DNA from: Coriobacteriales bacterium
GTDB lineage: Bacteria > Actinomycetota > Coriobacteriia > Coriobacteriales > QAMH01
Length of the DNA: 64,000 nt
Assembly (NCBI GenBank): GCA_050943615.1
Contig: JBMNPN010000002.1
Span: 224-64,223, forward strand
Direction: 5' to 3'
Shown here: positions 1 to 64,000 of the stretch, one piece after another
How the letters are laid out: every line of letters starts with the position of its first letter
Numbering within the stretch: the stretch's first letter is position 1
Made by a program: the position numbers and the translations under genes
Notes under the pieces: model-generated
What the model saw: only the letters and a program-made list of their open reading frames with translations
Database searches by the model: none
What the model was told of the DNA's origin: nothing

Positions 1-194
1 ATCGATACGCTAGCGCCCCAACTGATAGTTCCTTGCAGTTGCACTTTTCAGCTGATGCATTTTCCTGTGCTATAGAGGTCGTTTGCATTATGCGATTTCT
101 CGACATAGGGCATGCTAGTTAACCGTCCTTGACCTGCGGAAACGATGAGGCTATTAGCTCGCTGAAAGATTTTTGAAAAACTGCCCATTTTTGC

Positions 195-222
195 TTGACA
201 GCCCTTTTGAAGCTGGTATTAT
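195..222 (+). promoter_or_regulatory. sigma70-type rrn promoter
   Basis: TTGACA at 195-200, 16-bp spacer, TGG-TATTAT (extended -10) at 214-222, about 290 bp upstream of 16S. Confidence 0.8.
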
Positions 223-264
223 ACCAACTCGCGTCACCAAAGAGCGGCAAGTTCAAAGGGGCGT

Positions 265-289
265 GGGAACCTTGAAAATCGGATACTGT
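265..289 (+). promoter_or_regulatory. 16S leader processing stem / boxA-like element
   Basis: GGGAACCTTGAAAATCGGATACTGT is imperfectly complementary to ACAGCATCCGATTTGCAGGGTTCCC (~2076-2100) in the ITS. An analogous pair (~2132-2152 with ~5251-5274) brackets 23S. Confidence 0.7.
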
Positions 290-509
290 TTCAGACAGGT
301 GATGCAAGACATTACTTGTTTCGATCTAGACACAATGTTTTAAGAAGCCCGCTTCTCATTATTGAGAAGTTCAATCTTAAGACGTTAATTCCATTAATCA
401 CATGAAGTTATTCATGTGAATCCGGAAATATGCATTTGGATCAGATGCCAGTATGGCATCCAATCCAGGCAAACTTGCACCATATGGGAAATCCCTGATT
501 TCCCTTTTT

Positions 510-2019
<1,510 letters not shown>

Positions 2020-2236
2020 GGGAGACCTAGTAAAAGGGCATGAAGCAAGTGATTCTTGTTGAACTTGTTTTGGGACAGCATCCGATTTGCAGGGTTCCCT
2101 TGCAGAAGCTTTTCTGCAAAACCTTGCACGAGCACCTTGAAAGCTGCATAGCGTAGTAGATAGACAAGATGATTCTTGATCGATCGCGAATGATACTCAC
2201 CAGCCCCGCGGCCCCCGAGCCGCGGGGCGCACCAGA

Positions 2237-5204
<2,968 letters not shown>

Positions 5205-5299
5205 TCTGACGAGCGTCTCTCGCGTCGGGATCGTCGTCGCGTCCGTCTGCGCGCTATGCGGGCCTTCAGGGTGCTCTCCGAACCGGAGGCCCCCGGCGG

Positions 5300-5416
5300 G
5301 CTCAGTGACCATGGAGGAGGGGGCACACCCGGTCCCATTCCGAACCCGGAAGTTAAGCCCTCCATCGCCGATAGTACTGCGGAGGAAGTCCGTGGGAGGG
5401 TAGGACGTCGCTGATC
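5300..5416 (+). rRNA. rrf: 5S rRNA
   Basis: CCGGTCCCATTCCGAACCCGGAAGTTAAGC core; helix I TCAGTGAC/GTCGCTGA; flanked by a perfect 13-bp inverted repeat CGGAGGCCCCCGG (5284-5296) / CCGGGGGCCTCCG (5420-5432). Confidence 0.97.
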
Positions 5417-5425
5417 CCACCGGGG

Positions 5426-5453
5426 GCCTCCGCGCGTGTTCGGGGGCTTTTTT
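5426..5453 (+). terminator. rrn intrinsic terminator
   Basis: GCCTCCG-loop-CGGGGGC followed by T6. Confidence 0.7.
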
Positions 5454-5595
5454 CGCGCCAGATCCCCCCTCTGTACCTCAATCCCTTTTTCAATTGCTGC
5501 GTTTACACGCCGTTACGGTCCTGTTTTCTCTAACGGGGGCTTATCGCGCTAGACTGTCCTCGTAAAAATTTTCGTATGGCGCTAAGGAGTCCACG

Positions 5596-5964
5596 ATGAT
5601 TGATAGAGGAATGCTGGATTACGTCATGAGCCGCATCCGGCCGCAGATTCAAGCCGATGGCGGTGACGTCGATGTCACTGAGGTCGATGATGAGAAAGGC
5701 ATCGTCTATGTCGCCCTGCGCGGTGCATGCGTCGACTGCCCGCTTTCTGCGCTCACGCTCTCTCAGGGCATCGAGCGCGTTCTTACTGAGCACGTTCCCG
5801 GAGTCGAGCGCGTCCTGCCCGATATGAACAAGACCGTCATCCAGGACCCCGATACGGGGGACGAGGCAAGCCTCATGAATTCCGTTCACGTCACGCGTGT
5901 GGATGAGGATGGCAACATCATCGAGGAAAGCACGACTCCGCTGAGCTCGCAGCAGAACGCGTAA
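5596..5964 (+). CDS. NifU C-terminal/NfuA-like Fe-S scaffold protein
   Basis: IRPQIQADGGDV...LRGACVDCPLSALTL is the Nfu CxxC motif; AAGGAG RBS. Confidence 0.9.
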   Translation: MIDRGMLDYVMSRIRPQIQADGGDVDVTEVDDEKGIVYVALRGACVDCPLSALTLSQGIERVLTEHVPGVERVLPDMNKTVIQDPDTGDEASLMNSVHVTRVDEDGNIIEESTTPLSSQQNA

Positions 5965-5994
5965 AGCCGCGCATTCTCAAAATATCATCACTCG

Positions 5995-6022
5995 AAGCCC
6001 GCCATTATCGGCGGGCTTTTTT
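5995..6022 (+). terminator. intrinsic terminator
   Basis: AAGCCCGCC-ATTATC-GGCGGGC followed by T6. Confidence 0.85.
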
Positions 6023-6063
6023 CATGCGAGAGACCACGTAAACGCGAGCGCTCGGCCGACCAG

Positions 6064-6334
6064 ATTAACCAACAATAGAATTTCAGGTTTTCAGTTTCCG
6101 CAGGTCGCGGTCAAACCTGAAATTGTAATTGCGGTTAATCTGGACGCTGCGGCGTCCCGCGCGCTCGCAGTGGGGTCCGCGAGCTGCGGTTAATCCGGCC
6201 CCCGCGGCGTCCCGCGCGCTCGCAGTGAGGCCCGCGAGCAAGTGAATGGTGGCTGCGAAATAACCAACAATAGAATTTCAGGTTTCCCGTTTTCCCAGGT
6301 CGCGAAGGAACCTGAAATTTAAAGTGTGGTTAAT
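6064..6334. repeat. family B 76-bp palindromic modules, orphan doublet (6064-6139, 6259-6334)
   Basis: Arms ATTAACC..AATAGAATTTCAGGTTT / AACCTGAAATT..GGTTAAT, core CAGGTCGCG, GC-rich direct repeats in the linker. Confidence 0.9.
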
Positions 6335-6360
6335 CCGGGATCCCGCGACATCCCGCGCGC

Positions 6361-7581
6361 TCACAGCGAGAGCGCGCGCACTTGCTCGTCGCTCAAATCG
6401 ACCGCGAACACGTTCTTGAAGTAGTCGCGCACGGCCTGCTCCATGTCGAGGGAAATCAGCTCGGGGTAGAGCAGGTCGCACATCCACTCCATCCCGAGCA
6501 GGCAATTGACCCCGTTGGGGTCGGTGAGCCAGTTGAAGGGGGTCATCGGCACCGCCCGATAGGCACCCGACCTCACGGCATCAAGCGACGCATAGTATTC
6601 GGCCAGCGTGCTGTCCAAGCTGCTGCTCGCGTCCTTGCCTGCGCGCATCTTGTCGAGCTGCTCGACAAAGCCTGGCGGGGCCACGATGAAATCGGGGCTC
6701 ATCCCGAGCCCCGCGTACTCCGCGACAGAGTACCCGTTTTGCCCGGGAATGAGCGTCGCATCGTTGCTTTCGTAGCCGACGTTTTCCGCCTCGGCGGGCT
6801 CGGGGATGGCATTGAGGGCGCCCGCAAAGTGCAGGCTGTAGGCGTAGGGCTCCTTGAACGACGCGGCTTGTGTGCCCTTATCGTCCATGACGAAGAGCAC
6901 GCGCTTGGCCGTGTCATCGGAAAGGCGCGCGCGCACGGAGGCAAGGTTGTCGATGACGTCCTGGCAGTAGCTCGCTGCGGTCTGCGAACGCGCTCCCCTT
7001 CCAAAGAGGCGCCCCATACGGCGCAGAGTGTTGGGAATCTGGTCGAAGTGGCCGCCATAGCAGATGACGGGAATGCCGAGATACGCCTGCAGCTCGTCAA
7101 GCAGCTGGGTGTGCTCGGAGTTCTTTCCGTAGGTGTGCAGGCTCAAGATGAGCTGCGTGTTAGTGGACTCGAGCCATTGCTTGCTCGTTCCGTCGGCGCT
7201 GATTTCCGGGTGAACGGCAGTCGAGCCAAGCGCCGGCGGAAAATACGACCGCGCCTGCTCGCTCGAGCTGGATTGCATCAGCCCCGAAATGATTTCGGGC
7301 GCAAGCGCGATGCTGAGAAGCTCCGAGGATTCGTCGAGAAAGGCGACGTGCTCGAGGCGGTCCGGCTGGGGGACATCAATTGAACGTCCGAGGTAGTCCG
7401 TGATCTGCGTGTCTCCGGTGCTCATGCGCGTTCCTTCCGCGACGAAGGGCGGCAGTGCAGAGCCTGCCAGAATCGCGACGGGAACGATCATGCCCATTCT
7501 CCTGAGAAAGTCCCGGCGGGAAAGGTCGCCTCCGCCGTCGCGTGGTGCAACCTCTATGCTATCCGTCTGCACGCCGCTCAT
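6361..7581 (-). CDS. Tat-exported ABC substrate-binding protein (Fe-siderophore/B12, helical-backbone class)
   Basis: SRRDFL twin-arginine motif; ITDYLGRSIDVP..LEHV and C-terminal VPMTPFNWL..P...LLGMEWMCDLLYPE typical of BtuF/FhuD-like SBPs. Confidence 0.8.
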   Translation of the reverse strand: MSGVQTDSIEVAPRDGGGDLSRRDFLRRMGMIVPVAILAGSALPPFVAEGTRMSTGDTQITDYLGRSIDVPQPDRLEHVAFLDESSELLSIALAPEIISGLMQSSSSEQARSYFPPALGSTAVHPEISADGTSKQWLESTNTQLILSLHTYGKNSEHTQLLDELQAYLGIPVICYGGHFDQIPNTLRRMGRLFGRGARSQTAASYCQDVIDNLASVRARLSDDTAKRVLFVMDDKGTQAASFKEPYAYSLHFAGALNAIPEPAEAENVGYESNDATLIPGQNGYSVAEYAGLGMSPDFIVAPPGFVEQLDKMRAGKDASSSLDSTLAEYYASLDAVRSGAYRAVPMTPFNWLTDPNGVNCLLGMEWMCDLLYPELISLDMEQAVRDYFKNVFAVDLSDEQVRALSL

Positions 7582-8759
7582 GCCCGGCCTCCTTTCGTGC
7601 CGCTGTTGCCGGGAGAGGCACCGCCCGTCGCAGCGTCTTCGTCGGCAAACACGCCCTTTGCGGCTTTCTCGATGCTCTCGAGCAGCTCGGCTCGGCTGCT
7701 GATGCCGAGCTTTGCGTACCCGTGCTTTGCATGCGTGTTCACGGTGTTGCGAGAGACCGTCAACTTCTCCGCGATGCGCGTGCGCGTGTCGCCATAGGCA
7801 ATCATCTCGACGATCTCTTCTTCGCGCCCGGTCAAGCCGAAGTGTTCGGAAAGGGCACGACAGCCGTCCCTGAGGCTGTTCTCCTTGTTGATTTTGTACT
7901 GCGCCTCGATATAGGAGGTGTCGGGAGTGGGCACGGCAAGCGGCTTTTTAAAGATCGCGTCCTTTCTGCAGACGAGACGCATGCTCACGAGCACGACCGC
8001 GAAGACAAGGCTGGAGCACAGCATGCACACCAGCCAACCGCCCAAACTGGTGTAGGGGTAATCGTAGAGGTTTGCGAGCAAGACGCAGGCCATCGCGAGA
8101 GAGACCGCGCACAAGATGCCGAGAACCACCAAGAAGGCGTCGCTTTTTGCGACGGCGCCTTCCGGTGAGTTGTCGATGACGCGCCATGCAAGGCTCCACA
8201 TGGCAAGCGCGAGGGTGGCAAAGCCCATCGCGGCGGGTACGAGAAAGAACGCAGCCCACGTCGCCGCGCCCTCGGGAACGGCGAAGATGGGAACGAACAG
8301 GGCAATGGGCGTCAAATGGAGCAGGCGCAGGGGCCACGGCGTGTTCAGGCGCATTCCGTTGTCGACGAGCGCCTGCAACGTCACGGGAAACAGCGCCACT
8401 TCGATGAGGGCGAGAAAGATCCACAGCAGCATGAACGCGATCTGGCTTCGGTGATACCAGAGCAGCCATGAGCAGAAAACCGTGGCAACGATCACAAGCA
8501 CGAGCGTCACCGTACCGATAACGAGCCAAAAGGGCGTCTTGATAAGAGAGGACATCGGCGGGAGCTGCGCCGGGCGCCGGAACGCGACGAAAGCCCAGGC
8601 AATGCAGGCAAAGCCCACCACGCGCGCGAGCAGCGAGGCGAGCGGCTCGCTGTACAGCGCGACGAGCGAAACTGCCACCCAGACGAGAAAGCCCGCAAGA
8701 GCGACGCGAACCTCGTTTGCGGAGAGCTTCCGCGAGTCTTTTTTGTGAGCTTTCGGCAA
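7578..8759 (-). CDS. transmembrane LuxR-family transcriptional regulator
   Basis: About 8 hydrophobic helices then LTGREEEIVEMIAYG..IAEKLTVSRNTVNTHAKHGYAKLGISSR (LuxR HTH); TTG start with GAAGGA RBS. Confidence 0.9.
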   Translation of the reverse strand: MPKAHKKDSRKLSANEVRVALAGFLVWVAVSLVALYSEPLASLLARVVGFACIAWAFVAFRRPAQLPPMSSLIKTPFWLVIGTVTLVLVIVATVFCSWLLWYHRSQIAFMLLWIFLALIEVALFPVTLQALVDNGMRLNTPWPLRLLHLTPIALFVPIFAVPEGAATWAAFFLVPAAMGFATLALAMWSLAWRVIDNSPEGAVAKSDAFLVVLGILCAVSLAMACVLLANLYDYPYTSLGGWLVCMLCSSLVFAVVLVSMRLVCRKDAIFKKPLAVPTPDTSYIEAQYKINKENSLRDGCRALSEHFGLTGREEEIVEMIAYGDTRTRIAEKLTVSRNTVNTHAKHGYAKLGISSRAELLESIEKAAKGVFADEDAATGGASPGNSGTKGGRA

Positions 8760-8782
8760 AAAATTCCTTCCGGAAAAGAAAT

Positions 8783-8801
8783 ATCACCGCAGGGTGGTGA
8801 T
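8783..8801. promoter_or_regulatory. palindromic operator copy 1 (ATCACC-GCAGGGT-GGTGAT)
   Basis: Lies in the 79-bp gap between the divergent luxR and permease genes; same motif at 12227 and 16287. Confidence 0.75.
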
Positions 8802-8838
8802 GGCATTCTCTCTAGCCGCATCTGAGAATAGTCGCGCT

Positions 8839-10146
8839 ATGAAGCATCTGTCAAAACACAATTCCGAACAAGAGGAATCTCTTTTCGTGGATGGCGAAGA
8901 AAGCCTTCGCCCTCCCTCCGTGCGCCTCGATGGCACGGGGCAGGCACCTGCCGACTCCGCCGTCGCGCCCACGGGCGATGCCCCGGCCCGCAGGCCCATG
9001 GACCCGCGGGCACGCAAGGTCGTCATCTTGCTGATCGTTTTTCTTGCCGTGCTCGTGTTCGCGCTGTTCATGCCCCATAACGCCGCGACGATTGCGTTTA
9101 CCCCGGTCCCCAGCGTGCACTTGTCCTCTCCCGCGGAGTTTACCCGGGCACTGCAGGAGCGCGCGGGGCAGGTGTTTTCCGCGCTCTCTCTAGATGCGGA
9201 CTTCATGTCCTATTCGGCGATCACCACGGTTTTCGTGGTCATGCTCACGGGTGCGGGGCTGAGCCTTTCGGGCGCGGTCTATCAAGGCGCGTTCAGAAAC
9301 GCGCTTGCCTCTCCTTCCACGTTCGGCGTGATGGGAGGCGCTCTGGTTGGATTCGGCATCTTCGAGCTTTGGGATGCCCCTGCTGATGAGAATTTCGGGG
9401 GCTTCTCATGGGGCCTCGTTTTTGATTACTACGATCCGATTCAGCACCTGTGGTACCGATTCATGCCCTGCGTTTTCAGCTTCGTGTTCGCGATGCTGAC
9501 GGTTGCAATCGTGCTGCTCGTGGTAAAGAAGAGCGGGTCTTCGCGTGATTCGAAGGTCTACACCGTGGTCGTGGGGCAGCTGGTCGCTGCCGTGTGCACG
9601 GGCATCTACAACTGCATCAAAACCTATTACTGCCGTGTCGATCCCTATGGCAGTCGAACCGGCGTTCTTCGCAATGCGCAGGCCTCGGTTTTTGGCGGCA
9701 CGCTTGACCTGTTTGCCCTCATTGGCATTGCCGTGCCCATGGTGCTCATCATCATCTTTGCCATGCGCAACAGCCGAAAGCTCATGCTGCTCTCCTTTGG
9801 AGACAAGGAAGCGCAGAGCATGGGCATTGCCTCCGACAGCCTGCGCATCGGCGCTATCGTTGCCTGCACCGCTCTCACCGCGCTCATCGTGGGGTTCTGC
9901 GGTCCCATCGGCTTCGTGGGCTTTTTCATCCCGCATGTGACGCGCAAGCTCGTCGGGCCGGTCTTCACGTACTTCTTGCCGGCAGCGATGCTGATGGGCG
10001 GGGCCTTTACCATGGGCGTTTACGCGATAACGGCGTACTTCTCGAATACGAGTATGGCGGGGCCTGCCATCTCGCTCATTGGGGCCGTCGCCTTCTTCGT
10101 GGTCGCGCTGCAGCAAAGGGGGAGCCGTCATGGCGATTGGGTCTGA
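8839..10146 (+). CDS. FecCD/BtuC-family ABC permease
   Basis: GAGLSLSGAVYQGAFRNALASPSTFG and LSFGDKEAQSMG...GPIGFVGFFIPH motifs. Start moved to ATG 8839 because the track start overlaps the operator. Confidence 0.9.
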   Translation: MKHLSKHNSEQEESLFVDGEESLRPPSVRLDGTGQAPADSAVAPTGDAPARRPMDPRARKVVILLIVFLAVLVFALFMPHNAATIAFTPVPSVHLSSPAEFTRALQERAGQVFSALSLDADFMSYSAITTVFVVMLTGAGLSLSGAVYQGAFRNALASPSTFGVMGGALVGFGIFELWDAPADENFGGFSWGLVFDYYDPIQHLWYRFMPCVFSFVFAMLTVAIVLLVVKKSGSSRDSKVYTVVVGQLVAAVCTGIYNCIKTYYCRVDPYGSRTGVLRNAQASVFGGTLDLFALIGIAVPMVLIIIFAMRNSRKLMLLSFGDKEAQSMGIASDSLRIGAIVACTALTALIVGFCGPIGFVGFFIPHVTRKLVGPVFTYFLPAAMLMGGAFTMGVYAITAYFSNTSMAGPAISLIGAVAFFVVALQQRGSRHGDWV

Positions 10147-11389
10147 AGAGACTAAAGGGTCGGCAATTGCCACGCGGGGCATTGGCTACGAGCGCGTCGA
10201 TTCGCTGCGCGCAGAGGAGCGGCGTAACCTGCGCCGTCGCTGCCTTACCTGCGTGGTCGTCACCGCGGTACTGGCCGTGCTCTCGCTCAACATCATCGCG
10301 CACCTTTATTCCGGCACGATTATCGATGCGCCTTTCATCGGGTATATCGCCAACCCTGCCGTCGTGGTGCTCTCCTTGCAGCAGGCGCTCCATAACATCA
10401 TTCCTGTGTTCCCGGAGGTTGATGCCCAGAACTTTGCCTCGGTGCTAGCCAATTCGAGCATCAGCAACCTCGATTTCGGGAATACGACCGATACTCTCAA
10501 TATGTATGCTTGGTATGAAGGAGAGCGCGTCACCACGATCATCCTCACGCTCCTTTGCGGCACATTGCTTGCGCTTTCGGGCATGCTGTTCCAGAACGTC
10601 TTCAAGAACCCCATCGCCACCCCGGCCATGCTCGGCGCGCAAAGCGGCATGACCCTGGGCGTCATGCTGTTCGTCTCCATCTTTGGCTTTTCGGTGGGGA
10701 TATACTCCTTTCCCCGCTACGCCCTGAGCTACGGTTGCGCCCTCGTCATCTTGGCTGCCGCTTTTGCCGGCGCCAAGTTCATCAGCGGCAAGCGCCCGTT
10801 TTCCGTCGTGGACCTGCTCTTGGTGGGCGCGGCGCTCGGTGCTATCGCGAACACGATTGTGCAGTACGCACCGCTTGGGTGGGACGAGGGGAAGTGGTCG
10901 GAGTTCTTCGCTCTTTCCGAGTCGGTTGCGACCGATACCTCACCCGTTGCCTGGATATCGGTGGGTGTTGCGTGCCTGGCGGGAATCGTGCCCATCTATC
11001 TGCTGCGCTTCCAGCTCAACATGCTCGCCTTCGACGACCTCGAGGTGCGCATGCTGGGGGTCGACCCCTCGCGCCTGCGCATCATCTGCCTGCTCTGCGG
11101 TTCTCTCATGACGCTCGTCTCGATCGTGACCTGCGGGCTTGTTGCCATGGCGGCGCTCGCGGTGCCTTTCCTCACACGCTATCTCTTTGGCACCGAGGCA
11201 CGTGAGCAGTTCTGGGGCAACCTGTGCCTGGGGCCGCTTGTCCTGTTGGTATGCCGCGACGTGACGGACTTGCTACAGATGGCTTTTTTCCAGCTCCAGT
11301 ATGGCCTCACGCTCGGCACCGTCGTCTCAGTGCTCGCGTTGCCGCTGGTCATCGTCCTTGCACGGGGCGAGGCGCGGGGGTGGTCATGA
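10130..11389 (+). CDS. FecCD/BtuC-family ABC permease
   Basis: LALSGMLFQNVFKNPIATPAMLG and LNMLAFDDLEVRMLG motifs; ATG 10130 overlaps the upstream gene end. Confidence 0.9.
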   Translation: MAIGSEETKGSAIATRGIGYERVDSLRAEERRNLRRRCLTCVVVTAVLAVLSLNIIAHLYSGTIIDAPFIGYIANPAVVVLSLQQALHNIIPVFPEVDAQNFASVLANSSISNLDFGNTTDTLNMYAWYEGERVTTIILTLLCGTLLALSGMLFQNVFKNPIATPAMLGAQSGMTLGVMLFVSIFGFSVGIYSFPRYALSYGCALVILAAAFAGAKFISGKRPFSVVDLLLVGAALGAIANTIVQYAPLGWDEGKWSEFFALSESVATDTSPVAWISVGVACLAGIVPIYLLRFQLNMLAFDDLEVRMLGVDPSRLRIICLLCGSLMTLVSIVTCGLVAMAALAVPFLTRYLFGTEAREQFWGNLCLGPLVLLVCRDVTDLLQMAFFQLQYGLTLGTVVSVLALPLVIVLARGEARGWS

Positions 11390-12174
11390 TGCGCCTTTCC
11401 GTGAGCAACGTGGCGGTGGGCTACGACCCGCAACACCCCCTTCAGACCGGCATCACCTTCGAGGCAAAGGGCGGCGACGTCTTTTGCATCCTGGGCCCCA
11501 ATGGCTGTGGCAAGACGACGCTGTTTCGCTCGATTGTGGGCGTGCAGCCGCTGCTCGAGGGCAAGGTGCTGGTGGACGATGAGGACATCACGGGCTGGAG
11601 CGCCGATCGCATCGCCCATGTCGCTGCCTACGTTCCGCAGAAAAACCGCCTCGAGTTTCCCTACAAGGTCAAAGACATCGTCATGCTCGGGCGTTTCATC
11701 CATGTTCTCGGGCGCTTTTCCATGCCGGGGCGCGAGGACTACGCCATCGTGGAAAACGCCCTCGACATGCTCGGCATCTATCACCTGCGCAACCGGTTCT
11801 ACACAGATCTTTCCGGTGGCGAGCTGCAGATGACGATGATTGCCCGCGCGCTCGCACAGGAGCCGCAGATCCTCTTTTTGGACGAGCCGACAAGTGCTCT
11901 CGACTTTGGTGCGGCATCCACGGTCATCAAGAGCATCCGACACCTCGCGAGCCTGGGCTACACGGTGGTCATGACCACGCACAGCCCCAATCACGCGTTT
12001 CTCTGCAATGCCAAGGTCGCGCTGCTGCGTGCCGATGGTCCCGCGACAGTGGGGGACGCGCGCGACGTGATCACCGAGCCGAACATGAAGCGCTCGTACG
12101 GTGCCCACGTCAAGGCGGTCGAGTACGTGGACCGGCAGGGCAAGGTTATGCGCGTCTGCGTTCCCAACATGTAG
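11386..12174 (+). CDS. FecE/BtuD-type ABC ATPase
   Basis: GPNGCGKT, LSGGELQ, FLDEPT, TTHSP; ATGA overlap with the permease stop. Confidence 0.93.
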   Translation: MMRLSVSNVAVGYDPQHPLQTGITFEAKGGDVFCILGPNGCGKTTLFRSIVGVQPLLEGKVLVDDEDITGWSADRIAHVAAYVPQKNRLEFPYKVKDIVMLGRFIHVLGRFSMPGREDYAIVENALDMLGIYHLRNRFYTDLSGGELQMTMIARALAQEPQILFLDEPTSALDFGAASTVIKSIRHLASLGYTVVMTTHSPNHAFLCNAKVALLRADGPATVGDARDVITEPNMKRSYGAHVKAVEYVDRQGKVMRVCVPNM

Positions 12175-12226
12175 GAGCGGAAAGCGCGATGGCAGGTCAT
12201 CGCCGTTTTCGGGCTGTTTTGCAAAT

Positions 12227-12245
12227 ATCACCACAGGATGGTGAT
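12227..12245. promoter_or_regulatory. palindromic operator copy 2 (ATCACC-ACAGGAT-GGTGAT)
   Basis: Upstream of moxR; followed by TTGAAA (12245-12250), 18 bp, then GATAAT (12269-12274). Confidence 0.75.
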
Positions 12246-12342
12246 TGAAAAATCGCTTCTCGCGCGTGGATAATCCGCCAAAGAAGCTAGTGGAAACTCG
12301 AGTGTTTCAGGCGCGAAGAACTCGAACAAGAGGGAAGGTCAA

Positions 12343-13419
<1,077 letters not shown>

Positions 13420-13422
13420 CAT

Positions 13423-14766
13423 ATGGAGCTCGCGCTAAAAAATCCGGTAAGGCTGGTCAGGCCAAAGCGCACAGAGAAGTCGGCCATCGAAGCCGATTTT
13501 GCGCAGGTTGCCGCCGAGCGCACACGCCGGCGTGCCTTCATCCAATCTGTCATTAGAAAAGTTCTGGCCGTCGCGCTGACGCTCGCGGTGTGCGTGCTGA
13601 TGTGCGTCTACGTGAACAATCCCTTCGGGTACGTCCCGCTCGTGCTCGTCATCCTCGCCGTCGTGGCGGACTTTGCCTGTGTCCAGGTGCTCTCGCGCCA
13701 GGTCACGTGGCGGCAGGAGTCACGTGTGGGGGACTGCCCCCGCGGCGAGGACATCGACTTTCGCATCCGCGTGAGCAACCGCAGCATCCTGTTCATGTTC
13801 CACGCACGGGCGCACTTCTTTGTGAGCGACCTCTTTGGCGGCCTTGCGATGGACAACCCCGCAGACTTCGTGCTCGGCCCCTTCGAGAGCCGCGACTTCG
13901 ACATCACCGTGAACTTCAAGCACCTCGGCACCTACACTGCCGGCATCGACCGTATCGAGTTCTTTGGCTTTCTGGGCCTGTTCGTGCGCACGGTAGAGGG
14001 CGGCAACCGTGCGGAGGTCCAGGTCACGCCCACCATCCACAGCATCGAGCGCATCGGGTTTTCCACGGACACGCCCTCCGAATCCAGGGTGGCGCTCAAG
14101 ACGGTCGCCGATGACTCCATGGACTATTCGGGTGTGCGCGAATACCACCGCGGCGACCCGCTCAAGCGCATGCACTGGGCGCTTTCGGCCAAGGGGAACA
14201 AGACGCTCTATACCAAGATCTACGAGACGCCCACCAATCCCGGTGTTGGCATCATCCTCGACTTTGCGGGGCCGTCGGGGCTCACCGCAGATGAGCTGGG
14301 CGGCATGTTCGACACGGTCGTGGAAAGCGCGTTTTCCATCAGCGAATACGCACGCGGCATCGGCCTCGAGGTGGAGCTTGAGTTCATCGACCGCTTTGGC
14401 ACCGCGGTGCGCAAGAGCAGCTGGAAGCGCGACGAGCTCGCAGAGCTCGTCGATGATATGCCCCGCATGCAGCCCGGTGGCGAGAGCCATCAGGCAGCAG
14501 AGCTCGTCAATTCGGAGGCGCATTCCATGTACGCGCAGGGAAACATCGTCATCTGCACGGCACTTCCCAGCGCCGAGATCGTGGACGCTGCCATCGCCGT
14601 CAAGATCGGCCGCCGCAACCCGGTCGTGGTGCTCGCGATTCCCGAGGGCCTCTCCGAACGCGAGCGCATTGCGTGGTGCGCGCCGCTCGAGCGGCTCAGC
14701 GCAAGCGGCATCGGCTATACGGTGCTCGACAGCCCCGATGCGATCGGCAAGGTGAACGTGGCATGA
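13423..14766 (+). CDS. DUF58 domain membrane protein
   Basis: Two N-terminal TMs; GVREYHRGDPLKRMHWALSAK DUF58 signature; follows moxR. Confidence 0.88.
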   Translation: MELALKNPVRLVRPKRTEKSAIEADFAQVAAERTRRRAFIQSVIRKVLAVALTLAVCVLMCVYVNNPFGYVPLVLVILAVVADFACVQVLSRQVTWRQESRVGDCPRGEDIDFRIRVSNRSILFMFHARAHFFVSDLFGGLAMDNPADFVLGPFESRDFDITVNFKHLGTYTAGIDRIEFFGFLGLFVRTVEGGNRAEVQVTPTIHSIERIGFSTDTPSESRVALKTVADDSMDYSGVREYHRGDPLKRMHWALSAKGNKTLYTKIYETPTNPGVGIILDFAGPSGLTADELGGMFDTVVESAFSISEYARGIGLEVELEFIDRFGTAVRKSSWKRDELAELVDDMPRMQPGGESHQAAELVNSEAHSMYAQGNIVICTALPSAEIVDAAIAVKIGRRNPVVVLAIPEGLSERERIAWCAPLERLSASGIGYTVLDSPDAIGKVNVA

Positions 14767-16202
14767 GCAGAGCAGCTGCAAGAACAGGCCGCAAAGGTGG
14801 TGCGGCACGCTTCTTAAAGGAGAACGCCTTCGAGTTCGTGCTCCTCGTGCTCTGCAGCACGTGCCTTTCCATGGAGGTGGGCGACGGCTTCAACATAGCC
14901 TACGAGACGCTCTTCAACCTCCCGTTCGTGATCGGCAGCTCTGCCGTCTTGCTGGCCGTGTGCTATCTGGGCGCCTTTGTATGGCAGCACCAGCCCAGGC
15001 GCACCTGGATCGTGGCGCTGGCATGTATTGCGGTCATGGGCGTTGTCGTGTGGGCGAGCGTCTCGATATTCCAGGAGGGCACCTCGGAGTACTACAGCTA
15101 CGCCCAGCGGGCCCGGGTGCCAGACGGCACGGATGCAAAGACCTCGTACGGTTTCGTTCTGGCCATCGTGCCCGTGCTCACGTTTCTGCTCTCGCGCCGC
15201 CGTGGTCTGTGCGTGGTCCTGTTCGCGCTGGGCATATTCGTGTGCGGTCTGGTGCAATGGCTTTTCAAGGAATGGCTCTGGGTTCCCTTCATCGGGTTTC
15301 TCCTGGGGTCGGGAACGCTCTTCATCCTGCGCACCTACCGGCTGCAGCGCGGAAAAGCCTCAGGCCTGACGGTGGGTTCGGGGCGCCGGGCCCCGGGGTT
15401 TCATGCAAGCGTCACGGCCGTGCTGGTGCCCGTCGTATTGGTAGCCGCGTCTTTCGGCATCTGGTACGGCGTCATCGCACCGCAGAACCCGCAGGCAGCG
15501 CAGCTCAAGCTCGTGCAGGTGACCTATCAGCCACAGGTGGACATACTGACCAACTACCGCAAGAAGGCACCGAGCCAGATCGATAGAACGCAGTTCTCGA
15601 GCGAGGTTGACGACAGATACACGCTCTACACCTCCAACCCAGGTGGAGAGGGAACCGTCAAGACCCCTGAGGATGACAAGTCGAAGAACAAGATCAAGAT
15701 GGCCGGTGGCGGCGGTGTGAGCTATGCGTTCCAGAACCTCTCGGACAACCTGAACAATATCACCTACGGTGCCCCCAACTGGCTGCCCTACCTGCTCGTG
15801 GCGCTGCTCATCGCGCTCATCGTGGGCGCGATCATGCTGCGCAGGTACCTGCGCAAGCGCTGGTACACGAGCTTGGACGAGCACACGCAGGGCTACCGCG
15901 TCTGCGCGCTCTACGATCGCATCACGCGCAATTTCCAGCGCATGCGCCTCTCCAAGCCTGCGCCCGCCACGCAATCCGAGTGGGCCCAGAGCACTGTGGG
16001 CACCATGGCGGCGTTCGAACAAGACGCGCACGGGACGAGCTACCGCGAGCTTTCGGATATCTACGAGCGCGTCTACTACGGTCATTCCGACCCTTCGGAA
16101 GGCGATGTTGCCGCCTTCGAGTCATTCTGGAAGGTGTTCTACAAGAACGCGCGCAAGTACTCTGGACCCGTGCGCTACATCTGGCGCTTTTGGAGGATCT
16201 GA
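14763..16202 (+). CDS. multi-TM protein with C-terminal DUF4129-like domain
   Basis: About 8 TMs, a soluble loop, one TM, then ATQSEWA...LSDIYERVYYG (DUF4129-like); third gene of the MoxR/DUF58 triad. Confidence 0.7.
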   Translation: MSRAAARTGRKGGAARFLKENAFEFVLLVLCSTCLSMEVGDGFNIAYETLFNLPFVIGSSAVLLAVCYLGAFVWQHQPRRTWIVALACIAVMGVVVWASVSIFQEGTSEYYSYAQRARVPDGTDAKTSYGFVLAIVPVLTFLLSRRRGLCVVLFALGIFVCGLVQWLFKEWLWVPFIGFLLGSGTLFILRTYRLQRGKASGLTVGSGRRAPGFHASVTAVLVPVVLVAASFGIWYGVIAPQNPQAAQLKLVQVTYQPQVDILTNYRKKAPSQIDRTQFSSEVDDRYTLYTSNPGGEGTVKTPEDDKSKNKIKMAGGGGVSYAFQNLSDNLNNITYGAPNWLPYLLVALLIALIVGAIMLRRYLRKRWYTSLDEHTQGYRVCALYDRITRNFQRMRLSKPAPATQSEWAQSTVGTMAAFEQDAHGTSYRELSDIYERVYYGHSDPSEGDVAAFESFWKVFYKNARKYSGPVRYIWRFWRI

Positions 16203-16286
16203 TGCGTGAATCCGGGGCCTCACCACACCCGGTTTCAGGCTAAACCCGAGGTGAGGAGTGAGGGATTTTTCGACCAAGAGGCAAAT

Positions 16287-16305
16287 CTCACCACAAGGTG
16301 GTGAT
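16287..16305. promoter_or_regulatory. palindromic operator copy 3 (CTCACC-ACAAGGT-GGTGAT)
   Basis: About 300 bp upstream of the lipoprotein gene; same GCAAAT 5' flank as copy 2. Confidence 0.72.
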
Positions 16306-16598
16306 TGTTTTCACGTTCATTTCGAGCCAAAAATAGACTCGCTTTCGAATGGATATTTCACAAGAAAGTGACTGCCAATGTTGATCAGGCAGCCCAGCAA
16401 CAACTTTTTAGGTGCGGGGAAGGTGTTTACATGAATTTGAAATGCATTTGTCCAAGGCGGTGTGGCCGGAGAGTGTTGCCATGCCGCCTATTCGTTTATT
16501 GCTTATTTTCGCCTAATCATTAAGTTCCCGTAGCTGTCATTGCCGCGGAGGTGCTTCTACCCAACGCCTTCCGCTGGCGGAAAGAAGATACCTGCTCC

Positions 16599-18740
16599 AT
16601 GCCGTTGCGCAAAGGACATAGCAAACACTCGCGCTACCTGCGCGCGCTGATGGCGGCGCTGCTCGTCGTCGCGGCGGCGTGCGCGCTCCCGGCGTGCAAG
16701 TTCTCCGACACGATCGCCGAGTTCGTGCCCGACATGGCCGCCGCCGTCGACACCACCATGCCCCACGTGGACAAGGCGGACACCGACGGCAAGCAGGACA
16801 CCCAGGGCGCCGCCCAGCACAAGTCCGGCGAGGAGGACACGAGCGACATCGCCGCCGTCGCATACGACCCGGACGCCGAGGACAGCAAGTTCAAGTCAGC
16901 GAAGGTCGAGTACGACGCGGAGCAGGCCCAGACCGACACCCAGCCCTCCGCGGGCGGGGAGAAGCGCGCGGAGGAGAAAGACACTTCGGGGCTGAAGTCG
17001 CAGAAGACCGCGGGCGGGAAGTCCGGCGAGGACGGCTCGGGCTCCGGCTCGGGCGGAACGGGCTCCGGTAACGGCGGGGACGGCGGCGACGGCGAGGGCA
17101 AGGGCGCCGGCTCGGGCTCCGGCTCTGGTAGCGGGAGCAGCGAGCAGGCCGCCCCATCGGTGTCCCAGGACGAGGACGACGACAATAAGACCGAGGTGCC
17201 GAGCGGCAAGCGCATCGCGGCGACCGGCGAGACCGCCAACATCGTCCAGATGCTCACCGGCGAGCTGCGCAAGGAGCAGCTCGACGCGGGCCAGGAGGGC
17301 GACTACCTGGTCGCGACGGACGAGGCCTTCCAGGACGGCGTTGCCTCCGCCGGGGTATACCCGGGGGAGGGGGTCGACGAGGCGGTTCTGGGCTGGAAGC
17401 GGAAGAACGGCACCGAGAAGGGGGGCGTCGACGTCGAGGCGCTCAAAAAGGCCAAGGTCGACCTCGTCGTCTACGAGTCGAACACGGCCACGCTCACCGA
17501 GAGCGACGTCGACGCCCTGGGGGAGGCCGGCATCAAGGTGCTCGCCGTGAGCTCGCTCACGCAGGACAGCGACATCTGCGATGCCGTCGAGCAGGTCGCA
17601 GAGGCGCTCTCCAAGGGGGCGGGCGCAAAGGCCAAGAAGGCGATCTCCTCCAAGGCGGCCTCGTGGGAGGACTTCCACGACGGCCTGCTGAACTCGGTGA
17701 CGCGCCTCAACGACGGCTGGAGCGTGGCGTACGCCCACAACACACACGACGACAAGAGGTTCGTTGGCTACGACTTCGACTGGGTCTCCACGGCGAAGAA
17801 CGCCACGGGCGACCACAAGCTGACGCTCGTCTGCCCGCGCGTCGTCTCGGTGGGGAGCTACCCCTCCCTCGAGAAGCTCGGGTACAGCCTCGACACCCTC
17901 CTCGCGGTGCCGAAGAGCTGGTTCGCCTCGCCCTGCTACCACTACCTCTCGGCCGCGGGGGTCGTGGACAACGCCCAGTGGCTCCAGCTCGCCAAATGGG
18001 TGCGTATTATAAAATCTGAAGTAGCACACGGCCGGCTCGTGGAACACAACCCCTACGCCATCGACGACAGCTCTTGGTCCTACTCGATTTCCCCCTCGCG
18101 CTACCGTGTCGTCGTCCCGGTGTTCACGCGCGGAGAATCGTCGAGCGTCAGGGCGTCCTCCGGCCTCGAATCGGGGGAGTCGCTCGACTTCAGTCTGAAT
18201 ACCTATGGCTATGTGCAGGTTGGCGACCTTCCCAGCTACGTGATGGGGAACTACTGCATCGAGCCGTATGTGGACTGGGAAAATTACTCGTTGCACACTA
18301 TTCGCAACATAGAGGATGTGGAAGACGACAGCTACTTCCTGGGGTCCGACCACTTCCCCGCGGTGGTGGTGGAGACGGAGGAACAGAAGGAGTCCGTGCA
18401 GGCGGCGCAGGATGACAGGACGAGCATGTACTGGTTCGCCGACAACCTCAGGGAGTGGAGGCAGCTGTACACGGACGGGTCCTCATCGTCGGAAAAGTTA
18501 GATGCAATGAACCCCAACGCGTCCCTGCTCGCCGGGAAGTTCGACGTCTACGTCGCCCCGAGCGGCGTGCTCGGGTCGTGGCTCGAGGGCGGCTCGCACG
18601 AGTCGTTCCTGCTCTCCGCCTGGGCGCGCAGCGCCTACTACGGCGACTACTCGTCGAGCAAGGCCCAGGCCAAGGCGAGAAGCTACTACGGGGAGTTCTA
18701 CCGGGCCGAGGGCGCCGCGCCGGACATGGGCAGAGGCTAG
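16599..18740 (+). CDS. lipoprotein with long Gly/Ser linker and SBP-like domain
   Basis: Signal with lipobox LPAC; low-complexity GSG linker; KRIAATGETANIVQML, KAKVDLVVY and C-terminal YVAPSGVLGSW resemble helical-backbone SBPs; paralog of 60019-61902. Confidence 0.7.
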   Translation: MPLRKGHSKHSRYLRALMAALLVVAAACALPACKFSDTIAEFVPDMAAAVDTTMPHVDKADTDGKQDTQGAAQHKSGEEDTSDIAAVAYDPDAEDSKFKSAKVEYDAEQAQTDTQPSAGGEKRAEEKDTSGLKSQKTAGGKSGEDGSGSGSGGTGSGNGGDGGDGEGKGAGSGSGSGSGSSEQAAPSVSQDEDDDNKTEVPSGKRIAATGETANIVQMLTGELRKEQLDAGQEGDYLVATDEAFQDGVASAGVYPGEGVDEAVLGWKRKNGTEKGGVDVEALKKAKVDLVVYESNTATLTESDVDALGEAGIKVLAVSSLTQDSDICDAVEQVAEALSKGAGAKAKKAISSKAASWEDFHDGLLNSVTRLNDGWSVAYAHNTHDDKRFVGYDFDWVSTAKNATGDHKLTLVCPRVVSVGSYPSLEKLGYSLDTLLAVPKSWFASPCYHYLSAAGVVDNAQWLQLAKWVRIIKSEVAHGRLVEHNPYAIDDSSWSYSISPSRYRVVVPVFTRGESSSVRASSGLESGESLDFSLNTYGYVQVGDLPSYVMGNYCIEPYVDWENYSLHTIRNIEDVEDDSYFLGSDHFPAVVVETEEQKESVQAAQDDRTSMYWFADNLREWRQLYTDGSSSSEKLDAMNPNASLLAGKFDVYVAPSGVLGSWLEGGSHESFLLSAWARSAYYGDYSSSKAQAKARSYYGEFYRAEGAAPDMGRG

Positions 18741-18806
18741 CGGCCCCGGGCCCTTCATGTACAGGACCATGTCGATAACCGTGCAAGTTTGATGAGGACA
18801 TATATT

Positions 18807-21800
18807 ATGGAGATTCAAAGTACGTATAGGCAAACAGAAAATCGGAGAAGGTGGAAAGCTGCCTTCTGGGCTCTTGCCGCCGCGGCATTCGCGGCACTCG
18901 CCTTCCTTCCGCTGAGCGCTCTTGGAGATACGTCGCAGGTGATCAAGGTTGGCGCTTCCGAGTATTACAAGACGCTGTCGGACGCTGTTGCCAGCGCTGC
19001 CGGTGACGAGAACAACCAGAATGTCACCTTCCAGCTCACCAGCGACGTCTACCAGGGCACGAAGCAGGTGGACGTCAATCTTCCCGCTGGGGCAGAGTGG
19101 ACCATCGACCTCGGCACCCACACCCTGAGCACGGACAACAGTAAATCGGGTACCACATCGCTTGTCTCGGTGACCCACGTGGCCGCCGAGGAGGGCACGG
19201 ATACCCCGGGAACCCTGAATATCGTCGGCGATTCAAGTGTCAAAGGCACAATCTCCTGCACCGATGCGGCACCAAAGTATGCCGTGCAAGTAAGTTCCAA
19301 CAACGTCGTCAACATGAGTAACGTCGCCGTGAATTTCGACTCGTCGAAAACGAGCGGTATCAATGGCTTGTATATAAGCGGTACAACAACGGGAAACGCG
19401 GTGCTCAATGCGGACAGCTGTGCGTTTACTGTAAAGAACTCGTATATTAATGCAGAAAATGGTAATGGCGGCAGCGCATTTTGTGCCCGAGTTGGCAGTA
19501 ACACCACAGCAAGCTTCTCGCAGTGCTCGTTCACTGCCGAGGCTACAGCAAACGCTTACTGTGTTTATGGAATCAAGGGAATATCTGTCAAGCTCAGCGG
19601 GGCAAACACCCTTTCAACCTCTGCGACTTCCGAATATGCGAACAATTCTGTTCCAATTTATGTGTCCTCTGGTGCTGACAGCCTGGTCCTCGAAAACCAG
19701 GAGGGCTCATCAAACGGTATCAGCTTCTTCATCTCGAACGAGAGCACCGAGCCAGCAGCGGTTTCTGCAGCGATACGACTTCCTTCCAATGACGCCCCTA
19801 CGACCCTAAACGCGCCTTTATCGATTTGGCACAGCTCCTCGACGCAGGGCTTTGTGGGGATGACGGGGTGCAGCACGAAAAAGACAATATACGTTGGCCC
19901 CAATTTCTCCGTCGTTTCGCAGGCAGAGAAAGCCGGCGGCACCTGGGACAGCACCTTGGACATCGCGCGCGATGACACCTATGACACCTATGTCGATGGC
20001 GCTCGCTTTGCCCGCGCAACCGCAGCGGGGGTTTCCCTCGCGGACAAGGCGGGGTATTTCAAGCTGATGAACTCGGCATGGCTCGAGGCGAGCGCCAAGG
20101 AGGACAGCGAGGACGCGACAATTCAGGCGCTCTATTGGACTGCGGTTCCCCAGACCGAACCCGAGGCAGTTATCGGAGATGTAGAGTACACGACGCTTGC
20201 GGATGCGCTTGCCGCAAAGAAGGACGGGGACGTGATCAAGCTCGGTCGCGACATCTATCTTGCAGAATCGATTAGCTTCACCGACTCCGAGGGCGAGACG
20301 AGTCCCACCTACACGCTCGATCTGAACGGACATGACATCGTCTGCACGACCCGCATCGCCCCGGTCCTCAACTACTCAGGCTCCGGCACGCTCAATATCG
20401 TCGACAGCGTGACGAACGCGGACTCTGCCGCCGCGGTCGCGCACACGATCACCGACGCGACTTCCCCGAACGGGTACTGGACGGCAACAAGCAGCTCGAA
20501 GTATAAGACCCTGCAGCAATCAGCCACCCTCGTGAACTCCGGCACCGGCACGCTCCAGGTTTCCGGCGTGCGCATTCATGGCACCTTCAACTGCATCTAC
20601 AACTCGGGGGAAGGCTCCACGAGCGTCGAGAACTGCAAGGTGGAGCAATCAGACAACGTCAAGTACTCGAACACCAAGAACCATGTGTTCTGGGGCAGCA
20701 ATATCACGGCGACGAACAACGCAGTGGTGGTAAATTCATACAGTGCATCTTATACTGCATATAGTCAAGCTGGTAGCGGTATCAGTACTTTTGGCACGCG
20801 TGTGTTCAGCGGGACCAACATCAAGGTCTACGGGGGCAGCTACCAGTTCGATTCCGAGAATTACTACCTGAGCAGCGCCATTTTCGACGGTACCGCGGGA
20901 AACGACATCTCTATCGACGGGATCATCTCCTACGACCTGGGCGGCAGGATCGACACTGTGGACTTTGGCGGCGGCGGTGCCACCGACGGCAAGTTCACGA
21001 CGCGTATGTCCGCGTGGTTCTTGGGCTTTGATACTACCACTAGTACGATCTATAACACTAAAGCGCCCCAATCCCTCAAGCTGGGCGCTAACTTCAAGCC
21101 CACGGATATGAGCGGCAATGCACAGCCGGTTGAATTCTATACTGATCTCAGTGCTAAAGGATTGAGTTCCTATTCCCTCAAATCGTATCGCGGGGCCGTG
21201 GTCTTCGAGCCGATGGAGGGAGTGGACCTTCAGTCAAGCTACGGCGACGAGCTCTCCGATCTGCTGGTGGACACGGCGGGAAACTACACGCCCGTCATCG
21301 AGGACGGAAACATCTGCTGGAGCAGCACGTACCATGTGCGCGCCTATGGAGCAGCTTTCTCGAAGCAACTGAGCGGAGCCGGTGTCTATCTTTCGTTCAC
21401 CGAACGGTACAACCCGACGGGCACCAACGCCGTCTATTACCTGAACCCCACGAGCGTCGATGCCGATGCTGAGGGCAAGGTGACGTTCACGTTGCCCGAG
21501 ACGGTATCCGGGACCGAGGAGGGAGTCTCGCTCGTGCCGGAAGACGCCCACGGCACGCATGTCGAGTGGACCGGCAAGTGGTTCGTCTCGAAAGAATGGC
21601 TCAGCGAAAATACGTTGAAGAACACCGTAGAAGACGATTTTGACTACGAGGGAGCTGGATATCTGCTCGTCGATGCCGGCGAGAGCATCTCGATCGACGA
21701 GGACGACATCGACCAAGATATCTATATCTGGCCTCAGATCAAGCACACGCAATATCCCTACTACCTCTCTTACGAGCTGAACGGCGGGGACGAGGCGAGT

Positions 21801-23576
21801 ATCGCCAATAACACCGCTGAATTCACGGTGCCGTACGGTAGCCCTAGTTCCATTCAAGCTACTATGACATATGCCGGCAAGGAAGTCGGCGACGGTTCCT
21901 GGACCCTCGACGATCCCACCCGTGTGGGCTACACCTTTGACGGCTGGTACCTCGACAAGGATTTCACGACCAAGGTCGCCAGCGTTGAGACGCTTTCTCA
22001 ATACTATGCTCTCACGACGTCGTCCGATAGGTACATAGGCATCGACGACAGCACGGTCTATGGCAAGTACACGTACGAGGATTCGCAGGCCAAGAAGCCG
22101 GCGGCCACGCTCTACGCCAAGTGGAAGATCGCATCGCTCGACCTCTCCAATACCAGCGTGAAGCTCGTCAACGACAACACCACCTACGACGAGGCTACTG
22201 ACACCTACCTCACCCCCTACGTGGGTTCCGAGATCGAGCCCAAGCTCGAGGTCACCTACACCGACCCCGCGACGGGCGAGTCCGGTCCCGTCGAGCTCAC
22301 GGCCGGCGAGGACTACACCATCGACTACGGCGACGCCGACCTGTTCAAGAACCTCGGCACCTACACGCTCACCATCAAGGGCACGGGCACGGAAGGAAAT
22401 GGCTGCTACAACGAGACCACGCTGAAGGTCGAGATTGTCAAGGGCACGCTCGAAATTGACGTTCCTGCCGAGAGCGTCTCGCTCTCCTACGGACAGGCCC
22501 CATCGAACCTGGGCGTCACCGCGAGCGACGAGCACGTCACGCTGCTCTACAAGTCGAGTGACACCTCCGTGGTGACCGTCGACGATGATGGCAACGTGAC
22601 GCCGGTGAGCACCGGCAAGGCGACCATCACCGTCTATTCCGACGACGAAAACTACGAGCCAGTCAGCAAGGAGATTGCCGTCACGGTAACCAGCGAACGC
22701 GACACCTCCGTGGGCACGACGACGCTGGTGAACGACGGGGCGGCCAGCGGACTCTACCTCGTTACCGGCGAGGACACGCTCACGCTGGTCAAGTCCACCT
22801 CCGATGCGAGCGCGATCGGGGTCAACACCGTCACGATCGACGGGCACACCTGGAAGGTGACTGCCATTGCCGACGGTGCCTTTGCGGGTAGCAAGGCCAA
22901 GACGGTCACGATTGGTAGCAACGTCACGTCCATCGCCTCCAAGGCATTCAGTGGTGACACCGCGCTCACGAGCGTGACCATCGGCTCCAACGTCACGAGC
23001 ATTGGCGCCAGCGCCTTCCAGGGCTGCACGGCTCTCAAGACCGTCAAGGGCGGCGCGGCTGTCAAGACCATCGGCGCCTCCGCTTTCAAGGGCTGCAAGA
23101 AGCTCACGAGCATCACGATCGGCTCCAAGGTGACGAGCATCGGCAAGAGCGCTTTCCAGGGCTGCACGTCTCTCAAGACCGTCAAGGGCGGCGCGTCCGT
23201 CAAGACTATCGGCGCTTCCGCCTTCAAGGGCTGCAGCAAGCTTTCCACCTTCAAGGTCACGGCCACGTCCAAGAAGCTGAAGACCATCGGCAAGAACGCG
23301 TTCTCCGGAGCCAAGAAGCTCAAGAAGATCACGGTCAAGTCCAAGAAGCTGAAGACCATCGGCAAGAGCGCGTTCTCTGGTGCCAAGAAGCTCAAGACGC
23401 TCACGATCAAGTCCAAGAAGCTCACCAAGAAGTCCGTCAAGGGCTCGCTCAAGGGCTCCAAGGTCAAGACCGTGAAGGTCAAGGTTGGCTCCAAGAAGCT
23501 GAACAAGAAGTACGTCAAGAAGTACAAGAAGTTCTTCTCCAAGAAGAACTGCGGCAAGAAGGTTGCCGTCAAGTAA
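18807..23576 (+). CDS. giant secreted surface protein (beta-helix-like N-terminal domains, Listeria/Bacteroides-type repeat, Ig-like domain, BspA-type LRRs, Lys-rich tail)
   Basis: Signal peptide; two Y.TL.DA...LDL.GH modules; YELNGG..PTRVGYTFDGWY; KSSDTSVVTVDDDG; repeated VTSIGASAFQGC LRRs; GAGGA RBS before ATG 18807. Confidence 0.8.
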   Translation: MEIQSTYRQTENRRRWKAAFWALAAAAFAALAFLPLSALGDTSQVIKVGASEYYKTLSDAVASAAGDENNQNVTFQLTSDVYQGTKQVDVNLPAGAEWTIDLGTHTLSTDNSKSGTTSLVSVTHVAAEEGTDTPGTLNIVGDSSVKGTISCTDAAPKYAVQVSSNNVVNMSNVAVNFDSSKTSGINGLYISGTTTGNAVLNADSCAFTVKNSYINAENGNGGSAFCARVGSNTTASFSQCSFTAEATANAYCVYGIKGISVKLSGANTLSTSATSEYANNSVPIYVSSGADSLVLENQEGSSNGISFFISNESTEPAAVSAAIRLPSNDAPTTLNAPLSIWHSSSTQGFVGMTGCSTKKTIYVGPNFSVVSQAEKAGGTWDSTLDIARDDTYDTYVDGARFARATAAGVSLADKAGYFKLMNSAWLEASAKEDSEDATIQALYWTAVPQTEPEAVIGDVEYTTLADALAAKKDGDVIKLGRDIYLAESISFTDSEGETSPTYTLDLNGHDIVCTTRIAPVLNYSGSGTLNIVDSVTNADSAAAVAHTITDATSPNGYWTATSSSKYKTLQQSATLVNSGTGTLQVSGVRIHGTFNCIYNSGEGSTSVENCKVEQSDNVKYSNTKNHVFWGSNITATNNAVVVNSYSASYTAYSQAGSGISTFGTRVFSGTNIKVYGGSYQFDSENYYLSSAIFDGTAGNDISIDGIISYDLGGRIDTVDFGGGGATDGKFTTRMSAWFLGFDTTTSTIYNTKAPQSLKLGANFKPTDMSGNAQPVEFYTDLSAKGLSSYSLKSYRGAVVFEPMEGVDLQSSYGDELSDLLVDTAGNYTPVIEDGNICWSSTYHVRAYGAAFSKQLSGAGVYLSFTERYNPTGTNAVYYLNPTSVDADAEGKVTFTLPETVSGTEEGVSLVPEDAHGTHVEWTGKWFVSKEWLSENTLKNTVEDDFDYEGAGYLLVDAGESISIDEDDIDQDIYIWPQIKHTQYPYYLSYELNGGDEASIANNTAEFTVPYGSPSSIQATMTYAGKEVGDGSWTLDDPTRVGYTFDGWYLDKDFTTKVASVETLSQYYALTTSSDRYIGIDDSTVYGKYTYEDSQAKKPAATLYAKWKIASLDLSNTSVKLVNDNTTYDEATDTYLTPYVGSEIEPKLEVTYTDPATGESGPVELTAGEDYTIDYGDADLFKNLGTYTLTIKGTGTEGNGCYNETTLKVEIVKGTLEIDVPAESVSLSYGQAPSNLGVTASDEHVTLLYKSSDTSVVTVDDDGNVTPVSTGKATITVYSDDENYEPVSKEIAVTVTSERDTSVGTTTLVNDGAASGLYLVTGEDTLTLVKSTSDASAIGVNTVTIDGHTWKVTAIADGAFAGSKAKTVTIGSNVTSIASKAFSGDTALTSVTIGSNVTSIGASAFQGCTALKTVKGGAAVKTIGASAFKGCKKLTSITIGSKVTSIGKSAFQGCTSLKTVKGGASVKTIGASAFKGCSKLSTFKVTATSKKLKTIGKNAFSGAKKLKKITVKSKKLKTIGKSAFSGAKKLKTLTIKSKKLTKKSVKGSLKGSKVKTVKVKVGSKKLNKKYVKKYKKFFSKKNCGKKVAVK
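23011..23286 (+). repeat. 138-bp intragenic tandem duplication (two LRR pairs)
   Basis: GCGC(C/T)TTCCAGGGCTGCACG..CTCAAGACCGTCAAGGGCGGCGCG starts at 23011 and 23149. Confidence 0.8.
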
Positions 23577-23789
23577 GACAAGGTAATCGTCCCGGCTTTC
23601 ACGCCCCGTCCTCCCTGGGGCGTGGCCGGGTTGCCGATTGACGAAGCCGGCCCCGCGGGCACTGAACTGCTTTCGCGGGGCCGACGCTTTGTTTTTCGAT
23701 TCGCCTGCAGCGCGGGTTCGTGCGGGTGCTGCCTGAGCGCAACGCCGGCACGAGGCCGCGCATACGTGAACGAGGAGGTTCGCCAAAGC

Positions 23790-24593
23790 ATGAAATTGAG
23801 AGCCGAGAACCTGGACGTGGGGCATGACTTTCGCCACGTGGTGCAGCGCGACATCTCCTTTGAGGTGGAAAGCGGCGAGGTCTGCTGCGTGCTCGGTCCC
23901 AACGGGTGCGGCAAGACGACGCTGTTCGATACGATGCTGGGGCTGTTGGCCCCGCGCTCCGGCCATGCGTACCTCGAGTTCGACGACGGAACCAAGCGCG
24001 ACGTGCACCAGATGAAGCCCGAGGAGCGCGCTCAGGTTCTCTCTTACGTGGCACAGCACCATCAGCCGCCGTTCCCCTATGCCACGCGCGACGTGATCGA
24101 GATGGGGCTCGTGGACCGCATACTTGCGGGAGGCACGCCGACCGAAGATGAAGAGCAGCTCGTGGACGAGACCATGGAGGAGCTTGGGATTTGGGAGCTG
24201 CGCGATGAGCCGTACACGCAGCTATCCGGCGGCGAGCTGCAGCTCACGATGATCGCCCGCGCCCTCGTGCAGCGCCCGCGCTTCGTCTTTCTGGACGAGC
24301 CGACCGCCGCGCTCGACTACGGCAACGAGATCCGCGTCATCGAGCAGGTGAAGCGCCTCGCGGAACGCGGCATGGGCGTGCTCATGACCACCCACAATCC
24401 CGATCACGCCTTTCTGCTGGATGCCAACGCCGTGCTGCTCGGCAAGGACTTTCCCATGGTCGCGGGCAGCTGCTGGGACGTGCTCACCGACAGCGCCATG
24501 TGCGCGGCCTACAAGACCGAGGTGTACCGCGTGCAATTCGAGCGCCTCGATGGCGGTCGCATGTACGTCTGCGTCCCCGACCTCGGGGACTAG
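23790..24593 (+). CDS. second FecE/BtuD-type ABC ATPase
   Basis: GPNGCGKT, LSGGELQ, FLDEPT, TTHNP; GAGGAGG upstream of ATG 23790. Confidence 0.9.
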   Translation: MKLRAENLDVGHDFRHVVQRDISFEVESGEVCCVLGPNGCGKTTLFDTMLGLLAPRSGHAYLEFDDGTKRDVHQMKPEERAQVLSYVAQHHQPPFPYATRDVIEMGLVDRILAGGTPTEDEEQLVDETMEELGIWELRDEPYTQLSGGELQLTMIARALVQRPRFVFLDEPTAALDYGNEIRVIEQVKRLAERGMGVLMTTHNPDHAFLLDANAVLLGKDFPMVAGSCWDVLTDSAMCAAYKTEVYRVQFERLDGGRMYVCVPDLGD

Positions 24594-24612
24594 CTCGCCC
24601 GCAGGGCGGCGG

Positions 24613-24719
24613 CCCGCGGAACCCGCGGCCCTCTCCCGCGGCCCCGGCGCCCGCGGAACCCGCGCCTCTCCCGCGACCCCGGCGCCCGCGGAACCCGCGC
24701 CTCTCCCGCGACCCCGGCC
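24613..24719. repeat. about 3 x 35-bp GC-rich tandem repeat
   Basis: CCCGCGGAACCCGCGCCTCTCCCGCGACCCCGGCG units at ~24613, 24650, 24685. Confidence 0.85.
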
Positions 24720-24737
24720 CCTCCCCGCGGGCGAGAA

Positions 24738-24986
24738 ATTAACCACATTTAGAATTTCAGGTTTCTTCGCGAACTGGGCAAACACGAAACCTGAATTTTA
24801 AATGTTGGTTAATTGTCGCCACCACCCCCAGTGGCAGCCCCATCCCTCGCGAACCGAGCGCGACCCCGGCGGTCTCCTGGAACCCGCGCTCCTCCCGCGC
24901 GGTTCCCGCAATTAACCGCATCTACAATTTCAGGTTCCTCCGCAACCTGGGAAAACGCGAAACCTGAAAATAAGATGCTGATTAAT
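24738..24986. repeat. family B 76-bp modules (24738-24813, 24911-24986)
   Basis: ATTAACC..AATTTCAGGTT / AAACCTGAA..G(G/A)TTAAT arms, directly upstream of the nuclease-like gene. Confidence 0.9.
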
Positions 24987-25031
24987 TTGGAGTATCGTGT
25001 GCTAGGGAGACGAGCGTGGAGAGGGGAAGCG

Positions 25032-26189
25032 ATGCAACTTGCGGTCAACAAGAACACAGCACTGTACCTGCTGCGCAGCATGCGTGCGAGGGGAGCATCC
25101 CCGCGCTACGCGCTCTCCCGTCGCTGCAATCTTCCCACTGCATCTCCTCACCCGCACAAACGGTGGAGCAAGAAGGGCCTGCGGGCATTCGTTCGCTCAA
25201 ACAAGTTAGCGTCGACTGCTCCGCTCGAGCAGGTCGACATCGCCGTTCCAAGCGGTGCTCCGCGCCTGTATCTGAGCATTGCCCGTTGCAGCACCTATGG
25301 CTCCGGACTTCCCAAGCGCTCGTTCGTCGATCTTGGTAGCGGCCTGTTCATGAGCAGCCCGGAGCTTCTGTTCGTGGAGCTTGCGCCAGAGCTGTCATTG
25401 CCGGAGCACCTGATGCTCGGCCTGGAACTTTGCGGCGGGTTCTCGCGCGACCCGGACAACCCGATCGAGGGCGACTGCACGTTCGACGTCCAGCCGGTGA
25501 CGTCGCGGGAGCGCATTTCAGCCTTTATAGAACGCTGCGGTAGGCTCAAGGGCGTCGGCCCCGCGCGGCGCACGCTTGCGCTGCTCGCCGATAACGCCTG
25601 GTCTCCCACGGAGGCTGCCGTGGCGGTCATGATCTCCCTGCCGCTCGAGGAGTACGGCTACGAACTCGGGCGCTGCGTTCTCAATCCCCGCTTTTCGACG
25701 CCCAAGCACCTGCAGCGTGCGGCGGTGCGGGAATCCCGCGTGCCCGACATCCTGATCGAGGGGACGTCTGTGGGCATCAACTACGATGGCGCCGTGCACT
25801 TCGACCTCGACTCGGTCGTCTCGGCGACGATGGCGCTGGACCGCGACCCCGGGAGCGCCGCCCTCAGCTGCGCGCTCACCGAGACCATGAACGCAGTGCG
25901 CGCCAAGCTCGTCGACGATATCCGCCGGAACCGAGAGCTCGCGGCCGACGGACTCACGGTGTTTCCCGTGGTCAAGGAGGACCTGTATGAGGAGGGTGGG
26001 CTCGACCGGGTCATGGCGCAAGTGGTCGCGGCGCTCGAGGCGCATGAGGGCGTCGAGCATCCCTTGCAGCGCGACGCGCTCGCCTCGGCGTTTGCCAGCA
26101 AGGAGCGCCAGGCACTCGTCCGCTCTCTCATTCCCGGGCCGGACAGGGAGCTCGACCCTTCATGCGTCGAGGCGTTCGTGGGATATTGA
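25032..26189 (+). CDS. AbiEi-like/DUF559(Vsr)-like putative endonuclease
   Basis: SSPELLF..LELCG, WSPTE..ISLP..YGY..LNPR, RVPD...NYDGAVH...DDIRRNREL..GLTVF; GAGGGG RBS; homolog of 38429-39472. Confidence 0.65.
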   Translation: MQLAVNKNTALYLLRSMRARGASPRYALSRRCNLPTASPHPHKRWSKKGLRAFVRSNKLASTAPLEQVDIAVPSGAPRLYLSIARCSTYGSGLPKRSFVDLGSGLFMSSPELLFVELAPELSLPEHLMLGLELCGGFSRDPDNPIEGDCTFDVQPVTSRERISAFIERCGRLKGVGPARRTLALLADNAWSPTEAAVAVMISLPLEEYGYELGRCVLNPRFSTPKHLQRAAVRESRVPDILIEGTSVGINYDGAVHFDLDSVVSATMALDRDPGSAALSCALTETMNAVRAKLVDDIRRNRELAADGLTVFPVVKEDLYEEGGLDRVMAQVVAALEAHEGVEHPLQRDALASAFASKERQALVRSLIPGPDRELDPSCVEAFVGY

Positions 26190-26197
26190 TTCGCAAT

Positions 26198-26273
26198 ATT
26201 AACCGCAATTAGAATTTCAGGTTTCTCTGCGACCTGCAGAAACGTGAAACCTGAAATTTGTTTGTTGGTTAAA
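26198..26273. repeat. family B 76-bp module
   Basis: ATTAACCGCAATTAGAATTTCAGGTTT...AAACCTGAAATTTGTTTGTTGGTTAAA, 8 bp after the nuclease-like gene stop. Confidence 0.9.
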
Positions 26274-26417
26274 TTGGCGGGCATGCGAAACACCCGCCGT
26301 CGGGGCATGCCACCATGCGCGCGGGCGGACTCGTGCTCGCACCCGTTCCTCTCGTGCCGCGGCCCTGCGCTAGAATCGCTGGTAGACATACATCCCCTGG
26401 GCAGGAGGCAGATACCC

Positions 26418-27419
26418 ATGAGCCAGTTTCTCGAGAACGTGATTGCGCGTGCCAAGGCGGACAGGCAGACGATCGTTTTGCCGGAAGGGACAGACGAGCG
26501 CACGGTGAAGGCGGCACGCGAGATTATGGACCGCGGCATCGCCGACATCATCATCTTGGGAAGCGAGGAAGAAATCGCCGCCCATGGCGTCGACGTCTCG
26601 GGAGCGACGCTCATCGACCCCGCGAGCTCCGACAAACTCGAGCCGTACGCGCAGAAGTTCGCCGAGCTGCGCGCCAAGAAGGGCGTCACGCTAGAGCAGG
26701 CGCGCGAGCAGATGCACGACGTGAGCTACTTTGGCGTCATGATGGTCTACATGGGCGATGCCGACGGCATGGTCTCGGGTGCCTGCCACTCCACTGCCGA
26801 CACGCTGCGCCCCGCGCTGCAGATCCTGAAGACCGCCCCCGGCACCAAGCTCGTGAGCTCGTCGTTCGTGATGGACGTGCCCGATTGCGAATACGGCGAC
26901 AACGGGCTTCTCGTCGTGGGGGACTGCGCGCTCAACATCTACCCGGATACCGAGGAGCTCGCCGAAATCGCGCTGGCTTGCGCCGAGACCTTCGAGAAGC
27001 TCTGCGGCGGCACGCCGCGCGTGGCGATGCTCTCGTACTCGAGCTACGGTTCGGGCAAGGGGGACTCGGTCGACAAGGTCGCCGAGGCCACGCGCATCGC
27101 CAAGGAGAAGGCCCCCGACCTGGCGCTCGATGGCGAGCTGCAGGCAGATGCCGCGCTCGTGCCGGAAGTCGGCGCGCTCAAGGCGCCCGATTCGCCCGTT
27201 GCGGGCAAGGCGAACGTGCTCATCTTCCCCAACATCGATGCGGGCAACATCGGCTATAAGCTGGTGCAGCGCTTGGGCAAGGCCGATGCCTTCGGGCCGG
27301 TCATGCAGGGCATGGCAAAGCCGGTCAACGACCTGTCCCGCGGCTGCTCGGCAAACGACATCGTCGGGACGGTCGCCATCACCTGCGTGCAATCCCAGGC
27401 TCGCAAGGACGCCCACTAG
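26418..27419 (+). CDS. pta: phosphate acetyltransferase
   Basis: IVLPEG.DER, DADGMVSGA.HSTADT, DGELQADAA, LIFPNIDAGNIGYK, SRGCS; AGGAGG RBS. Confidence 0.96.
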   Translation: MSQFLENVIARAKADRQTIVLPEGTDERTVKAAREIMDRGIADIIILGSEEEIAAHGVDVSGATLIDPASSDKLEPYAQKFAELRAKKGVTLEQAREQMHDVSYFGVMMVYMGDADGMVSGACHSTADTLRPALQILKTAPGTKLVSSSFVMDVPDCEYGDNGLLVVGDCALNIYPDTEELAEIALACAETFEKLCGGTPRVAMLSYSSYGSGKGDSVDKVAEATRIAKEKAPDLALDGELQADAALVPEVGALKAPDSPVAGKANVLIFPNIDAGNIGYKLVQRLGKADAFGPVMQGMAKPVNDLSRGCSANDIVGTVAITCVQSQARKDAH

Positions 27420-27567
27420 CCAGTCACGCGTGCACTGCATACCCTTTTCTTGTGCAAATATGGGCGCGCGTGCCCTGATGGCGCCATGACTGGCGTATCA
27501 TTCTTCAAGTTACGCACATCTCTTAGATGCGCATAGGCAATGCAAGCGTTCTTGGGAGTAGAGAACT

Positions 27568-28596
27568 TTGGCGGACGAAAAGCTCATAACCTATGCAGTT
27601 CCCTGCTATAACTCTGCGGAGTACATGGACCACTGCATCGAGTCGATTCTCGCGTGCGGGGCAGATGACATCGAGATCGTCATAGTCGACGACGGCTCGA
27701 CCGAGGACAACACCCTCGAGAAGGCGCGCGACTGGGCCGTGCGCTACCCCGATATCATCCGTGCAGTCCACCAGGAAAACGGCGGGCATGGCGCTGCGGT
27801 CATGAAGGGGCTTGCCGAGGCGCACGGGCTCTATTTCAAGGTCGTCGACAGCGATGACTGGCTCGACAACGCGAGCAACGTCAAGATGCTCGAGACGCTG
27901 AGGAAATTCCAGGAGCGCCCGCTCGACCTCATGATCGTCAACTACGTCTACGAGCACGTGGCGGACAACACCCGCGAGGTCATGAACTACCGCCACATCC
28001 TGCCCGAGAACAAGGTGTTTCGCTGGGAGGAGTGCGGGAACTTCCCACCGTCCAAGGTCATCCTCATGCACTCGGTCGTCTATCGCTCCCAGATGCTGCG
28101 CGACTGCGGGCTGCAGCTCCCGAGCCACACCTTCTACGTCGACAACATCTTCGTCTACGTCCCGCTACCGAGCTGCAGGCGCCTCTACTATCTCGACGTC
28201 GACCTCTACCGTTACCTGATCGGCCGTGACGACCAGAGCGTCAACGAGCAGGTGATGATCGGGCGCATCGACCAGCAGCTGCGCATCACGCGCATCATGA
28301 TCGACGCGTTCCGCCTGCAAGAAGACGTCGCGAGCCTCAAGCTGCGCCAGTACATGGTCAACTATCTCTCCATGATGATGATCATCTGCACGATCTTCAG
28401 CATGATGAGCGACCGCGAGGACAAAGACCAGCTGCGGCGCGACATCTGGCACCACCTGCAGGCGCACGATCCGGCCACCTATCACAAGATCCGTTATGGT
28501 ATTTTTGGGATTGCCGCGCACTTGCCGGGCGAGCGGGGGGACAAGATCCTGCTTTCGCTCTATCATGTGGCGCAGAAGATTTTCAAGTTCAACTAG
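27568..28596 (+). CDS. glycosyltransferase family 2
   Basis: VPCYN, VDDGS, HQENGGHG, VVDSDDW (DxD); TTG start. Confidence 0.92.
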   Translation: MADEKLITYAVPCYNSAEYMDHCIESILACGADDIEIVIVDDGSTEDNTLEKARDWAVRYPDIIRAVHQENGGHGAAVMKGLAEAHGLYFKVVDSDDWLDNASNVKMLETLRKFQERPLDLMIVNYVYEHVADNTREVMNYRHILPENKVFRWEECGNFPPSKVILMHSVVYRSQMLRDCGLQLPSHTFYVDNIFVYVPLPSCRRLYYLDVDLYRYLIGRDDQSVNEQVMIGRIDQQLRITRIMIDAFRLQEDVASLKLRQYMVNYLSMMMIICTIFSMMSDREDKDQLRRDIWHHLQAHDPATYHKIRYGIFGIAAHLPGERGDKILLSLYHVAQKIFKFN

Positions 28597-28777
28597 GAGC
28601 AGTTTCATGTACCTCTACGGGAGAGAGCCGTAGCTGCCTCTTTCGGACGCGCATCTGCCGTCGAATAAGGCGGATGCGAAAAACACTGACCAATTCAGGC
28701 GAATGACGTCGCGCTTTGCGCATGCCCTTGCGCGTGCCGAGTGCGATTCTTGAGACGAGAAAGACAGAAACACCACC

Positions 28778-29857
28778 ATGTACGACAAACTGAAAAAGAT
28801 CATCGAAGCCTTTGAGGAGCTCGAGGCCAAGCTCGGCGACCCTGCGATTTTGGCCGACCAGAAAGAGTACACGCGCCTTGCAAAGGAACATGCGCGCCAG
28901 GGAGACCTCGTTGCCGCCGCGCGCAAGTACGTCTCGCTGTGCGACCAGCTCGAGTCTGCCAAAGAGGAGATCAAGATCGAGTCCGACCCCGATTTAAAGG
29001 AGCTCGCCCAGGAGGAGGTCACCGACATCGAGGAGCAGCTGCCCGCCCTGGAAGAGGACATCAAGTTCATGCTGCTTCCCCAGGATCCCAACGACGAGAA
29101 GGACATCATCGTCGAGATCCGCAGCGCGGCCGGCGGCGACGAGGCCGCCATCTTTGCAGGCGACCTGTTCAAGATGTACTCGCGCTATGCGGACAGCAAG
29201 AAGTGGAAGGTCGAGGTCATCGATTCCTCCCCGTCCGACCAGGGCGGGTTCTCCAAAATCGAGTTCAAGGTGCTTGGCGACAAGGTCTACAGCTCGATGA
29301 AGTTCGAGTCCGGCGTGCACCGCGTGCAGCGCGTCCCCAAGACCGAAAGCCAGGGGCGCATCCAGACCTCGACGGCGACGGTTGCCGTCATGCCCGAGGC
29401 AGACGAGGTCGAGGTGGAGATCAAGCCCGAGGACATCCGCATCGACGTGTTCCGCGCCGGCGGTCCCGGTGGGCAGTGCGTCAACACGACCGACTCTGCG
29501 GTGCGCATCACGCACCTGCCGACCGGCTTGGTCGTGCAGTCGCAGGACCAGAAGTCGCAGATCCAGAACCGCGAGGCGGCACTCCAGGTGCTGCGCGCGC
29601 GCCTGTACGACAAGATGCTGCAGGAGCAGCAGGAAGCGCAGGGAGCCGAGCGTCGCAAGCAGATCGGCGGCGGCAACCGTTCCGAGAAGATCCGCACCTA
29701 CAACCAGCCGCAGGACCGCGTGACCGACCACCGCATCGGCTACAACGGGACCTACTCGGGTATTCTCGAGGGCGATGGCCTGGGCGACCTTATCGAGAAC
29801 CTCGCGGCGGCGGACCGTGCCGCGCGCCTCGAGCAGGCGACGGGCGAAGCTGCCTAA
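28778..29857 (+). CDS. prfA: peptide chain release factor 1
   Basis: GGQ motif ([12 protein letters not shown]) and PxT motif ([10 protein letters not shown]); followed by prmC. Confidence 0.97.
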
Positions 29858-29858
29858 G

Positions 29859-30713
29859 ATGGGCGATACCTGGACGGTCGCGCGCACGCTCGACTGGTGC
29901 AAGGGCTACCTGGAACGCCACGACGACGAGCACCCGCGCCTGAGCGCCGAGATCCTGCTCGCCGCGGCAACGGGGCTTTCGCGCGTCGAGCTCTACGCCT
30001 ACTTCGATCGGCCGCTGAGTGCAGAGGAGCGCGCAACGCTGAGGGAGTCCCTCAAGCGCCGTGGTGCTGGAGAGCCGCTCCAGTACGTGACAGGGGATGC
30101 GGCGTTTCGGCATATCGTCGTGAAGACTGCCCGTGGCGTGCTCATTCCCCGCCCCGAAACGGAGAGTCTGGTCGAGCTCGTGCTCTCGGAATTCGCGGAG
30201 CATGATGGAGAGGTCCAGGCGCTCGAGGTCGGCTGCGGGACGGGCTGCATCGCCTGTTCCCTTGCAAAAGAAGCCGGCATGCACGTCACGGCGACTGACA
30301 TTTCGCCCGAAGCCCTCACGTGCGCCAAGGGAAACGTCGAGATGCTCGGCCTGACAGATAACGTCGACGTCGTCGAGGCCGATTGCGTCGAGGGCGTCGA
30401 GGGCCCCTTCGATGTGCTCGTGAGCAACCCGCCCTACATCCCGACGGCGGTGCTCTCGGAGCTTCCGCAGGAGGTCGTGGGCTTCGAGCCAAAACTTGCG
30501 CTCGACGGCGGAATAGACGGGCTCGTCTTCTTCGACCGCCTGGTCGCGGAGGCAGTTCCGCTGCTCACTTCCGGTGGCTTTTTTGCCTGCGAGCTTCACG
30601 AGGACTGCCTTGACGAGGCGGCTACCCGACTCGAGCGGGCGGGGCTTCATGACGTTGCCGTGCACGAGGATCTGACAGGCCGCTCGCGCTTTGTCACGGC
30701 CCATACCGCTTAA
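29859..30713 (+). CDS. prmC: release factor glutamine methyltransferase
   Basis: GEPLQYV, LIPRPETE, VGCGTG, SNPPY, LALDGG.DG. Confidence 0.95.
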   Translation: MGDTWTVARTLDWCKGYLERHDDEHPRLSAEILLAAATGLSRVELYAYFDRPLSAEERATLRESLKRRGAGEPLQYVTGDAAFRHIVVKTARGVLIPRPETESLVELVLSEFAEHDGEVQALEVGCGTGCIACSLAKEAGMHVTATDISPEALTCAKGNVEMLGLTDNVDVVEADCVEGVEGPFDVLVSNPPYIPTAVLSELPQEVVGFEPKLALDGGIDGLVFFDRLVAEAVPLLTSGGFFACELHEDCLDEAATRLERAGLHDVAVHEDLTGRSRFVTAHTA

Positions 30714-30813
30714 GCGCCCAAGCGCTTTCCTGCACGTTTCGGCAATGTGAATTTGAGGCAAATCTAGGAGATTGTCTCGGCTGCCCTTTCCTGTTCTCAG
30801 GTACGATAGCAGC

Positions 30814-31545
30814 ATGAAACCCGTCCTCTTTTCCCGAGGACGTGCGATGGTTTTTCGGAGACGATACGTGAGCTTTCAGACGGGAATTTTCGCCCTTGAT
30901 GACATAGGCACGCCGGGGGACCGCAAGGTCTCCTTCGACGTCGCCGCCGAGCGCGCCTATGCGCTGGCGGGGAAGTACGCGTCTCCGTTCATGTCAGGAC
31001 ACTGTGGCACCTTCGCCTCATATCTTGCCCGCCAATGTGGATGCAATATCCGCGTCTGCTATCTCGAGTCGAAGCACTACAAGGTGCTCGTGCACGCTTG
31101 GTGCGAGCTGCCTTTTTCCCGTTCGGAAACAGGCGAGGAACTGTTCGCTGATATTCGAGGCGTGACCTCGAACGGAGATGATATTCTCCAGCCCTTCATC
31201 GACAATATTGCCGACTTTGCGATCTGCGAGGAGATGCAACGCGATGGAATGCGCGTCATGTACGGTCAGTTTGTCGCTCCGGGTGCGGATGCGCAGTTCG
31301 AGACTTGGTATTCCGAGCTAGACGGCACGAGCGATTTTTCCGAGGCACAAGATGCGCTCAAGGCATTCACCGATGGCTTCGAGTTCGAGGGCGTGTGGGG
31401 AGCGATGCGCGGGAAGACAGCGGCCGGCCAAGGCGAGGAAAGCTGGCACATCGCGTTCGACGAGGAACACGCAAAGAGAAGCGCTGAACCTGTGCTCGTT
31501 CCCCGCAAGCGGCGGCAGCCCCGTCAGAGGCGGGTGCTCTACTAG
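30814..31545 (+). CDS. hypothetical protein with putative Cys-His-Asp (papain/transglutaminase-like) motifs
   Basis: GHCGTFA...VHAWC...FADIRG; TACGAT -10-like hexamer 6 nt before the ATG. Confidence 0.6.
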   Translation: MKPVLFSRGRAMVFRRRYVSFQTGIFALDDIGTPGDRKVSFDVAAERAYALAGKYASPFMSGHCGTFASYLARQCGCNIRVCYLESKHYKVLVHAWCELPFSRSETGEELFADIRGVTSNGDDILQPFIDNIADFAICEEMQRDGMRVMYGQFVAPGADAQFETWYSELDGTSDFSEAQDALKAFTDGFEFEGVWGAMRGKTAAGQGEESWHIAFDEEHAKRSAEPVLVPRKRRQPRQRRVLY

Positions 31546-32060
31546 AGCGGGTCGACGTCGATGGGCTGCGACTTGATGGTGAGTATGAGCAGGTCGATGC
31601 CCTCGAGGATGAAGGCGATTCCGACAAACTGGATCAGCATGCTCGGCCAGATCAGGGCGCAGAGGCCAAAGAGCGCATCGAGGATGGAAACCACCAGTGT
31701 GAGGGCGCGGCCCTTGAAATCACCGAGGGAGATGATCGTGACGGTCTGCGCGATTCCCGTGACGAGGATGATGAAGGCGATGAGCCACGAGATGGTCGTC
31801 GAGAAGGCGAGCGGGTGGAACAGGCAGATCAGGGCGAATATCAGGAGCAGGATGGCAAAGATGAGCGTGGCTGTGCTGGCGGGCGTGCCACGTAGGCCCT
31901 TGCTCCAGGTGGTGAATGCCCCAATCGCTGCGACGAGGATGCCGATGCCGACGAGCACGCCGATGAACGAGAGCGAGAACTTGGGGAAGAACAGGAAAAT
32001 CACGCCGAGGATTATGAGAATCGCGCACGTGGTGCCGCCCATTTTCTTTTCGATGAACAT
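31542..32060 (-). CDS. HdeD/DUF308-family membrane protein
   Basis: About 6 short TMs with repeated LG...P..S pattern, 172 aa. Confidence 0.8.
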   Translation of the reverse strand: MFIEKKMGGTTCAILIILGVIFLFFPKFSLSFIGVLVGIGILVAAIGAFTTWSKGLRGTPASTATLIFAILLLIFALICLFHPLAFSTTISWLIAFIILVTGIAQTVTIISLGDFKGRALTLVVSILDALFGLCALIWPSMLIQFVGIAFILEGIDLLILTIKSQPIDVDPL

Positions 32061-32229
32061 GTTCTCGTTTCCTCTCTGCCTGCCTGTTTGATGTGAGCCG
32101 CCTGTATCGGGTGTTCTGCTCTAGTCTACACATATGTCAACGAAGCGGGCGGAAATTTTCCACTATGTGCAGAAGCTACCTGTGCTGTGCGGAATATACC
32201 CGCGCTGCCTCAGGTATCCCTGCCCAAAA

Positions 32230-32720
32230 AATCGCGCACACCTTCGCAGTAACGACCCAAAATCCTGCACGGCTCGAACCCGTGCGCGATTTTCCCGTAC
32301 TGTCGCTCGGGTCTGGAGCTGGCGAGCCGCTTTTTCTTCCAAAGCCTGCTGGGCTCCTCAAAGCGCTAGGCGAAAAATCGCGCACACCTTCGCAATGGAG
32401 TCCCAAAGAGGGCCGCAACGCGAACCCGTGCGCGATTTTCTCGTAGCGTAGTCTGGTTCTGGAGGCGGACGACGCGCTCCTTCCTACTGTCTGCTGGAAT
32501 TTTCAAGGCAGCAGGAATAATCGCGCATACCTTCGCAATAAAGACCCAAGGGGGCCTGCAACGCGAACTTATGCGCGATTTTTCGTTTCTACTCGGATCT
32601 GGAGCCGGCGAGCTGTTTTCTCTCCCAGGTCTGCTGGACTCCTCAAGCCGGCAGGAGAAATCGCGCACAGGTTCGCATTTTTTGCGAATAGGGGCCTGAA
32701 ATTCGAGCCCATGCGCGATT
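32230..32720. repeat. family A 62-bp palindromic modules, cluster 1 (32230, 32376, 32519, 32659)
   Basis: AATCGCGCA...TGCGCGATT, each unit 62 bp. Confidence 0.92.
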
Positions 32721-33025
32721 TCTTATTGGTGACCGTTGACTATGGGATCTCACTAGCGCTTGGCTTGCTCGTTTGCTGAGGCGGCATTCTTGGCACTACG
32801 GGTGTTGTCCAATACAGCAGAAAATCTAAGTCTATATATATAAAGTTATATAGTGTCACATGAATGAAACTATTTGCCATCTAACGGTTAAGTTTGCGAT
32901 ACCCTACTGCCACCGAAATCCTCCTATCATTGCAGATGTCGAAAGGGAATTGAGGTTAGCAAGACAGACCGCAAAGCCCCTTCCGCACAAAGGAAACAAG
33001 CTTCGAGTGGAAGGAAGTAATAAAA

Positions 33026-33460
33026 ATGGCATCTGAAATTATTGGCTACAACCCGTTCCGCGCAATCGACGAGTTCGAGAAGAGGATGTTCCGCGAGCCG
33101 TTCGCTCCGTTCTATTCTTCGAGCACCGCTGGCATCTTCAAGACCGACATCAAGGAAGACGACGGCAAGTTCGTCCTCGAGGCAGACCTGCCCGGCTTCA
33201 AGAAGGAAGACATCAACCTCGATGTCGACAACGACATCCTCACGATCTCTGCGGAACGTCATTCCGAGCATGAGGACAAGGACAAGGCCGGCAATTACAT
33301 CCGTTGCGAGCGTTCGTACGGCTCCTACAGCCGCAGCTTCGATGTAAGCGCTGTCGATATTGACTCCATCTCCGCCAAGTACGAGGACGGCGTGCTGACC
33401 GTGGATATGCCCAAGAAGGAAGAGCTTATCCCGAAGAAGCAGCACCTCGAGATTCAGTAG
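33026..33460 (+). CDS. Hsp20/alpha-crystallin small heat shock protein
   Basis: TDIKE...LEADLPGFKKEDI, ERSYGSYSRSF, AKYEDGVLTV..PK. Confidence 0.95.
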   Translation: MASEIIGYNPFRAIDEFEKRMFREPFAPFYSSSTAGIFKTDIKEDDGKFVLEADLPGFKKEDINLDVDNDILTISAERHSEHEDKDKAGNYIRCERSYGSYSRSFDVSAVDIDSISAKYEDGVLTVDMPKKEELIPKKQHLEIQ

Positions 33461-33583
33461 ACTCTCCAACGCCCTGGGCTGCGCCCCCCTCTAGAGCTCA
33501 GAGCGTATCCATTTCCTCCTTTTGGGGCCGGGGCGCAAGTAACTTCTGAGCCTCGGCCCCGCCTCTCTCTTTTCTCTCATTGC

Positions 33584-33624
33584 CGAAAGGGCCCGTCTCG
33601 TTGAATGCGAGGCGGGCCCTTTCG
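33584..33624 (+). terminator. strong hairpin after hsp20
   Basis: CGAAAGGGCCCGTCTCG / CGAGGCGGGCCCTTTCG 17-bp stem. Confidence 0.7.
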
Positions 33625-33692
33625 TATGCGTGCGGATTGGGGTGGAGCGCACGTGCGGCAAACGGGAGCGCGTCTAAGATTCATGCCGAGAA

Positions 33693-33884
33693 AATCGCGC
33701 ACGGGTTGCACCTAGTGGCGAATCTATGGGCATTTGCGAAGGGCGTGCGCGATTTTCATGTGCGGGGATGCGTGGCTTTCCAGCGCTGCTCTATTGTCTC
33801 GGGAAGCTCACAACCGCACAAAAATCGCGCAGGGGTTGCTCGTGGTGGCGAATCTGTGAGCGTCCGCGAAGGGCGTGCGCGATT
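33693..33884. repeat. family A cluster 2 (33693, 33823)
   Basis: Two 62-bp units with a shared core (GTGGCGAATCT). Confidence 0.92.
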
Positions 33885-33931
33885 TTCGTGCACAGGGTGG
33901 ACGCGTTGCGCAGCCTGCTACAATGCGTCCC

Positions 33932-34810
33932 ATGGAAACGAGAAGAAACGCCCTGCTGCTGTTCAGCAAGGTTCCCGAACCAGGCAAAGTGAAGACGCGG
34001 CTCACCTCGCTCAAAGACGGGTTCTTTGACCCGGAGGTTGCGAGCGCCCTTTATCACTGCATGCTCTTTGACGTTGTCGAGTGCTGCTGCGACGCCCTGC
34101 GCGACCTCGAGCGCGCCGATCTCGAGCGGGCGGCACTAGAGGGAACTTGCGAGGAAATGCCCGTTCACGATGAGTACACACTCCTCATTTCTGCTCCCGG
34201 CAAGGCGGGTGAAGATGGGATGCGCAAGCTGTTCGAGGAGAGCGGCGCGTGGCCGCGCGAGATTATCTTTACCCACGACGATGGCAAGAGCTTCGATGAG
34301 CACTACAACGACGCGTTCCAGCAGGTCTGGGACCGCGGTTTCGACACGGTACTCTCCATGGGCTGCGATATGCCCGCGCTGCGGCGTAGCGTCGTCATCG
34401 AGGGGTTCGAGCGCCTGCATGCGCTTTGCGAACGAGAGGGCGGCGGCATCGTGCTCGCCCCTGACCAGGAGATGGGCGTGAGCATCGTCGGCTGGACGGC
34501 GGAGACGGACTTCGATCACGATGGCATCTTCTATAACCAAGATGGGCTCACCGTTCTCCCGGCATATATCCAGAAAGCCGACCGACTTGGGCTGCCCGCG
34601 CTCTATTTGCCTGATGTCCCCGATGTTGACACGATTGCGGACCTTAACCACAACGTCACACTCGTCCAAGCGCTCGAGTACTGCGCCAAGTTCCAAGACG
34701 ATATCACGCCGCCCTATCGTACGGCACAGGCGCTGCGCGAGATGGGATACACGGACATTCGCGTCATGCCGAACGACCTGCATGACGATCGAGACGAAAT
34801 CGACCGCTGA
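33932..34810 (+). CDS. DUF2064 / CofC-like GT-A-fold protein
   Basis: LLLFSKVPEPGKVKTRL, MGCD.P, VLAPD..G, PDVDT..DL; TACAAT 7 nt before ATG 33932 suggests a leaderless mRNA. Confidence 0.75.
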   Translation: METRRNALLLFSKVPEPGKVKTRLTSLKDGFFDPEVASALYHCMLFDVVECCCDALRDLERADLERAALEGTCEEMPVHDEYTLLISAPGKAGEDGMRKLFEESGAWPREIIFTHDDGKSFDEHYNDAFQQVWDRGFDTVLSMGCDMPALRRSVVIEGFERLHALCEREGGGIVLAPDQEMGVSIVGWTAETDFDHDGIFYNQDGLTVLPAYIQKADRLGLPALYLPDVPDVDTIADLNHNVTLVQALEYCAKFQDDITPPYRTAQALREMGYTDIRVMPNDLHDDRDEIDR

Positions 34811-34973
34811 GCTCGCACTGATGCGGCGCGTATGATGTTTCTCTTGCAGGAGGCTGTACTAGCTATCACCTGCCTTTATCTCGGTTTTCTCGCAAAGCCG
34901 TTGTATGGAGAGCGTATTGAAAAAACGCATCTGCAACCTGCGGAATTAGGACTACTATTGTCTTCACAAAACC

Positions 34974-35010
34974 TTGACATTTTGATGGGAACTAATAATA
35001 ATTCTCATTA
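34974..35010 (+). promoter_or_regulatory. cydAB promoter with overlapping Fur-family-like box
   Basis: TTGACA (34974-34979), 17 bp, AATAAT; imperfect palindrome TAATAATAATTCTCATTA (34993-35010). Confidence 0.6.
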
Positions 35011-35115
35011 ACTTCAACCGCTACCTGAGAGCAAGGGGCTCTCGTCAAGGTTCGCAAGATTGGCACAGGCGCTCTTGCGAGAGGCAACGGGGTTTCAACG
35101 TGAAGGGGAGGACAT

Positions 35116-36552
35116 ATGGATTTATTTTCCGATCCGGTGTTTCTCGGCCGTCTTCAGTTTGCGATCACGGTCATTTTCCATTTCCTGTACGTTCCACTGT
35201 CCGTCGGTTTGGGCCTGATCGTTGCCATTGCGCAGACGCGCGCGCACAAGACGAAAGACCCCAAGGACGAGGCAACCGCGCGCTTCTGGATTCGCGTCTT
35301 TGCGCTCACGTTCACCGTGGGCGTTGCGACGGGCATCACGATGGAGTTCAGCTTCGGCACGAACTGGGCTGACTATTCCCGCTTCGTCGGCGACATCTTC
35401 GGCTCGCCGCTTGCGGCAGAGGCGCTGTTCGCCTTCTTCCTCGAGTCGACGTTTCTGGGCGTCCTCATCTTTGGGCGCGACAGGATCTCGACGAAGTTCC
35501 GCATGGTGTCCGCTTGGCTGGTCTGGGCAGGCTCGATGCTGTCGGCCCTGTGGATCCTGATTGCCAATTCCTGGATGCAGACGCCCGCGGGCTACACCGT
35601 CGAGCAGACCACCAATGGTGCAAAGGCCGTCATGACCGACTTCTTCCAGGCCGCATTCAACCCCGAGACGATTCCCACGTACCTGCATACGGTGCTCGCG
35701 CTCATCATTCTTGGCGCATTCGTCGCGATGGCCGTTGCGGCCTATTATCACCTGCATAACCGCAATGAGCACTTCGTCAAGAACGTACTGCGCTGGGGCG
35801 CTATCGTCGCGACCGTTGCAGGCGTGCTGATGATGCCGGCTGCGCACATGCAGGCAAAGGTCGTCTCGGACTACCAGCCGACCAAGCTCGCCGCGATGGA
35901 AGGCCATTACGAGACCGAGTCGGTGCCCATGTACCTCTTCGGCTGGGTCGATACGGATTCCCAGGAAGTCCAGGGCATCTCGATCGAGGGCCTGACCTCG
36001 TGGCTCATCACGGGGGATCCCAGCTCGGTATATCCGGGGCTCAACGACCTCGAGGAGCAGAAACCGGGCAGCACGCCTGACTCCGCAATGGTCCAGGCGA
36101 CGTTCCAGAGCTACCACATCATGATCGTCATGATGGGTGTCATCGTGATCGGCATCATACTTGCGCTCGTGCTCTCGTTCCGCAAGAAGAAGAGCACGCA
36201 CAAGTGGCCCTGGGTGCTGCTGATGATTCTGTGGATAGCGCCGCTGCTCGCCATCGAGACCGGCTGGCTCACCGCAGAGTTCGGCCGGCAGCCGTGGATC
36301 GTCTACGGACTGCTCAAGACCTCTGATGCCATCAGTCAGGCCGTGCCCGCCTGGCAGCTGCTCGTGACGATCGTCCTGTTCGTCGTTGTCTATCTGCTCA
36401 TCATCATCACGTGGATCCGCCTCTTTGCCAAGTTCGTCAAAGAGGGGCCCGAGAAATACGAGACGGCGCTCGTGCAGGGCTCGCAAGATGAGGACGGTGC
36501 GCAGGATGCTCCCGTTGCACGCCTCGCCGCTGAGGGAAAGGCAGGTGAGTGA
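35116..36552 (+). CDS. cydA: cytochrome bd oxidase subunit I
   Basis: RLQFA...HFLYVP, GITMEF.FGTNW, ANSWMQTP, QPTKLAAMEG, GWLTAEFGRQPW. Confidence 0.97.
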   Translation: MDLFSDPVFLGRLQFAITVIFHFLYVPLSVGLGLIVAIAQTRAHKTKDPKDEATARFWIRVFALTFTVGVATGITMEFSFGTNWADYSRFVGDIFGSPLAAEALFAFFLESTFLGVLIFGRDRISTKFRMVSAWLVWAGSMLSALWILIANSWMQTPAGYTVEQTTNGAKAVMTDFFQAAFNPETIPTYLHTVLALIILGAFVAMAVAAYYHLHNRNEHFVKNVLRWGAIVATVAGVLMMPAAHMQAKVVSDYQPTKLAAMEGHYETESVPMYLFGWVDTDSQEVQGISIEGLTSWLITGDPSSVYPGLNDLEEQKPGSTPDSAMVQATFQSYHIMIVMMGVIVIGIILALVLSFRKKKSTHKWPWVLLMILWIAPLLAIETGWLTAEFGRQPWIVYGLLKTSDAISQAVPAWQLLVTIVLFVVVYLLIIITWIRLFAKFVKEGPEKYETALVQGSQDEDGAQDAPVARLAAEGKAGE

Positions 36553-37559
36553 TCATGACATTGCAGATTCTTTGGTACCTGCTTATCGCTCTGCTGATCA
36601 TTGGCTACTACGTGCTTGACGGGTTCGACCTGGGCGCAGGCGTCCTGAGCCCCTTCATCGCAAAGACCGAGCCCGAGAAAAAGGCGGTCGTCGAATCGCT
36701 GGGGCCGGTCTGGGATGGCAATGAGGTATGGTTGCTCACGGCCGGCGGCGCGCTGTTCGCGGCCTTCGCGCCGGCGTACGCCACGACGTTTTCCGGGTTC
36801 TACCTCGCCATCCTGCTGGTCTTGTTCGGGCTGATCGTCCGTGCGGTCTCTCTCGAGTTCCGCAGCAACGACGAGGACTGGAGAAAGCTCTGGGACGCGC
36901 TGTTCTTCCTGGGCTCGCTCGTCCCCGCGCTGCTGTTCGGCGTCGCGCTCGGCAACTGCCTGCAGGGCATCCCGCTTGCCATGAACGGGGACTACACGGG
37001 CACCTTCCTCGGGCTGCTCACGCTGTTTCCCCTGGTGTGCGGCCTGCTCGGCCTGTCCACCATCATCACGCAGGGCGCATGCTGGCTTGCCGCCAAGATT
37101 GAGGAGGGCACCGAGCTTCAGGCGCGCGCTGTCCAGGTGAGAAAGGTCATGTTCATCGTGACGATCGTTCTCGCTTGCCTTGCCGCGGCGCTCTACTTTG
37201 GGGGAATCCACACCGCGTTCCAGGGCTTTGCAGGCGGCGTCACCGTCATCGGCGCGATTTTGCTCGTCGCGGGCTTTGTCTGCGGTCTGTTCTTCGGGGC
37301 AAAGGGCAAAGATTGGCTCGCGTTCCTCTCGAACTGCGTGGTCTGCGCGGCGTTCGTCATCCTGTACGCGGCGGCGCTGTTCCCGAACTTCGTGGTCTCC
37401 ACGGGCGTCGGTCCCAACATCGATATCGCCAACGCTGCAGGCAGCGACCTCACGCTGACCGTGATGACGATCATCGCCTGCATCGGCGTGCCGCTGGTGC
37501 TCATCTACCACGTGATCGTGTACCGCACCTTCCGCGGAAAGGTCCCGGTCGAGTCCTAG
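36549..37559 (+). CDS. cydB: cytochrome bd oxidase subunit II
   Basis: LDGFDLGAG, GPVWDGNEVWL, FAAF...YAT.FSG; GTGA overlap (ATG 36555 is an alternative start). Confidence 0.96.
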   Translation: MIMTLQILWYLLIALLIIGYYVLDGFDLGAGVLSPFIAKTEPEKKAVVESLGPVWDGNEVWLLTAGGALFAAFAPAYATTFSGFYLAILLVLFGLIVRAVSLEFRSNDEDWRKLWDALFFLGSLVPALLFGVALGNCLQGIPLAMNGDYTGTFLGLLTLFPLVCGLLGLSTIITQGACWLAAKIEEGTELQARAVQVRKVMFIVTIVLACLAAALYFGGIHTAFQGFAGGVTVIGAILLVAGFVCGLFFGAKGKDWLAFLSNCVVCAAFVILYAAALFPNFVVSTGVGPNIDIANAAGSDLTLTVMTIIACIGVPLVLIYHVIVYRTFRGKVPVES

Positions 37560-37694
37560 AGGCTTTCGGACAGATATCGATCGAATGGAGAGCCATGTCG
37601 GTAATTTAGCCGGCGTGGCTCTCTTGCGCTGCAGAACTGCTGGTGTCTAATGAGCCTTGCCCAAGGGTTTGTGCCGCATGAGCCTTGCCCAAGA

Positions 37695-38161
37695 AATCGC
37701 GCATAACTTCGCAAAATGCTGCAAGAGCGGCTCTTTCGCGAAGGGCATGCGCGATTTTGCTTCTGCCGCAGCTCGCTGGACACGTTCAGCAATTGGGTAG
37801 CATCTCAGGCGCTGGACGAGAAAATCGCGCACAGGTTCGCAAAATACTGCAATAGCCGATTTCTTGCGTAGGTTGTGCGCGATTCTGAGTTGCCAGATCT
37901 TCTTGGGGCGCGCTCGGTGGTTGGCGTGGTCGATTGGCCTCCTGGATGTGCTTTGGGAGGAAATTGCGCATTCCTTCGCAGAATGCTGCCGAAGCGGGCT
38001 CCTCGTGAAAGGTGTGCGCGATTCGGAATTGCCAGATTTTGCTTGGACATATTCGGTGTCTGGCCCATCCTCGAGCATCAGGATGAGCACTCAAGGAAAA
38101 ATCGCGCATAGGTTCGCATGATGCTGCTGAACCGACTCTCTCACGAAGGGTATGCGCGATT
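37695..38161. repeat. family A cluster 3 (37695, 37823, 37962, 38100)
   Basis: Four 62-bp units upstream of the nuclease-like gene. Confidence 0.92.
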
Positions 38162-38428
38162 TCTGCCTTCTTGGGAACTTGCATGTCTCTAGGGTGCGCG
38201 GTGAGGGCGAAGAAAAAATTTTACATTTTTTCTCGCGGACAGCACCTCTTTGACCTGCGGTGTTCTGATAGAGCTCTGAGATATTGTTAGATTCACTCGG
38301 AAATGAGTCTGATGTTTTGAAAGGTCAGGAGTGTACAGTGCAACTGGGGCTGAGTCCGGGCCTTTCCTTTCGGGATGGGGGAGGCGAAATAGGATGTGGG
38401 ACACCTGAGATAGGGGTGGAGCGGAAGA

Positions 38429-39472
38429 ATGGGGAGAGGAACGAGGTCTGGGTCTTTCCGCGGCGCTTTTCTCGTGGTGACGGGGGCGAGCGCCGCGGAG
38501 CTAGACCGGATGCTTTCAGAGAAGGGAAGGCGCCTGGGCGACCTTCCGAGAATCAGGAACTCTGAGCAGGTGCTCGCCGAGGCAGGAGCGGTGCACTTTA
38601 AGCGCGCGGAAGAGATTCTCGAGCGAAGCGTGCTCGGCCGCCGATTATCGCGGCCGGTCCAGGTTCTGGTGAAAGAGCCTTCCGACAGGAGAAAGAACCG
38701 TGTTCTGAGAGGGCATTGCTGGTCTTCCGGCCTTCCCGAGAAATCGCTGGTCTTTGTCGCGCCCGGGTTGTATGCGTGCGCTCCTGAGTTCTCGTACCTT
38801 CAGGAATCCCGTCGCCTCTCGATCCCCCTATCCTCGCTTTTCGGCATGGAAATCGTGGGGAGCTTCGTGCGCGACGGGGCATCAGAATACGGGTGCCGCA
38901 CTGCGCAACCTGCAACGGATATCGAGGCGGTCCGGAACTTCGTGAGAAAGGCCAGCGGAAAGCCGGGTGCACGAAAGGCCCGCATGGCGCTTCGCTTTGT
39001 GCTCGAGGGGTCGCGTTCGCCCCAGGAAAGTAAATGTGCGCTTTTGCTCTCGCTTCCCAAGCGCTACGGCGGATTCGGGTTGCCGAAGCCGCTCCTCAAC
39101 CCACGTATCGAGACGAACCCCGAGTATCAGCAAACGGGCTTGAGCGAGCCGCGGTACTGCGATATCTACTATCCGCGCGGCAGACTCGACATCGAGTACA
39201 ACGGAGCACAGCACGAGCAGGGCGCCGCACCGATTCACGATCTTGAACGGGAGCGGGCGCTTTTCCGCGTGGGGATTACCGTTGTCTCGCTCACGGCGGC
39301 AGCGCTCGCGAACCGCTTCGAGATGACGCGTCTTGCCCGGGGAATTGAGCGCAAACTCGGGTGCAGGACGCAAGAAGATTCGTCTCTGACTATAGAGATG
39401 CGCAAGCTGCTCTTCGATGCCTTCTTCCCTCCGCGGGAGCAAGGCTGCCCTTGGTTTTCCGAGGCTGCATGA
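38429..39472 (+). CDS. AbiEi-like/DUF559(Vsr)-like putative endonuclease
   Basis: SRSPQES..LSLP.RYGGFG...LNPRI, YCDIYY...DIEYNGAQH....DLERERAL..GITV is a Vsr/DUF559-type catalytic arrangement. Confidence 0.7.
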   Translation: MGRGTRSGSFRGAFLVVTGASAAELDRMLSEKGRRLGDLPRIRNSEQVLAEAGAVHFKRAEEILERSVLGRRLSRPVQVLVKEPSDRRKNRVLRGHCWSSGLPEKSLVFVAPGLYACAPEFSYLQESRRLSIPLSSLFGMEIVGSFVRDGASEYGCRTAQPATDIEAVRNFVRKASGKPGARKARMALRFVLEGSRSPQESKCALLLSLPKRYGGFGLPKPLLNPRIETNPEYQQTGLSEPRYCDIYYPRGRLDIEYNGAQHEQGAAPIHDLERERALFRVGITVVSLTAAALANRFEMTRLARGIERKLGCRTQEDSSLTIEMRKLLFDAFFPPREQGCPWFSEAA

Positions 39473-39807
39473 GACGGTGACGATGCCAGAGGGCTGTGCG
39501 GTTTTGTGCTGAAGCCGACAGCATTCACTTGAAGGGAAACGGCTTCGGCTCATGCACCGCTTATTGCACATATGGGGAACTGACGCGCTGCGCGAGACCC
39601 ATGACACCAACACCAGCGCGAGGCCGTTGCTCTCAACATCTCAGGTTGAGAGGCGCGCTGCGTGATACTCATGAGTGTATTTTCCCAATATGAGGCTTGA
39701 GCTGTGTCTTTCTCGCGCTGTGTGCCCGATGCCCTTTGCTATGATTCAAATTGGCTGATTTACCGACTGTCCATTTGCGTATGGAACAAGAAAGGTTGGG
39801 AACTTCC

Positions 39808-40245
39808 ATGAGCACGATAACCAAGGGCGAGCGCGAGATCATCGACGTCCTCGCTCTGCATGATGGTATCCCAGCAGCCGAAATCGAGAAGGACCTGCAA
39901 GCTCCCGAGATGCAGGGCTATCACAAGGCCGTCCGCGCCATGGTCGATGCGGGATTCCGCAAGGCTTGGGAGGACAATGCCGAAAAGGTCGTCGAGAACA
40001 GCGACGACGTGATTGCCCTCGAAGAGGGTCTTGCCAAGCACAGCAACTTCACGGTGGAGTTCATCAAGGACGTCACCGCCGAAGGCGAGGGAGAGGGCAA
40101 GCAAAACGTCTTCTTCCAGCAGGTCAAGGGCTATGAGCGTGCTTGCCAGGCGGCTTCCAATGCGGGCTTTCGCGCCGCATGGGTCGACGACCGCATGCAG
40201 CCGGTTGGCAACAACCACGGCTGGATTGCGCGCAACGACCTGTAG
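39808..40245 (+). CDS. hypothetical protein with internal duplication
   Basis: Typical high-GC codon usage; QGYHKAVRAMVDAGFRKAWED resembles KGYERACQAASNAGFRAAWVD; followed by a terminator. Confidence 0.7.
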   Translation: MSTITKGEREIIDVLALHDGIPAAEIEKDLQAPEMQGYHKAVRAMVDAGFRKAWEDNAEKVVENSDDVIALEEGLAKHSNFTVEFIKDVTAEGEGEGKQNVFFQQVKGYERACQAASNAGFRAAWVDDRMQPVGNNHGWIARNDL

Positions 40246-40303
40246 GAGCTTTGCCAGATAGGCACTCGTTGCCGGATCGATTTCCCGAGCAGTTGGTAAA
40301 CGG

Positions 40304-40345
40304 GAGGCGGGTCATTCCCCAAAGGGGAGTGGCCCGTTTCTTTTT
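40304..40345 (+). terminator. intrinsic terminator
   Basis: GAGGCGGGTCATTCCCC-AAA-GGGGAGTGGCCCGTTTC followed by a T run. Confidence 0.75.
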
Positions 40346-40355
40346 GCGCGGTAAA

Positions 40356-40812
40356 AATCGCGCATAGGTTCGCCTAGGGGACAAATATGAGCTCGCCATG
40401 CGAAGGCGTGCGCGATTTTGCTCGCGAGCTATAAATGACCCTGCGGCACGAAGCATGTTTGTCGAAGAATCGCGCATAGGTTCGCCTGAGGTACAGAAGT
40501 AAATTCGCCATGCGAAGGCGTGCGCGATTTTCATGTGCGCTGAGTCGCGAGCCAGTACCACTTGGGGGCGTGCTCGGTTCTGGGCCTTGGCATATGGCTG
40601 CCAAGAATCGCGCATGGGTTCGCCTGATTGCACATGATGTGTGGTTGTTGCGAAGGCGTGCGCGGTTTTCTTGCGCGTTGCGGTGCGCGGCGGGTTGCTC
40701 GGGCGCGTCCGCTTTCTCGTGAGCTATCCTGGCGCGTGCGATTGCCGAAGAATCGCGCACGCCCTAGGCGTGCGGGGCAATCGGCAGCTGCCATGCGAAG
40801 GTATGTGCGATT
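40356..40812. repeat. family A cluster 4 (40356, 40468, 40606, 40751; degenerate unit ~40682)
   Basis: 62-bp units sharing TGCGAAGG right arms, upstream of leuS. Confidence 0.9.
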
Positions 40813-40951
40813 CCCTTGGCGCCTGTGTCGTTGCAGCTGACGCTTTACGTGGTCCCGAGCGGCGGTAAACTGCGCTATCATCGTGCAATGCCACATATGG
40901 CTGCAAATGGGCAGTCAGTTGGTCGTTTCACACCTATCGGAGGTACGCGTT

Positions 40952-43465
40952 ATGCCGCAAGGCTACAACCCGCAAGAAATCGAGCCCAAATGGCAAAAGA
41001 TCTGGGCTGACGAGAAGCTCTTCAAGCTGGACCCCGCAAGCAAGCGTCCGGCAAAGTACGTGCTCGAGATGTTCCCGTACCCTTCGGGCGACATCCACAT
41101 GGGGCACGTCCGCAACTACACGATCGGCGACGTCTACGCGCGCTATCTGCACATGAAGGGCTGCGACGTGCTGCACCCGATTGGCTGGGACGCCTTCGGG
41201 CTGCCGGCCGAGAACGCTGCCATCAAGCACAAGAGCCATCCGGCGAAGTGGACCTTTGGGAATATCGACACGCAGTGCGCGAGCTTCAAGCGCATGGGGC
41301 TTTCCTACGACTGGGACTGTACGGTCATCACCTGTAAGGAAGACTACTACCGCTGGGGCCAGTGGTTCTTCCTGAAGATGTACGAAAAAGGGCTCGCATA
41401 CCGCAAGAGCAACCCGGTCAACTGGTGCCCGAGCTGCAAGACCGTCCTTGCCAACGAGCAGGTCGAGCAGGGGCTGTGCTGGCGCTGCCACAGCGTCGTC
41501 GAGCGCAAGGAACTCGACCAGTGGTACCTCAAGATCACCGACTACGCTGAAGAGCTGCTCGACGACCTGGACAAGCTGCCGGGCTGGCCCGAGCGCGTCA
41601 AGCAGATGCAGGCCAATTGGATCGGCCGCTCCGAGGGCGCGCACGTCGACTTCACGCTCTGCGATGAGGCAGGTGAGCCGACCGACACCAAGATCACCGT
41701 CTTCACGACACGCCCCGACACGCTCTTCGGCTGCACGTTCTTCCTGCTCGCGCCCGAGCACCCGATGGTGAACGAGCTCATCTCCGGCACCGAGTACGAG
41801 CAGGCGTGCCGCGAGGTCATCGCGATTGCCGAAAAGGCGACCGCCGTCGAGCGGACCATGGGCGACCGCGAAAAGCACGGCGCCTTCACCGGGCGCTACG
41901 TGGTGAACCCGGTCAACAACGAGAAAGTGCCGGTCTGGATTGCCGACTACGTGCTCACCGACTACGGCACGGGCGCCGTCATGGCCGTGCCGAGCGGCGA
42001 CCAGCGCGACTTCGAGTTCGCGAAGAAGTACGGCCTGAGCATTCCGCCGGTCGTCGTGCCCGAAGACGATGCGCTCTTTGAGCGACTGAAGGACGAGAAG
42101 ACGCGCGTCGTCGACAACGTGGATTGGCCCGAGGCCTACGATGGCCCTGGCACTATGGTGCAGTCCGGCGAGTTCACGGGCATGCAGGGCGGCAAGGACT
42201 CCGAGGGCGCGAAGGCCGTCATCTCGTGGCTCGAAAAGAAGGGCTGCGGCGAGGGCACCGTCAACTTCCGCCTGCGCGACTGGCTCATCAGCCGTCAGCG
42301 CTACTGGGGCAACCCGATTCCGATGATCTACTGCGACAAGTGCGGCATCGTTCCGGTCCCCGAAGAGGACCTGCCGGTCGTGCTCCCGCAGGACGTCGAT
42401 ATCGCCGCAGGCGAGACGCTCAAGGACAACAAGGACTTCTACGAGTGCACGTGTCCCAAATGCGGCGGTCCCGCGCATCGCGAGACCGACACGATGGACA
42501 CCTTCACCTGCTCGTCGTGGTACTTCATGCGCTACACCGACCCACATAACAGCACTGCGCCGTTCGATTCCGACAAGGTCAACCGCTTCATGCCCGTCGA
42601 CCAGTACATCGGCGGCATCGAGCACGCGATCCTGCACCTGCTCTACGCCCGATTCTGGACGAAGGTCGCCCGCGACCTCGGCATGGTCGACTTCGACGAG
42701 CCGTTCACCAACCTGCTGTGCCAGGGCATGGTGAAAGACGAGCACGGCGAGACCATGAGCAAGTCCAAGGGAAACGTCGTCTCGCCCGAAGACGTGATCG
42801 CGAAGTACGGCGTCGACGCGGCGCGCGCCTACATCCTGTTCATGGCACCGCCTGACAAGGACCTGCAGTGGGACGACCGCGGCTGCGCGGCCATGGAGAA
42901 GTTCCTGCGGCGTGTCTGGGGCCAGGTCTGGACGTTGTCCGATGAGGGTGGAACCGGCGCGGGCGGCGACAAGGCCGCCGAGAACCTGAACCGCAAGCTC
43001 CACCAGACGATCAAGAAGGTCACCGAGGACATCGAGCGCTTCAACTTCAACACGGCGCTTGCCGCGATCATGGAGCTTGCCAACGCGACTGCCGACTACC
43101 TGAAGCTCGACGCCTCCAAGCGCGACAGCGCGCTGTGCAAGCAGGTCGCCGAGACGCTCGTGCTCCTGCTCGCGCCCTACGCACCGCACTGGGCAGACGA
43201 GCTGTGGACGGCAGCACTCGGCCATGAGAAGAGTGCCTATTGCGAAGACTGGCCGCAGTATGACGAGGCACAGGCCGCAGAAGACGAGGTCGAGCGTGCC
43301 GTCATGATCGGCGGCAAGGTGCGCGCGCACATAATCACGGCAGCCGATGCTCCCGAGGACGAGATTGTCGAGGCGGCGCTTGCCGCAGTTGCCGACCGGC
43401 TCGAGGGCAAGACCGTGAGAAAGACGATCGTTGCGCCGACGGTCGTGAACGTGGTGGCCAACTAA
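40952..43465 (+). CDS. leuS: leucyl-tRNA synthetase
   Basis: MFPYPSG..HMGH (HIGH), GWDAFGLPAENAA, RDWLISRQRYWG, TMSKS; GGAGG RBS. Confidence 0.98.
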   Translation: MPQGYNPQEIEPKWQKIWADEKLFKLDPASKRPAKYVLEMFPYPSGDIHMGHVRNYTIGDVYARYLHMKGCDVLHPIGWDAFGLPAENAAIKHKSHPAKWTFGNIDTQCASFKRMGLSYDWDCTVITCKEDYYRWGQWFFLKMYEKGLAYRKSNPVNWCPSCKTVLANEQVEQGLCWRCHSVVERKELDQWYLKITDYAEELLDDLDKLPGWPERVKQMQANWIGRSEGAHVDFTLCDEAGEPTDTKITVFTTRPDTLFGCTFFLLAPEHPMVNELISGTEYEQACREVIAIAEKATAVERTMGDREKHGAFTGRYVVNPVNNEKVPVWIADYVLTDYGTGAVMAVPSGDQRDFEFAKKYGLSIPPVVVPEDDALFERLKDEKTRVVDNVDWPEAYDGPGTMVQSGEFTGMQGGKDSEGAKAVISWLEKKGCGEGTVNFRLRDWLISRQRYWGNPIPMIYCDKCGIVPVPEEDLPVVLPQDVDIAAGETLKDNKDFYECTCPKCGGPAHRETDTMDTFTCSSWYFMRYTDPHNSTAPFDSDKVNRFMPVDQYIGGIEHAILHLLYARFWTKVARDLGMVDFDEPFTNLLCQGMVKDEHGETMSKSKGNVVSPEDVIAKYGVDAARAYILFMAPPDKDLQWDDRGCAAMEKFLRRVWGQVWTLSDEGGTGAGGDKAAENLNRKLHQTIKKVTEDIERFNFNTALAAIMELANATADYLKLDASKRDSALCKQVAETLVLLLAPYAPHWADELWTAALGHEKSAYCEDWPQYDEAQAAEDEVERAVMIGGKVRAHIITAADAPEDEIVEAALAAVADRLEGKTVRKTIVAPTVVNVVAN

Positions 43466-43495
43466 GCGCATATCTTCGCAAAGAGCCAGTAACGC

Positions 43496-43533
43496 AAAAC
43501 GCTCGCCCCGGAGAAATCCGATGCGGGCGTTTT
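43496..43533 (+). terminator. probable leuS terminator
   Basis: AAAACGCTCGC...GCGGGCGTTTT stem. Confidence 0.5.
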
Positions 43534-43547
43534 ATTGCTGCGAGAAA

Positions 43548-43825
43548 AATCGCGCACGGGTTCGCAAAACGGCTGGATTGGCGTGAGAACCGCCAGGGCA
43601 TGCGCGATTCCGGGGGGCGCTCGGGGATGCGGGCGTCGCAGGCGCCGCGGCAGAAAATCGCGCACGGGTTCGCAAAACGGCTGGATTTGCGTGAGAACCG
43701 CCAGGGCGTGCGCGATTCCGGGGGGCGCTCGGGGATGCGTGCGCCGCGGCAGTCGCAGCAGAAAATCGCGCACGGGTTCGCGGAATGCTCGAGCGCGCGT
43801 GAAGGCCGGCAGGGCATGCGCGAAT
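43548..43825. repeat. family A cluster 5 (43548, 43656, 43764)
   Basis: Three 62-bp units at exact 108-bp period; the first two are nearly identical. Confidence 0.93.
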
Positions 43826-43929
43826 CCTGCATCCAGACGCAAGAAGGGCACCCGCCTCCGAACGAAGCGGGTGCCCTTCAGGGTCCTGTGCTCGCGCTAT
43901 GGCTTGAGTGCGAGGTCAGGGAGTTCCCG

Positions 43930-44265
43930 TTAGTCCTTCAGGCGAAAGAGCGCGGAGTTCGGGTGCTCTTCTGCCACCTTGGCCATCTCCTCGACGGTGC
44001 CGTAGTACATGCAGCCCGCCTGGCAGTGGTGCACGCATTTGGGCCAGCGCCCCTCGGCCACGCGGTCGGCGCACAGGTCGCACAGCGAGGTCGGCATGGG
44101 GAGGTAGTTGTACTCCCAGGTCCCGTCCTCCTTTTCGCGCGGACCGTCCTGCAGGATCTTGATGCCCCACTGGCCGGTGGGATACCCGTGCTCGGTCTTG
44201 CAGGCTATCTCGCAGGAGTGGCAGCCGGTGCAGAATTGGTAGTTGATGACAAGCGCGTTGCTCAT
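43930..44265 (-). CDS. 4Fe-4S dicluster ferredoxin subunit
   Basis: CTGCHSCEIAC and CDLC...PKCVHHCQAGC motifs. Confidence 0.92.
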   Translation of the reverse strand: MSNALVINYQFCTGCHSCEIACKTEHGYPTGQWGIKILQDGPREKEDGTWEYNYLPMPTSLCDLCADRVAEGRWPKCVHHCQAGCMYYGTVEEMAKVAEEHPNSALFRLKD

Positions 44266-44280
44266 GATGGCTCCCCTCTC

Positions 44281-46707
44281 TTATTTCAGGTTGTCGTGGG
44301 CGTATGCGGAGTTAGAGATCTCGCGTCCGCCAATGTCGGTGTTCTGCAGGTTGTAGTCGATGGGCTGGGCCTCTTCGTATTTCCAGCCGCCCTTGCGCGT
44401 GACCTGCTCGCCTGGCATGACCTTGCTGTTCTCCTCGGTGCACGGGTAGATCTTGCAGATCGTGCACTTGTACGGGGCACCGTAACCGGTGGACCCGTAT
44501 TGCATCTGAGAGGTGAGGTTGTTGATGTTGGAATCGAACACGCCGAACAGGTGCGGTTCTGCCGCCTCTTGCTCGGGGAACCACCAGCCATGGTCGGCTG
44601 CAACGACGCGCTCGTCGAAGGACGGGTCGAACACGGCCTTCTGGCGGCAGCGTCCGCGCATGTTCTCAATCCAGACCCAGTCGCCTTCCTTGATTCCGTA
44701 CTTCTCGGCGGTCTTGGGATTCATGCGGATCTGCGGGTCAGGCTGGATCTCGCGCATGTTGGGGAACTGACGGTGCTCGGAGTGGAAGTAGCCCCACATA
44801 CGGGCGCCGGTCGTCAGCACGAGCGGGTACTTTTCGCACAGCTCGGGCGTCGAATAGGGGCTCTCGGGCGGCTCTTCCCAATAGGGGACCGACTCGATGC
44901 CCCATTGCTCGAAGGGCAAGATGGAGAACTCGAAGCGCCCCGTTGCCGTCATGAAGCCGGGCTTGCCGTCGGGACGAGCAAGACCCTTCTCGTATTTCTT
45001 GTACTCGAACGGCGGGTAGTTGAGCACCTCGTGCTTGATGTCGTCGAAGTCCTTGCCGTAGACCCCGCCCCAGTCGCTGCGGTTCTTGAGGAGGAAGTTC
45101 AGCAGAGAGACGTCGTCGGTGATGCCGTATTTCTCGAGGATCTCCGGATGGCACTTGCCCACGACGGCCAGGAGGATGTCCTCGTCGGACTTTGCCTCTC
45201 CCGGCGGCTCGGTCACCTTGGTGACGGCGCGCAGCGGCGTGTACCAGGCGCGGATGCAGTTGCGCTCCGGGCTCATCGCCGCAGGTAGGATAAGGTCGGC
45301 ACAGGCCACGGCCGTCGGGGTCTTGAAGATGTCGACCACGCAGACAAAGTCGAGCTTGCGCAGCGCGCGGTACACGCGCGGTGCCTCGGCGCCCATGTTG
45401 GCGATTGGGTTGGTCGTCTGCAGCCACATCATCTTGATGGGGTAGGGCTCATCGGTCTCGATCGCGTGCAGGATCAGGTCGCTCATGGCGGTGGCAGCGT
45501 AGCCGTAAGTGTGCAGCGGCGAGACGTCATCTCCGATGCGCAGGCCCCTGACCTCGGGATCGACGTCCTCGAATCCGCAGTTGTAGGCCAAGTCGATGCG
45601 GTAGGGCTGGTCGGTCTGGATGTTGCCGCCGGGAACGTCGTAGTTGCCCGTGAGCGCGATGAGGGAGTTCACGGCCTGGGCGGCGGGGATGCCGATGCGA
45701 GACTGGTCGAGCGGCAAGCCCCACTGCAGTGCAGCCGGCTTGGCCTTGGCGTACATGCGCGCCGCCTTGCGAATATCCTCGGCCTTGACCCAGCAGATGT
45801 CCGCAGCCTTCTCGGGCGTCCATTCTTTAACTGCCTCGGCGAACTTGTCGAAGCCATAGGTCCAGCGGTCGATGAAGTCGTGGTCGTAGAGGTCCTCTTC
45901 GATGATGACGTTGGCGAATGCAAGCCCAAGGCAGGCGTCGGTGCCGGGGCGCAGGCGCAGCCAGACCTTGGCGCGCGAGGCAAGCCAAGTGAGCTTGGGG
46001 TCGACGACGATGAGCTCGGATCCGCGCTGCATCGAGTCGACGATCCAGTGCCCGAGGAAGGCATCGGAGTTCGAGACAACGGGGTTGTTGCCCCAGATGA
46101 GGATGATCTCAGGAGGAGTCCAATCCGGGTCGTCCTCGTAGCGGGTAGGCCGCGATTGCGACATGTCCGCGATCACGCTGCCGCCGTTCTGGGCGTAGTT
46201 CAGGCTCACGCGGGGCAGCATGCAGGAATCGCCGGAGAGAAAGCCGAGCGAGAAGTTGGGAGATCCGAACGCCCAGTAGCACAGCATCGGCGCCTGCCAG
46301 CAGGCGTTGCGGCCCGTGCCCATCATGGCAGCGATGGATTGTGGTCCGTACTCCTTCTGGATGCGCTTGACGTGGTCGTCGATGATGTCGAGGGCCTCGT
46401 CCCAGGTGACGCGCTCCCACTTGTCCTCGCCGCGCTCGCCTACGCGCTTGAGCGGGTATTTCAGTCGTTCAGGACTGTTGATTTCCTCGATGTAGTTCAG
46501 GCAGCGCAGGCACAGGCGGCCGCGGTTGAACGGGCTGTTCGGGTCGCCTTCGACCTTGACGAGCTTTCCGTCCTTGTCAGTGTAGTAGATGATCCCGCAA
46601 CCCTCATGGCAGCCTGGGCCTGACCACGTGCAGGAACGCGTGGCAGTCAGATCCCCATCTTGCCACTGCCACTCGTCTGCCTTGTAGAGCTCTTTGTTGT
46701 ACTCCAT
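44281..46707 (-). CDS. molybdopterin (bis-MGD) oxidoreductase catalytic subunit, acetylene hydratase/catechol dehydroxylase-like
   Basis: CTWSGPGCHEGC...LCLRC Fe-S motif, RLKYPLKR, WGNNP, VVDPK, LRPGTD, DIFKTPTA..AD, C-terminal LTTG..YFHSEHRQ; no Tat signal. Confidence 0.92.
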   Translation of the reverse strand: MEYNKELYKADEWQWQDGDLTATRSCTWSGPGCHEGCGIIYYTDKDGKLVKVEGDPNSPFNRGRLCLRCLNYIEEINSPERLKYPLKRVGERGEDKWERVTWDEALDIIDDHVKRIQKEYGPQSIAAMMGTGRNACWQAPMLCYWAFGSPNFSLGFLSGDSCMLPRVSLNYAQNGGSVIADMSQSRPTRYEDDPDWTPPEIILIWGNNPVVSNSDAFLGHWIVDSMQRGSELIVVDPKLTWLASRAKVWLRLRPGTDACLGLAFANVIIEEDLYDHDFIDRWTYGFDKFAEAVKEWTPEKAADICWVKAEDIRKAARMYAKAKPAALQWGLPLDQSRIGIPAAQAVNSLIALTGNYDVPGGNIQTDQPYRIDLAYNCGFEDVDPEVRGLRIGDDVSPLHTYGYAATAMSDLILHAIETDEPYPIKMMWLQTTNPIANMGAEAPRVYRALRKLDFVCVVDIFKTPTAVACADLILPAAMSPERNCIRAWYTPLRAVTKVTEPPGEAKSDEDILLAVVGKCHPEILEKYGITDDVSLLNFLLKNRSDWGGVYGKDFDDIKHEVLNYPPFEYKKYEKGLARPDGKPGFMTATGRFEFSILPFEQWGIESVPYWEEPPESPYSTPELCEKYPLVLTTGARMWGYFHSEHRQFPNMREIQPDPQIRMNPKTAEKYGIKEGDWVWIENMRGRCRQKAVFDPSFDERVVAADHGWWFPEQEAAEPHLFGVFDSNINNLTSQMQYGSTGYGAPYKCTICKIYPCTEENSKVMPGEQVTRKGGWKYEEAQPIDYNLQNTDIGGREISNSAYAHDNLK

Positions 46708-46970
46708 TGCGTTTCCTCGCTCTCTCTTTCTGCAGTCCGAACACGTGCGTGGCGTCGTGAATCAGTCTTTCGTCTCCTTTCCCGACGCGTTTTTCGGTGA
46801 GTTTCATCACCAAAAATTCTATGGAGGAAGCGCGTGAGAGCCCGGTGCCCCTCTGGTCGAAAACCGGGCGGGCATTTTGCGCACTATGGCTGTTGCCGTT
46901 CAATCAGGGCGTCGCAAGATAGATTTGCCTGCCTGTATCAATGCGCGAACAAGAAGGAAGAGGAGGTGCC

Positions 46971-47213
46971 ATGCCCTGCTACCAGTGCTCGAAATGCGGC
47001 AGATGCGGGATGCTCTCGACGAGCGCGGACGTCGTCTGCGGCCGCTGCGGGGCGCCGACGCTTCCCGGCCAGGCGTTCTGCGAAAAGTGCGGGGCACCGC
47101 TCGGCACAAACGGTCGCGGGATCAACTTTGTCTGGAAGGGCGGAACGGCTGCGAGTCGGAACCCGTCGCAAAGAGCAGGCGGGTTGGCAGCTGCTCGTGA
47201 AAGCCCGTCTTAG
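46971..47213 (+). CDS. small Cys-rich double zinc-ribbon protein
   Basis: MPCYQCSKCGRC...CGRCG...FCEKCGAPL; GAGGAGG RBS before ATG 46971. Confidence 0.7.
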   Translation: MPCYQCSKCGRCGMLSTSADVVCGRCGAPTLPGQAFCEKCGAPLGTNGRGINFVWKGGTAASRNPSQRAGGLAAARESPS

Positions 47214-48763
47214 CTGGGCGGCTGGCTGTTTTCATGCGCGTTGCCCTCTTTGTAGGAGAGCAGGCGAATCGAGAACTCAAGGTCGAAGTACTGGTCGTGG
47301 TCACGCAGGTCGATGCCGCAGAGCCGCTCGATTTGCTGGATCCGGTAGCGCATGGTGCTGCGCTGGATGAAGAGGTCCTTTGCGGCGGCCACCTGGTTTC
47401 CGCCATGTTCGAAAAGAGAGGCCAGCGTCTCGCAAAGGGAACTGCCCGTCTCTGCATCGTACTCGAGAATCTTTGCGATGCCGGGGTGCAAAAAGCTGCT
47501 CGGGTCGTCGCTTTGCAGACAGGCCTCGTAGGGAGCATACGAACGGCAATCGGCATAGAGGTGCAGAGCGCGCGTATCCCCGAGTCGCTCTCCAATGAGG
47601 ATCGCCGCGCTCGCCTGACGGTAGAGGTGCATGAGCGCAGAGACGTCATCTTCCGGCTCAGAACACCCCGCGACAAGCGAACGGCTCGCAAGATAGCGCT
47701 CGAGCTTTCTCTCTTCCGCCTCGTCGAGCTGGCCGGTCTCGTTGTTGACGACGACAACGAGCTCCTGCGCCTTCCTGACCGTTTCGCTGCGGGCGACGAT
47801 TGTCCTGAGGTCCGAGGAGAAGGCCGTCTGCTCGTGGCCGTTGAGGAAACGGTGCGGGGAGGAGACGACGATGACGCAGAATGCACGATCGACCTGCAGG
47901 CGGTGGTTGAAGAGATACGCATCGATATCCTGCTGGGACTCGATGTTGCCGAGCAGAATCTCGGAGTAGAGCTTTGAGAGGGCATCGTGCTCGTTCGGCT
48001 CGCGCCGCCGATTGCCGGTAAGGGCGAGGCTTGCAAGGGAGCAGAAGAACCTGAGGCACTGGCTGTCGCCTTCGGTGATGGCGCGGCTCTTCGAGATGAG
48101 GCAGGCGACGGGGGAGTCTGCATCGTTCCTGTTCAAAGAGCAGGCAGACATCGATCTGTCGAACGTCACGAACTCGTCCACGTACCCCTTTTCGGAAAGC
48201 GCCCTGAAAAGACGGGGGATGTCCACTTCGTCTTCCGAGAACCCGAGCGTGTCCACGTAGGTCCTGTCCTTCTGTACCCACAGCGAGTCGGGCATCGTGT
48301 CGCTTTTCGTACTGGCGATGACTTTGAGGTTGCGGTCGATCACGATCAAGGGGTTGCCGAGGAGCTCGTGTGCGGTTTCCACCATGCGCTGCACGGAATG
48401 GGTCTCGCTGAGGTCGTCGAGCAGGCGATCGCCCCAAGACCTGTACCAGCTCAAGACGTTGGAGGCACGTTCGACGATCTGGTCAAGGGAACGCCCGCCG
48501 GTTTCCAGGGAAATCGCGCAAGAGGCGCCCGCGGGCAGCTCATACGGCCCCTCGTGGCAGAGCACCAGGCGCGCAGCGTTGCCGATAGTGGTGACTGCAT
48601 CGTCGTCAGGGCGTGCGAAGGGGGCGGCGTGCTTGGGGAGAACGGCACCGGAGCTGAGACGTACTGCCCGGTCAACGGGAAGCGATGCATCGAAACCGGG
48701 GCCCTTTTCACAGGCAAAGCGCCCGGATAGCCCGTCGAACAGCATTGCCATCGTGACGCGCAT
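47210..48763 (-). CDS. PucR/CdaR-family transcriptional regulator
   Basis: C-terminal LCETLASLFEHGGNQVAAAKDLFIQRSTMRYRIQQIE HTH; AAGGAGG RBS. Confidence 0.9.
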   Translation of the reverse strand: MRVTMAMLFDGLSGRFACEKGPGFDASLPVDRAVRLSSGAVLPKHAAPFARPDDDAVTTIGNAARLVLCHEGPYELPAGASCAISLETGGRSLDQIVERASNVLSWYRSWGDRLLDDLSETHSVQRMVETAHELLGNPLIVIDRNLKVIASTKSDTMPDSLWVQKDRTYVDTLGFSEDEVDIPRLFRALSEKGYVDEFVTFDRSMSACSLNRNDADSPVACLISKSRAITEGDSQCLRFFCSLASLALTGNRRREPNEHDALSKLYSEILLGNIESQQDIDAYLFNHRLQVDRAFCVIVVSSPHRFLNGHEQTAFSSDLRTIVARSETVRKAQELVVVVNNETGQLDEAEERKLERYLASRSLVAGCSEPEDDVSALMHLYRQASAAILIGERLGDTRALHLYADCRSYAPYEACLQSDDPSSFLHPGIAKILEYDAETGSSLCETLASLFEHGGNQVAAAKDLFIQRSTMRYRIQQIERLCGIDLRDHDQYFDLEFSIRLLSYKEGNAHENSQPPS

Positions 48764-48882
48764 GCCGCTCCTCCTTTTCGTGGGACTCGGAGACCGTTCA
48801 GGTTGCCAAAGTCCATTTTAGCAAGCGTTCGCGGTCCCAGCGATGTTTGAGCAGCACCTGCGAGATGCCAGAGCCGCAGCCT

Positions 48883-50325
48883 CTAGATTCGCCAGAACTT
48901 CCAGAGCCACTTGACCTTGCCGACCTGCTTGGACACGTTCTTGTAGAACGTGCGGTAATAGGATTTGACCCGCTTCAAATCTTCTTTGGTGGCACGCTCG
49001 TCGCCGTAGCCTGCGCGCATGTAGGCAAGCGTGACCTGCAGAAAATCGGTTTTTGTGGTGAGGTCGACATACGGCTCGAGCTGGTTGGCAGAGGCGAGCG
49101 CGAACTCCATGGGCGTGAGGCTCTCGGGCTTTCTGATGCCCAGGCGCTTGAAGCGCGTGAGAAGGAACTCGTAAATCCAGATGACTTGTTCTGATACCGG
49201 CTTATCTGCGATTTTCTCCAGCCTGCGCGTTCTCTGGCGCCGTCTGAGCACTATCACGGCGATAATTGCCGCGACGACGAGCGCGATGAGCACGAGGTTG
49301 TGCCAGTCGCTCAAGTTGTAGCCGATAGTCTGGAACTGCTGGTTCCAGTCGCTGCTGTCATATCCGTTCGGGGACTTGCTGGCCTTTTCTTCCTGCGAGG
49401 CGGAAGTGCCGTTCTGCGTCTCCGTGTCTTGCTGGGTGCCGCCCTCGGCGTTTTTGCGGGTGTCGTTTTTCTTGTCCTCGTTGATGTTGCTCGTCTTGAT
49501 ATCGGGGTTGACGATCTCCTTGCGGGAATAGACGCCCGTGTACTCGACGACGGGCCGCTGGTAGTAATCCTGGAAGGGCTTGAAGTTCGGGGTGGAGAGG
49601 TTGAGCCCTGCGATGATTCCAAAGAACACGGCAACGCCCACGAGCAGGCAGATTAGTGCGGTGACAAGCGAAAATCCACATGCCCCGCCAAAGACGGCGC
49701 GCCCGATTCGTTTTGCAGAGTAGACGCTCGCCCGGTAGCGCTGGTTGATATAGCAGGCCCCGCATCCGAGGTAGACGACCAGAGAGGCGAGCACGCCAGG
49801 TTGCGAGCTGATCCAGTCGCGGTAGAAGAACTGGATGACCGCGCAGGCGAGCACGCCCAGGATAAAGAGGATAGCCACACCCCAGGTGCGGCGCGAGAGC
49901 AGGTACGTGACAAGCGGAACGAGGACGAGCACGAGCCCGAAGACGTAATAGTTGCCCTCGACGTCGTTTACCTGCCCGTTGGCAAAGAACGGGGTGCCGG
50001 CAGGTTCGCTTGCACCTAAGAGGGCAAGCACGATTGCCGCCAACACCAAGTAGCAGATTGCGCAGGGCAAGAGCGCCCGCTTCGACCATGCGCCGGCAAA
50101 GAGCACGATGAGGAGCACCGCGCACACCCCAGCCTCGAGCAGTACGTTTCCGCGCAGGTCAGGAGCGCTGTTGAACCCATACGATACCGTGTAGACCAGT
50201 CCCGTCGAGACGATGAGGACCAAGAGGAAATCGAAAACGGAAGAGCGCAAGAAGAGCGAGAGACGCTGCGATTTCTGCCCGTTTTCGCCGCGTGACCGGC
50301 TGCCGTTTCTAACTGCTGCAGGCAT
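48883..50325 (-). CDS. multi-TM protein with C-terminal DUF4129-like domain
   Basis: Same architecture as 14763-16202 (LTPMEFA...YMRAGYG; both end WKFWRI/WRFWRI). Confidence 0.72.
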   Translation of the reverse strand: MPAAVRNGSRSRGENGQKSQRLSLFLRSSVFDFLLVLIVSTGLVYTVSYGFNSAPDLRGNVLLEAGVCAVLLIVLFAGAWSKRALLPCAICYLVLAAIVLALLGASEPAGTPFFANGQVNDVEGNYYVFGLVLVLVPLVTYLLSRRTWGVAILFILGVLACAVIQFFYRDWISSQPGVLASLVVYLGCGACYINQRYRASVYSAKRIGRAVFGGACGFSLVTALICLLVGVAVFFGIIAGLNLSTPNFKPFQDYYQRPVVEYTGVYSRKEIVNPDIKTSNINEDKKNDTRKNAEGGTQQDTETQNGTSASQEEKASKSPNGYDSSDWNQQFQTIGYNLSDWHNLVLIALVVAAIIAVIVLRRRQRTRRLEKIADKPVSEQVIWIYEFLLTRFKRLGIRKPESLTPMEFALASANQLEPYVDLTTKTDFLQVTLAYMRAGYGDERATKEDLKRVKSYYRTFYKNVSKQVGKVKWLWKFWRI

Positions 50326-51686
50326 TACAGGACCGCCCCCTCCAGCTGCTTGGAATCCGAAAGCACGAGGTAGGGGATGTTCGCCCCGTCGAGCTGCCGC
50401 AGGGGCGCAACGTACTTGTCCAGATCGCTTTCCACGAGACGCCTGGGCACAACCGCGATCATAAATGGAGCGCGTCGGCGGCTCTTGAGTCCTAGAAGCG
50501 TGGAGACCGTCTCCGCCGTGATGTTCGCGCTGACCACCACGACGTTGTTCTCGCCCTGCCTCCCGGCTGTCTCGCGGTTGATGAGGTCGAGGGTTTCCCC
50601 GCGGCGATCCTTGTCAATGGACATCTGCGGCATGTCCGCTATGAGCTTTGGCATGTCGTCGGTGCGCCACGTCGTGAGACGGGCAGTCTCTCCGTAGCGG
50701 TTCTTGAAGAGCACTTCGGTGTCGAATCCGCGGCGCTGGGCATAGTGCGCAATGGAAAGCCCCGATTCCACGACGGCATCGTATTCTGCCATGAGCGTCT
50801 CGGCGTCGTCTTCCGGCGCGGTAAAGTCCAAGAACACCGCGACGCCCGGATTCGTGTAGCGCTCGAAGAGCCGCGTGTAGTAGCCGCCGTCGGGCTTTCG
50901 CGAGGAGAGCTTCCAGTGGATGGTCTTCAACGGGTCGCCAGGCGTGTAATCGCGCACGTACGCGTAGTCCATCGAATCGGCGATGATGGACTTTGCCGCC
51001 TGCAACGACTCCGTTTCGGCATCGGACGAAAAGTGGATTTCCGCAATCTCGCGCAGATGGGGCGTGACGAGAACAGACTGTGTGCGGCCGCTTTCGAGCG
51101 TTGCCGTGAAAAGTCCCAGAAAATCGGAGAGCACAATCTTGTCGAGTCCCGCCTGGTACTTGCCGATATGCGAAAAGCGCGTCGCAAAGGGCAGGTCATA
51201 GCGCTCGAAGGGAGTGAGCGTGATGGACGTGCTCGCCTCGCTCGCATTGTTTCCGAACATATCGGAAATGTAGAACACCGGCTCGACGGGAAAACAGAAG
51301 AACGGCGTCTTGTTGTGGAAGTGAATCGTGAAGTGAACTTCGGAGTCTCGAGCGCAATCGCGCAGGTCAGAGTCTTCTTCGAAACTGATTCCGCGTTTCA
51401 AGACGCGCACGTAAAACCAGGAGGCCACGATGGCGAAGACGAGCATGATGAACGGCACCCAGCCAATGGCCGTGGCGTGGTAGTCGTTGCTGCCCACGAG
51501 CAGGGCAAGCGCGCCGCAAAGCACGACGACGACGCTTGTCACGAGAAACTTCAGCACCGGGTGCTTTGAACGCGCCGATGCGTTCTGCGCACGTTTCACG
51601 GCACGCCGACGCTCGCGTTCGCCCTTGCGCTTTTCTCGGCGCTTGCGAAGCTGAAAACCCTGATTTTTGAGACTTACAGTGTCCAT
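50325..51686 (-). CDS. DUF58 domain membrane protein
   Basis: YVRDYTPGDPLKTIHWKLSSR; paralog of 13423-14766. Confidence 0.88.
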   Translation of the reverse strand: MDTVSLKNQGFQLRKRREKRKGERERRRAVKRAQNASARSKHPVLKFLVTSVVVVLCGALALLVGSNDYHATAIGWVPFIMLVFAIVASWFYVRVLKRGISFEEDSDLRDCARDSEVHFTIHFHNKTPFFCFPVEPVFYISDMFGNNASEASTSITLTPFERYDLPFATRFSHIGKYQAGLDKIVLSDFLGLFTATLESGRTQSVLVTPHLREIAEIHFSSDAETESLQAAKSIIADSMDYAYVRDYTPGDPLKTIHWKLSSRKPDGGYYTRLFERYTNPGVAVFLDFTAPEDDAETLMAEYDAVVESGLSIAHYAQRRGFDTEVLFKNRYGETARLTTWRTDDMPKLIADMPQMSIDKDRRGETLDLINRETAGRQGENNVVVVSANITAETVSTLLGLKSRRRAPFMIAVVPRRLVESDLDKYVAPLRQLDGANIPYLVLSDSKQLEGAVL

Positions 51687-51694
51687 GCTCTTGT

Positions 51695-52675
51695 CTAGAC
51701 CGTCGTTCCTTTGAGGTCGGCGGCAGAGACCGTCGGTACGGCGATGGAGTCGAGGATGCTCGCGATGACGCCCTTGCCGTCCTTTCCGTCGATCTTTGCC
51801 TCGTGCGTGAGGATGAGGCGGTGCGCGAGCACGTAGGGCGCAAGGTACTTGATGTCATCGGGGATCACGTAGGAGCGGCCGCGCATCAGCGCGTTGGCGC
51901 GCGCGAGCTCGATTAGTGCGATGGTGCCACGGGGAGACGCGCCGCAGCTGCACTCGTGCGTGGTGCGCGTGGCGCCGACGATCTGCACCGCATAGCGCGC
52001 GATTGCCTCGGAAACGTGCACCTCTTCGGCCATGTTCTGCAGTCGGATGGCATCCTCGCGTGTTGCCACGGCGCGTATCGCCGCCTTCGCCGCCTTGCTC
52101 TCGAGGGCGACCTTCACCTCCTCCTCGGGCAGGGGATAGCCCATGGAGAGCTTGATGAGGAAACGGTCGAGCTGCGCTTCGGGAAGGGGATAGGTGCCGT
52201 ACTGCTCGATGGGGTTCTGCGTGGCGAGCACCATGAAGGGCTCTTTGAGCCGGTGCGTTACGCCGTCGACGGTCACCTGCCGCTCTTCCATCGCCTCGAG
52301 CAATGCGGCCTGGGTCTTTGCCGAGGCGCGGTTGATCTCGTCGATGAGGACGAGGTTGCTCATCACGCCGCCGGGTCGGAACTCGAAGTCATGCGTTTTC
52401 TGGTTGAAGATGGAAAAGCCGGTCACGTCGGAGGGCATGACATCCGGGGTGAACTGCATGCGGTTGAAGTCGCAGTCGATGGTCTTTGCAAAGGCGCGCA
52501 CGAGGGATGTCTTTCCCGTGCCGGGCAGGTCCTCCAAAAGCACATGGCCTTTTGCGATGAACGCCATGACCACAAGCTCGACGGCCTCGCGCTTTCCGAC
52601 GATGACGGTCTCGATGTTGTCCGCAATCTTTTCCAGGGCATCTGCGGCCCTGCCTGCATTTGCTTCGCTAAGCAC
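51695..52675 (-). CDS. MoxR-family AAA+ ATPase
   Basis: EDLPGTGKT, IDEINRA, ATQNPIEQYGTYPL; GTG start overlaps the ATPase TAG. Confidence 0.95.
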   Translation of the reverse strand: MLSEANAGRAADALEKIADNIETVIVGKREAVELVVMAFIAKGHVLLEDLPGTGKTSLVRAFAKTIDCDFNRMQFTPDVMPSDVTGFSIFNQKTHDFEFRPGGVMSNLVLIDEINRASAKTQAALLEAMEERQVTVDGVTHRLKEPFMVLATQNPIEQYGTYPLPEAQLDRFLIKLSMGYPLPEEEVKVALESKAAKAAIRAVATREDAIRLQNMAEEVHVSEAIARYAVQIVGATRTTHECSCGASPRGTIALIELARANALMRGRSYVIPDDIKYLAPYVLAHRLILTHEAKIDGKDGKGVIASILDSIAVPTVSAADLKGTTV

Positions 52676-53475
52676 TAGTCGTCCTCTCCTCCGAATTCCG
52701 GTGCGCACGTGCGCATGATCTCTTGGTTGTCGTGGGTGAATTCCACAAGCTTTACGTTGATGCCATAGGCATCCTGGATGTTCTCTCGAGTGATGATCTC
52801 GAACGCCGAGCCGAACTTCATCGGCTTGTCCTTCATGAAAAGCGCGACATTCGCGCCGGTCATGAAGGCGTGGTCGGGATTGTGCGTGACCATGAGGACG
52901 GCATAGCCGTTCTTTCTCAGATGCCGCACCTTCTCGATGACGCGCACCGCATTGCCGTAGTCGAGCGCGGCAGTTGGCTCGTCCATGATGAGCAGCTGGG
53001 GCTCTTGCGCAAGGGCGCGTGCGAACATGACCATCTGCAGCTCGCCGCCGGAGATGTCGTTGTAGGCAGCCTCGCGCAGGTGCAAGATGCCCATCTCCTC
53101 CATCGCGTTCTCGACGATGTTGTAGTCCTTGCGCGTGGGCTGGCCGTTGAGCGACTTGATCTTGTTCATGCGGCCCATCATGACGACGTCCTTTACCTGG
53201 AAGGGGAAGGGCTGGTCATGGCGCTGGGCAACGTAGGCGATGGAATCGGAAAGGCGCGAGGCCGACCAGCGGGTGATGTCGCTTCCGTCGAGCGTAATCG
53301 ACCCGGAGAACAGCGGGTTCAGGCCGAGGATGGTCTTCACGAGCGTCGTCTTTCCGCAGCCGTTCGGCCCGAGAATGCAGCACACCTCGCCGTCTTGTAC
53401 GGAGAAGTTCACGTTCTTCTGGACCGGATGCTCGGGATCGTAGCCGACCGCTGCATCTCGCACGATGAGCTTCAT
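52675..53475 (-). CDS. FecE/BtuD-type ABC ATPase
   Basis: GPNGCGKT, ISGGELQ, IMDEPT, VTHNP. Confidence 0.93.
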   Translation of the reverse strand: MKLIVRDAAVGYDPEHPVQKNVNFSVQDGEVCCILGPNGCGKTTLVKTILGLNPLFSGSITLDGSDITRWSASRLSDSIAYVAQRHDQPFPFQVKDVVMMGRMNKIKSLNGQPTRKDYNIVENAMEEMGILHLREAAYNDISGGELQMVMFARALAQEPQLLIMDEPTAALDYGNAVRVIEKVRHLRKNGYAVLMVTHNPDHAFMTGANVALFMKDKPMKFGSAFEIITRENIQDAYGINVKLVEFTHDNQEIMRTCAPEFGGEDD

Positions 53476-53484
53476 GGGCCTCAC

Positions 53485-54774
53485 CTACTCCCAACTGCGC
53501 ATGCCGCGCACGACTATGAGGATGAACAGGGGCAGTGCCACGATGGAGACCACCGAGCCGATGGCGATGCCGTCTCCCACAAAGGGGATGCAGTCGGTGA
53601 TGTCGCGGCAGACGAGAAGGAAAATCATGCCACAGCAGATGCTTCCGGTGAACTGCTTGGTGAACTCCGTTCCAAAGAGGCTCCGCGCCAAGAACGGCGC
53701 GAGCAGCGTGACCATCCCGACGACGCCGGTATGGATCTGGGCGGCGAGCATCATGATGGCGCCGCAGATGAGCGCGACGATGCGCAGGGCGTTGTAGTTG
53801 ATGCCGAGGAGCTTGACGTCTTGCTCGTCGAAGGAAAGTGCGTTCATCTTGAAGCGCAGCAGGTAGACAGGGAGGATCGAGAGCACGGACACGATTCCGA
53901 GCACGATCCAGGAAGTCGCCGAGGTATCGACCGTGAGCATCTGGGAGATGGTGTAGAAGGTCTGGTAGTCCTGCTCGTCCATGACGAAAAGCGTCATGTA
54001 CTGGACCACAAAGCCGAGCAACTGTCCCAAGATCATGCCGATGAGCACGGTCGAGAGGATATCGAAGGGCTTGCCGCGTCTCGAGAGCTTCTTGCCGCAT
54101 ACCATGACCAGGACAAGGATCGCCGCCCCGATGCCGTAGCAGAGCAGGTAGCGCATGTTCACCATGTCGGTCGCCGCGCTCCCGTAGATTGCGACGAGCA
54201 GCATGACGCCGAACTGGATGCCAGACGAGGCGCCGAGCATGTTGGGCCCGGCGATGGGGTTCTTGAACACGTTCTGGTACAGCATGCCGGAGATGGAGAG
54301 CAGCGCTGCGCAGATGAGGGTGATGCCCACGACCTGCAGTTTGTCGAAGACCGCCCAGTAGCAGGGGCAGTTTTCGAGCAGCCATTCCTTTGAGCGCGGG
54401 TCGAAGGCGTGCGTCACGTCGGCAATGGCGTTGTAAGCGTGCAGGTAGAGCGCGTCCCACACCTGAAGCGGCGTGTAAAACCAGTAGGGCCCGCTATAGG
54501 AATAGTCCTGCCCCGCTGCCCCCACGCAGCACAACGAGAAAAAGGAGATGACGATGAGAAGCCCTATGGAGATGGCCACGCGGATGGCGGACCTGTCGTG
54601 TTCGGCGCGGTAGAGCTTGTTGGTCTCGCGCATGGAGAGCTTGCGGCTGACGGTGCCGACGCGCATGGCACGGCTCCGCGAGATGAACGAGCCGTTGCGC
54701 AGCCGCGCGATGTCGGTTGCCGTGTAGCTCGATGCAGAGGCGTGCGTATCGGAATCGCTCTTCTTAGATGCCAT
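53485..54774 (-). CDS. FecCD/BtuC-family ABC permease
   Basis: LSISGMLYQNVFKNPIAGPNMLG, MNALSFDEQDVKLLG; paralog of 10130-11389. Confidence 0.9.
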   Translation of the reverse strand: MASKKSDSDTHASASSYTATDIARLRNGSFISRSRAMRVGTVSRKLSMRETNKLYRAEHDRSAIRVAISIGLLIVISFFSLCCVGAAGQDYSYSGPYWFYTPLQVWDALYLHAYNAIADVTHAFDPRSKEWLLENCPCYWAVFDKLQVVGITLICAALLSISGMLYQNVFKNPIAGPNMLGASSGIQFGVMLLVAIYGSAATDMVNMRYLLCYGIGAAILVLVMVCGKKLSRRGKPFDILSTVLIGMILGQLLGFVVQYMTLFVMDEQDYQTFYTISQMLTVDTSATSWIVLGIVSVLSILPVYLLRFKMNALSFDEQDVKLLGINYNALRIVALICGAIMMLAAQIHTGVVGMVTLLAPFLARSLFGTEFTKQFTGSICCGMIFLLVCRDITDCIPFVGDGIAIGSVVSIVALPLFILIVVRGMRSWE

Positions 54775-56068
54775 TGCGCTCACCTCCCTTGTTGCGCAAG
54801 GCGACGACGAGGAACACGATGGCGCCGAAGATGGAGATGTACATTCCGCTCATGGTCTCGTAGTCGGACCCGAACAGCGCCGAGACGAGCACGTAGGCCC
54901 CGAGCACGAAGATCGCGCCGAGCACAAGCGCTGCTGGCAGCAGGTACTTGAAGTTCGGTCCCACGATGCGGCGCGAGAGGTGGGGGATGAGAAATCCCAC
55001 GAAGCCGACCGCTCCGGCAAAGGAGACGATGATCGCCGTGAGCAGGGTGCAGACGGTGATGGTTATGATGCGCATCTTGCGGGTCTCCACGCCGAGGGTG
55101 CGGGCCTCCTCTTCGCCCAGGCCCAGCACCATCATCTTCTGGCGGTAGTGCATGATGACCGCAAAGCAAAGTGCCAATGGGGCCAACAGCGCGAGCACGT
55201 CGATCCAGGAGTAGGAGCGGTAAAAACTTGATATCTGGAGCTGCGTCAGCAGCTGCGCTTTCACGCCCTCGGGGTCAAGCGTCACGTAGTAATAGCGCAC
55301 GGTGTTCACGATGGCCCCGCACACGCCGCCGACAACCTGGCCGACGATGATGATGACGATGTTCGACTTGGAGAAGCGCCCCAGAAAGCGCATGCACAAG
55401 AGCACGAGCACGACGACCACGGCGCAGCCAACAAACTGCAGGAGCGAAAGCCCGTAGGTCGCGAGCAGGTCGTCTGCGCTCGATATGCCTCCCGACGAGG
55501 TGGACGAAGTTCCGCTGACGAGCGCGCTGACCCAGCCTATCTGGTCTCCCTCATCGCTCACGAAAAAGACGATCCAGATGACCATGCCAAGCGAGGCCCC
55601 GCTCATGACGCCCAGAGTCGAGGGCGAGACGAGCGCGTTTCGGAAACTTCCCTGATACACCGCTCCGCACAGGGCAAGGCCCGCACCGGAGAGGCAGACG
55701 ACGATGTAGCGGAAGAACGTGTTGCTGAAGATCGCGGACCCGGTCTGATTGCCCGTGAAAAACGCGATGAGCCCGTTGACGTTGTCCGAGAGCCCCTGAA
55801 TGAACCAGGAGAGGTTGTAGCCCTGGCCATAGCCGGTGCTGTTGAGGCCCTCGTTGAGCATGTTCTTGGGGATGAGGAGCCCTAAGAAGAAAAGGACGAC
55901 GAGCACGATGCACATGATGAACACGCGTTGCGCACGCGGGTCGATGCGGTGCCCCTCGTCCCGAGATTGCGCGTAGACGTTCTGGCCGTCGTCTTCCCCG
56001 AAGCTGATGTTCTCCGAGGTCGGGGCGTCAAGGCGCTCTGGTTGCCTGTCTTTGCTGCGCTTGGGCAT
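54764..56068 (-). CDS. FecCD/BtuC-family ABC permease
   Basis: GAGLALCGAVYQGSFRNALVSPSTLG, LGEEEARTLG, GAVGFVGFLIPH; paralog of 8839-10146. Confidence 0.9.
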   Translation of the reverse strand: MPKRSKDRQPERLDAPTSENISFGEDDGQNVYAQSRDEGHRIDPRAQRVFIMCIVLVVLFFLGLLIPKNMLNEGLNSTGYGQGYNLSWFIQGLSDNVNGLIAFFTGNQTGSAIFSNTFFRYIVVCLSGAGLALCGAVYQGSFRNALVSPSTLGVMSGASLGMVIWIVFFVSDEGDQIGWVSALVSGTSSTSSGGISSADDLLATYGLSLLQFVGCAVVVVLVLLCMRFLGRFSKSNIVIIIVGQVVGGVCGAIVNTVRYYYVTLDPEGVKAQLLTQLQISSFYRSYSWIDVLALLAPLALCFAVIMHYRQKMMVLGLGEEEARTLGVETRKMRIITITVCTLLTAIIVSFAGAVGFVGFLIPHLSRRIVGPNFKYLLPAALVLGAIFVLGAYVLVSALFGSDYETMSGMYISIFGAIVFLVVALRNKGGERNGI

Positions 56069-56072
56069 GGTT

Positions 56073-59000
56073 TTAGAAGCTTACCGGCTCTTTGTCGGGC
56101 AGGGGGTCCGTCTCGTCTTCCGGCGCATCCTTGCGCTGGCGCTTGATGAAGAACCACACGATGCGCGCTGCAAGTGCCGCGAACAAGGCGAGCACCGCGG
56201 CAAAGCCGATGAGGTTCCCGATCCCAGTATCGTTGTCCGTGCCGCCTGCGCTCTCGCCCGTGTTGCCGACACTGGTGCCTGTGGGGGTGCCAGTTCCGGT
56301 TGTGCCTTGCGAGGCAGCGACCGGGGACGGCTTGGTAGCATTTGAGCTCTTGGGAACCGTGGGCTTGACAGCGGTGGGCGTTGCCGTTGGAGGCGTGGGC
56401 TTCTCCGTGTTCACCTTGACTGTCGATGCGGCATTGTCAGTGGCCTTGAGGGCGATCTCGAGGTTCCCGGTGCCATCTTCGACATAACCCAGGGAAGTAA
56501 TCTTGAAGCTGAGCTTTGCCGCGTTTTCCGAGACGGCAGAGTAATTGATCCCCGAGCTTCCCAACCAGTACGAGCGCGTCTTGTCCTCACGCGCGCCCTT
56601 TCGGACCTTTGCCGTGATCTTTATCGTCCCGAAATTGTCGTAGACCTCTATCGTCTTGCCATTGAGCTCATAGGTGAGGTGCACCTCGTAGATGGCCTTG
56701 TTCTTGTTGGCGTCGAGCAGCGGCTCGTAGCCCATGCGCACGGCCTTGTTGCGGATAACCGAATCGGCCGTGCTCACCGTGGATATCGTGAGGCGAAGCT
56801 TCTTTGCCTCGTCGAGGTCCTCGGCGGTGATATGGGCCTTGCTCACGTCTACGGACAGTTCGCTTTTGGCGCGCTTGTCCATCTTGACCTTGATGTCGCT
56901 TCTCGTGACGCCATCGCTCGAATCATCGCCGAACACGGCATAGAGCGTGAGCTCGTCGCCCGATGTTGGGGCGACGGCAGAGAGCTTTGCCGCGTTGACG
57001 CGCGCGATGTCGGGCGTGGTGGCGTTCTCCTTGGTCGACCAGCCGAGGAAGCGCAGTTTTTTCGATTTGTCCTTGGGGTTGCTCACGCCGCAGGATGTGA
57101 GAACGTCGTTGAAGTCCATCGTGGTCTTGACGGCGCCATTGGTCTTTGCGTACTGTTTGCCGTCCACTACGAAGGTGACGGTCAGCGTGCGGTCCTGCTC
57201 AGTGTACTTGCCATAGTAGATGTTCTTCCCGCTCTCAAATGAGCTGGAATCCGCGACTGCCGGCAGCGTACCGTCTTGCCAGTATGCTTCCTGGTCGGTC
57301 AGGCGCGGTCCCCATCCGGTGAAGGTATAGACCTTCTCGCTCGTTTTGACGACCGTGCCGCTGCTCGCGTAGTTTCTCGCAAGCGCGTTGGTATCGGCGT
57401 TGTACGAGGAGGTGAGGCCTTCCGTGACGGTCCATGATCCATCCTCGTTGCGGTAGCGGAACGTCACCTCTATTTCCTTTGCCGTCTTCTTGAACAGCGG
57501 GGTGAAGGTCATGTCCGAGGTCACGGTGGGGAGCTCGTCGAGCGTCTTGCCGTCTTGCTGCCAGGCCTCGAACTCGTACTCGTAGCCTTTCTCCTCATCG
57601 ATTTTGCTGGGGTCGTCCTTGCCGGTGGTGGGATCGACTTCTCCGCCTGCGGCTTCGTAGGAAGCCTTGGCGCCGTCGTCTGCGGCGTAGGCAAGAATGC
57701 GCCCGTCGGTGTCGAAGCGCACGAGGTGCTGCCCCGATTTCACTTCAACATAGACGGCGCTGAATTGCGCGGCCTTGTTCTGCTCGACGCCTGAAATATC
57801 GGTGTTGATGCGAATCTCGTCCTTCAGGGCACTCGCATCGAACTTGACTCCACCGCATTGCCAGCCGACAAAGCGATAGGTGGCTCCGTCTTGCGTGTAG
57901 CTTTCTGCCGTGCTGGGGAGCTCGACGCCTGCCTCGGAGAGCGTCTTTCCCAGGGTGACTTCGGCAGCCGCCGGGTCCTCGGCATCGGTGCCATCTCCGT
58001 TTTTCAGGCCGGTGAAGCTAACTGAAATCTGCGGTGTGCCCCACAGTTCGGCCGCCCCTTCATCGTCTACGGTGACCCCGTTGCCCTTCAGGTCCACGGT
58101 GTCGTCGGTCGCCTCGAGCTGCGAGCCGCCTACGGTGACCTCCGAAGACTCGGATACATGCGCTGCGCCCCCGGTAGGGGTCTTGCTGTAGACAACGCTC
58201 GAAGAGTCGTTGCCCGGCGTGGCTATCTCGCCTGTAGAATCCGGGTTGATGTAGAGCTTCAGGTTGAGCGTGCCGTATTTGACTGTAATCGCGTCGCTGC
58301 CGTGCTCTTCTGATAGGTCGGCGCTCTCATCTGCCGTCCAGGTGGATGCACCTTGAGCATCGAGCGCGTACGCGTCTCCCCTGGCGCAGGTCGCGTTCAC
58401 ATGTCCGGAGACCTCCACGTTCCCGGAAAACCTGCTCGACGAGGCGATCCCCACAGCTTCGGTGGCGATGGAGTAGCCCGATTGGACGAAGAAGTACTTG
58501 GGCACGATGCTGTCGAGCTTTCCGCGCGTGTCGGTTGTCTGCGGGTCGGAATAGACCCAGACCGCAACGCCGCTGTCGAGCACGAGGGGCGTGGCATAGT
58601 AGATTTCGGTGTCGTTCGAGCTCGAGTTGGTAGCGCTCGCCTCTTCGGAATCGTCGAACTTTGCCTCTTCCTTGAACTTTTCGCAGATCTCTTTGTAGAA
58701 ATCGGAGTTCTCGTCGGGGAATATCTGCACGAGGTTGCTTGCGCTGTAGGTCGTGTCGTTGCTCGTGGTGTCGACGGTCTGCCAACGTCCGCGCGAGACG
58801 CACGTGGCGTTGTTTACGGCCTCGACAGTGCTGTCGCTTGAAACGTCCACCTTGGCAGATTCTGAACTTGCAGTGGTGTAGATGCCCTCGACGCGGTTTG
58901 CACCGTAGGTACTCGCGTCGTTTTCCGTGGCGCTTGCCGTGAGAGAGGCGCTATCGCTGAGGACGGCAGAACCCGAGCTCACGTAGACACCGTAGAGGGC

Positions 59001-59582
59001 GGGCGTGGGCAGGTTCGAAGAGGTTGACGATCCCGTGTACGCGACCTTGAGCGTTGCGCTCTCGAGCTCGAAGGTGCCCCCTCCGCTCACGGAGACGCCG
59101 CAATAGGCGCCAGCGGTCCCGCTCGTCTCTTTGGAAGAACCGACGGTGACCGAGAGGGTGCCGCCGCTGATGCTGCTTGTCAGGGTGAAGGTGCCGCTCC
59201 CGCTAAAGGAGATGGCGCCGGACTTGCCCGATGCGGCGAGGGCGGAGGACAACGTGTGCCCCTTCAAGTCCAATGTGAGCGATTTCGCCGTGCTGATAGG
59301 GGCCGTGAGGCTCGCATCGGCCTCGAGCTCGATGGTGTCGCCGTCTGAAGCGGCGTCGAGCAGCGTGTCAAAACTCGTGAACTCGGATCGTTCGGTGCCG
59401 TGGACGAGCGTGAGCTCGCAGGTGTCCGTGTCGCTTTCCGCAAATGCCAGCCCCGTCCCCAAGGGATTTTCCCCATACGATGCGAATACACCTGGAGCTG
59501 CCTGGAACAAGACGAGCGAGGCACACAAAACGCCCGAGACGATGGGCTTTGCTGCGCGCTTGAAAGCAAACGAATGAAACAT
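56073..59582 (-). CDS. large membrane-anchored surface protein (beta-helix-like N-terminus, Listeria/Bacteroides-type repeats, Pro/Thr stalk, C-terminal TM)
   Basis: Signal peptide; FTSFDTLLDAA.DGDTIEL...LTLDLKGHTL; repeated Y.F.GW motifs; TM followed by KRQRK. Confidence 0.8.
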   Translation of the reverse strand: MFHSFAFKRAAKPIVSGVLCASLVLFQAAPGVFASYGENPLGTGLAFAESDTDTCELTLVHGTERSEFTSFDTLLDAASDGDTIELEADASLTAPISTAKSLTLDLKGHTLSSALAASGKSGAISFSGSGTFTLTSSISGGTLSVTVGSSKETSGTAGAYCGVSVSGGGTFELESATLKVAYTGSSTSSNLPTPALYGVYVSSGSAVLSDSASLTASATENDASTYGANRVEGIYTTASSESAKVDVSSDSTVEAVNNATCVSRGRWQTVDTTSNDTTYSASNLVQIFPDENSDFYKEICEKFKEEAKFDDSEEASATNSSSNDTEIYYATPLVLDSGVAVWVYSDPQTTDTRGKLDSIVPKYFFVQSGYSIATEAVGIASSSRFSGNVEVSGHVNATCARGDAYALDAQGASTWTADESADLSEEHGSDAITVKYGTLNLKLYINPDSTGEIATPGNDSSSVVYSKTPTGGAAHVSESSEVTVGGSQLEATDDTVDLKGNGVTVDDEGAAELWGTPQISVSFTGLKNGDGTDAEDPAAAEVTLGKTLSEAGVELPSTAESYTQDGATYRFVGWQCGGVKFDASALKDEIRINTDISGVEQNKAAQFSAVYVEVKSGQHLVRFDTDGRILAYAADDGAKASYEAAGGEVDPTTGKDDPSKIDEEKGYEYEFEAWQQDGKTLDELPTVTSDMTFTPLFKKTAKEIEVTFRYRNEDGSWTVTEGLTSSYNADTNALARNYASSGTVVKTSEKVYTFTGWGPRLTDQEAYWQDGTLPAVADSSSFESGKNIYYGKYTEQDRTLTVTFVVDGKQYAKTNGAVKTTMDFNDVLTSCGVSNPKDKSKKLRFLGWSTKENATTPDIARVNAAKLSAVAPTSGDELTLYAVFGDDSSDGVTRSDIKVKMDKRAKSELSVDVSKAHITAEDLDEAKKLRLTISTVSTADSVIRNKAVRMGYEPLLDANKNKAIYEVHLTYELNGKTIEVYDNFGTIKITAKVRKGAREDKTRSYWLGSSGINYSAVSENAAKLSFKITSLGYVEDGTGNLEIALKATDNAASTVKVNTEKPTPPTATPTAVKPTVPKSSNATKPSPVAASQGTTGTGTPTGTSVGNTGESAGGTDNDTGIGNLIGFAAVLALFAALAARIVWFFIKRQRKDAPEDETDPLPDKEPVSF

Positions 59583-60018
59583 GGAGCGACGGAACCTTAC
59601 TGACTATCGTGATTTTTCAGAGGCTACATTAGCATGAAAATAATGCGCAACGAATATATAAATCAATGGAGATAATGCGCATAAAAATATTATTTACATA
59701 TTCATATATATCGAAAAATATATACATCATGCATCGTGACGAGTCAGCTCTATATTGTGAACATTCTGAAAATATTGATGCGGATAGCACGCTTTCCAAC
59801 AATCGGGGGGAACGGGCTGATAATTGGAATACGCATGTTCAGAGTGGCACTCTGCGTGTATTGGGTAAGCGAATGACATCATGAATGCAGACCAATCCAG
59901 AATGCTGAAAGAATACGTTTTCAGAGAAAGAAATTTATTCTCCCCTATATGTCCTTTAAGCATATGAATCACAAAGAAAATAGATTTTTATATATACAAT
60001 CTCATTCCGAGATATTAT

Positions 60019-61902
60019 ATGCTCCAGGCTATGCTGTACCGAGGGGATAATTCTAAGGTAAAGAAATTGCTCGTGACGCTGCTGGTCCTAGTGACCGCGG
60101 CCTCGCTTTGCATGCTCGGAGGATGCAAGTACACCGACATCTTGACCGAGCACATCGAAGACCCCGTCAACGGCACGGTCAATGAGAACATGGACCCGAT
60201 CTACAAGGACGTCGACAACGCGAAGAAGGACTCCACGCGCGTTGCCACGCACCGCAACACCTCAAAGACCCTCGACAAGCAGACCGAGGAGCTTCCTGTC
60301 TACGATAAGAACGCTCCGGATAATGGGCCGACTGACCAGCGTATTCAAAGCGATGACAGCTCCCATACGGAAACTGCGACACAAGGCACGAAGGAGTCCA
60401 AGAACAAAAAGGGCCATACCAAGAAAAACGACAAGGACAAGAAGAAGGACAAGCAATCGGGCGACAAGTCGGACAAGGACTCGCAGAGCAAGAGCGATAC
60501 AAACCAGACCAGCGATGACACCGACGACGATGGTAAGAGCTCTTCTTCGAGCAACGGGACGTCCGGTGGCAATGGCGGCTCGGCGAAGGTCTACGACGAC
60601 AGCACCTACAAAGACCTCCCCGAGAACGTCCAGACCGTTGCGGCGGCGGGGCAATACGCATCGCTCGTGCAAATGTTCTCCGGGGAGACGGGCGCGCATC
60701 TCGTGGCTGCTGACAACGCCTGGCTTTCGCGCGTCAAGTCCCTCGGTGCATTCGACGGCGAGGGCATAGAGGATATCGCCGTGGGATGGTCGGGAGACAC
60801 CGATCAGAACAGCAGCGGCTCTGCGGATAACGCGAAGGTCTCGGCAATCATCAAGGCAAAGCCCGATGTGGTGCTAATAGACGGCAACGACGACGACTCG
60901 AACCTCTCGAAATCCGCCATGGACAAGCTCGTGGACGCCGGCATAAGCGTCGTCACGATGCCAAAGCTCGGCTCGCTGTTCACGAGCGACGAGGACATTG
61001 TCGATGCGGCACGTATCGTGGGCTCGCTGCTCTCGGACTCGACGAATGGGTATTCCACCAAGATGGCCAAGAGCTATATCTCCTTCCATGACCAGCTCGT
61101 GAGCGACGATGCCGATTACTACTACAAGCCCGGCTATGTGCACAAGTACCAGGATGGCGAGTCCACGACGGGTTCTGCCAAGCAGGGCGCGTGCACCACG
61201 GTTTTCGTGGACCATATCGCCTCGACGACCACGTCGACCACAAAGGCCTCGCGCAATTACTCTGCTTACGGCGACCCGCTCTATCTGGATGGCGAGACCC
61301 TGGACACGAGCGACGGAGTCGGCATGTCGATCTCCGGCTCAGGATATGCGCTGATGGACTATTACTTCCAGCTTGGCGGGGTGGTCAACAACTCCTATCC
61401 TCGTGTCAAGCCGTCGAACAGTGCCTCCTACGCGATTGTCGCGGGACAGGATGCGCGCGGTATTCTGAGCGTAGACGCTGCCAACCGCGATACGCCCTCG
61501 GCGCTCTGGTATGCCCCCTCGAGCGATTCCGCGGTCATCACCGTTGGAGACGGCACCTATCCTGCCATCGTGGCCCGTGACTCCGATATCGCAAAGACGA
61601 TACAGGCCTCGGCGGATAAGACGAACGGTCTCTATAACGTCGGTCAGAAATACGAAATCTACGTGATGCCCTCGGGGCTTTCCGGCAACTGGGCCGATGG
61701 CACGGTCGAGAGCTTCCTCACGATGTACTGGGCATCCGTGTGCCTGACCTCGAGCTCTCCGTCGGGGTCGAGTCTGGATGGCCTTATGGATTACATCAAG
61801 AGCTTTTACTCGACTTACTACCGTGTGGATGCCTCGAAGGTCGCCACGCACTTCAATCAGTCAATTTACAACCCCCTGAAAGCGGCATGTCCGCGTTCTT
61901 AA
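60019..61902 (+). CDS. lipoprotein with Lys/Asp/Ser linker and SBP-like domain
   Basis: Lipobox LGGC then KYTDIL.E; VAAAGQYASLVQM, KAKPDVVLI, YVMPSGLSGNW; paralog of 16599-18740. Confidence 0.72.
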   Translation: MLQAMLYRGDNSKVKKLLVTLLVLVTAASLCMLGGCKYTDILTEHIEDPVNGTVNENMDPIYKDVDNAKKDSTRVATHRNTSKTLDKQTEELPVYDKNAPDNGPTDQRIQSDDSSHTETATQGTKESKNKKGHTKKNDKDKKKDKQSGDKSDKDSQSKSDTNQTSDDTDDDGKSSSSSNGTSGGNGGSAKVYDDSTYKDLPENVQTVAAAGQYASLVQMFSGETGAHLVAADNAWLSRVKSLGAFDGEGIEDIAVGWSGDTDQNSSGSADNAKVSAIIKAKPDVVLIDGNDDDSNLSKSAMDKLVDAGISVVTMPKLGSLFTSDEDIVDAARIVGSLLSDSTNGYSTKMAKSYISFHDQLVSDDADYYYKPGYVHKYQDGESTTGSAKQGACTTVFVDHIASTTTSTTKASRNYSAYGDPLYLDGETLDTSDGVGMSISGSGYALMDYYFQLGGVVNNSYPRVKPSNSASYAIVAGQDARGILSVDAANRDTPSALWYAPSSDSAVITVGDGTYPAIVARDSDIAKTIQASADKTNGLYNVGQKYEIYVMPSGLSGNWADGTVESFLTMYWASVCLTSSSPSGSSLDGLMDYIKSFYSTYYRVDASKVATHFNQSIYNPLKAACPRS

Positions 61903-61983
61903 TTCAATGCAAGCCCAGATGAAAGGAGGCTGCGCCCATTAGATCTTGAGAGTTAGAAAGTACGTTTGTGAGGAAGGTAATGC

Positions 61984-64000
61984 ATGAGTAAGTTCAAGAA
62001 ACACCATTTTGGCCGCAAAGCGGTATCCGTTGCGACTGCGGGCGCTTTCGTCTTCATGATGGCAGCCCCGTTTGGCGTGGTCCAGCCTGCAGAAGCTGAG
62101 AGCATGAGCGCGGACGGGTACGTGACCGCCGCTGCTTCGCGTGCTGCGCAGACCGCCCCCGAGATTCTCGGCCTGACGGGCGTGGAGGAGACGAGCAGCA
62201 GCACGGGCGCTGCCGGTTGGGGCAACCAAGACTGGAGTGCGCCGAAGTACTATATCTTTGGTGACACGACCTACAACACGGCGGCCAATCCCTATATGGT
62301 GAACGCGGTTTCCGTACAGCAGGGAACCGATAGTGACGCCTCGCCGACCATTGTCCTGAATACGGCACGCAATAGTGGCGGCAAAGGCCCGATGGCGGCG
62401 CTGGCAACCTATGGCACCGATGATACCGATGACGATGTATGGGGCGCGAAACCCGATGTGGTCATTGGCGTAAGCACGGGCAGCGGTACCGCTGACTATG
62501 ACTCGGCGGACTACATTGGCAGCGACCTGTATAACTCTGGCTATCATCCCAAGGGCGTCGCGTACTACAGCGGTGAGAACTCCAATATCATCAAGGAAAT
62601 GTACGCAATCGCCGAAGCGGCTGACCAGGTTGTCGCAGACAGCAACGGAACCAAGAAGCTCCGCTATGGCAGCGCGACCGAGATTGCCACGAACTATGAG
62701 AAGTACGTCCGTGGCACGCAGGGCCTGATCATGCGCGCCATCAACACCAACAAGGTCGAGAAGAAGACCATCGCGCTTGTGAATGCCTACAATTCCGATG
62801 CGGGCACCTACACGCTGACGAAGCCCGGCGACACCCTGAGCGGTGCTGCGGCAGGCACCTCGACGGTCGACCACTACCTGGACATGGTCAACGTCGTCAC
62901 GAACAACCTCGCGACCAAGCTGAACAAGACCACGGTCACCGCAGACGAGCTTTCGCAGGCTGATATCATCCTCGTCGGCGGCAACAGCGTCGACTCCTCT
63001 GAGGTCGCCAGCCACATCCCCTCGACCCTGCTTTCCAAGACCTACTACACCACGGACTACAACGCCGGTGCAATCTACGATGTTATGCACAACGCGGTTG
63101 ACAACGTCCAGAACGCGGGCCGTCTGCTCGGCTTTGTCTATCCCGAGGTCGTCGACCAAGATGACTGGATCTGCTACTACTACAGCAAGTTCTACCATGT
63201 GAAGACGGACAAGCTTGCCGAGGTCATCGACAAGGCTATGGACGGCGTGCGCAACTACGATGCAACGGATGCTGCGAACTACCTGCAGTGGGACGAGTCC
63301 GATGCGAGCACGTATAACGAGAGCTCGGTTCAGAGCAAGCTCGATGAGGGCGTTGCCTATTACGCTACCCAGACCACGAGCGATGCGGATGCTCTGACGA
63401 GCAATATCACGAGCGGATCGGACCTTGCCGAAGGCGTCAACGAGATGCTCGCCGAGCTTGCTGCCATGACCAACCCCACCCAGGCAGATATCGATGCGGT
63501 GAAGGCTGCGTACAAAAAGCTCACCGACGCCCAGAAGGCGCTCGTCACCAATTACGACTCGATCATTGTTGCTGCCCAGGCCAAGGTGGATGCTGCTAAT
63601 TCCAGCACTACCACTACTACCACGGGTGCAAAGAAGGGCACGACCAAGAAGATCTCTGCCGGTACCGTCAAGGTGACGAGCAACGGCACGGGCTCCAAGG
63701 CGACTGTCGCCTTCACCAAGGCGAAGAACAAGAAGTCCATCACCGTGCCTGCGACCGTCAAGATCAACGGCAAGACCTATCAGGTGACCTCCATCAGCAA
63801 GAACGCGTTCAAGTCTGCCAAGAAGGTGCGCACGGTCACCGTTGGCAAGAACGTCAAGAAGATCGCCGCGAAGGCCTTCAATGGCTCCAAGGTCAACAAG
63901 GTCATTCTCAAGACCAAGAAGCTCACCAAGAAGTCCGTCAAGGGCTCGCTGAAGGGCTCCAAGGTCAAGACCGTCAAGGTCAACGTCGGCAAGACCAAGG
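61984..64000 (+). CDS. secreted protein: SBP-like N-terminal region plus BspA-type LRR and Lys-rich tail (truncated by window end; absent from the ORF track)
   Basis: Frame read from ATG 61984 (GGAAGG RBS): MSKFKKHHFGRKAVSVATAGAFVFMMAAPFG... to ...VTSISKNAFKSAKK...KKLTKKSVKGSLKGSKVKTVKV with no stop seen; the reverse-strand shadow ORFs in the track mirror it. Confidence 0.85.
   Translation, partial: MSKFKKHHFGRKAVSVATAGAFVFMMAAPFGVVQPAEAESMSADGYVTAAASRAAQTAPEILGLTGVEETSSSTGAAGWGNQDWSAPKYYIFGDTTYNTAANPYMVNAVSVQQGTDSDASPTIVLNTARNSGGKGPMAALATYGTDDTDDDVWGAKPDVVIGVSTGSGTADYDSADYIGSDLYNSGYHPKGVAYYSGENSNIIKEMYAIAEAADQVVADSNGTKKLRYGSATEIATNYEKYVRGTQGLIMRAINTNKVEKKTIALVNAYNSDAGTYTLTKPGDTLSGAAAGTSTVDHYLDMVNVVTNNLATKLNKTTVTADELSQADIILVGGNSVDSSEVASHIPSTLLSKTYYTTDYNAGAIYDVMHNAVDNVQNAGRLLGFVYPEVVDQDDWICYYYSKFYHVKTDKLAEVIDKAMDGVRNYDATDAANYLQWDESDASTYNESSVQSKLDEGVAYYATQTTSDADALTSNITSGSDLAEGVNEMLAELAAMTNPTQADIDAVKAAYKKLTDAQKALVTNYDSIIVAAQAKVDAANSSTTTTTTGAKKGTTKKISAGTVKVTSNGTGSKATVAFTKAKNKKSITVPATVKINGKTYQVTSISKNAFKSAKKVRTVTVGKNVKKIAAKAFNGSKVNKVILKTKKLTKKSVKGSLKGSKVKTVKVNVGKTK

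What the first reader, a model, noticed from the sequence alone, without database searches (positions are those of the whole stretch)
6361..24593. Cassette 1: FecCD-type importer joined to a MoxR-DUF58-DUF4129 triad, tethered SBP and giant LRR surface protein
Seen: order is permease, permease, ATPase, MoxR, DUF58, DUF4129-TM, lipoprotein SBP, ~1590-aa surface protein, ATPase, with a divergent TM-LuxR and Tat-SBP. Established: FecCD/BtuC importers carry siderophores, haem or corrinoids, and MoxR AAA+ proteins are chaperone-like and usually sit with DUF58 genes. Inference: a surface capture and relay machine in which a giant receptor binds a source, a long-linker SBP ferries the ligand, and a membrane MoxR module assembles or energises the complex. 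The substrate cannot be read from sequence.
Basis: partly seen in the sequence, partly recalled or inferred. Interest (0 to 1): 0.78.

Follow-up and report, generated by a model that had tools for sequence, protein, structure and literature searches.

The report
Conserved ABC importer with MoxR module
A widely conserved but apparently undescribed gene cluster of gut anaerobes joins a haem/B12-type ABC importer and tethered binding proteins to a MoxR ATPase module; in relatives it sits behind molybdenum/tungsten-cofactor riboswitches, which points to a new route for acquiring these trace metals.

Summary
Window 6361-24593 holds, in the stated order: Tat-SBP, TM-LuxR, two FecCD permeases, ABC ATPase, MoxR, DUF58, DUF4129 membrane protein, long-linker lipoprotein SBP, ~1590-aa LRR surface protein and a second ATPase. 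A paralogous cassette lies at 48883-64000.

The linkage is not chance. In GTDB genomes, 53/53 DUF58-anchored and 51/51 permease-anchored loci with enough flank carry the permease pair together with DUF58 and DUF4129. This gives 106 distinct cassettes in Coriobacteriia and Clostridia.

Within the window, a 17-bp palindrome found nowhere else precedes all three cassette-1 transcription units.

The lipoprotein models as a class III SBP. The family has a second, wall-anchored SBP-like protein, present in cassette 2.

New lead on the substrate: seven related cassettes start with a Moco/Tuco riboswitch. MoeA is adjacent in 15 of 43 well-flanked cassettes. No cobalamin riboswitch and no consistent Fur/IdeR boxes were found.

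Best reading: a type II ABC uptake system with an SBP relay and a cassette-specific DUF58/DUF4129 adaptor pair. ABC and MoxR ATPases drive it, and it most likely acquires Mo/W. The window's own copies lack a riboswitch and MoeA, so their substrate is inferred. The MoxR mechanism is untested. I found no published description.

The parts
6361..7581 (-). Tat-signal class III SBP-like protein (406 aa). It overlaps the LuxR gene by 4 nt and is probably the ligand-sensing partner of the regulator rather than the transport SBP.
   Evidence: RRDFLRR motif. PDB 4pag periplasmic binding protein at E 2.7e-10. Weak profile match to the lipoSBP family (hhalign probability 31%). Not conserved next to other cassettes.
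7578..8759 (-). Membrane-embedded LuxR-type regulator: eight predicted TM segments plus a C-terminal GerE HTH.
   Evidence: Pfam GerE E 4e-12. Hydropathy profile. It is transcribed divergently from perm1, with the palindrome between them.
8784..8800 (.). Operator-like palindrome 1 (TCACCGCAGGGTGGTGA), in the divergent LuxR/perm1 region.
   Evidence: 3 matches in 64 kb, 0.02 expected, and none in 100 shuffles reached 3.
8839..10146 (+). FecCD permease 1. It has a ~60-aa charged, K/R-containing cytoplasmic N-tail and an enlarged first outside loop.
   Evidence: Pfam FecCD E 3e-41. Distant PDB matches to FhuB, HI1471, HmuU and BtuC. Hydropathy.
10130..11389 (+). FecCD permease 2, the heterodimer partner. 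It carries the subfamily motif [FY]Qx[VA][FY][KR]NP[IM]A.
   Evidence: Pfam FecCD E 8e-36..
11386..12174 (+). ABC ATPase 1. Its start overlaps the perm2 stop by 4 nt.
   Evidence: Pfam ABC_tran E 8e-28. NCBIfam closest matches are haem, corrinoid and F420-0 type ATPases, all below cut-off.
12228..12244 (.). Operator-like palindrome 2 (TCACCACAGGATGGTGA). It abuts the -35 hexamer of a promoter-like site at 12245-12274, upstream of moxR.
12343..13419 (+). MoxR-proper AAA+ ATPase.
   Evidence: AAA_3 E 2e-61, AAA_lid_2 E 1.5e-21.
13423..14766 (+). Divergent DUF58 protein: K/R-rich N-tail, a TM hairpin, then a ~355-aa cytoplasmic domain. The MIDAS position reads D-F-A-G-P.
   Evidence: Pfam DUF58 at 13.9 bits, below cut-off. 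36% identical to the cassette-2 DUF58, which passes. Alignment A2. Hydropathy.
14763..16202 (+). TgpA-like membrane protein without a transglutaminase core: seven TM segments, a ~105-aa variable outside loop, TM8, then a 120-aa cytoplasmic DUF4129 domain.
   Evidence: DUF4129 at 28.3 bits against 24.8, TgpA_N weak, no Transglut_core. Hydropathy. Alignment A1.
16288..16304 (.). Operator-like palindrome 3 (TCACCACAAGGTGGTGA), 295 nt upstream of the lipoprotein SBP gene.
16599..18740 (+). Lipoprotein SBP (713 aa): lipobox, ~190-aa low-complexity linker, then a ~530-aa class III SBP-fold domain.
   Evidence: AF2 pLDDT 78, pTM 0.84. Foldseek matches BhuT, RhuT, HmuT, YiuA and BtuF at E 2e-5 to 1e-3. 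The family has 355 representatives at E<=1e-3.
18807..23576 (+). Giant surface protein (~1590 aa): signal/TM segment, ~1000 aa of unassigned beta-rich sequence, Flg_new, Big_2, BspA-type LRRs and a Lys-rich tail.
   Evidence: Pfam. The tail and LRR region is 46% identical to the C-terminus of the cassette-2 SBP-like protein.
23766..24593 (+). Second ABC ATPase (39% identical to abc1, 46% to the cassette-2 ATPase).
   Evidence: Gene call in the JGI twin contig.
56073..59582 (-). Cassette 2: 1169-aa surface protein with a C-terminal TM anchor (family Y). It is the first gene of a tight seven-gene operon.
   Evidence: Family Y proteins sit directly upstream of perm1 in 20 related loci.
54764..56068 (-). 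Cassette 2 FecCD permease 1.
   Evidence: Pfam E 7e-52.
53485..54783 (-). Cassette 2 FecCD permease 2.
   Evidence: Pfam E 7e-39.
52675..53484 (-). Cassette 2 ABC ATPase.
   Evidence: Pfam E 8e-32.
51695..52708 (-). Cassette 2 MoxR. Its ORF overlaps the end of the ATPase gene.
   Evidence: AAA_3 E 1e-63.
50325..51686 (-). Cassette 2 DUF58.
   Evidence: PF01882 at 23.9 bits against a cut-off of 23.4.
48883..50325 (-). Cassette 2 DUF4129 membrane protein.
   Evidence: PF13559 E 3.6e-5.
60019..61902 (+). Cassette 2 long-linker lipoprotein SBP, divergent from the operon.
   Evidence: 33% and 22% identity to the cassette-1 lipoprotein. Own HMM score 590 bits.
61984..64000 (+). Cassette 2 wall-anchored SBP-like protein (family X): Sec signal, ~460-aa class III SBP-fold domain, LRR and Lys-rich tail. 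It runs off the window end.
   Evidence: Own HMM E 1e-89. AF2 pLDDT 75, pTM 0.82. Foldseek matches FepB-like 4mo9, YiuA, MhuP, SirA and CeuE at E 6e-6 and weaker.
47210..48763 (-). PucR-type regulator just downstream of cassette 2. A link to the cassette is possible but was not tested.
   Evidence: HTH_30 E 5e-18.

Best explanation
The cassette is one member of a conserved multi-component uptake system of monoderm anaerobes (Coriobacteriia and Clostridia).

Core: a heterodimeric type II (FecCD) ABC importer, always encoded with two membrane proteins. One is DUF58, which has a TM hairpin and a large cytoplasmic vWA-like domain (the vWA relationship is from my own knowledge). The other is a TgpA-like protein without a transglutaminase core, ending in a cytoplasmic DUF4129 domain.

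Outside the membrane, ligand is captured by class III SBP-fold proteins. One is lipid-anchored on a long flexible linker. In most cassettes a second is fixed to the wall by lineage-specific anchors. Giant adhesin-like proteins often accompany them. The ligand is then passed to the permeases.

Two cytoplasmic ATPases drive the system. The ABC ATPase powers translocation. The MoxR AAA+ ring acts through the DUF58 domain on the importer/DUF4129 complex, either to assemble or remodel it, or to release and hand on the cargo at the inner face.

DUF58 and DUF4129 are cassette-specific adaptors. The two ATPases are generic engines that satellite cassettes can borrow in trans.

The cargo is most likely a molybdenum or tungsten species (oxyanion or a complexed form) destined for MoeA and pyranopterin cofactor synthesis.

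In the window, cassette 1 is switched as three units by one regulator, probably the adjacent TM-LuxR with its co-transcribed Tat-SBP as sensor.

Shown: gene content, conservation, SBP folds, predicted topology, the shared operator, and riboswitch/MoeA context in relatives. Inferred: physical complex, role of MoxR, ATPase sharing, the relay, the cargo, and the identity of the regulator.
For: Gene content.

Linkage:
- Duplicate cassette in the window, with junctions of 9 nt or less or overlapping.
- Forward survey: 72/72 DUF58 loci have DUF4129 next, and 53/53 have perm1 and perm2 upstream.
- Reverse survey anchored on perm2: 50/51 have duf58 and duf4129 downstream, and the 51st has them divergently adjacent.
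- After removing duplicates, 106 cassettes. Of 43 well-flanked ones, 43 have all four core genes, 38 have moxR, 36 have abc, 31 have the lipoSBP and 29 have X.
- Gene order is permuted but content is kept: L001, L070, L146.

Shared ATPases:
- The four well-flanked cassettes without either ATPase (L033, L034, L042, L045) each have a fuller cassette in the same assembly (L011, L143, L017, L010).
- abc and moxR often relocate together (L047, L070, L073).
- Identity between the two window copies: moxR 58%, abc 51%, perm2 41%, duf58 36%, perm1 34%, lipoSBP 33% and 22%, duf4129 27%.

Structure and regulation:
- SBP folds. Wall anchors SLH, choline-binding, fn3 and LRR on one conserved domain.
- Topology.
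- Shared 17-bp palindrome before all three units.

Mo/W link:
- RF01055 lies on the cassette strand at the 5' end in L026 (twice), L039, L050, L068, L070, L135 and L142. It also lies adjacent on the opposite strand in L063 and L072.
- Both P3-less (Tuco-type) and P3-containing (Moco-type) forms occur (Regulski 2008, PMC2408646).
- MoeA is within ~11 kb in 15 of 43 well-flanked cassettes, in both phyla.
- The type II importer MolBC-A carries molybdate (PMC4031551).
- In Eubacterium limosum, Tuco riboswitches precede two 'Fe ABC-type' operons, one of them up-regulated under W limitation (PMC11725836).
Against: - The window's two cassettes have no riboswitch (Rfam at E<=5) and no MoeA. None of 8 Coriobacteriia loci scanned together had a riboswitch. 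The Mo/W assignment for this window therefore rests on homology of 25-40%.
- Some genomes carry many paralogous cassettes (seven loci from assembly CAYQLX01). That argues for several different cargoes rather than one.
- Best structural matches of both SBPs are haem, siderophore and B12 binders, not oxyanion binders.
- The DUF58 subfamily lacks the DxSxS MIDAS serines, so a chelatase-like metal step is not supported.
- No experiment or complex prediction links MoxR/DUF58/DUF4129 physically to the permeases.
- Homology of the E. limosum operons to this cassette could not be checked.
Confidence: 0.5

Rival explanations
1. It is a classical iron-complex, haem or corrinoid importer, as FecCD systems usually are. 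The MoxR/DUF58/DUF4129 genes act as an accessory. The Moco/Tuco riboswitches then co-ordinate iron (or another cofactor) supply with Mo/W enzyme production, as the authors proposed for E. limosum.
For: FecCD and ATPase similarity to FhuB, HmuU and BtuC and to haem/corrinoid ATPases. SBP models are closest to haem, siderophore and B12 binders. The published reading of the Tuco-controlled 'Fe ABC' operons (PMC11725836). Many paralogues per genome, as is common for siderophore systems.
Against: No cobalamin riboswitch in 45 loci or the window. No consistent Fur or IdeR/DtxR boxes upstream of cassettes (a weak test). MoeA adjacency in 15 of 43 cassettes is not expected for an iron system. Derepression when W is scarce (PMC11725836) is the logic of acquiring the sensed metal; that reading is my inference. 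All sequence matches to characterised families fall far below equivalog cut-offs.
Confidence: 0.25
2. The MoxR/DUF58/DUF4129 triad serves the giant surface proteins (folding, anchoring or quality control), as proposed for the fn3 protein of the Bifidobacterium PFNA cluster. It merely shares an operon with an unrelated importer.
For: The PFNA cluster (fn3, MoxR, DUF58, transglutaminase; PMC8430577). L004 has DUF58 and DUF4129 followed by a 915-aa fn3 protein. A giant protein gene is present in many cassettes. A SurA_N-like chaperone gene occurs in ~17 Coriobacteriia cassettes.
Against: Permeases are invariant partners (53/53 and 51/51), whereas giant proteins vary in family or are not detected. 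In satellite cassettes duf58 follows perm2 directly. The DUF58 and DUF4129 globular domains are predicted to be cytoplasmic, away from the surface proteins. The L004 contig starts inside duf58, so upstream permeases cannot be excluded there.
Confidence: 0.12
3. The system is mainly a sensor: SBP-like proteins and a transporter-like module report an external cue rather than feed the cell.
For: In the window a Tat-SBP is co-transcribed with a membrane LuxR regulator. SBP-dependent signalling is known in other systems (my own knowledge).
Against: Complete importer gene sets with ATPase are conserved. Regulators are not conserved across cassettes (LuxR-like genes near only 1 of 43). Riboswitch control and MoeA adjacency fit supply rather than sensing.
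Confidence: 0.05

Closest known systems
Type II ABC importers with class III SBPs (BtuCD-F, HmuUV-T/BhuUV-T, FhuBC-D)
   Same: FecCD-family membrane domains, a cognate ABC ATPase, and SBPs with the class III fold.
   Different: Heterodimeric permeases with long charged, K/R-containing N-tails. SBP domains of 450-530 aa with no Pfam or NCBIfam match. Two SBP-like proteins per system. Obligatory DUF58 and DUF4129 partners plus MoxR. No characterised family reaches its cut-off.
MolBC-A (HI1470-72) of Haemophilus influenzae, a type II importer for molybdate/tungstate (PMC4031551)
   Same: FecCD-type permease (HI1471 is among the best PDB matches), a class III SBP, and a Mo/W connection.
   Different: MolBC-A has a homodimeric permease, a small periplasmic SBP and no MoxR/DUF58/DUF4129. 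Here the Mo/W connection is regulatory and contextual only, and only in relatives.
MoxR-DUF58-TgpA triads (Bifidobacterium PFNA cluster, PMC8430577; Pseudomonas TgpA, PMC3507681; Bacillus yeaC-yeaD-yebA, from my own knowledge)
   Same: Same three-gene logic and order: a MoxR-proper ATPase, a DUF58 protein, and a polytopic protein with a TgpA_N-like N-terminus and a C-terminal DUF4129.
   Different: The third protein has no transglutaminase core; a ~105-aa variable loop takes its place. The DUF58 MIDAS is degenerate. The triad is fused to an ABC importer. There is no kinase or phosphatase as in PFNA.
Gram-positive haem relay systems (Isd, Hta, Shr), based on my own knowledge
   Same: A works-like resemblance: wall-anchored receptors pass a ligand to a lipoprotein SBP and a FecCD permease.
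   Different: No NEAT or HtaA domains were found. Here the wall-anchored receptor is itself SBP-fold. No sortase signal was seen in the window proteins.
ModABC, TupABC and WtpABC molybdate/tungstate transporters
   Same: Typical targets of Moco/Tuco riboswitches and neighbours of Moco biosynthesis genes (PMC2408646).
   Different: By my own knowledge those are type I importers with small SBPs of a different structural class. There is no homology in the permeases or SBPs here.
Tuco-riboswitch-controlled 'Fe ABC-type' operons fetABC1/2 of Eubacterium limosum (PMC11725836)
   Same: P3-less RF01055 in front of an 'iron-type' ABC transporter. A Eubacteriaceae MAG (L135) has exactly this arrangement together with MoxR, DUF58 and DUF4129.
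   Different: Whether the E. limosum operons are homologous, or contain the triad, could not be checked with the tools. The authors interpret them as iron transporters.
AAA+/vWA metal-centre machines (BchI-BchD, CobS-CobT, CoxD-CoxE, NorQ-NorD), based on my own knowledge
   Same: A MoxR-type AAA+ paired with a vWA-like partner in a metal-cofactor context. The weak NCBIfam matches of this MoxR are to chelatase subunits.
   Different: The DUF58 here lacks MIDAS serines. No chelatase substrate-binding subunit is present. The partners are membrane proteins attached to a transporter.

Membership tests
Type II ABC importer (FecCD/BtuCD type) | FecCD-family transmembrane subunits | tested here: met
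   PF01032 at E 3e-41 and 8e-36 (cassette 1) and 7e-52 and 7e-39 (cassette 2).
Type II ABC importer (FecCD/BtuCD type) | Cognate ABC ATPase with the ABC_tran domain and LSGGE signature | tested here: met
   PF00005 at E 8e-28. 'LSGGELQ' is present in both cassette-1 ATPases.
Type II ABC importer (FecCD/BtuCD type) | Class III (cluster A) substrate-binding protein | tested here: met
   No sequence-family hit. The AF2 model (pTM 0.84) matches BhuT, HmuT, YiuA and BtuF at probability 1.0.
Type II ABC importer (FecCD/BtuCD type) | ATP-dependent import of a defined substrate | not testable with these tools
   Needs transport assays.
MoxR-proper AAA+ ATPases | AAA_3 core plus AAA_lid_2, encoded next to a DUF58/vWA gene | tested here: met
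   E 2e-61 and 1.5e-21. The DUF58 gene starts 3 nt downstream.
DUF58 (PF01882) | Pfam model above the gathering score | tested here: inconclusive
   Cassette 1 scores 13.9 bits against 23.4. Cassette 2 scores 23.9 against 23.4. The two are 36% identical over 421 aa. The VREY..GDP..K..W motif is invariant.
vWA/MIDAS proteins | DxSxS MIDAS motif | tested here: not met
   The position reads D-F-A-G-P, D-F-T-A-P, D-L-A-V-P and similar in five members.
TgpA-like transglutaminases | Transglutaminase core domain between the TM region and DUF4129 | tested here: not met
   No Transglut_core hit in either copy. A low-complexity ~105-aa loop takes its place. TgpA_N is only weak (18.5 bits against 30). 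DUF4129 is met.
Bifidobacterium PFNA cluster | pkb2 kinase, fn3, MoxR, DUF58, tgm in fixed order | tested here: not met
   No kinase or fn3 gene in either window cassette, and the third gene lacks the transglutaminase core.
Moco/Tuco riboswitch regulon | RF01055 aptamer in the 5' leader | tested here: not met
   Window: none, even at E<=5. Met in seven related cassettes: L026, L039, L050, L068, L070, L135, L142.
ModABC/TupABC/WtpABC Mo/W transporters | Homology to their permease and SBP families | tested here: not met
   Only the generic ATPase domain matches WtpC, far below cut-off. The permeases are FecCD.
Isd/NEAT haem relay | NEAT (or HtaA) domains in the surface receptors | tested here: not met
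   No such Pfam hits in the 1595-aa or 1169-aa proteins or in family X/Y members.

The most novel reading that the evidence does not exclude
This is a new class of trace-metal acquisition machine. An ABC importer has a second, AAA+ (MoxR) engine coupled through dedicated membrane adaptors (DUF58/DUF4129). It is fed by a two-tier relay of wall-anchored and lipid-tethered SBP-fold proteins. Gut and sediment anaerobes use it to scavenge tungsten or molybdenum from complexed or otherwise unavailable forms. Paralogous cassettes target different sources and share one pair of ATPases.
Probability: 0.3. Interest if true: 0.9.

Novelty: new variant of a known kind. Interest (0 to 1): 0.82.

Why it matters
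Eggerthellaceae and many Clostridia depend on large sets of molybdenum or tungsten enzymes for drug, polyphenol, aldehyde and short-chain fatty acid metabolism. Only ModABC, TupABC and WtpABC are recognised as their metal suppliers.

A conserved 8-10 gene system with 106 distinct cassettes in one-per-species genome sets, sitting behind Moco/Tuco riboswitches and next to MoeA, would add an unrecognised uptake route.

It would also give the first concrete functional context for the widespread but enigmatic MoxR-DUF58-TgpA-like triad. And it would suggest that 'iron transporters' under Tuco control, as reported in E. limosum, need re-examination.

Whatever the cargo, an ABC importer with obligatory AAA+-linked membrane partners is mechanistically new and directly testable in cultivable carriers.

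Tried and rejected
- Word-indexed homologue searches were nearly empty: 4 hits for the DUF4129 protein and 3 for the lipoprotein, even with a 40-sequence profile.
- PDB sequence and profile searches gave nothing meaningful for the lipoprotein, family X, DUF58 or DUF4129. The presenilin matches lie in a low-complexity loop and I take them as chance.
- hhalign did not link family X to the lipoSBP family (probability 6%). Only the predicted folds do.
I obtained usable ids through exact cluster look-ups instead.
- I tried to reach E. limosum through a single-protein scan from the Eubacteriaceae MAG. It found only the query itself. The paper's supplements are not held.
- No riboswitch in the window at E<=5. 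The only hit was a spurious mir-981 match to a palindromic hairpin.
- Fur, IdeR/DtxR and ModE box scans: no consistent sites upstream of cassettes.
- The promoter/terminator scan was not above its shuffled controls. I used it only to note that palindrome 2 abuts a -35-like hexamer.
- The palindrome is absent from all 241 fetched loci, so it is specific to this organism.
- Considered and rejected: chance adjacency; an exporter role (SBPs and FecCD argue for import); a chelatase-like MIDAS step (MIDAS is degenerate).

Full report
**1. What is in the window**

ORF listing and Pfam scans confirm the reported order.
- On the minus strand: a 406-aa Tat-signal protein (6361-7581) and an eight-TM LuxR/GerE regulator (7578-8759). 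They overlap by 4 nt.
- On the plus strand: FecCD (8839-10146), FecCD (10130-11389), ABC ATPase (11386-12174), MoxR AAA_3 (12343-13419), a divergent DUF58 (13423-14766), a DUF4129 membrane protein (14763-16202), a 713-aa lipoprotein with a ~190-aa low-complexity linker (16599-18740), a ~1590-aa BspA-LRR/Big_2 protein (18807-23576) and a second ABC ATPase (23766-24593).

Junctions inside perm1-perm2-abc and inside moxR-duf58-duf4129 overlap or are 3-4 nt apart. Gaps of 168, 396 and 210 nt separate the blocks.

Two assignments needed more than Pfam.
- The Tat protein matches a PDB periplasmic binding protein (4pag, E 2.7e-10).
- The lipoprotein has no sequence-family hit at all. Its AlphaFold model (pLDDT 78, pTM 0.84) matches BhuT, RhuT, HmuT, YiuA and BtuF with probability 1.0.

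**2. A second copy and a shared operator**

The same window holds a paralogous cassette on the minus strand: a 1169-aa TM-anchored surface protein, then perm1, perm2, abc, moxR, duf58 and duf4129 (59582 down to 48883). Its junctions are 9 nt or less, or overlapping.

Divergent from that operon lies a homologous long-linker lipoprotein (60019-61902). After it comes a further gene (61984 onward) that runs off the window end.

Comparing the intergenic regions of cassette 1 revealed a 17-bp palindrome, TCACCRCARGRTGGTGA. It occurs at 8784-8800, 12228-12244 and 16288-16304, in front of each of the three blocks.
- There are three matches in 64 kb against 0.02 expected.
- There are none in 241 fetched loci.
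- The second copy abuts a -35-like hexamer.

This is direct sequence evidence that the importer genes, the MoxR triad and the SBP/surface-protein block are co-regulated in this organism. The regulator is most simply the divergent TM-LuxR. Its identity is inferred.

**3. Conservation elsewhere**

A DUF58-profile scan of one genome per GTDB species found at least 494 relatives, and the best 79 loci were fetched. I scored six-frame ORFs with HMMs that I built from the cassette proteins.
- 72 of 72 loci with 1.5 kb downstream carry the DUF4129 gene next.
- 53 of 53 with 5.5 kb upstream carry perm1 and perm2.

The reverse test was anchored on a perm2 motif with 429 relatives. Of 51 loci with 5 kb downstream, 50 had duf58 and duf4129 downstream. 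The remaining locus (L146) has moxR-duf58-duf4129 divergently adjacent.

After removing duplicates there are 106 distinct cassettes. Among the 43 with at least 6 kb on both sides:
- all four core genes: 43
- moxR: 38
- abc: 36
- the lipoprotein SBP: 31
- family X: 29

Order varies (L001, L070, L146) while content is kept. That is the signature of functional linkage, not of inherited synteny.

Carriers are Coriobacteriia (Eggerthellaceae, Adlercreutzia, Senegalimassilia, Slackia) and Clostridia (Anaerovoracaceae including Zhenpiania hominis, Oscillospiraceae, Christensenellaceae, Lachnospiraceae, Eubacteriaceae, Thermoanaerobacterales).

Several 'cleanbin' MAG titles (Akkermansia, Agathobacter, Methanomethylophilaceae) look mis-binned to me. 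I ignored them for taxonomy.

The window's LeuRS is only 61-65% identical to its best matches in that genome set, which are uncultured Coriobacteriaceae, Eggerthellaceae and Collinsella. The host is therefore a Coriobacteriia lineage without a close representative.

**4. Further conserved partners**

Clustering of unassigned large ORFs gave two families.

Family X has a ~500-aa domain with no Pfam, NCBIfam or PDB sequence match.
- The domain is followed by lineage-specific wall anchors: SLH, choline-binding repeats, fn3, Cu_amine_oxidN1.
- Public records name these proteins only after their anchors.
- The window's member is the gene at 61984 onward.
- Its model (pLDDT 75, pTM 0.82) again has the class III SBP fold: FepB-like 4mo9, YiuA, MhuP, SirA, CeuE.
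- Its C-terminal LRR and Lys-rich tail is 46% identical to that of the cassette-1 giant protein. The LRR module therefore looks like this lineage's surface anchor.

Family Y comprises giant proteins directly upstream of perm1 and includes the window's 1169-aa protein.

Some Coriobacteriia cassettes add a SurA_N-like chaperone. Some Clostridia cassettes add a SAM methyltransferase.

The lipoprotein SBP family has 355 representatives at E<=1e-3 among 1.84 billion. Nearly all of those listed are ~550-735 aa, with the domain starting ~125-275 residues in.

**5. The substrate lead**

Rfam scans covered the window and 45 loci.

The Moco/Tuco aptamer RF01055 lies on the cassette strand, directly before the first cassette gene, in L026 (twice), L039, L050, L068, L070, L135 and L142. 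It lies next to the cassette on the other strand in L063 and L072.
- L026, L039, L050 and L135 lack the P3 stem.
- L068, L070, L063 and L072 have it.
- According to Regulski et al. (PMC2408646), this split tracks tungsten versus molybdenum cofactor use.

MoeA, which inserts Mo/W into the pterin, lies within ~11 kb of 15 of the 43 well-flanked cassettes, in both phyla.

No cobalamin riboswitch was found anywhere. Fur, IdeR and ModE box scans gave nothing consistent.

A type II importer for molybdate already exists as a precedent (MolBC-A, PMC4031551).

In E. limosum, P3-less riboswitches precede two operons annotated as Fe ABC transporters, one of them up-regulated when W is limiting (PMC11725836). 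I could not verify that those operons belong to this family. A Eubacteriaceae MAG (L135) does have riboswitch, lipoSBP, giant gene, perm1, perm2, abc, methyltransferase, moxR, duf58, duf4129, X and MoeA in one row.

**6. Anatomy of the accessory module**

Hydropathy and charge distribution give the following.
- DUF58 has a K/R-rich N-tail, a TM hairpin and a ~355-aa cytoplasmic domain.
- The DUF4129 protein has seven TM segments, a variable ~105-aa outside loop, an eighth TM and a K/R-rich cytoplasmic DUF4129 domain.
- Both permeases carry charged, K/R-containing cytoplasmic N-tails of ~40-70 aa.

The third protein is TgpA-like but has no transglutaminase core. The DUF58 subfamily has lost the MIDAS serines.

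Four well-flanked cassettes lack both ATPases. Each of those assemblies has another cassette that carries them (L033/L011, L034/L143, L042/L017, L045/L010). abc and moxR often relocate together.

Between the window's two copies the ATPases are the most conserved parts (58% and 51%). The SBP and the DUF4129 protein are the least conserved (33%/22% and 27%).

I infer that DUF58 and DUF4129 are cassette-specific adaptors and the two ATPases are shareable engines.

**7. Model and its limits**

Shown: content, conservation, folds, predicted topology, the operator, and the Mo/W context in relatives.

Inferred: that the proteins form one complex; that MoxR acts through DUF58 on the importer (assembly, remodelling or cargo release); that X hands ligand to the lipoprotein SBP; and that the cargo is a Mo/W species.

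Three points weigh against over-reading.
- The window's own cassettes have neither riboswitch nor MoeA.
- The many paralogues per genome suggest more than one cargo.
- The SBP models resemble binders of bulky ligands.

I therefore put 0.5 on the full model, about 0.9 on the importer and triad being one functional system, and 0.25 on a classical iron/haem/corrinoid cargo.

**8. Known systems and novelty**

- It works like a type II ABC importer with a Gram-positive-style surface relay, and it meets that family's sequence and fold criteria.
- It is not a member of the TgpA, PFNA, Isd/NEAT or Mod/Tup/Wtp families, because defining features were tested and not met.
- Full-text searches found no paper combining MoxR or DUF58 with FecCD, and none placing such an importer in a Moco regulon, apart from the E. 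limosum note.
- NCBIfam has no model for five of the components.

I class it as a new variant of a known kind, with a real chance of being a new class of metal-acquisition machine.

Noticed in passing
window 47210-64000: A second, paralogous cassette on the minus strand, with a divergent lipoprotein SBP and a wall-anchored SBP-like gene. A PucR-type regulator (47210-48763) follows it. The AT-rich 436-bp divergent region 59583-60018 has no copy of the cassette-1 palindrome.
   Followed up: yes
window 61984-64000: The family X gene runs off the window end. The ORF listing does not show it for that reason. It ends with the same LRR plus Lys-rich tail as the 1590-aa protein of cassette 1.
   Followed up: yes
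window 510-5416: A complete rRNA operon (16S 510-2016, 23S 2234-5209, 5S 5301-5416), followed by a NifU-like gene (5596-5964), lies just upstream of the finding. Many long 'ORFs' there are spurious.
   Followed up: partly
window 24745-24805: A palindromic hairpin downstream of the second ATPase gene. It scores as 'mir-981' on both strands in Rfam, well below that family's cut-off. It is probably a bidirectional terminator that closes the cassette.
   Followed up: no
window 24813-26189 and 38429-39472: Two paralogous proteins of unknown function (31% identity over 189 aa) with no Pfam hit, flanking housekeeping genes (pta, prfA, prmC, cydAB).
   Followed up: no
L161 (JGI metagenome 3300053716, contig Ga0534105_04158) versus window 16498-28733: A near-identical twin contig: 99.85% identity, 12 mismatches and 6 small indels. 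The indels shift the called ends of the LRR gene (1613 aa there) and of the second ATPase, so one of the two assemblies carries frameshift errors in this stretch.
   Followed up: partly
L026 2734-3600; L050 7979-8857; L135 11595-12521; also L023, L028, L044, L142, L157: A ~290-aa SAM-dependent methyltransferase is part of many Clostridia cassettes. In Zhenpiania hominis it has its own P3-less Moco-type riboswitch. It gives a weak TehB-like match. Its role is unknown.
   Followed up: partly
about 17 Coriobacteriia loci, e.g. L034 3767-4891, L140 5304-6473: A SurA_N-like (PrsA/SurA-type chaperone) gene sits between the surface-protein and SBP genes. It is absent from the window.
   Followed up: partly
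L064 (Clostridiales MAG JAJQEU01): Three cassettes lie in tandem within 21 kb. One Coriobacteriaceae assembly (CAYQLX01) yields seven cassette-bearing loci. The family has expanded strongly by duplication.
   Followed up: partly
L070 14250-15245 and six other loci: An SPFH/Band_7 gene directly follows the cassette in seven loci.
   Followed up: no
L063 1215-1355(-) and L072 260-395(-): P3-containing Moco riboswitches point away from the cassette toward a short, Arg/Lys-rich ORF of unclear reality. What they control was not resolved.
   Followed up: partly
record titles of L009, L011, L012, L014, L019, L021, L084 and others: MAGs labelled Akkermansia, Agathobacter, Methanomethylophilaceae, Sphaerochaetaceae, Melainabacteria, Bacteroidaceae or Prevotella ('cleanbin' assemblies) carry Coriobacteriia-type cassettes. 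In my judgement this reflects binning or labelling errors in those records.
   Followed up: no

What the first reader, a model, noticed from the sequence alone, without database searches (positions are those of the whole stretch)
8783..16334. Three-site mini-regulon: (A/C)TCACC-N7-GGTGAT abutting predicted -35 elements
Copies at 8783-8801, 12227-12245 and 16287-16305 precede the permease operon, moxR and the lipoprotein gene. All have an AAAT 5' flank. The last T of each is the first base of a -35-like hexamer (TGGCAT, TTGAAA, TTGTTT), with an xAxAAT -10-like hexamer 17-18 bp further on (8824, 12269, 16329). This geometry fits class II activation. The adjacent divergent TM-LuxR is the obvious candidate regulator (inference). 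The shared site also ties the ABC, MoxR and SBP genes into one regulon.
Basis: partly seen in the sequence, partly recalled or inferred. Interest (0 to 1): 0.68.

Follow-up and report, generated by a model that had tools for sequence, protein, structure and literature searches.

The report
Shared LuxR-type operator at three promoters
A 19-bp palindrome (ATCACCa-N5-TGGTGAT) sits directly against the -35 box of three promoters in one gene cluster of an uncultured Coriobacteriia bacterium. It is also kept in two distant relatives next to the same membrane-spanning LuxR-type regulator, so it is very probably that regulator's DNA-binding site, a real but fairly ordinary kind of switch.

Summary
TCACC-N7-GGTGA occurs exactly three times in 64 kb (8784, 12228, 16288), against 0.04 expected by chance. 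All three copies are intergenic, face the same way, carry an AAAT 5' flank, and are followed at once by a -35-like hexamer and, 17-18 bp later, an rAnAAT -10-like hexamer.

New evidence comes from two orthologous cassettes in other metagenomes (permease 45-46% identical, LuxR 29%). Both keep the same palindrome between the divergent multi-TM LuxR gene and the first FecCD permease gene. The distance to the promoter hexamers and to a conserved ATG (MKH...) is also kept, 37-38 nt, which implies a leaderless or near-leaderless mRNA. The rest of the intergenic DNA does not align. Homologous cassettes that lack this LuxR lack the motif, and so do 1.75 Mb of control loci.

Best reading: this is the operator of the adjacent 8-TM LuxR/GerE regulator, centred near -44/-45, which activates three transcription units (ABC importer; MoxR-DUF58-DUF4129; lipoprotein-LRR protein).

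- The 713-aa lipoprotein shows no similarity to a substrate-binding protein (SBP). The SBP-like gene is 6361-7581, in the LuxR operon.
- The closest relative lacks the site upstream of moxR.

Binding, activation and transcription start sites remain untested. This is a new member of a known kind.

The parts
8779..8801 (+). Operator site 1: AAAT flank plus ATCACCGCAGGGTGGTGAT, in the divergent luxR / fecCD1 intergenic region
   Evidence: Orthologous sites at L171:4434-4450 and L172:614-630. A strain variant, G8789A, moves the site towards the consensus TCACCA.
8801..8829 (+). Predicted fecCD1 promoter: -35-like TGGCAT (8801-8806), 17-bp spacer, -10-like GAGAAT (8824-8829). The ATG at 8839 lies 9 nt after the -10, so the mRNA is leaderless or nearly so.
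   Evidence: The orthologs have TTTACA-18-AAGAAT-7 nt-ATG and TTTACA-17-AAAAAT-8 nt-ATG. The N-terminal peptide MKH...EQxxSLF is conserved.
12223..12245 (+). Operator site 2: AAAT plus ATCACCACAGGATGGTGAT, upstream of moxR
   Evidence: Absent from the closest relative, L170.
12245..12274 (+). Predicted moxR promoter: TTGAAA-18-GATAAT
   Evidence: 10 of 12 matches to consensus. moxR ATG at 12343, preceded by the Shine-Dalgarno-like AGAGGGAAGG.
16283..16305 (+). Operator site 3: AAAT plus CTCACCACAAGGTGGTGAT, upstream of the lipoprotein-LRR unit
16305..16334 (+). Predicted promoter of the lipoprotein unit: TTGTTT-18-AAAAAT. The predicted leader to the ATG at 16599 is about 258 nt.
7578..8759 (-). 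Candidate regulator: 393-aa protein with 8 predicted TM helices and a C-terminal GerE/LuxR HTH (residues 309-359). TTG start with the Shine-Dalgarno-like GGAAGGA; the start codon lies 24 bp from site 1.
   Evidence: Ortholog at L171:3191-4411.
6361..7581 (-). 406-aa Tat-signal protein resembling class III (iron/siderophore/B12-type) substrate-binding proteins. It overlaps the luxR stop by 4 bp and so is probably co-transcribed.
   Evidence: PDB 4pag periplasmic binding protein, E 2.7e-10; 6b2x weaker. (ortholog in L171, same position).
8839..12174 (+). Transcription unit 1: FecCD permease (8839-10146), FecCD permease (10130-11389), ABC ATPase (11386-12174)
12176..12215 (+). Terminator-like hairpin plus T-tract after the ABC ATPase gene, just before site 2
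   Evidence: -18.5 kcal/mol; sequence
12343..16202 (+). Transcription unit 2: MoxR AAA+ ATPase (12343-13419), DUF58-like protein (13423-14766), DUF4129 protein (14763-16202)
16213..16272 (+). Terminator-like long hairpin plus TTTTT after the DUF4129 gene, just before site 3
   Evidence: -20.4 kcal/mol; sequence
16599..24593 (+). Transcription unit 3: 713-aa lipoprotein (lipobox LPAC; 16599-18740), about 1590-aa BspA-type LRR / Ig-like surface protein (18807-23576), second ABC ATPase (23622-24593)
   Evidence: The lipoprotein is a paralog of the 627-aa protein beside cassette 2.

Best explanation
The palindrome (A/t/c)TCACC(A/g)-N5-TGGTGAT is the operator of the divergently encoded membrane-spanning LuxR/GerE-type regulator (7578-8759, minus strand).

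Proposed mechanism. A dimer of the C-terminal HTH domains binds the two TCACC half-sites, whose centres are 12 bp apart. The site ends exactly where the -35 hexamer begins, so its centre lies about 44-45 bp upstream of the predicted start. From there the regulator helps RNA polymerase initiate at three sigma-70-type promoters:
- the FecCD/ABC importer genes, whose mRNA is leaderless or nearly so;
- the MoxR-DUF58-DUF4129 genes;
- the lipoprotein / LRR surface protein / second ATPase genes.

The 8-TM N-terminal domain presumably senses a membrane or extracellular signal, as in the multi-TM LuxR activators of Eggerthella lenta. All three targets lie within 8 kb of the regulator's own gene, which suits a membrane-tethered factor. 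Site 1 lies between the divergent luxR-SBP operon and fecCD1, so it may also feed back on the regulator's own expression.

What is shown: the motif, its non-random occurrence, its fixed register with promoter hexamers, its conservation in orthologs together with the LuxR gene, and the functional linkage of the gene modules.

What is inferred: that this LuxR is the binding protein, that the effect is activation, the TSS positions, and the nature of the signal.
For: 1. Non-random occurrence: 3 exact sites against 0.04 expected. PWM scores are far above shuffles and no other site exists in 64 kb.

2. Phylogenetic footprint. Orthologous cassettes L171 and L172 have FecCD1 45-46% identical and LuxR 29% identical over its full length; the partial L172 gene is homologous to the TM domain. 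Both carry TCACCATGG(T/C)GTGGTGA in the same luxR/fecCD1 intergenic region. It is followed directly by TTTACA, then 17-18 bp, then AAGAAT or AAAAAT, then 7-8 nt, then ATG. The distance from GGTGA to the ATG is 37, 37 and 38 nt. The surrounding DNA is otherwise unalignable.

3. Specificity. There are 0 matches to TCACC-N6-TGGTGAT in 182 unrelated or homologous-but-LuxR-less loci totalling 1.75 Mb. The motif is also absent from the paralogous cassette 2 of the same window, from Adlercreutzia L173, and from L004 and L175.

4. Regulator. It has a GerE HTH (E 4e-12). The closest solved relatives are DNA-binding domains of dimeric NarL/LiaR/ChrA/GerE-type regulators that bind inverted repeats. The recognition helix SRNTVNTHA is identical between the two full-length orthologs. 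BldM, another actinobacterial LuxR-type HTH protein, footprints on TCACcCgnncGgGTGA, which has the same TCACC half-site (PMC4125116).

5. Direction of effect. The characterised multi-TM LuxRs of Coriobacteriia (DadR, HcdR, CadR) are activators of adjacent genes, and DadR may autoregulate (PMC9734109). The rigid register of the operator against the -35 in 5 of 5 promoters is typical of activator-polymerase contact.

6. Separate transcription units. Terminator-like hairpins precede sites 2 and 3.

7. Canonical sigma-70 hexamers are used in this organism: the rRNA promoter matches 11 of 12.

8. Module linkage is independent of the motif. FecCD-ABC-MoxR-DUF58-DUF4129 with a lipo713-family protein recurs in cassette 2, L004, L006, L007, L173 and L175.

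9. Within-population variation: in a strain about 5% divergent, the only change across 8738-8840 is G8789A, towards the consensus. The adjacent 46 bp of luxR coding sequence has 7 changes.
Against: - No binding, expression or TSS data exist. No RNA-seq run holds the locus.
- Only three independent lineages are available.
- The closest relative lacks a site upstream of moxR, so sites 2 and 3 are lineage-specific and could be recent copies of a promoter module.
- The -35 hexamers are good in three of five promoters (TTGAAA, TTTACA, TTTACA), so the promoters might not need an activator.
- The predicted centre (about -44/-45) is 2-3 bp upstream of the classical class II position.
- Site 1 lies within or near the luxR 5' region, where binding could just as well repress.
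- The regulator has 8 predicted TM helices, not the 10-12 of the characterised family.
- An unlinked transcription factor cannot be excluded, because the rest of the genome was not available.
Confidence: 0.6

Rival explanations
1. The same operator, bound by the same LuxR or by another protein, acts negatively. A dimer bound flush against the -35 hexamer blocks sigma region 4 or the alpha-CTD, and a signal releases it, so the three units are de-repressed rather than activated.
For: Three of the five promoters have near-consensus -35 hexamers, and the moxR promoter matches 10 of 12, so they look competent without help. Site 1 would lie inside the luxR leader if luxR is transcribed from the minus-strand TTGACA-18-TATTCT promoter, a position typical of autorepression. 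Some LuxR-family proteins act as repressors, for example EsaR-type regulators (established knowledge, not tested here).
Against: The site ends at the -35 and never overlaps the -35 core or the -10. The register is rigid in 5 of 5 promoters. All -10 hexamers lack the first T and are suboptimal. The characterised multi-TM LuxRs are activators.
Confidence: 0.2
2. The palindrome is the site of a transcription factor encoded elsewhere in the genome, for example a metal- or cofactor-responsive regulator of the FecCD-type importer. The neighbouring LuxR is then coincidental or acts through a different, unrecognised site.
For: FecCD-type importers are usually under global iron or cofactor control (established knowledge). 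Only 64 kb of the genome was visible. There is no direct evidence of binding.
Against: The motif and this LuxR co-occur in 3 of 3 orthologous loci, while homologous FecCD/MoxR cassettes without the LuxR lack the motif. No DtxR/IdeR or Fur box is found within 3 mismatches. A TCACC half-site has precedent for a LuxR-type HTH. There is no other site in the window.
Confidence: 0.13
3. The element works as RNA or as a repeat: a hairpin that terminates, attenuates or stabilises transcripts, or a small REP/MITE-like repeat with no regulatory protein.
For: The palindromes can fold into 7-9-bp hairpins of -7.6 to -10.7 kcal/mol. The simple scan lists site 3 (+) and site 1 (-) among terminator-like hits.
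Against: - Site 1 lies in a divergent intergenic region upstream of a leaderless gene, so it is not in the fecCD1 transcript.
- Stronger dedicated terminators precede sites 2 and 3.
- The arms are invariant in sequence across distant orthologs, with 0 compensatory pairs. This fits base-specific protein recognition.
- Similarity does not extend beyond about 25 bp.
- Rfam finds nothing, even at E up to 1.
- The element keeps a fixed register with the -35/-10 hexamers.
Confidence: 0.04

Closest known systems
lux-box / tra-box type operators of LuxR-family activators (LuxR, TraR, LasR) at class II-type promoters
   Same: An 18-20-bp dyad-symmetric site bound by a dimer of GerE-type HTH domains. 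It lies immediately upstream of, or partly over, the -35 element, and the regulator gene is often adjacent and divergent (established knowledge). Here there is a 19-bp dyad flush with the -35 in 5 of 5 promoters, and the regulator carries a GerE HTH.
   Different: The sequence is unrelated. The predicted centre is about -44/-45, not -41.5/-42.5. The regulator has no autoinducer-binding domain but an 8-TM N-terminal domain. No binding data exist.
Membrane-spanning (10-12 TM) LuxR-type activators of Eggerthella lenta and other Coriobacteriia: DadR, HcdR, CadR (PMC9734109)
   Same: Coriobacteriia lineage. Multi-TM N-terminus plus C-terminal GerE HTH. Encoded next to the genes it presumably controls. 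Possible autoregulation.
   Different: There are 8 rather than 10-12 predicted TM helices. The TM domain has no detectable sequence similarity to other family members. The targets are an ABC importer / MoxR / surface-protein cluster, not a reductase. That paper describes no operator sequence, so the DNA site cannot be compared.
BldM Group I box of Streptomyces, 5'-TCACcCgnncGgGTGA-3' (PMC4125116)
   Same: An actinobacterial NarL/LuxR-type HTH protein that binds as a homodimer to a palindrome with the same outer half-site, TCACC/GGTGA.
   Different: 16 bp (TCACC-N6-GGTGA) against 17 bp (N7) here. BldM is a soluble atypical response regulator. The inner bases differ (CG-rich in BldM, A...T here).
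NarL 7-2-7 and LiaR/VraR-type inverted-repeat sites
   Same: These are the closest solved DNA-binding domains by sequence (LiaR-type 4wt0, ChrA 4yn8, NarL 1je8, GerE 1fse). They bind inverted heptamer-like repeats as dimers.
   Different: They are two-component response regulators. Their half-site sequences and spacing differ (7-2-7 against 7-5-7).
Membrane-tethered one-component regulators ToxR, CadC, TcpP
   Same: The DNA-binding domain is fused to a membrane anchor, so the DNA must be contacted at the membrane. Few targets, often local (established knowledge).
   Different: Those are OmpR/winged-helix proteins with a single TM helix and bind direct repeats. This regulator is polytopic with a LuxR-type HTH and binds an inverted repeat.

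Membership tests
LuxR/GerE-family palindromic operator at an activated promoter | Dyad-symmetric site of about 16-20 bp | tested here: met
   A 19-bp 7-5-7 palindrome. Five arm pairs are invariant in 5 of 5 sites.
LuxR/GerE-family palindromic operator at an activated promoter | A GerE-type HTH regulator is encoded with it and co-varies with it across genomes | tested here: met
   GerE domain, E 4e-12. Motif and LuxR co-occur in 3 of 3 orthologous loci and the motif is absent from LuxR-less cassettes.
LuxR/GerE-family palindromic operator at an activated promoter | Specific binding of the regulator to the site | not testable with these tools
   Needs EMSA, footprinting or DAP-seq.
Class II activator-dependent promoter | Activator site overlaps the -35 region and is centred near -41.5 | tested here: inconclusive
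   The site shares only its last base with the -35-like hexamer. The centre is 32-33 nt upstream of the start of the -10 hexamer, which predicts about -44/-45. No TSS data exist.
Class II activator-dependent promoter | A poor -35 element that makes the promoter activator-dependent | tested here: inconclusive
   Matches to TTGACA are 2/6, 5/6 and 3/6 in the window and 5/6, 5/6 in the orthologs. All -10 hexamers lack the first T.
Coriobacteriia multi-TM LuxR regulators (PMC9734109) | C-terminal LuxR-type HTH with an N-terminal polytopic membrane domain of 10-12 helices | tested here: inconclusive
   HTH at residues 309-359. Only 8 hydrophobic segments by Kyte-Doolittle analysis. The cited paper counts 83 TM LuxRs in E. 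lenta, 'the majority' with 10-12 helices, so 8 lies outside the core definition but inside the wider set.
Coriobacteriia multi-TM LuxR regulators (PMC9734109) | Host belongs to the class Coriobacteriia | tested here: met
   The best LeuRS matches, at 61-65% identity, are all Coriobacteriaceae, Eggerthellaceae or Collinsella. The next group is at 55% or below. The best-named MoxR homologs are Eggerthellaceae or Coriobacteriales.
Coriobacteriia multi-TM LuxR regulators (PMC9734109) | Ligand-dependent activation of neighbouring genes | not testable with these tools
   No expression data.
BldM box | 16-bp palindrome TCACcCgnncGgGTGA | tested here: not met
   The outer half-site TCACC/GGTGA is the same, but the spacing is N7 rather than N6 and the inner bases differ.
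Intrinsic terminator / REP-like hairpin repeat | G+C-rich stem followed by a U-tract, downstream of a convergent or co-directional gene | tested here: not met
   Site 1 and both orthologous sites lie in divergent promoter regions. The hairpins are weak (-7.6 to -10.7 kcal/mol) and only site 3 has a T-tract. Separate, stronger terminators sit upstream of sites 2 and 3.
DtxR/IdeR or Fur iron boxes | Match to the 19-bp consensus | tested here: not met
   No match within 3 mismatches anywhere in the window.
Known structured RNA (Rfam) | Covariance-model match | tested here: not met
   Only the rRNAs match at gathering score. Nothing in 8700-16700 at E up to 1.

The most novel reading that the evidence does not exclude
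This would be the first operator defined for the membrane-spanning LuxR regulators that are hugely expanded in Coriobacteriia. A polytopic membrane protein would bind a 7-5-7 palindrome flush with the -35 and co-activate, from the membrane, three neighbouring promoters. Those promoters together express a conserved but uncharacterised FecCD importer / MoxR-DUF58-DUF4129 / LRR surface-protein machine. If the architecture generalises (a dyad abutting the -35 of a divergent, often leaderless target gene), it would give a rule for assigning targets, and eventually ligands, to the dozens of orphan TM-LuxRs in gut Eggerthellaceae.
Probability: 0.45. Interest if true: 0.6.

Novelty: new member of a known kind. 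Interest (0 to 1): 0.45.

Why it matters
Multi-TM LuxR regulators control drug-, diet- and neurotransmitter-metabolising enzymes in gut Coriobacteriia (PMC9734109). The papers I could search describe no DNA site for them.

A sequence-defined, phylogenetically footprinted operator with a fixed promoter register gives a concrete reagent for binding and reporter assays, and a template for finding targets of related regulators.

The shared operator, together with a recurring gene neighbourhood, also argues that a FecCD-type ABC importer, a MoxR AAA+/DUF58/DUF4129 triad and large lipoprotein/LRR surface proteins form one functional system. That system has no assigned function.

The mechanism itself, a dimeric HTH activator next to the -35, is textbook.

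Tried and rejected
- Metagenome-wide scan with AAATNTCACCNCANGNTGGTGAT gave 6 hits, all apparently coding-sequence coincidences in unrelated organisms (for example a riboflavin-synthase-like N-terminus), about the number expected by chance.
- Genome-collection scan with the composite TCACC-N6-TGGTGAT-N33-41-ATGAAGCA gave 24 hits in unrelated taxa and no Coriobacteriia.
- Searches for the LuxR in GTDB representative genomes, as a single protein and as a two-sequence alignment, returned only generic GerE domains. The protein database held only two weak partial homologs. The clade has no representative genome, so no genome-wide PWM scan was possible.
- RNA-seq runs: none hold the locus. DNA runs come from bioreactor and digester metagenomes.
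- Rfam at gathering score and at E up to 1 found nothing in the cassette.
- The RNA-hairpin reading was rejected: there is no covariation, site 1 is not in the transcript, and separate terminators are present.
- Iron-box reading: no IdeR/DtxR or Fur box.
- Cassette 2's upstream region (59583-60018) was checked for an analogous palindrome. It is AT-rich with only a weak overlapping repeat.
- Single-sequence AlphaFold of the 713-aa lipoprotein gave pLDDT 35, which is unusable, so no fold search was run. Sequence searches against PDB and Pfam found only low-complexity matches.
- More distant FecCD1 homologs (L173-L175, L214-L217) all have a co-directional upstream gene, no divergent LuxR and no motif.
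- Another TM-LuxR locus (L210) was inspected for the same motif. It has a different palindrome.


Full report
**1.

The three 19-mers are at the stated coordinates, each preceded by AAAT:
- ATCACCGCAGGGTGGTGAT (8783-8801)
- ATCACCACAGGATGGTGAT (12227-12245)
- CTCACCACAAGGTGGTGAT (16287-16305)

TCACC-N7-GGTGA has three exact matches in the 64-kb window. The expectation from dinucleotide-preserving shuffles is 0.04, and no shuffle gave more than one. No other spacer length is enriched. A PWM built from the five sites now known scores the window sites 29-32 bits. The next hit, at 18.6 bits, is a universally conserved stretch of 16S rRNA. Shuffled windows reach at most 16.9 bits.

An alignment shows that the T before GGTGA is invariant and that the mirror position after TCACC is A in four of five sites. 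The element is therefore a 7-5-7 palindrome, (A/t/c)TCACC(A/g)-N5-TGGTGAT.

**2. Gene context**

The window begins with an rRNA operon. The best LeuRS matches are Coriobacteriaceae, Eggerthellaceae and Collinsella at only 61-65% identity. The runs that hold the locus are bioreactor and digester metagenomes. The organism is therefore an uncultured, deep-branching member of the Coriobacteriia with no representative genome in the collection.

Gene calls and Pfam give the following layout:
- a 406-aa protein (6361-7581, minus strand);
- a 393-aa GerE/LuxR protein (7578-8759, minus strand);
- two FecCD permeases and an ABC ATPase (8839-12174);
- MoxR, a DUF58-like protein and a DUF4129 protein (12343-16202);
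- a 713-aa lipoprotein with lipobox LPAC (16599-18740);
- a BspA-type LRR / Ig-like giant protein (to 23576);
- a second ABC ATPase (23622-24593).

The LuxR has eight hydrophobic segments ahead of its HTH.

The 406-aa protein has a Tat-type signal (RRDFLRRMG) and matches solved periplasmic binding proteins (4pag, E 2.7e-10; an iron/siderophore SBP more weakly). This protein, not the 713-aa lipoprotein, is the SBP-like partner of the FecCD permeases. The lipoprotein has no Pfam or PDB similarity, and a single-sequence model of it was unusable.

**3. Three transcription units**

Terminator-like hairpins with T-tracts follow the ABC ATPase gene (-18.5 kcal/mol) and the DUF4129 gene (-20.4 kcal/mol), each just upstream of a palindrome.

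Each palindrome is followed at once by a -35-like hexamer that shares its first T with the palindrome (TGGCAT, TTGAAA, TTGTTT). After 17-18 bp comes GAGAAT, GATAAT or AAAAAT.

The organism uses canonical hexamers: the rRNA promoter is TTGACA-16-TATTAT with an upstream TG.

**4. Comparative evidence (the decisive new result)**

The LuxR has almost no detectable homologs. A search with the first permease, however, found two proteins 45-46% identical to it. Their contigs, L171 (ENA ERZ841272) and L172 (Logan SRR30347306), carry the same arrangement.

- In L171 a 406-aa multi-TM GerE protein with a TTG start, followed by an SBP-like gene, lies divergent from fecCD1. It aligns with the window LuxR over its full length at 29% identity, with an identical recognition helix, SRNTVNTHA. 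The SBP-like proteins are 26% identical.
- In L172 the partial upstream gene is homologous to the TM domain of the L171 LuxR.

Both intergenic regions contain the motif:
- L171: AAAT-TCACCATGGTGTGGTGA-TTTACA-18 bp-AAGAAT-7 nt-ATG
- L172: AAAT-TCACCATGGCGTGGTGA-TTTACA-17 bp-AAAAAT-8 nt-ATG
- Window, for comparison: TGGCAT-17 bp-GAGAAT-9 nt-ATG

The distance from GGTGA to the ATG is 37, 37 and 38 nt. The start ATGAAGCAT (MKH) and a downstream EQxxSLF peptide are conserved. This fixes the start codon at 8839 and implies a leaderless or near-leaderless mRNA, a type said to be frequent in Actinobacteria (established knowledge, not checked here). Outside the motif and the hexamers, the intergenic DNA does not align.

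**5. Specificity**

- TCACC-N6-TGGTGAT is absent from 182 loci (1.75 Mb) fetched for other reasons.
- Those loci include homologous FecCD/MoxR cassettes that lack a divergent LuxR: Adlercreutzia equolifaciens L173, plus L004, L175 and L214-L217.
- The window's own paralogous cassette lacks it too. That cassette runs from 59582 down to 48883 on the minus strand, with FecCD 34% and MoxR 58% identical to cassette 1.
- The closest relative's ABC-moxR gap (L170; MoxR 79% identical, same sample as L171) is 90 bp and has no motif. Sites 2 and 3 are thus specific to the window's lineage. In the relative, the ABC and MoxR genes are probably one operon behind the single operator.
- Within the population, a strain about 5% divergent in run X6 shows a single change across 8738-8840, G8789A. 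This turns TCACCG into the consensus TCACCA. The adjacent 46 bp of luxR coding sequence carries seven changes.

**6. Mechanism**

The HTH is closest to the DNA-binding domains of LiaR-type regulators, ChrA, NarL, VpsT, GerE and VraR. These proteins bind inverted repeats as dimers (established knowledge).

BldM, an actinobacterial member of the family, footprints on TCACcCgnncGgGTGA. This has the same outer half-site with one base less spacing (PMC4125116).

The multi-TM LuxRs of E. lenta that have been characterised (DadR, HcdR, CadR) activate adjacent genes, need their TM domain, and may autoregulate. The paper reports no operator (PMC9734109), and I found no later one.

The palindrome centre lies 32-33 nt upstream of the start of the -10 hexamer, about -44/-45 from the predicted start. 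The site is flush with the -35 in all five promoters. I therefore favour activation by a LuxR dimer contacting RNA polymerase, similar to but slightly upstream of a classical class II site.

Repression is the main rival. Three -35 hexamers are good. Site 1 would also fall in the luxR leader if luxR is read from the minus-strand TTGACA-18-TATTCT promoter, whose -10 overlaps the plus-strand -10.

An RNA role is unlikely:
- site 1 is outside the fecCD1 transcript;
- the arms are invariant, with no compensatory changes;
- the hairpins are weak;
- Rfam finds nothing.

No DtxR/IdeR or Fur box is present.

**7. Regulon content**

The link between the three units does not rest on the motif alone. FecCD-FecCD-ABC together with MoxR-DUF58-DUF4129 recurs in cassette 2, in L004, in two Clostridia MAGs (L006, L007), in Adlercreutzia (L173) and in L175. 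The 713-aa lipoprotein is a paralog of the 627-aa protein beside cassette 2 (E 5e-18). Relatives of that 627-aa protein sit directly upstream of FecCD in L173 and L175. The function of the module is unknown.

**8. Verdict**

- the lipoprotein is not an SBP;
- the three-site layout is lineage-specific;
- the position is about -44/-45, abutting the -35 rather than overlapping it.

Binding, the sign of regulation and the TSSs remain untested because no RNA data exist. This is a new member of a known kind. It is of moderate interest as the first sequence-defined candidate operator for the membrane-spanning LuxR regulators of Coriobacteriia.

Noticed in passing
window 47210-61902 (minus-strand operon 59582 down to 48883; divergent gene 60019-61902): A second, paralogous cassette: 1169-aa unknown protein, two FecCD permeases, ABC ATPase, MoxR (58% identical to the first), DUF58, DUF4129, then a PucR-type regulator, with a 627-aa lipo713 paralog divergent from it. 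The genes are tightly packed as one operon. There is no TCACC palindrome and the upstream region is AT-rich.
   Followed up: partly
L004, L006, L007, L173 (Adlercreutzia equolifaciens), L175, L214: The combination of a FecCD pair (with or without an ABC ATPase), MoxR-DUF58-DUF4129 and large LRR or unknown surface proteins recurs in Coriobacteriia and some Clostridia. This looks like a conserved gene module with no assigned function. L004 is labelled Akkermansia but is probably a mis-binned contig.
   Followed up: partly
window 6361-7581 (-): A 406-aa protein with a Tat-like signal and no Pfam hit. It is similar to solved periplasmic binding proteins (4pag, E 2.7e-10). It overlaps the luxR stop by 4 bp, so the transporter's likely SBP is co-transcribed with the regulator rather than with the permeases.
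   Followed up: partly
window 16336-16598, small ORF 16431-16523 (+): The predicted leader of the lipoprotein gene is about 258 nt long. It contains a 30-aa Cys-rich ORF (MNLKCICPRRCGRRVLPCRLFVYCLFSPNH) with a good Shine-Dalgarno sequence (GGAAGG, 7 nt upstream). A 12-bp hairpin followed by a T-rich tract overlaps the ORF, so this may be an attenuator or leader peptide. There is no Rfam match, and the fold z-score is only -1.
   Followed up: partly
window 8825-8854 (-): A minus-strand promoter-like TTGACA-18-TATTCT whose -10 overlaps the plus-strand -10 (GAGAAT, 8824-8829). L172 has a similar pair. This may be a bidirectional promoter that reads luxR-SBP through the operator, which would allow autoregulation.
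   Followed up: partly
window 8789: In a strain about 5% divergent (run X6), G8789A is the only difference across 8738-8840. It converts site 1 to the TCACCAC form of sites 2 and 3.
   Followed up: yes
L210:3868-3884: Another multi-TM LuxR (509 aa) lies divergent from an FAD-dependent reductase, the typical Eggerthellaceae layout. The shared intergenic region has a different perfect palindrome, GTTGAC-N5-GTCAAC. This hints that dyad operators may be general for this family.
   Followed up: no
window 195-222 and 510-5416: A complete rRNA operon (16S, 23S, 5S) with a near-consensus promoter, TTGACA-16-TATTAT, about 290 nt upstream of the 16S gene. No species representative in the genome collection is close to this organism: LeuRS is at most 65% identical and MoxR at most 60%.
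   Followed up: partly
window 12500-12900: Laying metagenome contigs on the moxR gene gives very high depth and many short 'skips' here. These are most likely cross-mapping of the conserved AAA+ core of MoxR genes from other community members, not variants of this locus.
   Followed up: no

Follow-up and report, generated by a model that had tools for sequence, protein, structure and literature searches.

Palindromic modules bracket and co-diverge with an unnamed gene family of Coriobacteriia

Introduction

In RAYT/REPIN systems, REP-associated tyrosine transposases occur together with REP doublets, which form high-copy repeats that are abundant genome-wide (PMC3116915, PMC5581495). The REP units are 20-40 bp long and carry a GTAG or CGTC tag (PMC3733652).

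Here we analyzed a stretch of 64,000 nucleotides (the window) from a Coriobacteriales bacterium (contig JBMNPN010000002.1, assembly GCA_050943615.1), in which two homologous genes are each associated with a palindromic repeat family of their own. The repeat units are termed modules below. The arrangement resembles RAYT/REPIN systems in that a single gene stands between palindromic repeats of its own, the units are long hairpins (roughly 60-110 nt), each paralogue has one repeat family, the gene is vertically inherited and housekeeping-like rather than insertion sequence-like, and repeats also occur gene-free and clustered. It differs in that the protein is not an HUH/Y1 (IS200/IS605-type) transposase, with no such match in Pfam or NCBIfam, and has instead a putative DUF559/Vsr-like C-terminal domain. 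The modules carry neither a GTAG nor a CGTC tag, the hosts are Coriobacteriia, and the action of the protein on its repeats is putative here. The initial annotation of the window knew of no characterized example of such a system, and our literature search likewise found neither a prior description of it nor any report of cognate repeats flanking DUF559 or Vsr proteins.

Results and discussion

Two genes of a large unnamed protein family

The two genes lie 5' to 3' on the same strand.

25032-26189, plus strand: gene 1, 385 aa (open reading frame and translation), a member of a large unnamed Coriobacteriia family
38429-39472, plus strand: gene 2, 347 aa, a paralogue of gene 1 whose C-terminal domain lacks the insertion and which reads EYNG where gene 1 reads NYDG

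Their proteins share 31% identity across 189 aa (BLASTP, E=3e-25). In a 20-member family alignment, SP.E, LNPR, PD...(N/E)Y(D/N)G..H and D..R.R.L..G..V were invariant or nearly so, and D239, H256, D296 and R299 (gene 1 numbering) were invariant throughout. Members have an N-terminal region of ~200 aa, of unassigned type, followed by a C-terminal domain with a remote match to DUF559/Vsr, within which gene-1-type proteins carry a helical insertion of ~30 aa. We found 288 homologues of gene 1, and the family as a whole comprises 3,911 cluster representatives (50% identity clusters, E<=1e-3). It has no Pfam or NCBIfam name, and gene 1 has no match in either database. All 79 genome loci come from records with Coriobacteriia or one of its families in the title, except for some whose titles are generic or apparently reflect mis-binning. 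The hosts are gut, rumen and oral Coriobacteriia, and the complete genomes with the family include OZ006979.1, OZ006999.1, NZ_LT671417.1 and NZ_LN908986.1.

The C-terminal domain plausibly adopts a remote DUF559/Vsr-like PD-(D/E)xK fold, to which weak but consistent matches of sequence and predicted structure point. Only one of the 20 family members weakly matched DUF559 in Pfam. Alignment with E. coli YcjD (hhalign, E=0.0039) placed all three motifs, D ... (E/N)x(D/N)G..H ... D..R..L..G..V, in register, but with a probability of 8.5%; for Vsr the E-value was 0.39. The AF2 model of gene 1 had a pLDDT of 83.7. When the isolated C-terminal domain was searched with Foldseek, the top matches were PvuRts1I, RAP-domain proteins (RNA-binding proteins of the mitoribosome), I-Bth0305I (3r3p), the DUF559 structure 3hrl and Vsr (1vsr), all of one fold class (alpha-beta-beta-beta-alpha-beta; E=0.02-0.6, TM 0.35-0.59). 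The whole protein gave nothing significant in Foldseek, PDB sequence searches returned only noise, and PADLOC, PHROGs and NCBIfam gave no usable matches. The initial annotation had called both proteins DUF559/Vsr-like nucleases. The YcjD alignment and the fold class of the Foldseek matches favor this assignment, whereas the score of gene 2 against the Pfam DUF559 model (PF04480; 12.1 bits, E=0.18) lies under the gathering cut-off of 20.6. The proteins further differ from DUF559/Vsr proteins in the extra N-terminal region and, in the gene-1 type, the helical insertion. In addition, where DUF559 has its canonical E.D pair, gene-1-type proteins read N.D and gene-2-type proteins E.N, and catalysis may thus be altered or lost.

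Two module families in the window

Family B, associated with gene 1, has five 75-bp copies in the window.

6064-6333 (6064-6138 and 6259-6333), minus strand: family B doublet without a gene, downstream of an rRNA operon; loop motif on the minus strand; covariance model 50.7 and 52.5 bits
24738-24812, plus strand: distal upstream module, a 75-bp palindrome with loop motif AACTGGGCAAA; DNA fold z=-6.4; covariance model 61.5 bits
24911-24985, plus strand: proximal upstream module, ending 46 bp 5' of the gene 1 ATG; DNA fold z=-3.9; covariance model 58.5 bits
26198-26272, plus strand: downstream module, starting 8 bp past the gene 1 stop; DNA fold z=-7.4; covariance model 50.7 bits

Family A, associated with gene 2, has exactly 17 full modules, in each of which the starts of AATCGCGCA and TGCGCGATT are 53 bp apart. 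They form five intergenic clusters spanning 32227 to 43827, with gene 2 mid-span.

32227-32722, unstranded: cluster 1, four modules (32230, 32376, 32519, 32659), three of them minus; divergent intergenic region before hsp20
33690-33886, plus strand: cluster 2, two modules; interval between hsp20 and the DUF2064 gene
37692-38163, unstranded: cluster 3, four modules; interval between cydB and gene 2, the last module ending 266 bp 5' of the gene 2 ATG
40353-40814, plus strand: cluster 4, four modules; interval between a 164-aa ORF and leuS
43545-43827, plus strand: cluster 5, three modules in a 108-bp tandem unit; interval between leuS and a convergent molybdopterin oxidoreductase gene

Five uniformly placed points would all fall inside some 11.6-kb span of 64 kb with a chance of 0.0046. 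The isolated 9-mer "half sites" of family A found elsewhere in the window are within genes and apparently due to chance. Within a cluster, units are tandem duplicates that have diverged, and their conserved ends are inverted, not direct; together with the lack of cas domains among the window ORFs, this led us to reject a CRISPR array. Family A was found in none of the other loci, and a metagenome scan with the pattern AATCGCGCAN{42,46}TGCGCGATT, over samples other than those that contain this species, gave, among the matches listed, only chance single matches from unrelated environments.

The layout that the initial annotation had read from the window is therefore as described: two homologous genes with common motifs, gene 1 with two family B copies upstream and one 8 bp past its stop, a family B doublet without a gene, and 17 full family A modules in the 11.6-kb zone that holds gene 2.

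Modules bracket homologues across the family

Of 75 homologue loci, 61 had an upstream/downstream repeat pair. When strict criteria were applied, 106 copies in 52 loci adjoined the gene, versus 6 in the remaining ~740 kb. With a covariance model, 100 of 108 matches adjoined the gene, and the other 8 lay elsewhere in 1.29 Mb of flanks. In the 64 loci outside model training, 66 of 68 matches lay near the gene (within 500 bp upstream or 800 bp downstream), a density ratio of ~370. The association of gene and module is thus real and family-wide, and the enrichment of repeats near these genes, for which a check had been proposed with the initial annotation, is ~370-fold. With only 8 of 108 matches away from the gene, the sequence sampled holds no large dispersed REPIN-like population; this small dispersed population, together with the confinement of the window's 17 family A modules to 11.6 kb, may set the system apart from RAYT/REPIN. 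In most genomes, the modules are essentially two gene-bracketing copies. They lie immediately outside the open reading frame, the median distance being 60 bp on the upstream side and 26 bp on the downstream side. The orientation of the downstream module relative to the gene is almost invariant, and upstream modules occur in either orientation.

Modules are hairpin-capable palindromes constrained at the DNA level

Family-wide, the modules are long palindromes able to form hairpins. They measure ~60-100 bp (some 60-140 bp), with a median of ~78 bp, arms of 13-30 nt and loops of 30-40 nt. TAAC...GTTA ends are common to most of them, as is a loop motif, A(A/C)CTG(C/G)G, conserved at a fixed position. 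The ends read (A/T)TAAC...GTTA(A/T) or AAAATCGCGCAC...GTGCGCGATTTT, and A/T-rich ends surround GC-rich stems. The 14-bp outer stem is 88.9% paired, versus 26-49% with a slid partner, and 12 of its 14 pairs show compensatory changes on both sides. G:T accounts for only 11 of the 59 non-Watson-Crick stem cells, which argues for constraint on DNA rather than RNA. Folded as single-stranded DNA, modules were far more stable than shuffled sequence (z from -2.1 to -7.4); for 8 of the 9 modules, none of 200 shuffles matched them. The arms thus change in a compensatory manner within a palindromic architecture, at the level of DNA. Searches of Rfam 15 at the gathering score matched only rRNAs and no module family, and at E<=1 the sole match was a spurious miRNA hairpin on one family B module.

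Integron-type attC sites, with the genes as their cassettes, would account for palindromes that are imperfect, span 60-140 bp and have ...AAC and GTT... at their ends and variable centers, for asymmetries that set orientation and, in places, for an arrayed arrangement, as is also known from attC sites and CALINs. However, the enclosed gene always belongs to this one family, the two sites of a locus are alike and homogenized, site orientation varies, arrays occur without cassettes, and no integron integrase was found among the neighboring ORFs of the window loci. This explanation is already largely refuted, and we give it hardly any credence.

Flanking modules evolve in concert and co-diverge with the protein

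At one syntenic locus in nine Atopobiaceae genomes, the upstream and downstream modules of a genome were 0.91-0.99 identical in eight genomes and 0.73 in the ninth. Between species, module identity at this locus was 0.69 or lower, or the modules were unalignable, at ~50% protein identity, while the flanking proteins were 66-91% identical. The closely related loci L033 and L039 have identical modules despite a synonymous divergence of dS=0.17. The gene is syntenic and has a dN/dS of 0.07-0.26; selection acts on both gene and modules, and for the gene it is purifying. Where one genome has several paralogues, their modules resemble each other no more than random pairs do. Thus, flanking copies evolve in concert, and modules co-diverge with the protein. 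Two expectations attached to the initial annotation, one repeat family per paralogue and covariation of repeat and protein, are in line with these data. Ordinary recombination between repeats 1.2 kb apart could also give concerted evolution without the protein.

Might the modules instead be cis-regulatory parts? An upstream operator or read-through insulator and a downstream terminator would keep a potentially toxic nuclease under tight control, with the protein autoregulating by binding and without copying, and with arrays and solo copies arising from slippage and recombination. We regard this as a serious alternative, if on balance an unlikely one. The fixed positions just outside the open reading frame fit a regulatory role, as do the near-invariant downstream orientation, the synteny and purifying selection of the gene, and A/T-rich ends around GC-rich stems, as in bidirectional terminators. 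The sole structural change seen within a species, the gain or loss of one tandem unit, also agrees with it. On the other hand, it leaves unexplained the 91-99% identity of the flanking copies in loop bases outside the motif as well, the modules 3-19 kb from the gene that have no paralogue close by, and the distribution of 17 family A modules over five intergenic regions, one of which separates divergent genes. Moreover, loops of 30-40 nt are unlike those of intrinsic terminators; in a terminator/promoter scan the modules were not called canonical terminators, with only a weak 5-bp sub-hairpin in family A arms.

Modules form arrays and spread locally

Tandem module arrays were present at all four gene-2-type loci examined, directly upstream of the gene, with periods of 84, 104-116, 108-146 and 146 bp and no ORFs inside. 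Like gene 2 itself, its homologues P0002, P0228 and P0246 are flanked by palindromic arrays. The 108-bp unit of cluster 5 is present three times in the window versus twice in a same-species contig from another sample (L088). Family A modules are absent from the pta-to-DUF2064 stretch of relatives, which is syntenic with the span of clusters 1 and 2. Modules thus form arrays and have spread locally. Gene-1-type loci have one module per side only. In a relative with an 84% identical LeuS (L017), a gene-1-type homologue directly follows leuS and has one upstream palindrome; synteny with the window is too rearranged there for an empty-site comparison.

Tandem structured or palindromic units beside the gene of a presumed acting protein, as at gene-2-type loci, are also a feature of type III toxin-antitoxin (ToxIN-like) loci and of iteron or centromere arrays such as sopC. 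Unlike in these, units flank the gene on each side, vary in orientation and recur at distant sites, their complementarity is at the DNA level, and the protein is unrelated to ToxN or ParB. The protein could be a sequence-specific architectural or partition-like DNA binder without catalysis, with the arrays as its platform, like iterons or sopC-type centromere repeats. Such a role, to which we assign a low probability, accords with the regular arrays of palindromic cores, the incomplete E.D acidic pair in both subtypes and the chromosomal, vertically inherited state of the family. It is at odds with the family-wide invariance of D239, H256, D296 and R299, the single module per side at gene-1-type loci and the lack of a ParA-like partner in the loci seen.

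A function at the RNA level, in which transcribed structured repeats bind and neutralize, or are processed by, a RAP-like PD-(D/E)xK ribonuclease, is quite improbable. The tandem repeats directly upstream of gene-2-type genes and the mitoribosomal RAP-domain proteins among the best structural matches are what such a type III toxin-antitoxin-like system would predict. In contrast, the stems show no excess of wobble pairs, and family A has T:G and C:A mismatches in equal measure. Upstream modules are not fixed in orientation, further modules are found downstream and at distant sites, and neither PADLOC nor Rfam gave a match.

The gene is a resident of the chromosome

The family is chromosomal and vertically inherited. 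No members were found on viral contigs or true plasmids, with one distant relative on a 900-kb Collinsella replicon. The modules showed no target-site duplications, the k-mer identity of their flanks being equal to that of the control, and no filled-versus-empty site pair was found at nucleotide resolution.

These observations bear on whether module, gene and module together form an autonomous insertion sequence-like transposon with hairpin ends, with solo modules as its MITEs. The commonest layout, with the upstream copy inverted and the downstream copy direct, does give terminal inverted repeats of ~80 bp. Several genomes hold 2-4 paralogues, many homologues are on very short contigs, and two relatives lack gene 1 upstream of pta. 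Nonetheless, one locus is occupied in nine genomes by copies only ~50% identical, and paralogues sharing a genome are at most 65% identical and hence not recent copies. In combination with the lack of target-site duplications and of members on viral contigs or true plasmids, this makes a transposon very improbable. Assignment to insertion sequences or MITEs was likewise rejected.

For the RAYT/REPIN analogy drawn in the initial annotation, the outcome is mixed. Bracketing, paralogue-specific modules and co-divergence uphold it; solo copies are few, target-site duplications are absent, and mobilization found no support.

A possible mechanism

We lean, tentatively, towards a resident gene-plus-cognate-site system in which a DUF559/Vsr-like (PD-(D/E)xK) protein recognizes its own palindromic modules and cleavage drives module copying. 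Three module features would probably serve in recognition: the arms, which vary, the ends (TAAC...GTTA) and the conserved loop (A(A/C)CTG(C/G)G). The module itself would probably be extruded as a hairpin or cruciform. The protein would nick or cut the module, and repair would copy one module from another. Such copying could keep the two flanking copies alike and could now and then give rise to tandem arrays and to further copies in intergenic regions close by. The process would resemble RAYT/REPIN action, although the enzyme fold is unrelated and far fewer repeats would be involved. In this proposal, binding of the protein to the modules, its catalytic activity and cleavage as the driver of copying are what we infer from the genomic patterns.

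In a more far-reaching version, which we consider possible but more doubtful, the Vsr/DUF559-fold family would be the resident engine of a second, independently evolved class of hairpin replicators that act within a genome. It would cut its cognate extruded palindrome and thereby drive gene conversion, tandem amplification and short-range spread, with specificity co-evolving over genus-level time.

Implications

To our knowledge, the gene-plus-cognate-palindrome lifestyle is so far known only from RAYT/REPIN systems, with their HUH chemistry on single-stranded DNA. If the protein acts on the modules, this lifestyle would have a second, mechanistically independent origin, several thousand unnamed proteins would gain a function, and a concrete substrate that can be tested would be available for DUF559-type domains. 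With about 50 distinct arm sequences, the pairs of co-diverging protein and module amount to a natural set of matched specificities, with which DNA recognition by structure plus sequence could be studied and perhaps re-targeted. Even on the regulatory reading, it is unusual and unexplained that two 80-bp palindromes on either side of a gene should evolve in such tight concert.

Two paralogous genes and their palindromic repeats

The window is ordinary chromosome. Its genes run from an rRNA operon through a BspA-type surface protein, an ABC ATPase, gene 1, pta, a GT2 glycosyltransferase, prfA, prmC, two unnamed genes, hsp20, a DUF2064 gene, cydAB, gene 2, a 164-aa ORF and leuS to a convergent molybdopterin oxidoreductase. 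The initial annotation had described two homologous genes and two repeat families, A and B, an observation that holds as written now that coordinates and counts have been rechecked:

25032-26189, gene 1, paralogue of gene 2
38429-39472, gene 2, paralogue of gene 1
6064-6333, family B doublet without a gene

Over 189 aa the two proteins are 31% identical (E = 3e-25). Of the five family B copies, each 75 bp long, two lie upstream of gene 1 and one begins 8 bp past its stop codon. Full copies of family A number exactly 17, each oriented by a conserved, asymmetric internal loop and bounded by conserved ends (AAAATCGCGCAC ... GTGCGCGATTTT, 53 bp apart); they are grouped around gene 2 in five intergenic clusters, which span 32227-43827 (p ~0.005 for five clusters all inside 11.6 of 64 kb). 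Folded as DNA, the modules of the window form long hairpins (z = -2 to -7).

The rRNA operon (16S, 23S, 5S; 510-5416) is complete, and the gene-less family B doublet begins ~650 bp past its 5S gene. GC-rich short tandem repeats adjoin family B modules at 24594-24710 (three ~36-bp copies) and 6130-6239 (two 55-bp copies), and comparable repeats lie ahead of a module at a related locus, L036. The BspA-type leucine-rich-repeat protein (1,595 aa, 18789-23576) has internal repeats of 69-72 bp, and a second gene carrying this repeat at 88% identity lies at the window end (63760-63990). The 164-aa ORF flanked by gene 2 and family A cluster 4 (39751-40245; metagenome annotations call it at 145 aa) had no Pfam match and was not seen beside other gene-2-type homologues.

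Modules bracket homologues across Coriobacteriia

A word-indexed search yielded 288 gene 1 homologues, and a 20-sequence profile found 3,911 representatives (50% clustering) at E ≤ 1e-3, 1,170 of them at E ≤ 1e-30. The 79 retrieved genome loci are titled as Coriobacteriia or its families, apart from a handful of generic titles and of bins that appear mis-assigned; host titles include Eggerthellaceae, Atopobiaceae, Coriobacteriaceae, Olsenella, Hugonella and Thermophilibacter. No relatives were found on viral contigs, and the only one filed under plasmids is a distant member (25% identity) on a 900-kb Collinsella aerofaciens replicon (L227, NZ_OY725717.1). There, a 249-bp inverted repeat with 42-nt arms (4967-5215) lies 13 bp past the stop codon; no upstream partner was seen.

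We compared the 450 bp upstream with the 450 bp downstream of every homologue. At a lax threshold, both sides had a repeat in common at 61 of 75 loci versus 56 of 209 shifted controls; under strict criteria, 52 loci held 106 gene-adjoining copies, versus 6 in the other ~740 kb. With a covariance model trained on 31 modules and run over 1.29 Mb, 100 of 108 matches adjoined the gene. The gene-repeat association proposed from the window thus generalises: at 64 non-training loci, 66 of 68 matches fell in the gene-adjoining 8% of sequence, a density ratio of ~370. Flanking palindromes of other arm types occur at about a dozen more loci. Median distances are 60 bp from the end of the upstream copy to the start codon and 26 bp from the stop to the downstream copy, which frequently extends over the TAA. 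Solo modules are few; they lie at distances of 3-19 kb from the gene, with no paralogue close by.

The modules are palindromes, typically of 67-99 bp with arms of 13-30 nt. Most, family B included, have the architecture (A/T)TAAC - variable arm - loop - complementary arm - GTTA(A/T), and in most the loop motif A(A/C)CTG(C/G)G has a fixed position. Since this motif lies almost always on the gene's sense strand in the downstream module and the upstream module is usually inverted, a terminal inverted repeat is the commonest arrangement, yet all four orientation combinations were found. The 14-bp outer stem is 88.9% paired (26-49% with the partner slid), and both sides have changed in 12 of 14 pairs. 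That G:T is no more frequent than other mismatches points to complementarity at the DNA rather than the RNA level, and an RNA-level system resembling type III toxin-antitoxin seems very unlikely.

At each of the four gene-2-type loci examined, palindromic units adjoin the gene in tandem arrays, with a core sequence that differs locus by locus. Gene 2 itself has four units upstream and four past the next ORF; homologue P0002 has ~11 units of 84 bp around GGTATGCGCGCGCATACC, P0246 ~3 upstream and six downstream (146 bp apiece), and P0228 at least two upstream and four downstream, spaced 104-116 bp. P0183, nearer the gene-1 type, has abutting TTAAYACAC...GTGTRTTAA modules on both sides, and the AAAATCGCGCAC ends of family A are similar to the TAACGCGCAC ends of some gene-1-type modules. 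It is scarcely credible that such palindromes are integron attC sites. ORFs called across tandem palindromic arrays on the opposite strand at two loci (L224 813-1394 and 2516-3244; L223 1254-1865) are probably spurious, repeat-generated proteins.

A plausible but remote nuclease fold

Neither protein falls in a Pfam or NCBIfam family, and the match of gene 2 to Pfam DUF559 is sub-threshold (E = 0.18, with 12.1 bits where the cut-off is 20.6). The full-length AF2 model, confident at pLDDT 83.7, had no whole-chain structural match. The isolated C-terminal domain (model pLDDT 78) resembles restriction-endonuclease-like folds, its top matches being PvuRts1I, RAP-domain proteins, I-Bth0305I (a Vsr-like homing endonuclease), 3hrl (a DUF559 structure) and Vsr, with E-values of only 0.02-0.6. 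A profile alignment to E. coli YcjD (DUF559) placed all three core motifs in register (E = 0.0039). The DUF559/Vsr-like fold named in the initial annotation is therefore plausible as remote homology, though not as family membership by curated criteria. Residues D239, Y251, G253, H256, D296, R299 and R301 (gene 1 numbering) are invariant, and in place of the canonical E.D pair, gene-1-type proteins have N.D and gene-2-type proteins E.N. A non-catalytic protein with an architectural or iteron-binding role is unlikely.

Resident genes and co-diverging modules

Where proteins are similar, their loci have the same neighbouring genes to either side. In nine Atopobiaceae genomes, copies only ~50% identical occupy one and the same locus, among neighbouring proteins 66-91% identical. 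The dN/dS ratio is 0.07-0.26. The genes are residents rather than jumpers. No target-site duplications were found, and an autonomous IS-like element is highly improbable.

Two relatives with a syntenic pta-GT2-prfA-prmC stretch (extending through hsp20 and DUF2064 in L218) have no gene 1 upstream of pta and, in that stretch, which covers only the positions of A clusters 1-2, no A modules. Upstream of pta, L218 (Pta 82% identical) has two genes with GmrSD_N, a defence-type nuclease domain (3783-5891), in place of the window's ABC ATPase and gene 1; the junction is therefore a variable spot. A 113-nt palindrome of unrelated sequence (22-nt arms; 11153-11265) lies between hsp20 and the DUF2064 gene of L218, an intergenic position matching family A cluster 2. 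In L017 (LeuS 84% identical), a gene-1-type homologue directly follows leuS (7316-11188), with a 64-bp palindrome (TTAGCTCGCG...CGCGAGTTAA) ahead of it; in the window, three family A modules stand there instead of a gene. Structural variation within the species amounts to a single unit of 108 bp, at cluster 5. Clustered indels of 1-3 bp that fragment prfA and prmC in two same-species contigs (L083/L088, sample 3300053716; compared with window 29080-29954 and 23361-23499) appear to be errors of assembly or sequencing and not biological.

At the nine-genome locus, upstream and downstream modules are 91-99% identical in eight genomes and 73% in the ninth, whereas between species identity is at most 0.69 or the modules are unalignable, and upstream or downstream position leaves no trace in their sequence. 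Such likeness within genomes, divergence between species and lack of positional memory are classic concerted evolution. Module divergence there follows protein divergence, bearing out the protein-repeat co-variation raised in the initial annotation. Its notion of one repeat family per paralogue also fared well: modules of within-genome paralogues (36-65% identical) were no more alike than random pairs. The modules of loci L033 and L039 are identical despite a synonymous-site difference of 0.17, so the modules are under selection. The main rival, a regulatory or insulator role with modules homogenised by ordinary recombination, appears rather doubtful.

A candidate co-evolving pair

We tentatively favour a co-evolving pair of a DUF559/Vsr-like protein and its cognate palindromic site. 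The protein would cleave the module and templated repair would follow, a copying process that would homogenise the sites and now and then multiply them locally. The logic would resemble that of RAYT/REPIN (REP-associated tyrosine transposases and their REP-doublet repeats; RAYT properties from PMC5581495, PMC3116915 and PMC3733652), with a different protein fold. The analogy drawn initially is supported in part: cognate palindromes bracket the gene and co-evolve with its protein, but target-site duplications are absent and solo modules few. Our literature search found no account of this protein family, nor of DUF559-type genes flanked by palindromes of their own. Systems that pair a gene with cognate palindromic repeats are already known; the mechanism here has a real chance of being new.

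Follow-up and report, generated by a model that had tools for sequence, protein, structure and literature searches.

To our knowledge, few bacterial gene triads that still lack a known client are as widespread as the one encoding a MoxR-type AAA+ ATPase, a DUF58 protein and a TgpA-like membrane protein. The stretch of Coriobacteriales DNA analyzed here (64,000 nucleotides, hereafter the window) carries such a triad twice, each time next to the genes of an ABC importer, in two cassettes of which the second (cassette 2) is our main subject. This raises the question of whether importer and triad form one system and, if so, what such a system would take up. The window holds two old, intact copies of a gut-actinobacterial kit composed of a metal-chelate-type importer, putative capture proteins and a membrane-bound MoxR module. 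Our preferred reading, to which we assign a probability of about 0.68, is that cassette 2 encodes a surface-assisted type II (FecCD/BtuCD-class) metal-chelate importer whose function is tied to that of a membrane-anchored remodelling module (MoxR/DUF58/DUF4129), a reading in which we infer both the ligand class and the role of the MoxR module.

Gene organization and control region of cassette 2

Using open reading frame calling and Pfam searches, we found that the core of cassette 2 is a packed seven-gene operon on the minus strand (48883-59582), transcribed in the order surface protein, permease A, permease B, ABC, MoxR, DUF58 and DUF4129. The first gene encodes a large surface protein of 1169 aa, assigned by topology and position (56073..59582), and is followed by FecCD-family permease A (434 aa, 54764..56068; FecCD, PF01032, 6.6e-52), FecCD-family permease B (432 aa, 53485..54783; PF01032, 7e-39), the ABC transporter ATPase (269 aa, 52675..53484; ABC_tran 8e-32), a MoxR-type AAA+ ATPase (326 aa, 51695..52675; AAA_3 1.2e-63, AAA_lid_2 5.4e-23), the DUF58 protein (453 aa, 50325..51686; DUF58 2.7e-5) and the DUF4129 membrane protein (480 aa, 48883..50325; DUF4129 3.6e-5). 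All seven genes are separated by gaps of 0-8 nt or overlap by 1-20 nt, the start of the DUF58 gene, for example, overlapping its neighbour by 1 nt, which implies co-transcription and translational coupling. Beside the operon, a divergent pair on the plus strand encodes a lipoprotein substrate-binding protein (SBP) of 627 aa, recognized by its lipobox and predicted class III SBP fold (60019..61902), and a secreted fusion of an SBP-like domain with leucine-rich repeats (SBP-LRR; 61984..64000, cut by the window end), recognized by its predicted fold and an LRR_5 match (7e-6).

Every gene named in the original prediction was recovered as an intact reading frame where it had been placed, while two starts needed adjustment: the second plus-strand gene begins at ATG 61984, and MoxR more likely begins at GTG 52675 than at the start of the longer reading frame, which extends to 52708. 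The GTG start yields a product of 326 aa, the form also called on further contigs from the same organism; it is preceded by GGAGGAG and overlaps the ABC stop by 1 nt.

The two transcription directions are separated by an AT-rich control region of 436 nt (59583..60018; 36% GC), which contains two copies of ATAATGCGCA placed 32 nt apart. Rfam searches over 59450-62050 returned no match at E <= 1, and no cobalamin riboswitch was found. Matches to Fur, IdeR/DtxR, Zur and MntR-like boxes in this region were at best equal to those in shuffled sequence, as judged with general consensuses that may not be the lineage's own. Likewise, no k-mer was common to more than three when the control region was compared with the SBP-upstream regions of ten orthologous loci.

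Control of cassette 1 appears to be organized differently. Three copies of the palindrome ATCACC-N7-GGTGAT are present in the window (8783, 12227 and 16287) against 0.12 expected by chance, and all three sites belong to cassette 1; neither a site nor a LuxR gene was present in cassette 2 (48883-64000), as had been noted before. In cassette 1, a palindrome-containing intergenic gap separates the ABC and MoxR genes, and the surface protein forms a separate transcription unit behind its own palindrome. The identical palindrome ahead of all three units implies their co-regulation. In our preferred reading, cassette 1 is under separate control by a membrane LuxR-type regulator and its palindromes, and cassette 2 is a single operon with an AT-rich divergent region.

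Two old cassettes and a conserved linkage

Pairwise comparison bore out the paralogy of the two cassettes, their common core order and their rearranged periphery. The six core genes pair one to one, with protein identities of 58% (MoxR), 51% (ABC), 41% (permease B), 36% (DUF58), 34% (permease A) and 27% (DUF4129), and each of the two distinct permeases is far closer to its counterpart in the other cassette than to its own partner. This pairing does not extend to the two large surface proteins, which share only ~80 aa at 32% identity and are not simple paralogues. Similarity to the cassette-1 surface protein, in its LRR and basic tail, is instead seen at the tail of the cassette-2 SBP-LRR, at 46% over 136 aa. 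The SBPs are ~33% identical over part of their length only, a value compatible with the different ligand suggested in the original prediction, although this is a guess. Cassette 1 additionally carries the LuxR gene, a third SBP-like gene and a second ABC ATPase. The distance between the cassettes, given before as ~25 kb, is 24 kb when taken from 23622-24593 to 48883, and 33 kb from core to core.

With the highest DNA identity between the cassettes at 68-76% and a single 51-nt stretch at 86%, recent duplication or gene conversion was ruled out. Recent horizontal acquisition of either cassette found no support in GC3, which lies within the host range for both.

We examined the distribution of this gene order using a genome scan based on a narrower DUF4129 alignment (A2), the wide alignment (A1) being too diverse. 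The cassette-2 order was found on ~30 independent contigs, which supports the earlier view of a real functional module; many related contigs from metagenome-assembled genomes carry unreliable taxon labels, and the credibly labelled ones are Coriobacteriia or Eggerthellaceae. Every related contig with sufficient flank showed the order surface protein, permease A, permease B, ABC, MoxR, DUF58, DUF4129, and the ABC/MoxR linkage was retained at a DUF4129 identity of 23-26% despite shuffled gene order (loci L031, L032 and L033). No non-core gene family around the related loci recurred as widely as the core. As judged from these sequences, cassette 2 is the version of the kit that is conserved across the whole class Coriobacteriia. 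For the cassette-1 DUF4129 protein, a scan of JGI metagenomes found no close relatives and a word-index protein search returned only three distant ones, from which we conclude that cassette 1 is rare or fast-evolving.

In all six core-gene neighbour-joining trees, cassette 2 grouped with L006, L007 and L014 and the same sub-clades recurred, while cassette 1 (with L032) fell outside every cassette-2-type orthologue, indicating that the duplication is old. The original prediction had named incongruent component trees as the finding that would speak against it; we obtained congruent ones, with distance-matrix correlations of r = 0.72-0.98. Decay, the other possibility raised there, is seen in neither cassette, all reading frames being full length relative to their orthologues and GC3 in the host range. 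Comparison with a sister-species contig gave dN/dS values of 0.14 for DUF4129 and 0.10 for DUF58; by this estimate (~0.1), cassette 2 is under purifying selection.

These data also bear on whether an ordinary iron-chelate ABC operon merely lies beside an ordinary MoxR-DUF58-TgpA-like operon, the two having been duplicated jointly without functional coupling. Triads of MoxR, DUF58 and a membrane protein are indeed common without transporters, and in cassette 1 the palindrome-bearing gap lies between the ABC and MoxR genes. We nevertheless consider such chance adjacency very improbable, given the linkage in ~30 contigs down to the lowest DUF4129 identities and despite order changes, the 1-nt overlap of ABC stop and MoxR start in cassette 2, the congruent core trees and the identical palindrome before all three cassette-1 units. 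The conserved adjacency of MoxR and transporter is, however, linkage and not mechanism.

Among the neighbours of related cassettes, which offer weak context for the ligand, we observed ferrochelatase and cytochrome c genes in L003 and FeoB and MoeA genes in L001. A MoeA gene directly adjoins the cassette in three lineages (L001, L012 and L017), and a molybdopterin oxidoreductase gene lies 2 kb downstream within the window.

Predicted components of import, capture and remodelling

The importer itself is readily recognized. Walker A (GPNGCGKTT), signature (LSGGE) and Walker B (LLIMDEPT) motifs are visible in the translated ABC ATPase, which among NCBIfam models comes closest to the ABC ATPases for haem, corrinoid and Fe-dicitrate, each time with a score below the equivalog cut-off. 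Both permeases far exceed the FecCD cut-off of 26.5 bits, are extended by 40-70 aa at the N-terminus and have a long first loop on the outside; in permease B, topology prediction places an extension of ~68 aa in the cytoplasm ahead of this loop.

By contrast, the binding proteins were accessible through structure only. Searches of PDB sequences with the lipoprotein SBP, the SBP-LRR and the surface protein gave nothing useful, a profile of the SBP-LRR N-domain matched neither PDB sequences nor Pfam, and the Peripla_BP_2 fold went undetected by sequence searches in the SBPs of the window. PF01497 is, however, recorded on three homologues of the lipoprotein SBP, one of which is named a Fe3+-hydroxamate SBP by JGI. 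This protein consists of a lipobox (LGGC, its Cys conserved among homologues), a low-complexity linker of ~150 aa and a 443-aa class III SBP domain (60571-61899). Foldseek matched its AF2 model (pLDDT 86.9, pTM 0.89) to class III SBPs in the PDB, among them 4ovk (9e-11), the iron SBP 4hn9, MolA, YiuA, BtuF and BhuT. The SBP-LRR starts with a signal peptide and a class III SBP-like domain of ~430 aa, from which a linker leads to BspA-type LRR repeats and a lysine-rich tail, the LRR_5 match lying in the C-terminal part. Its AF2 model (pLDDT 91.6, pTM 0.92) had only class III SBPs among its best 50 Foldseek matches, nearly all of them recorded as siderophore, haem, iron or nickel binders (YiuA, 8e-7). 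With high confidence, and with a Foldseek probability of 1.0 to many class III SBPs, both proteins are thus predicted from their models to adopt the class III SBP fold of iron-chelate/haem importers, which upholds the original SBP assignments that sequence methods could not confirm. An hhalign comparison of the two families gave a probability of 0.6%, showing that their kinship is visible only in structure.

Other lineages replace the LRR of this second SBP protein by SLH, DUF5648 or Ig-like tails, and these lineage-specific wall-binding fusions fit with a surface-displayed capture protein. The 1169-aa surface protein is made up of a signal peptide, repeats of the F-x-GW (Listeria-Bacteroides) type, a stalk rich in Pro and Thr and, by topology prediction, one C-terminal membrane anchor with a basic tail. 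It had no match in Pfam, NCBIfam or PDB sequences and no recognisable ligand-binding domain; its orthologues, which always head the operon, show weak or faint Flg_new matches. Pfam and NCBIfam detected no NEAT or HtaA (CR) domain in this protein or in the SBP-LRR, LRR_5 being the sole match, and no LPXTG motif was detected.

According to our preferred reading, the wall-spanning 1169-aa protein and the secreted SBP-LRR would capture the ligand at the cell surface, most likely a metal chelate of the ferric siderophore or haem type. It would then be handed to the membrane-tethered lipoprotein SBP, which, as its predicted fold suggests, would dock on a heterodimer of the two FecCD permeases, with import driven by the ABC ATPase whose domains are described above. 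The ligand might instead belong to a different class: molybdate or tungstate (MolBC-A-like), a corrinoid or some other cofactor that the many molybdoenzymes of the lineage require. In favour of this, MolA (3psa) ranks fourth among the structural neighbours of the lipoprotein SBP, with BtuF listed too, and MoeA adjoins the cassette in L001, L012 and L017, with a molybdopterin oxidoreductase 2 kb downstream in the window. This adjacency is weak evidence, since Eggerthellaceae genomes are crowded with Mo enzymes, and the structural neighbours of both SBPs are mostly Fe-siderophore or haem binders. MolBC and BtuCD, moreover, have a single permease gene as opposed to the two distinct ones found here, no cobalamin riboswitch was detected, and surface capture proteins would be of little use for taking up a free oxyanion. 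Taken together, we regard another ligand class as quite unlikely.

As for the triad, MoxR showed weak NCBIfam matches to ChlD and cobaltochelatase models. We rejected its identity with the MoxR-vWA-beta-propeller conflict or anti-phage defence systems: no beta-propeller partner is encoded in the cassette, the bpMoxR match (5e-15) is far weaker than that to AAA_3, and PADLOC defence models gave no match except a marginal one to TRIP13. The DUF58 protein narrowly passes the Pfam threshold (23.9 bits against a cut-off of 23.4), and its cassette-1 counterpart has no Pfam match, yet is 36% identical to it. A strongly basic N-terminus and a two-helix membrane hairpin precede its cytoplasmic vWA-like domain, whose MIDAS serines appear to be lost: the site expected to read DxSxS, after the first beta strand, reads DFTAP or DFYGP (D-F-x-x-P or similar) in all orthologues, the motif having been placed by eye.

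The DUF4129 protein scores 24.2 bits in cassette 2, just below the cut-off of 24.8, and 28.3 bits in cassette 1. Judged by hydropathy and the positive-inside rule, it spans the membrane with ~8 TM helices, exposes a polar loop of ~100 aa on the outside and keeps its C-terminal DUF4129 domain in the cytoplasm. Pfam detected no Transglut_core in either DUF4129 protein and only a weak TgpA_N match (18.5 against a cut-off of 30); the protein resembles TgpA but lacks the transglutaminase core. The shared W(K/R)FWRI ending reported previously is indeed present, as YIWRFWRI in cassette 1 and WLWKFWRI in cassette 2, and FWRI is conserved across the family (84 homologues). The DUF58 domain and the C-terminal DUF4129 domain are both predicted to lie on the cytoplasmic side, the same side as MoxR.

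From this arrangement, we envisage that a MoxR hexamer may be recruited to the cytoplasmic face by the hairpin-anchored DUF58 protein as vWA-like adaptor and by the 8-TM DUF4129 protein as scaffold, and would spend ATP to assemble, reset or gate the complex of transporter and surface proteins; a role in processing the imported chelate seems less likely. In a more specific and rather tentative form, a Gram-positive type II ABC importer would depend on the triad as its second motor, a membrane-bound AAA+ machine that would dock via the invariant FWRI tail of DUF4129 and would either power or reset the hand-over from wall-displayed SBP domains to the permeases or strip the metal from the imported chelate. 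Conversely, the triad might mainly fold, anchor or remodel the giant surface protein as an adhesin, a role of the kind proposed for the Bifidobacterium PFNA cluster, with the ABC transporter as passenger or supplier. The surface-protein gene always comes first in the operon, its Listeria-Bacteroides repeats and the LRR are typical of adhesins, and in another group of actinobacteria the PFNA cluster encodes MoxR, DUF58 and a membrane protein of transglutaminase-like type alongside a surface FN3 protein. We consider such biogenesis unlikely as the main role, as L032 and L031 retain the ABC and MoxR core with different or reduced surface partners, two SBP-fold proteins and two FecCD permeases indicate import, and the cassette-1 surface protein lies in a separate palindrome-headed unit.

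Relation to known systems

In literature on MoxR with DUF58, FecCD, DUF4129 or ABC transporters, we found no description of a MoxR-importer linkage. As the triad is here joined, in two copies, to a transporter of measurable activity, its role becomes directly testable, and should it act as a second motor, the functionally obscure MoxR-DUF58-TgpA-like triads would gain their first defined client. Two further features are apparently undescribed, namely whole SBP domains displayed on interchangeable cell-wall tethers and a class III SBP subfamily of 198 clusters at 50% identity that current sequence models fail to detect. The kit is carried by Eggerthellaceae-type gut bacteria, whose drug and diet metabolism depends on metal cofactors and whose metal acquisition is poorly understood.

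Cassette 2 recalls the type II importers for iron chelates (FecBCDE, FhuDBC, FepBDGC and FeuABC), with which it shares FecCD permeases, an ABC_tran ATPase and class III SBPs; the presence of two permease genes is as in FecCD, FepDG and FeuBC, BtuCDF and HmuTUV being single-permease forms. In contrast to these importers, its binding domains are ~430-443 aa instead of ~300 aa long and are missed by the Pfam model, LRR repeats are attached to one of them, the permeases carry extensions of 40-70 aa and a long outside loop, and MoxR, DUF58 and DUF4129 are always part of the operon, whereas no characterised importer has them. Identity with MolBC-A was rejected in view of the two distinct permeases, MolA being just one among many structural neighbours.

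The haem/iron relays, namely S. aureus Isd, Corynebacterium HtaA/HtaB-HmuTUV, S. pyogenes Shr/Shp-HtsABC, B. cereus IlsA and streptococcal HupY/LrrG, likewise encode one or more large surface proteins alongside a lipoprotein SBP, an ATPase and one or more FecCD permeases. The C-terminal membrane anchor of the cassette-2 surface protein is as in HtaA, and the LRR repeats of the cassettes are as in IlsA (PMC2777315), Shr and HupY, the cassette-1 protein weakly matching the HupY model. Unlike these relays, cassette 2 has no detected NEAT/HtaA-type domain, LPXTG or iron box and places a whole SBP domain on a surface tether, while the relays have no counterpart of the MoxR module.

Pairs of a MoxR-related AAA+ protein and a vWA-type adaptor also occur in metal-cofactor contexts (Mg-chelatase ChlI/ChlD, cobaltochelatase CobS/CobT, NorQ/NorD and CoxD/CoxE). 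Those pairs are soluble proteins with the MIDAS intact, and their target is an enzyme or a tetrapyrrole, whereas both partners in cassette 2 are membrane-anchored and no catalytic large subunit accompanies them. The PFNA cluster of Bifidobacterium (pkb2-fn3-aaa_atp-duf58-tgm; PMC8430577) is similarly found in actinobacterial gut commensals and sets genes for MoxR, DUF58 and a transglutaminase-like membrane protein beside that of a large surface protein; PFNA, however, has no ABC transporter or SBPs, and the cassettes have no Ser/Thr kinase, FN3 protein or transglutaminase core, no kinase or FN3 domain being matched by Pfam in any cassette protein. Finally, the order of MoxR (AAA_3 and AAA_lid_2), DUF58 and a polytopic TgpA-like/DUF4129 protein is that of the MoxR-proper (MRP) operons (Bacteroides Bat, mycobacterial moxR1 and Pseudomonas tgpA). 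Cassette 2 differs from these in having a polar loop instead of the transglutaminase core, in the seeming loss of the DUF58 MIDAS serines and in lacking BatA/BatB-type vWA or TPR partners, its triad being joined to an ABC importer.

Organization of cassette 2 and its counterpart, cassette 1

Cassette 2 (48883–64000), an ABC-importer and MoxR gene set, is composed of seven minus-strand genes, running from 59582 down to 48883, and two divergent plus-strand genes, from which they are separated by a 436-nt AT-rich spacer. The minus-strand run encodes, in order, a 1169-aa surface protein, FecCD permease A, FecCD permease B, an ABC ATPase, a MoxR AAA+ ATPase, a DUF58 protein and a DUF4129 membrane protein. 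The first plus-strand gene (60019–61902) encodes a 627-aa lipoprotein, and the second, encoding a substrate-binding protein (SBP) with leucine-rich repeats (SBP-LRR), starts at 61984 and continues past the window end. Since the junctions of the seven-gene run are gaps of 0–8 nt or overlaps of 1–20 nt, and the MoxR start (GTG 52675, 326 aa, the choice of other gene callers, with GGAGGAG upstream) shares one base with the ABC stop codon, this run looks like a single operon with translational coupling. Within the AT-rich divergent control region, ATAATGCGCA is present twice (59640–59649 and 59672–59681, 32 nt apart), and these paired copies may represent an operator; ATAATGCGCA was not found upstream of the SBP genes at other loci. 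No riboswitch was found, and no metal-regulator box was recognisable. Downstream of cassette 2, also on the minus strand, lie a PucR-type regulator (HTH_30; 47210–48763) and a molybdopterin oxidoreductase (44281–46707), which are not counted as cassette parts because neither travels with the cassette in other loci.

The core gene order that the original prediction described as common to both cassettes is borne out by gene positions and domain assignments in cassette 1: permease A (8794–10146), permease B (10079–11389), ABC ATPase (about 11386–12174), MoxR (12343–13419), DUF58 (13423–14766) and DUF4129 (14763–16202). The claimed one-to-one paralogy likewise holds, each core protein having its best match in its counterpart, with protein identities of 58% for MoxR, 51% for ABC, 41% for permease B, 36% for DUF58, 34% for permease A and 27% for DUF4129. 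The FWRI terminus reported for both DUF4129 proteins is indeed present and is kept throughout the family. The periphery, as proposed, is rearranged rather than merely duplicated. In cassette 1 it comprises a lipoprotein SBP (16551–18740) and a 1595-aa surface/LRR protein (18789–23576), with a membrane LuxR regulator (7578–8759), a further SBP-like gene and a second ABC ATPase (23622–24593) as extras. The large surface proteins have only ~80 residues in common, and in its LRR and lysine-rich tail the cassette-1 surface protein is similar to the tail of the SBP-LRR protein from cassette 2. At the DNA level, the best-matching pieces are only 68–76% identical, with one 51-nt stretch at 86%. The second cassette-1 ABC ATPase, which sits after the surface/LRR gene, matches the cassette-2 ATPase at 46% versus 39% for the cassette-1 core ATPase.

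The ATCACC-N7-GGTGAT site is, as originally stated, absent from cassette 2: all three occurrences (8783–8801, 12227–12245 and 16287–16305; 0.12 expected) precede cassette-1 transcription units, and the site likely forms a regulator–operator set with the adjoining membrane-bound LuxR-type regulator.

Elsewhere, an rRNA operon (510–5416) lies at the start of the window, which has a GC content of ~60% along its whole length and no tRNA genes. Three intergenic stretches around leuS contain eight copies (37692–37758; 38097–38163; 40353–40814, four copies; 43545–43719, two copies) of a 67-nt element with inverted ends (AAAATCGCGCA...TGCGCGATTTT); the set includes a 108-nt tandem at 43546–43761 and looks like a REP/MITE-like repeat family. 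Two ORFs of unassigned function between housekeeping genes (24813–26189, 458 aa; 38429–39472, 347 aa) have C-terminal halves that are alike by eye (YDGAVHFD/YNGAQHEQ region).

Conservation and co-divergence of the core genes

Homologues of the cassette-2 DUF4129 protein number 84, the few named ones being from Eggerthellaceae or Coriobacteriales. Scanning one genome per GTDB species returned 26 loci, the best of only 54–56% identity, and the window's own species is therefore missing among the GTDB representatives; two JGI metagenomes and a single SRA run do contain it. The order surface protein, permease A, permease B, ABC, MoxR, DUF58, DUF4129 is unbroken in every locus with sufficient flank, the SBP and SBP-fusion genes usually coming after it on the same strand, and every one of these loci belongs to the cassette-2 type. 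For the cassette-1 DUF4129 protein, only three distant relatives (23–26% identity) were recovered, and no close relatives were found in JGI metagenomes. These distant relatives (L031, L032 and L033) are likewise encoded in FecCD-FecCD-(ABC)-(MoxR)-DUF58-DUF4129 clusters that include SBP and surface partners, in shuffled order. Among the flanking ORFs of all loci, only the families of the gene set itself recur widely. Cassette 2 is the conserved, class-wide version of the gene set; cassette 1 is an old paralogue that is rare and has a regulator of its own. Many related contigs (the 'cleanbin' records among L005–L030) are assigned to E. coli, Akkermansia, Agathobacter, Prevotella or Methanomethylophilaceae; since their GC content (57–68%) does not fit the named taxa, they are probably mis-binned contigs in public MAGs.

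Neighbour-joining trees of the six core proteins, built from 17 loci and both window copies, share the same clades, with cassette 1 and L032 outside all cassette-2-type orthologues. Pairwise correlations between the distance matrices range from 0.84 to 0.98 (0.72–0.96 without these two outliers). It follows that the six core genes evolved together as one unit, and the position of cassette 1 outside all cassette-2-type orthologues places the duplication before the radiation of the sampled lineages. GC3 of both cassettes is within the range of the housekeeping genes lying between them. Neither of the outcomes held to speak against the original prediction was observed: the component trees are congruent, and neither cassette shows decay, with cassette-2 dN/dS values against a sister-species contig (L039) of 0.14 for DUF4129 and 0.10 for DUF58, which are approximate, dS being near saturation. 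Taken together, the shared core order across related loci and the congruent trees support the proposal of a real functional module.

Predicted SBP folds, ligand and working

Both cassette-2 plus-strand proteins went unrecognised by Pfam, NCBIfam, PDB sequence search and PDB profile search, and hhalign detected no relation between the two families. PF01497 is recorded on three lipoprotein homologues, and one homologue is named Fe3+-hydroxamate binding protein by JGI. Alignment-based AlphaFold models were obtained for the lipoprotein SBP domain (pLDDT 86.9, pTM 0.89) and the N-terminal 450 residues of the SBP-LRR protein (pLDDT 91.6, pTM 0.92), and Foldseek against the PDB matched both almost exclusively to class III binding proteins. 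Neighbours of the former are a Veillonella SBP (9e-11), a Eubacterium iron SBP, MolA, YiuA, BtuF and BhuT, and those of the latter YiuA (8e-7), Veillonella FepB, SirA, HtsA, FhuD2, PiaA and MhuP. TM-scores on target length are moderate (0.5–0.64) because both domains are ~100–140 residues larger than solved structures. The predicted structures thus bear out the earlier SBP calls for both proteins, whose SBP domains lie at 60571–61899 and 62086–63435.

Clustered at 50% identity, the SBP-LRR N-domain family comprises 198 clusters, and the proteins that carry it are 430–1390 aa long. In related loci SLH, DUF5648 or Ig-like tails replace the LRR, marking it, as judged from these architectures, as a displayed binding domain with interchangeable wall tethers.

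Because of the structural neighbours of the modelled SBPs, a ferric siderophore or haem is favoured as the ligand. Siderophore systems typically have two different permeases. The two cassettes may, as originally proposed, differ in ligand. Genes near related cassettes encode ferrochelatase and cytochromes c (L003) and FeoB and MoeA (L001), which are only hints as ligand context. MoeA (molybdopterin molybdenumtransferase) directly adjoins the cassette in three lineages (L001, 12629–13951; L012, from about 11345; L017, from about 15243).

The import components comprise the two FecCD permeases, the ABC ATPase and the two predicted class III SBP folds. The lipoprotein SBP carries a lipobox, the SBP-LRR protein a signal peptide, and the large surface protein a signal peptide and a C-terminal anchor. 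From hydropathy and charge, DUF58 has a strongly basic N-terminus and a two-helix hairpin, its vWA-like domain being inferred to lie in the cytoplasm; the DUF4129 protein is predicted to have about eight helices, a ~100-aa outside loop and a basic cytoplasmic C-terminal domain, and MoxR is without a membrane segment. The simplest reading is probably that the wall-spanning protein, together with the tethered SBP domain, would capture the ligand outside the cell at its surface and pass it to the lipoprotein SBP for import through the heterodimeric permease, with a MoxR/DUF58/DUF4129 machine at the cytoplasmic face assembling, resetting or gating the import complex.

As a second option, the MoxR module might handle the imported metal chelate, since MoxR ATPases that have vWA partners serve as chaperones for remodelling or metal insertion (NorQ/D, CoxD/E, CbbQ/O, chelatases). 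Regarding metal binding, the ABC-linked DUF58 subfamily (50325–51686 and its orthologues in related loci L001–L033) has D-F-x-x-P at the usual vWA DxSxS position, and the MIDAS serines seem absent in all orthologues, which, if our placement of the motif is right, suggests a metal-free adaptor rather than a metal binder.

Comparison with known systems

The transporter half falls within the iron-chelate type II importer family by its permeases, its ATPase and its predicted SBP folds, and the MoxR half resembles the MoxR-proper/DUF58 pattern. TgpA-type partners have a transglutaminase core, which the cassette DUF4129 protein lacks. A defence-type MoxR system was excluded. In the literature searched, whose coverage is incomplete and no proof of novelty, an ABC importer linked to MoxR/DUF58/DUF4129 is not described, and neither is the cassette 2 gene set. 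Among published clusters in which a surface protein is joined to MoxR-DUF58-Tgm, the Bifidobacterium PFNA cluster (PMC8430577) comes closest; the kinase and FN3 protein that define it are missing from the cassette, and PFNA is without a transporter. Haem relays that use surface receptors (Isd, HtaA-HmuTUV, Shr, IlsA: PMC2777315) are similar in working; their NEAT or CR domains were not found in the cassette proteins.
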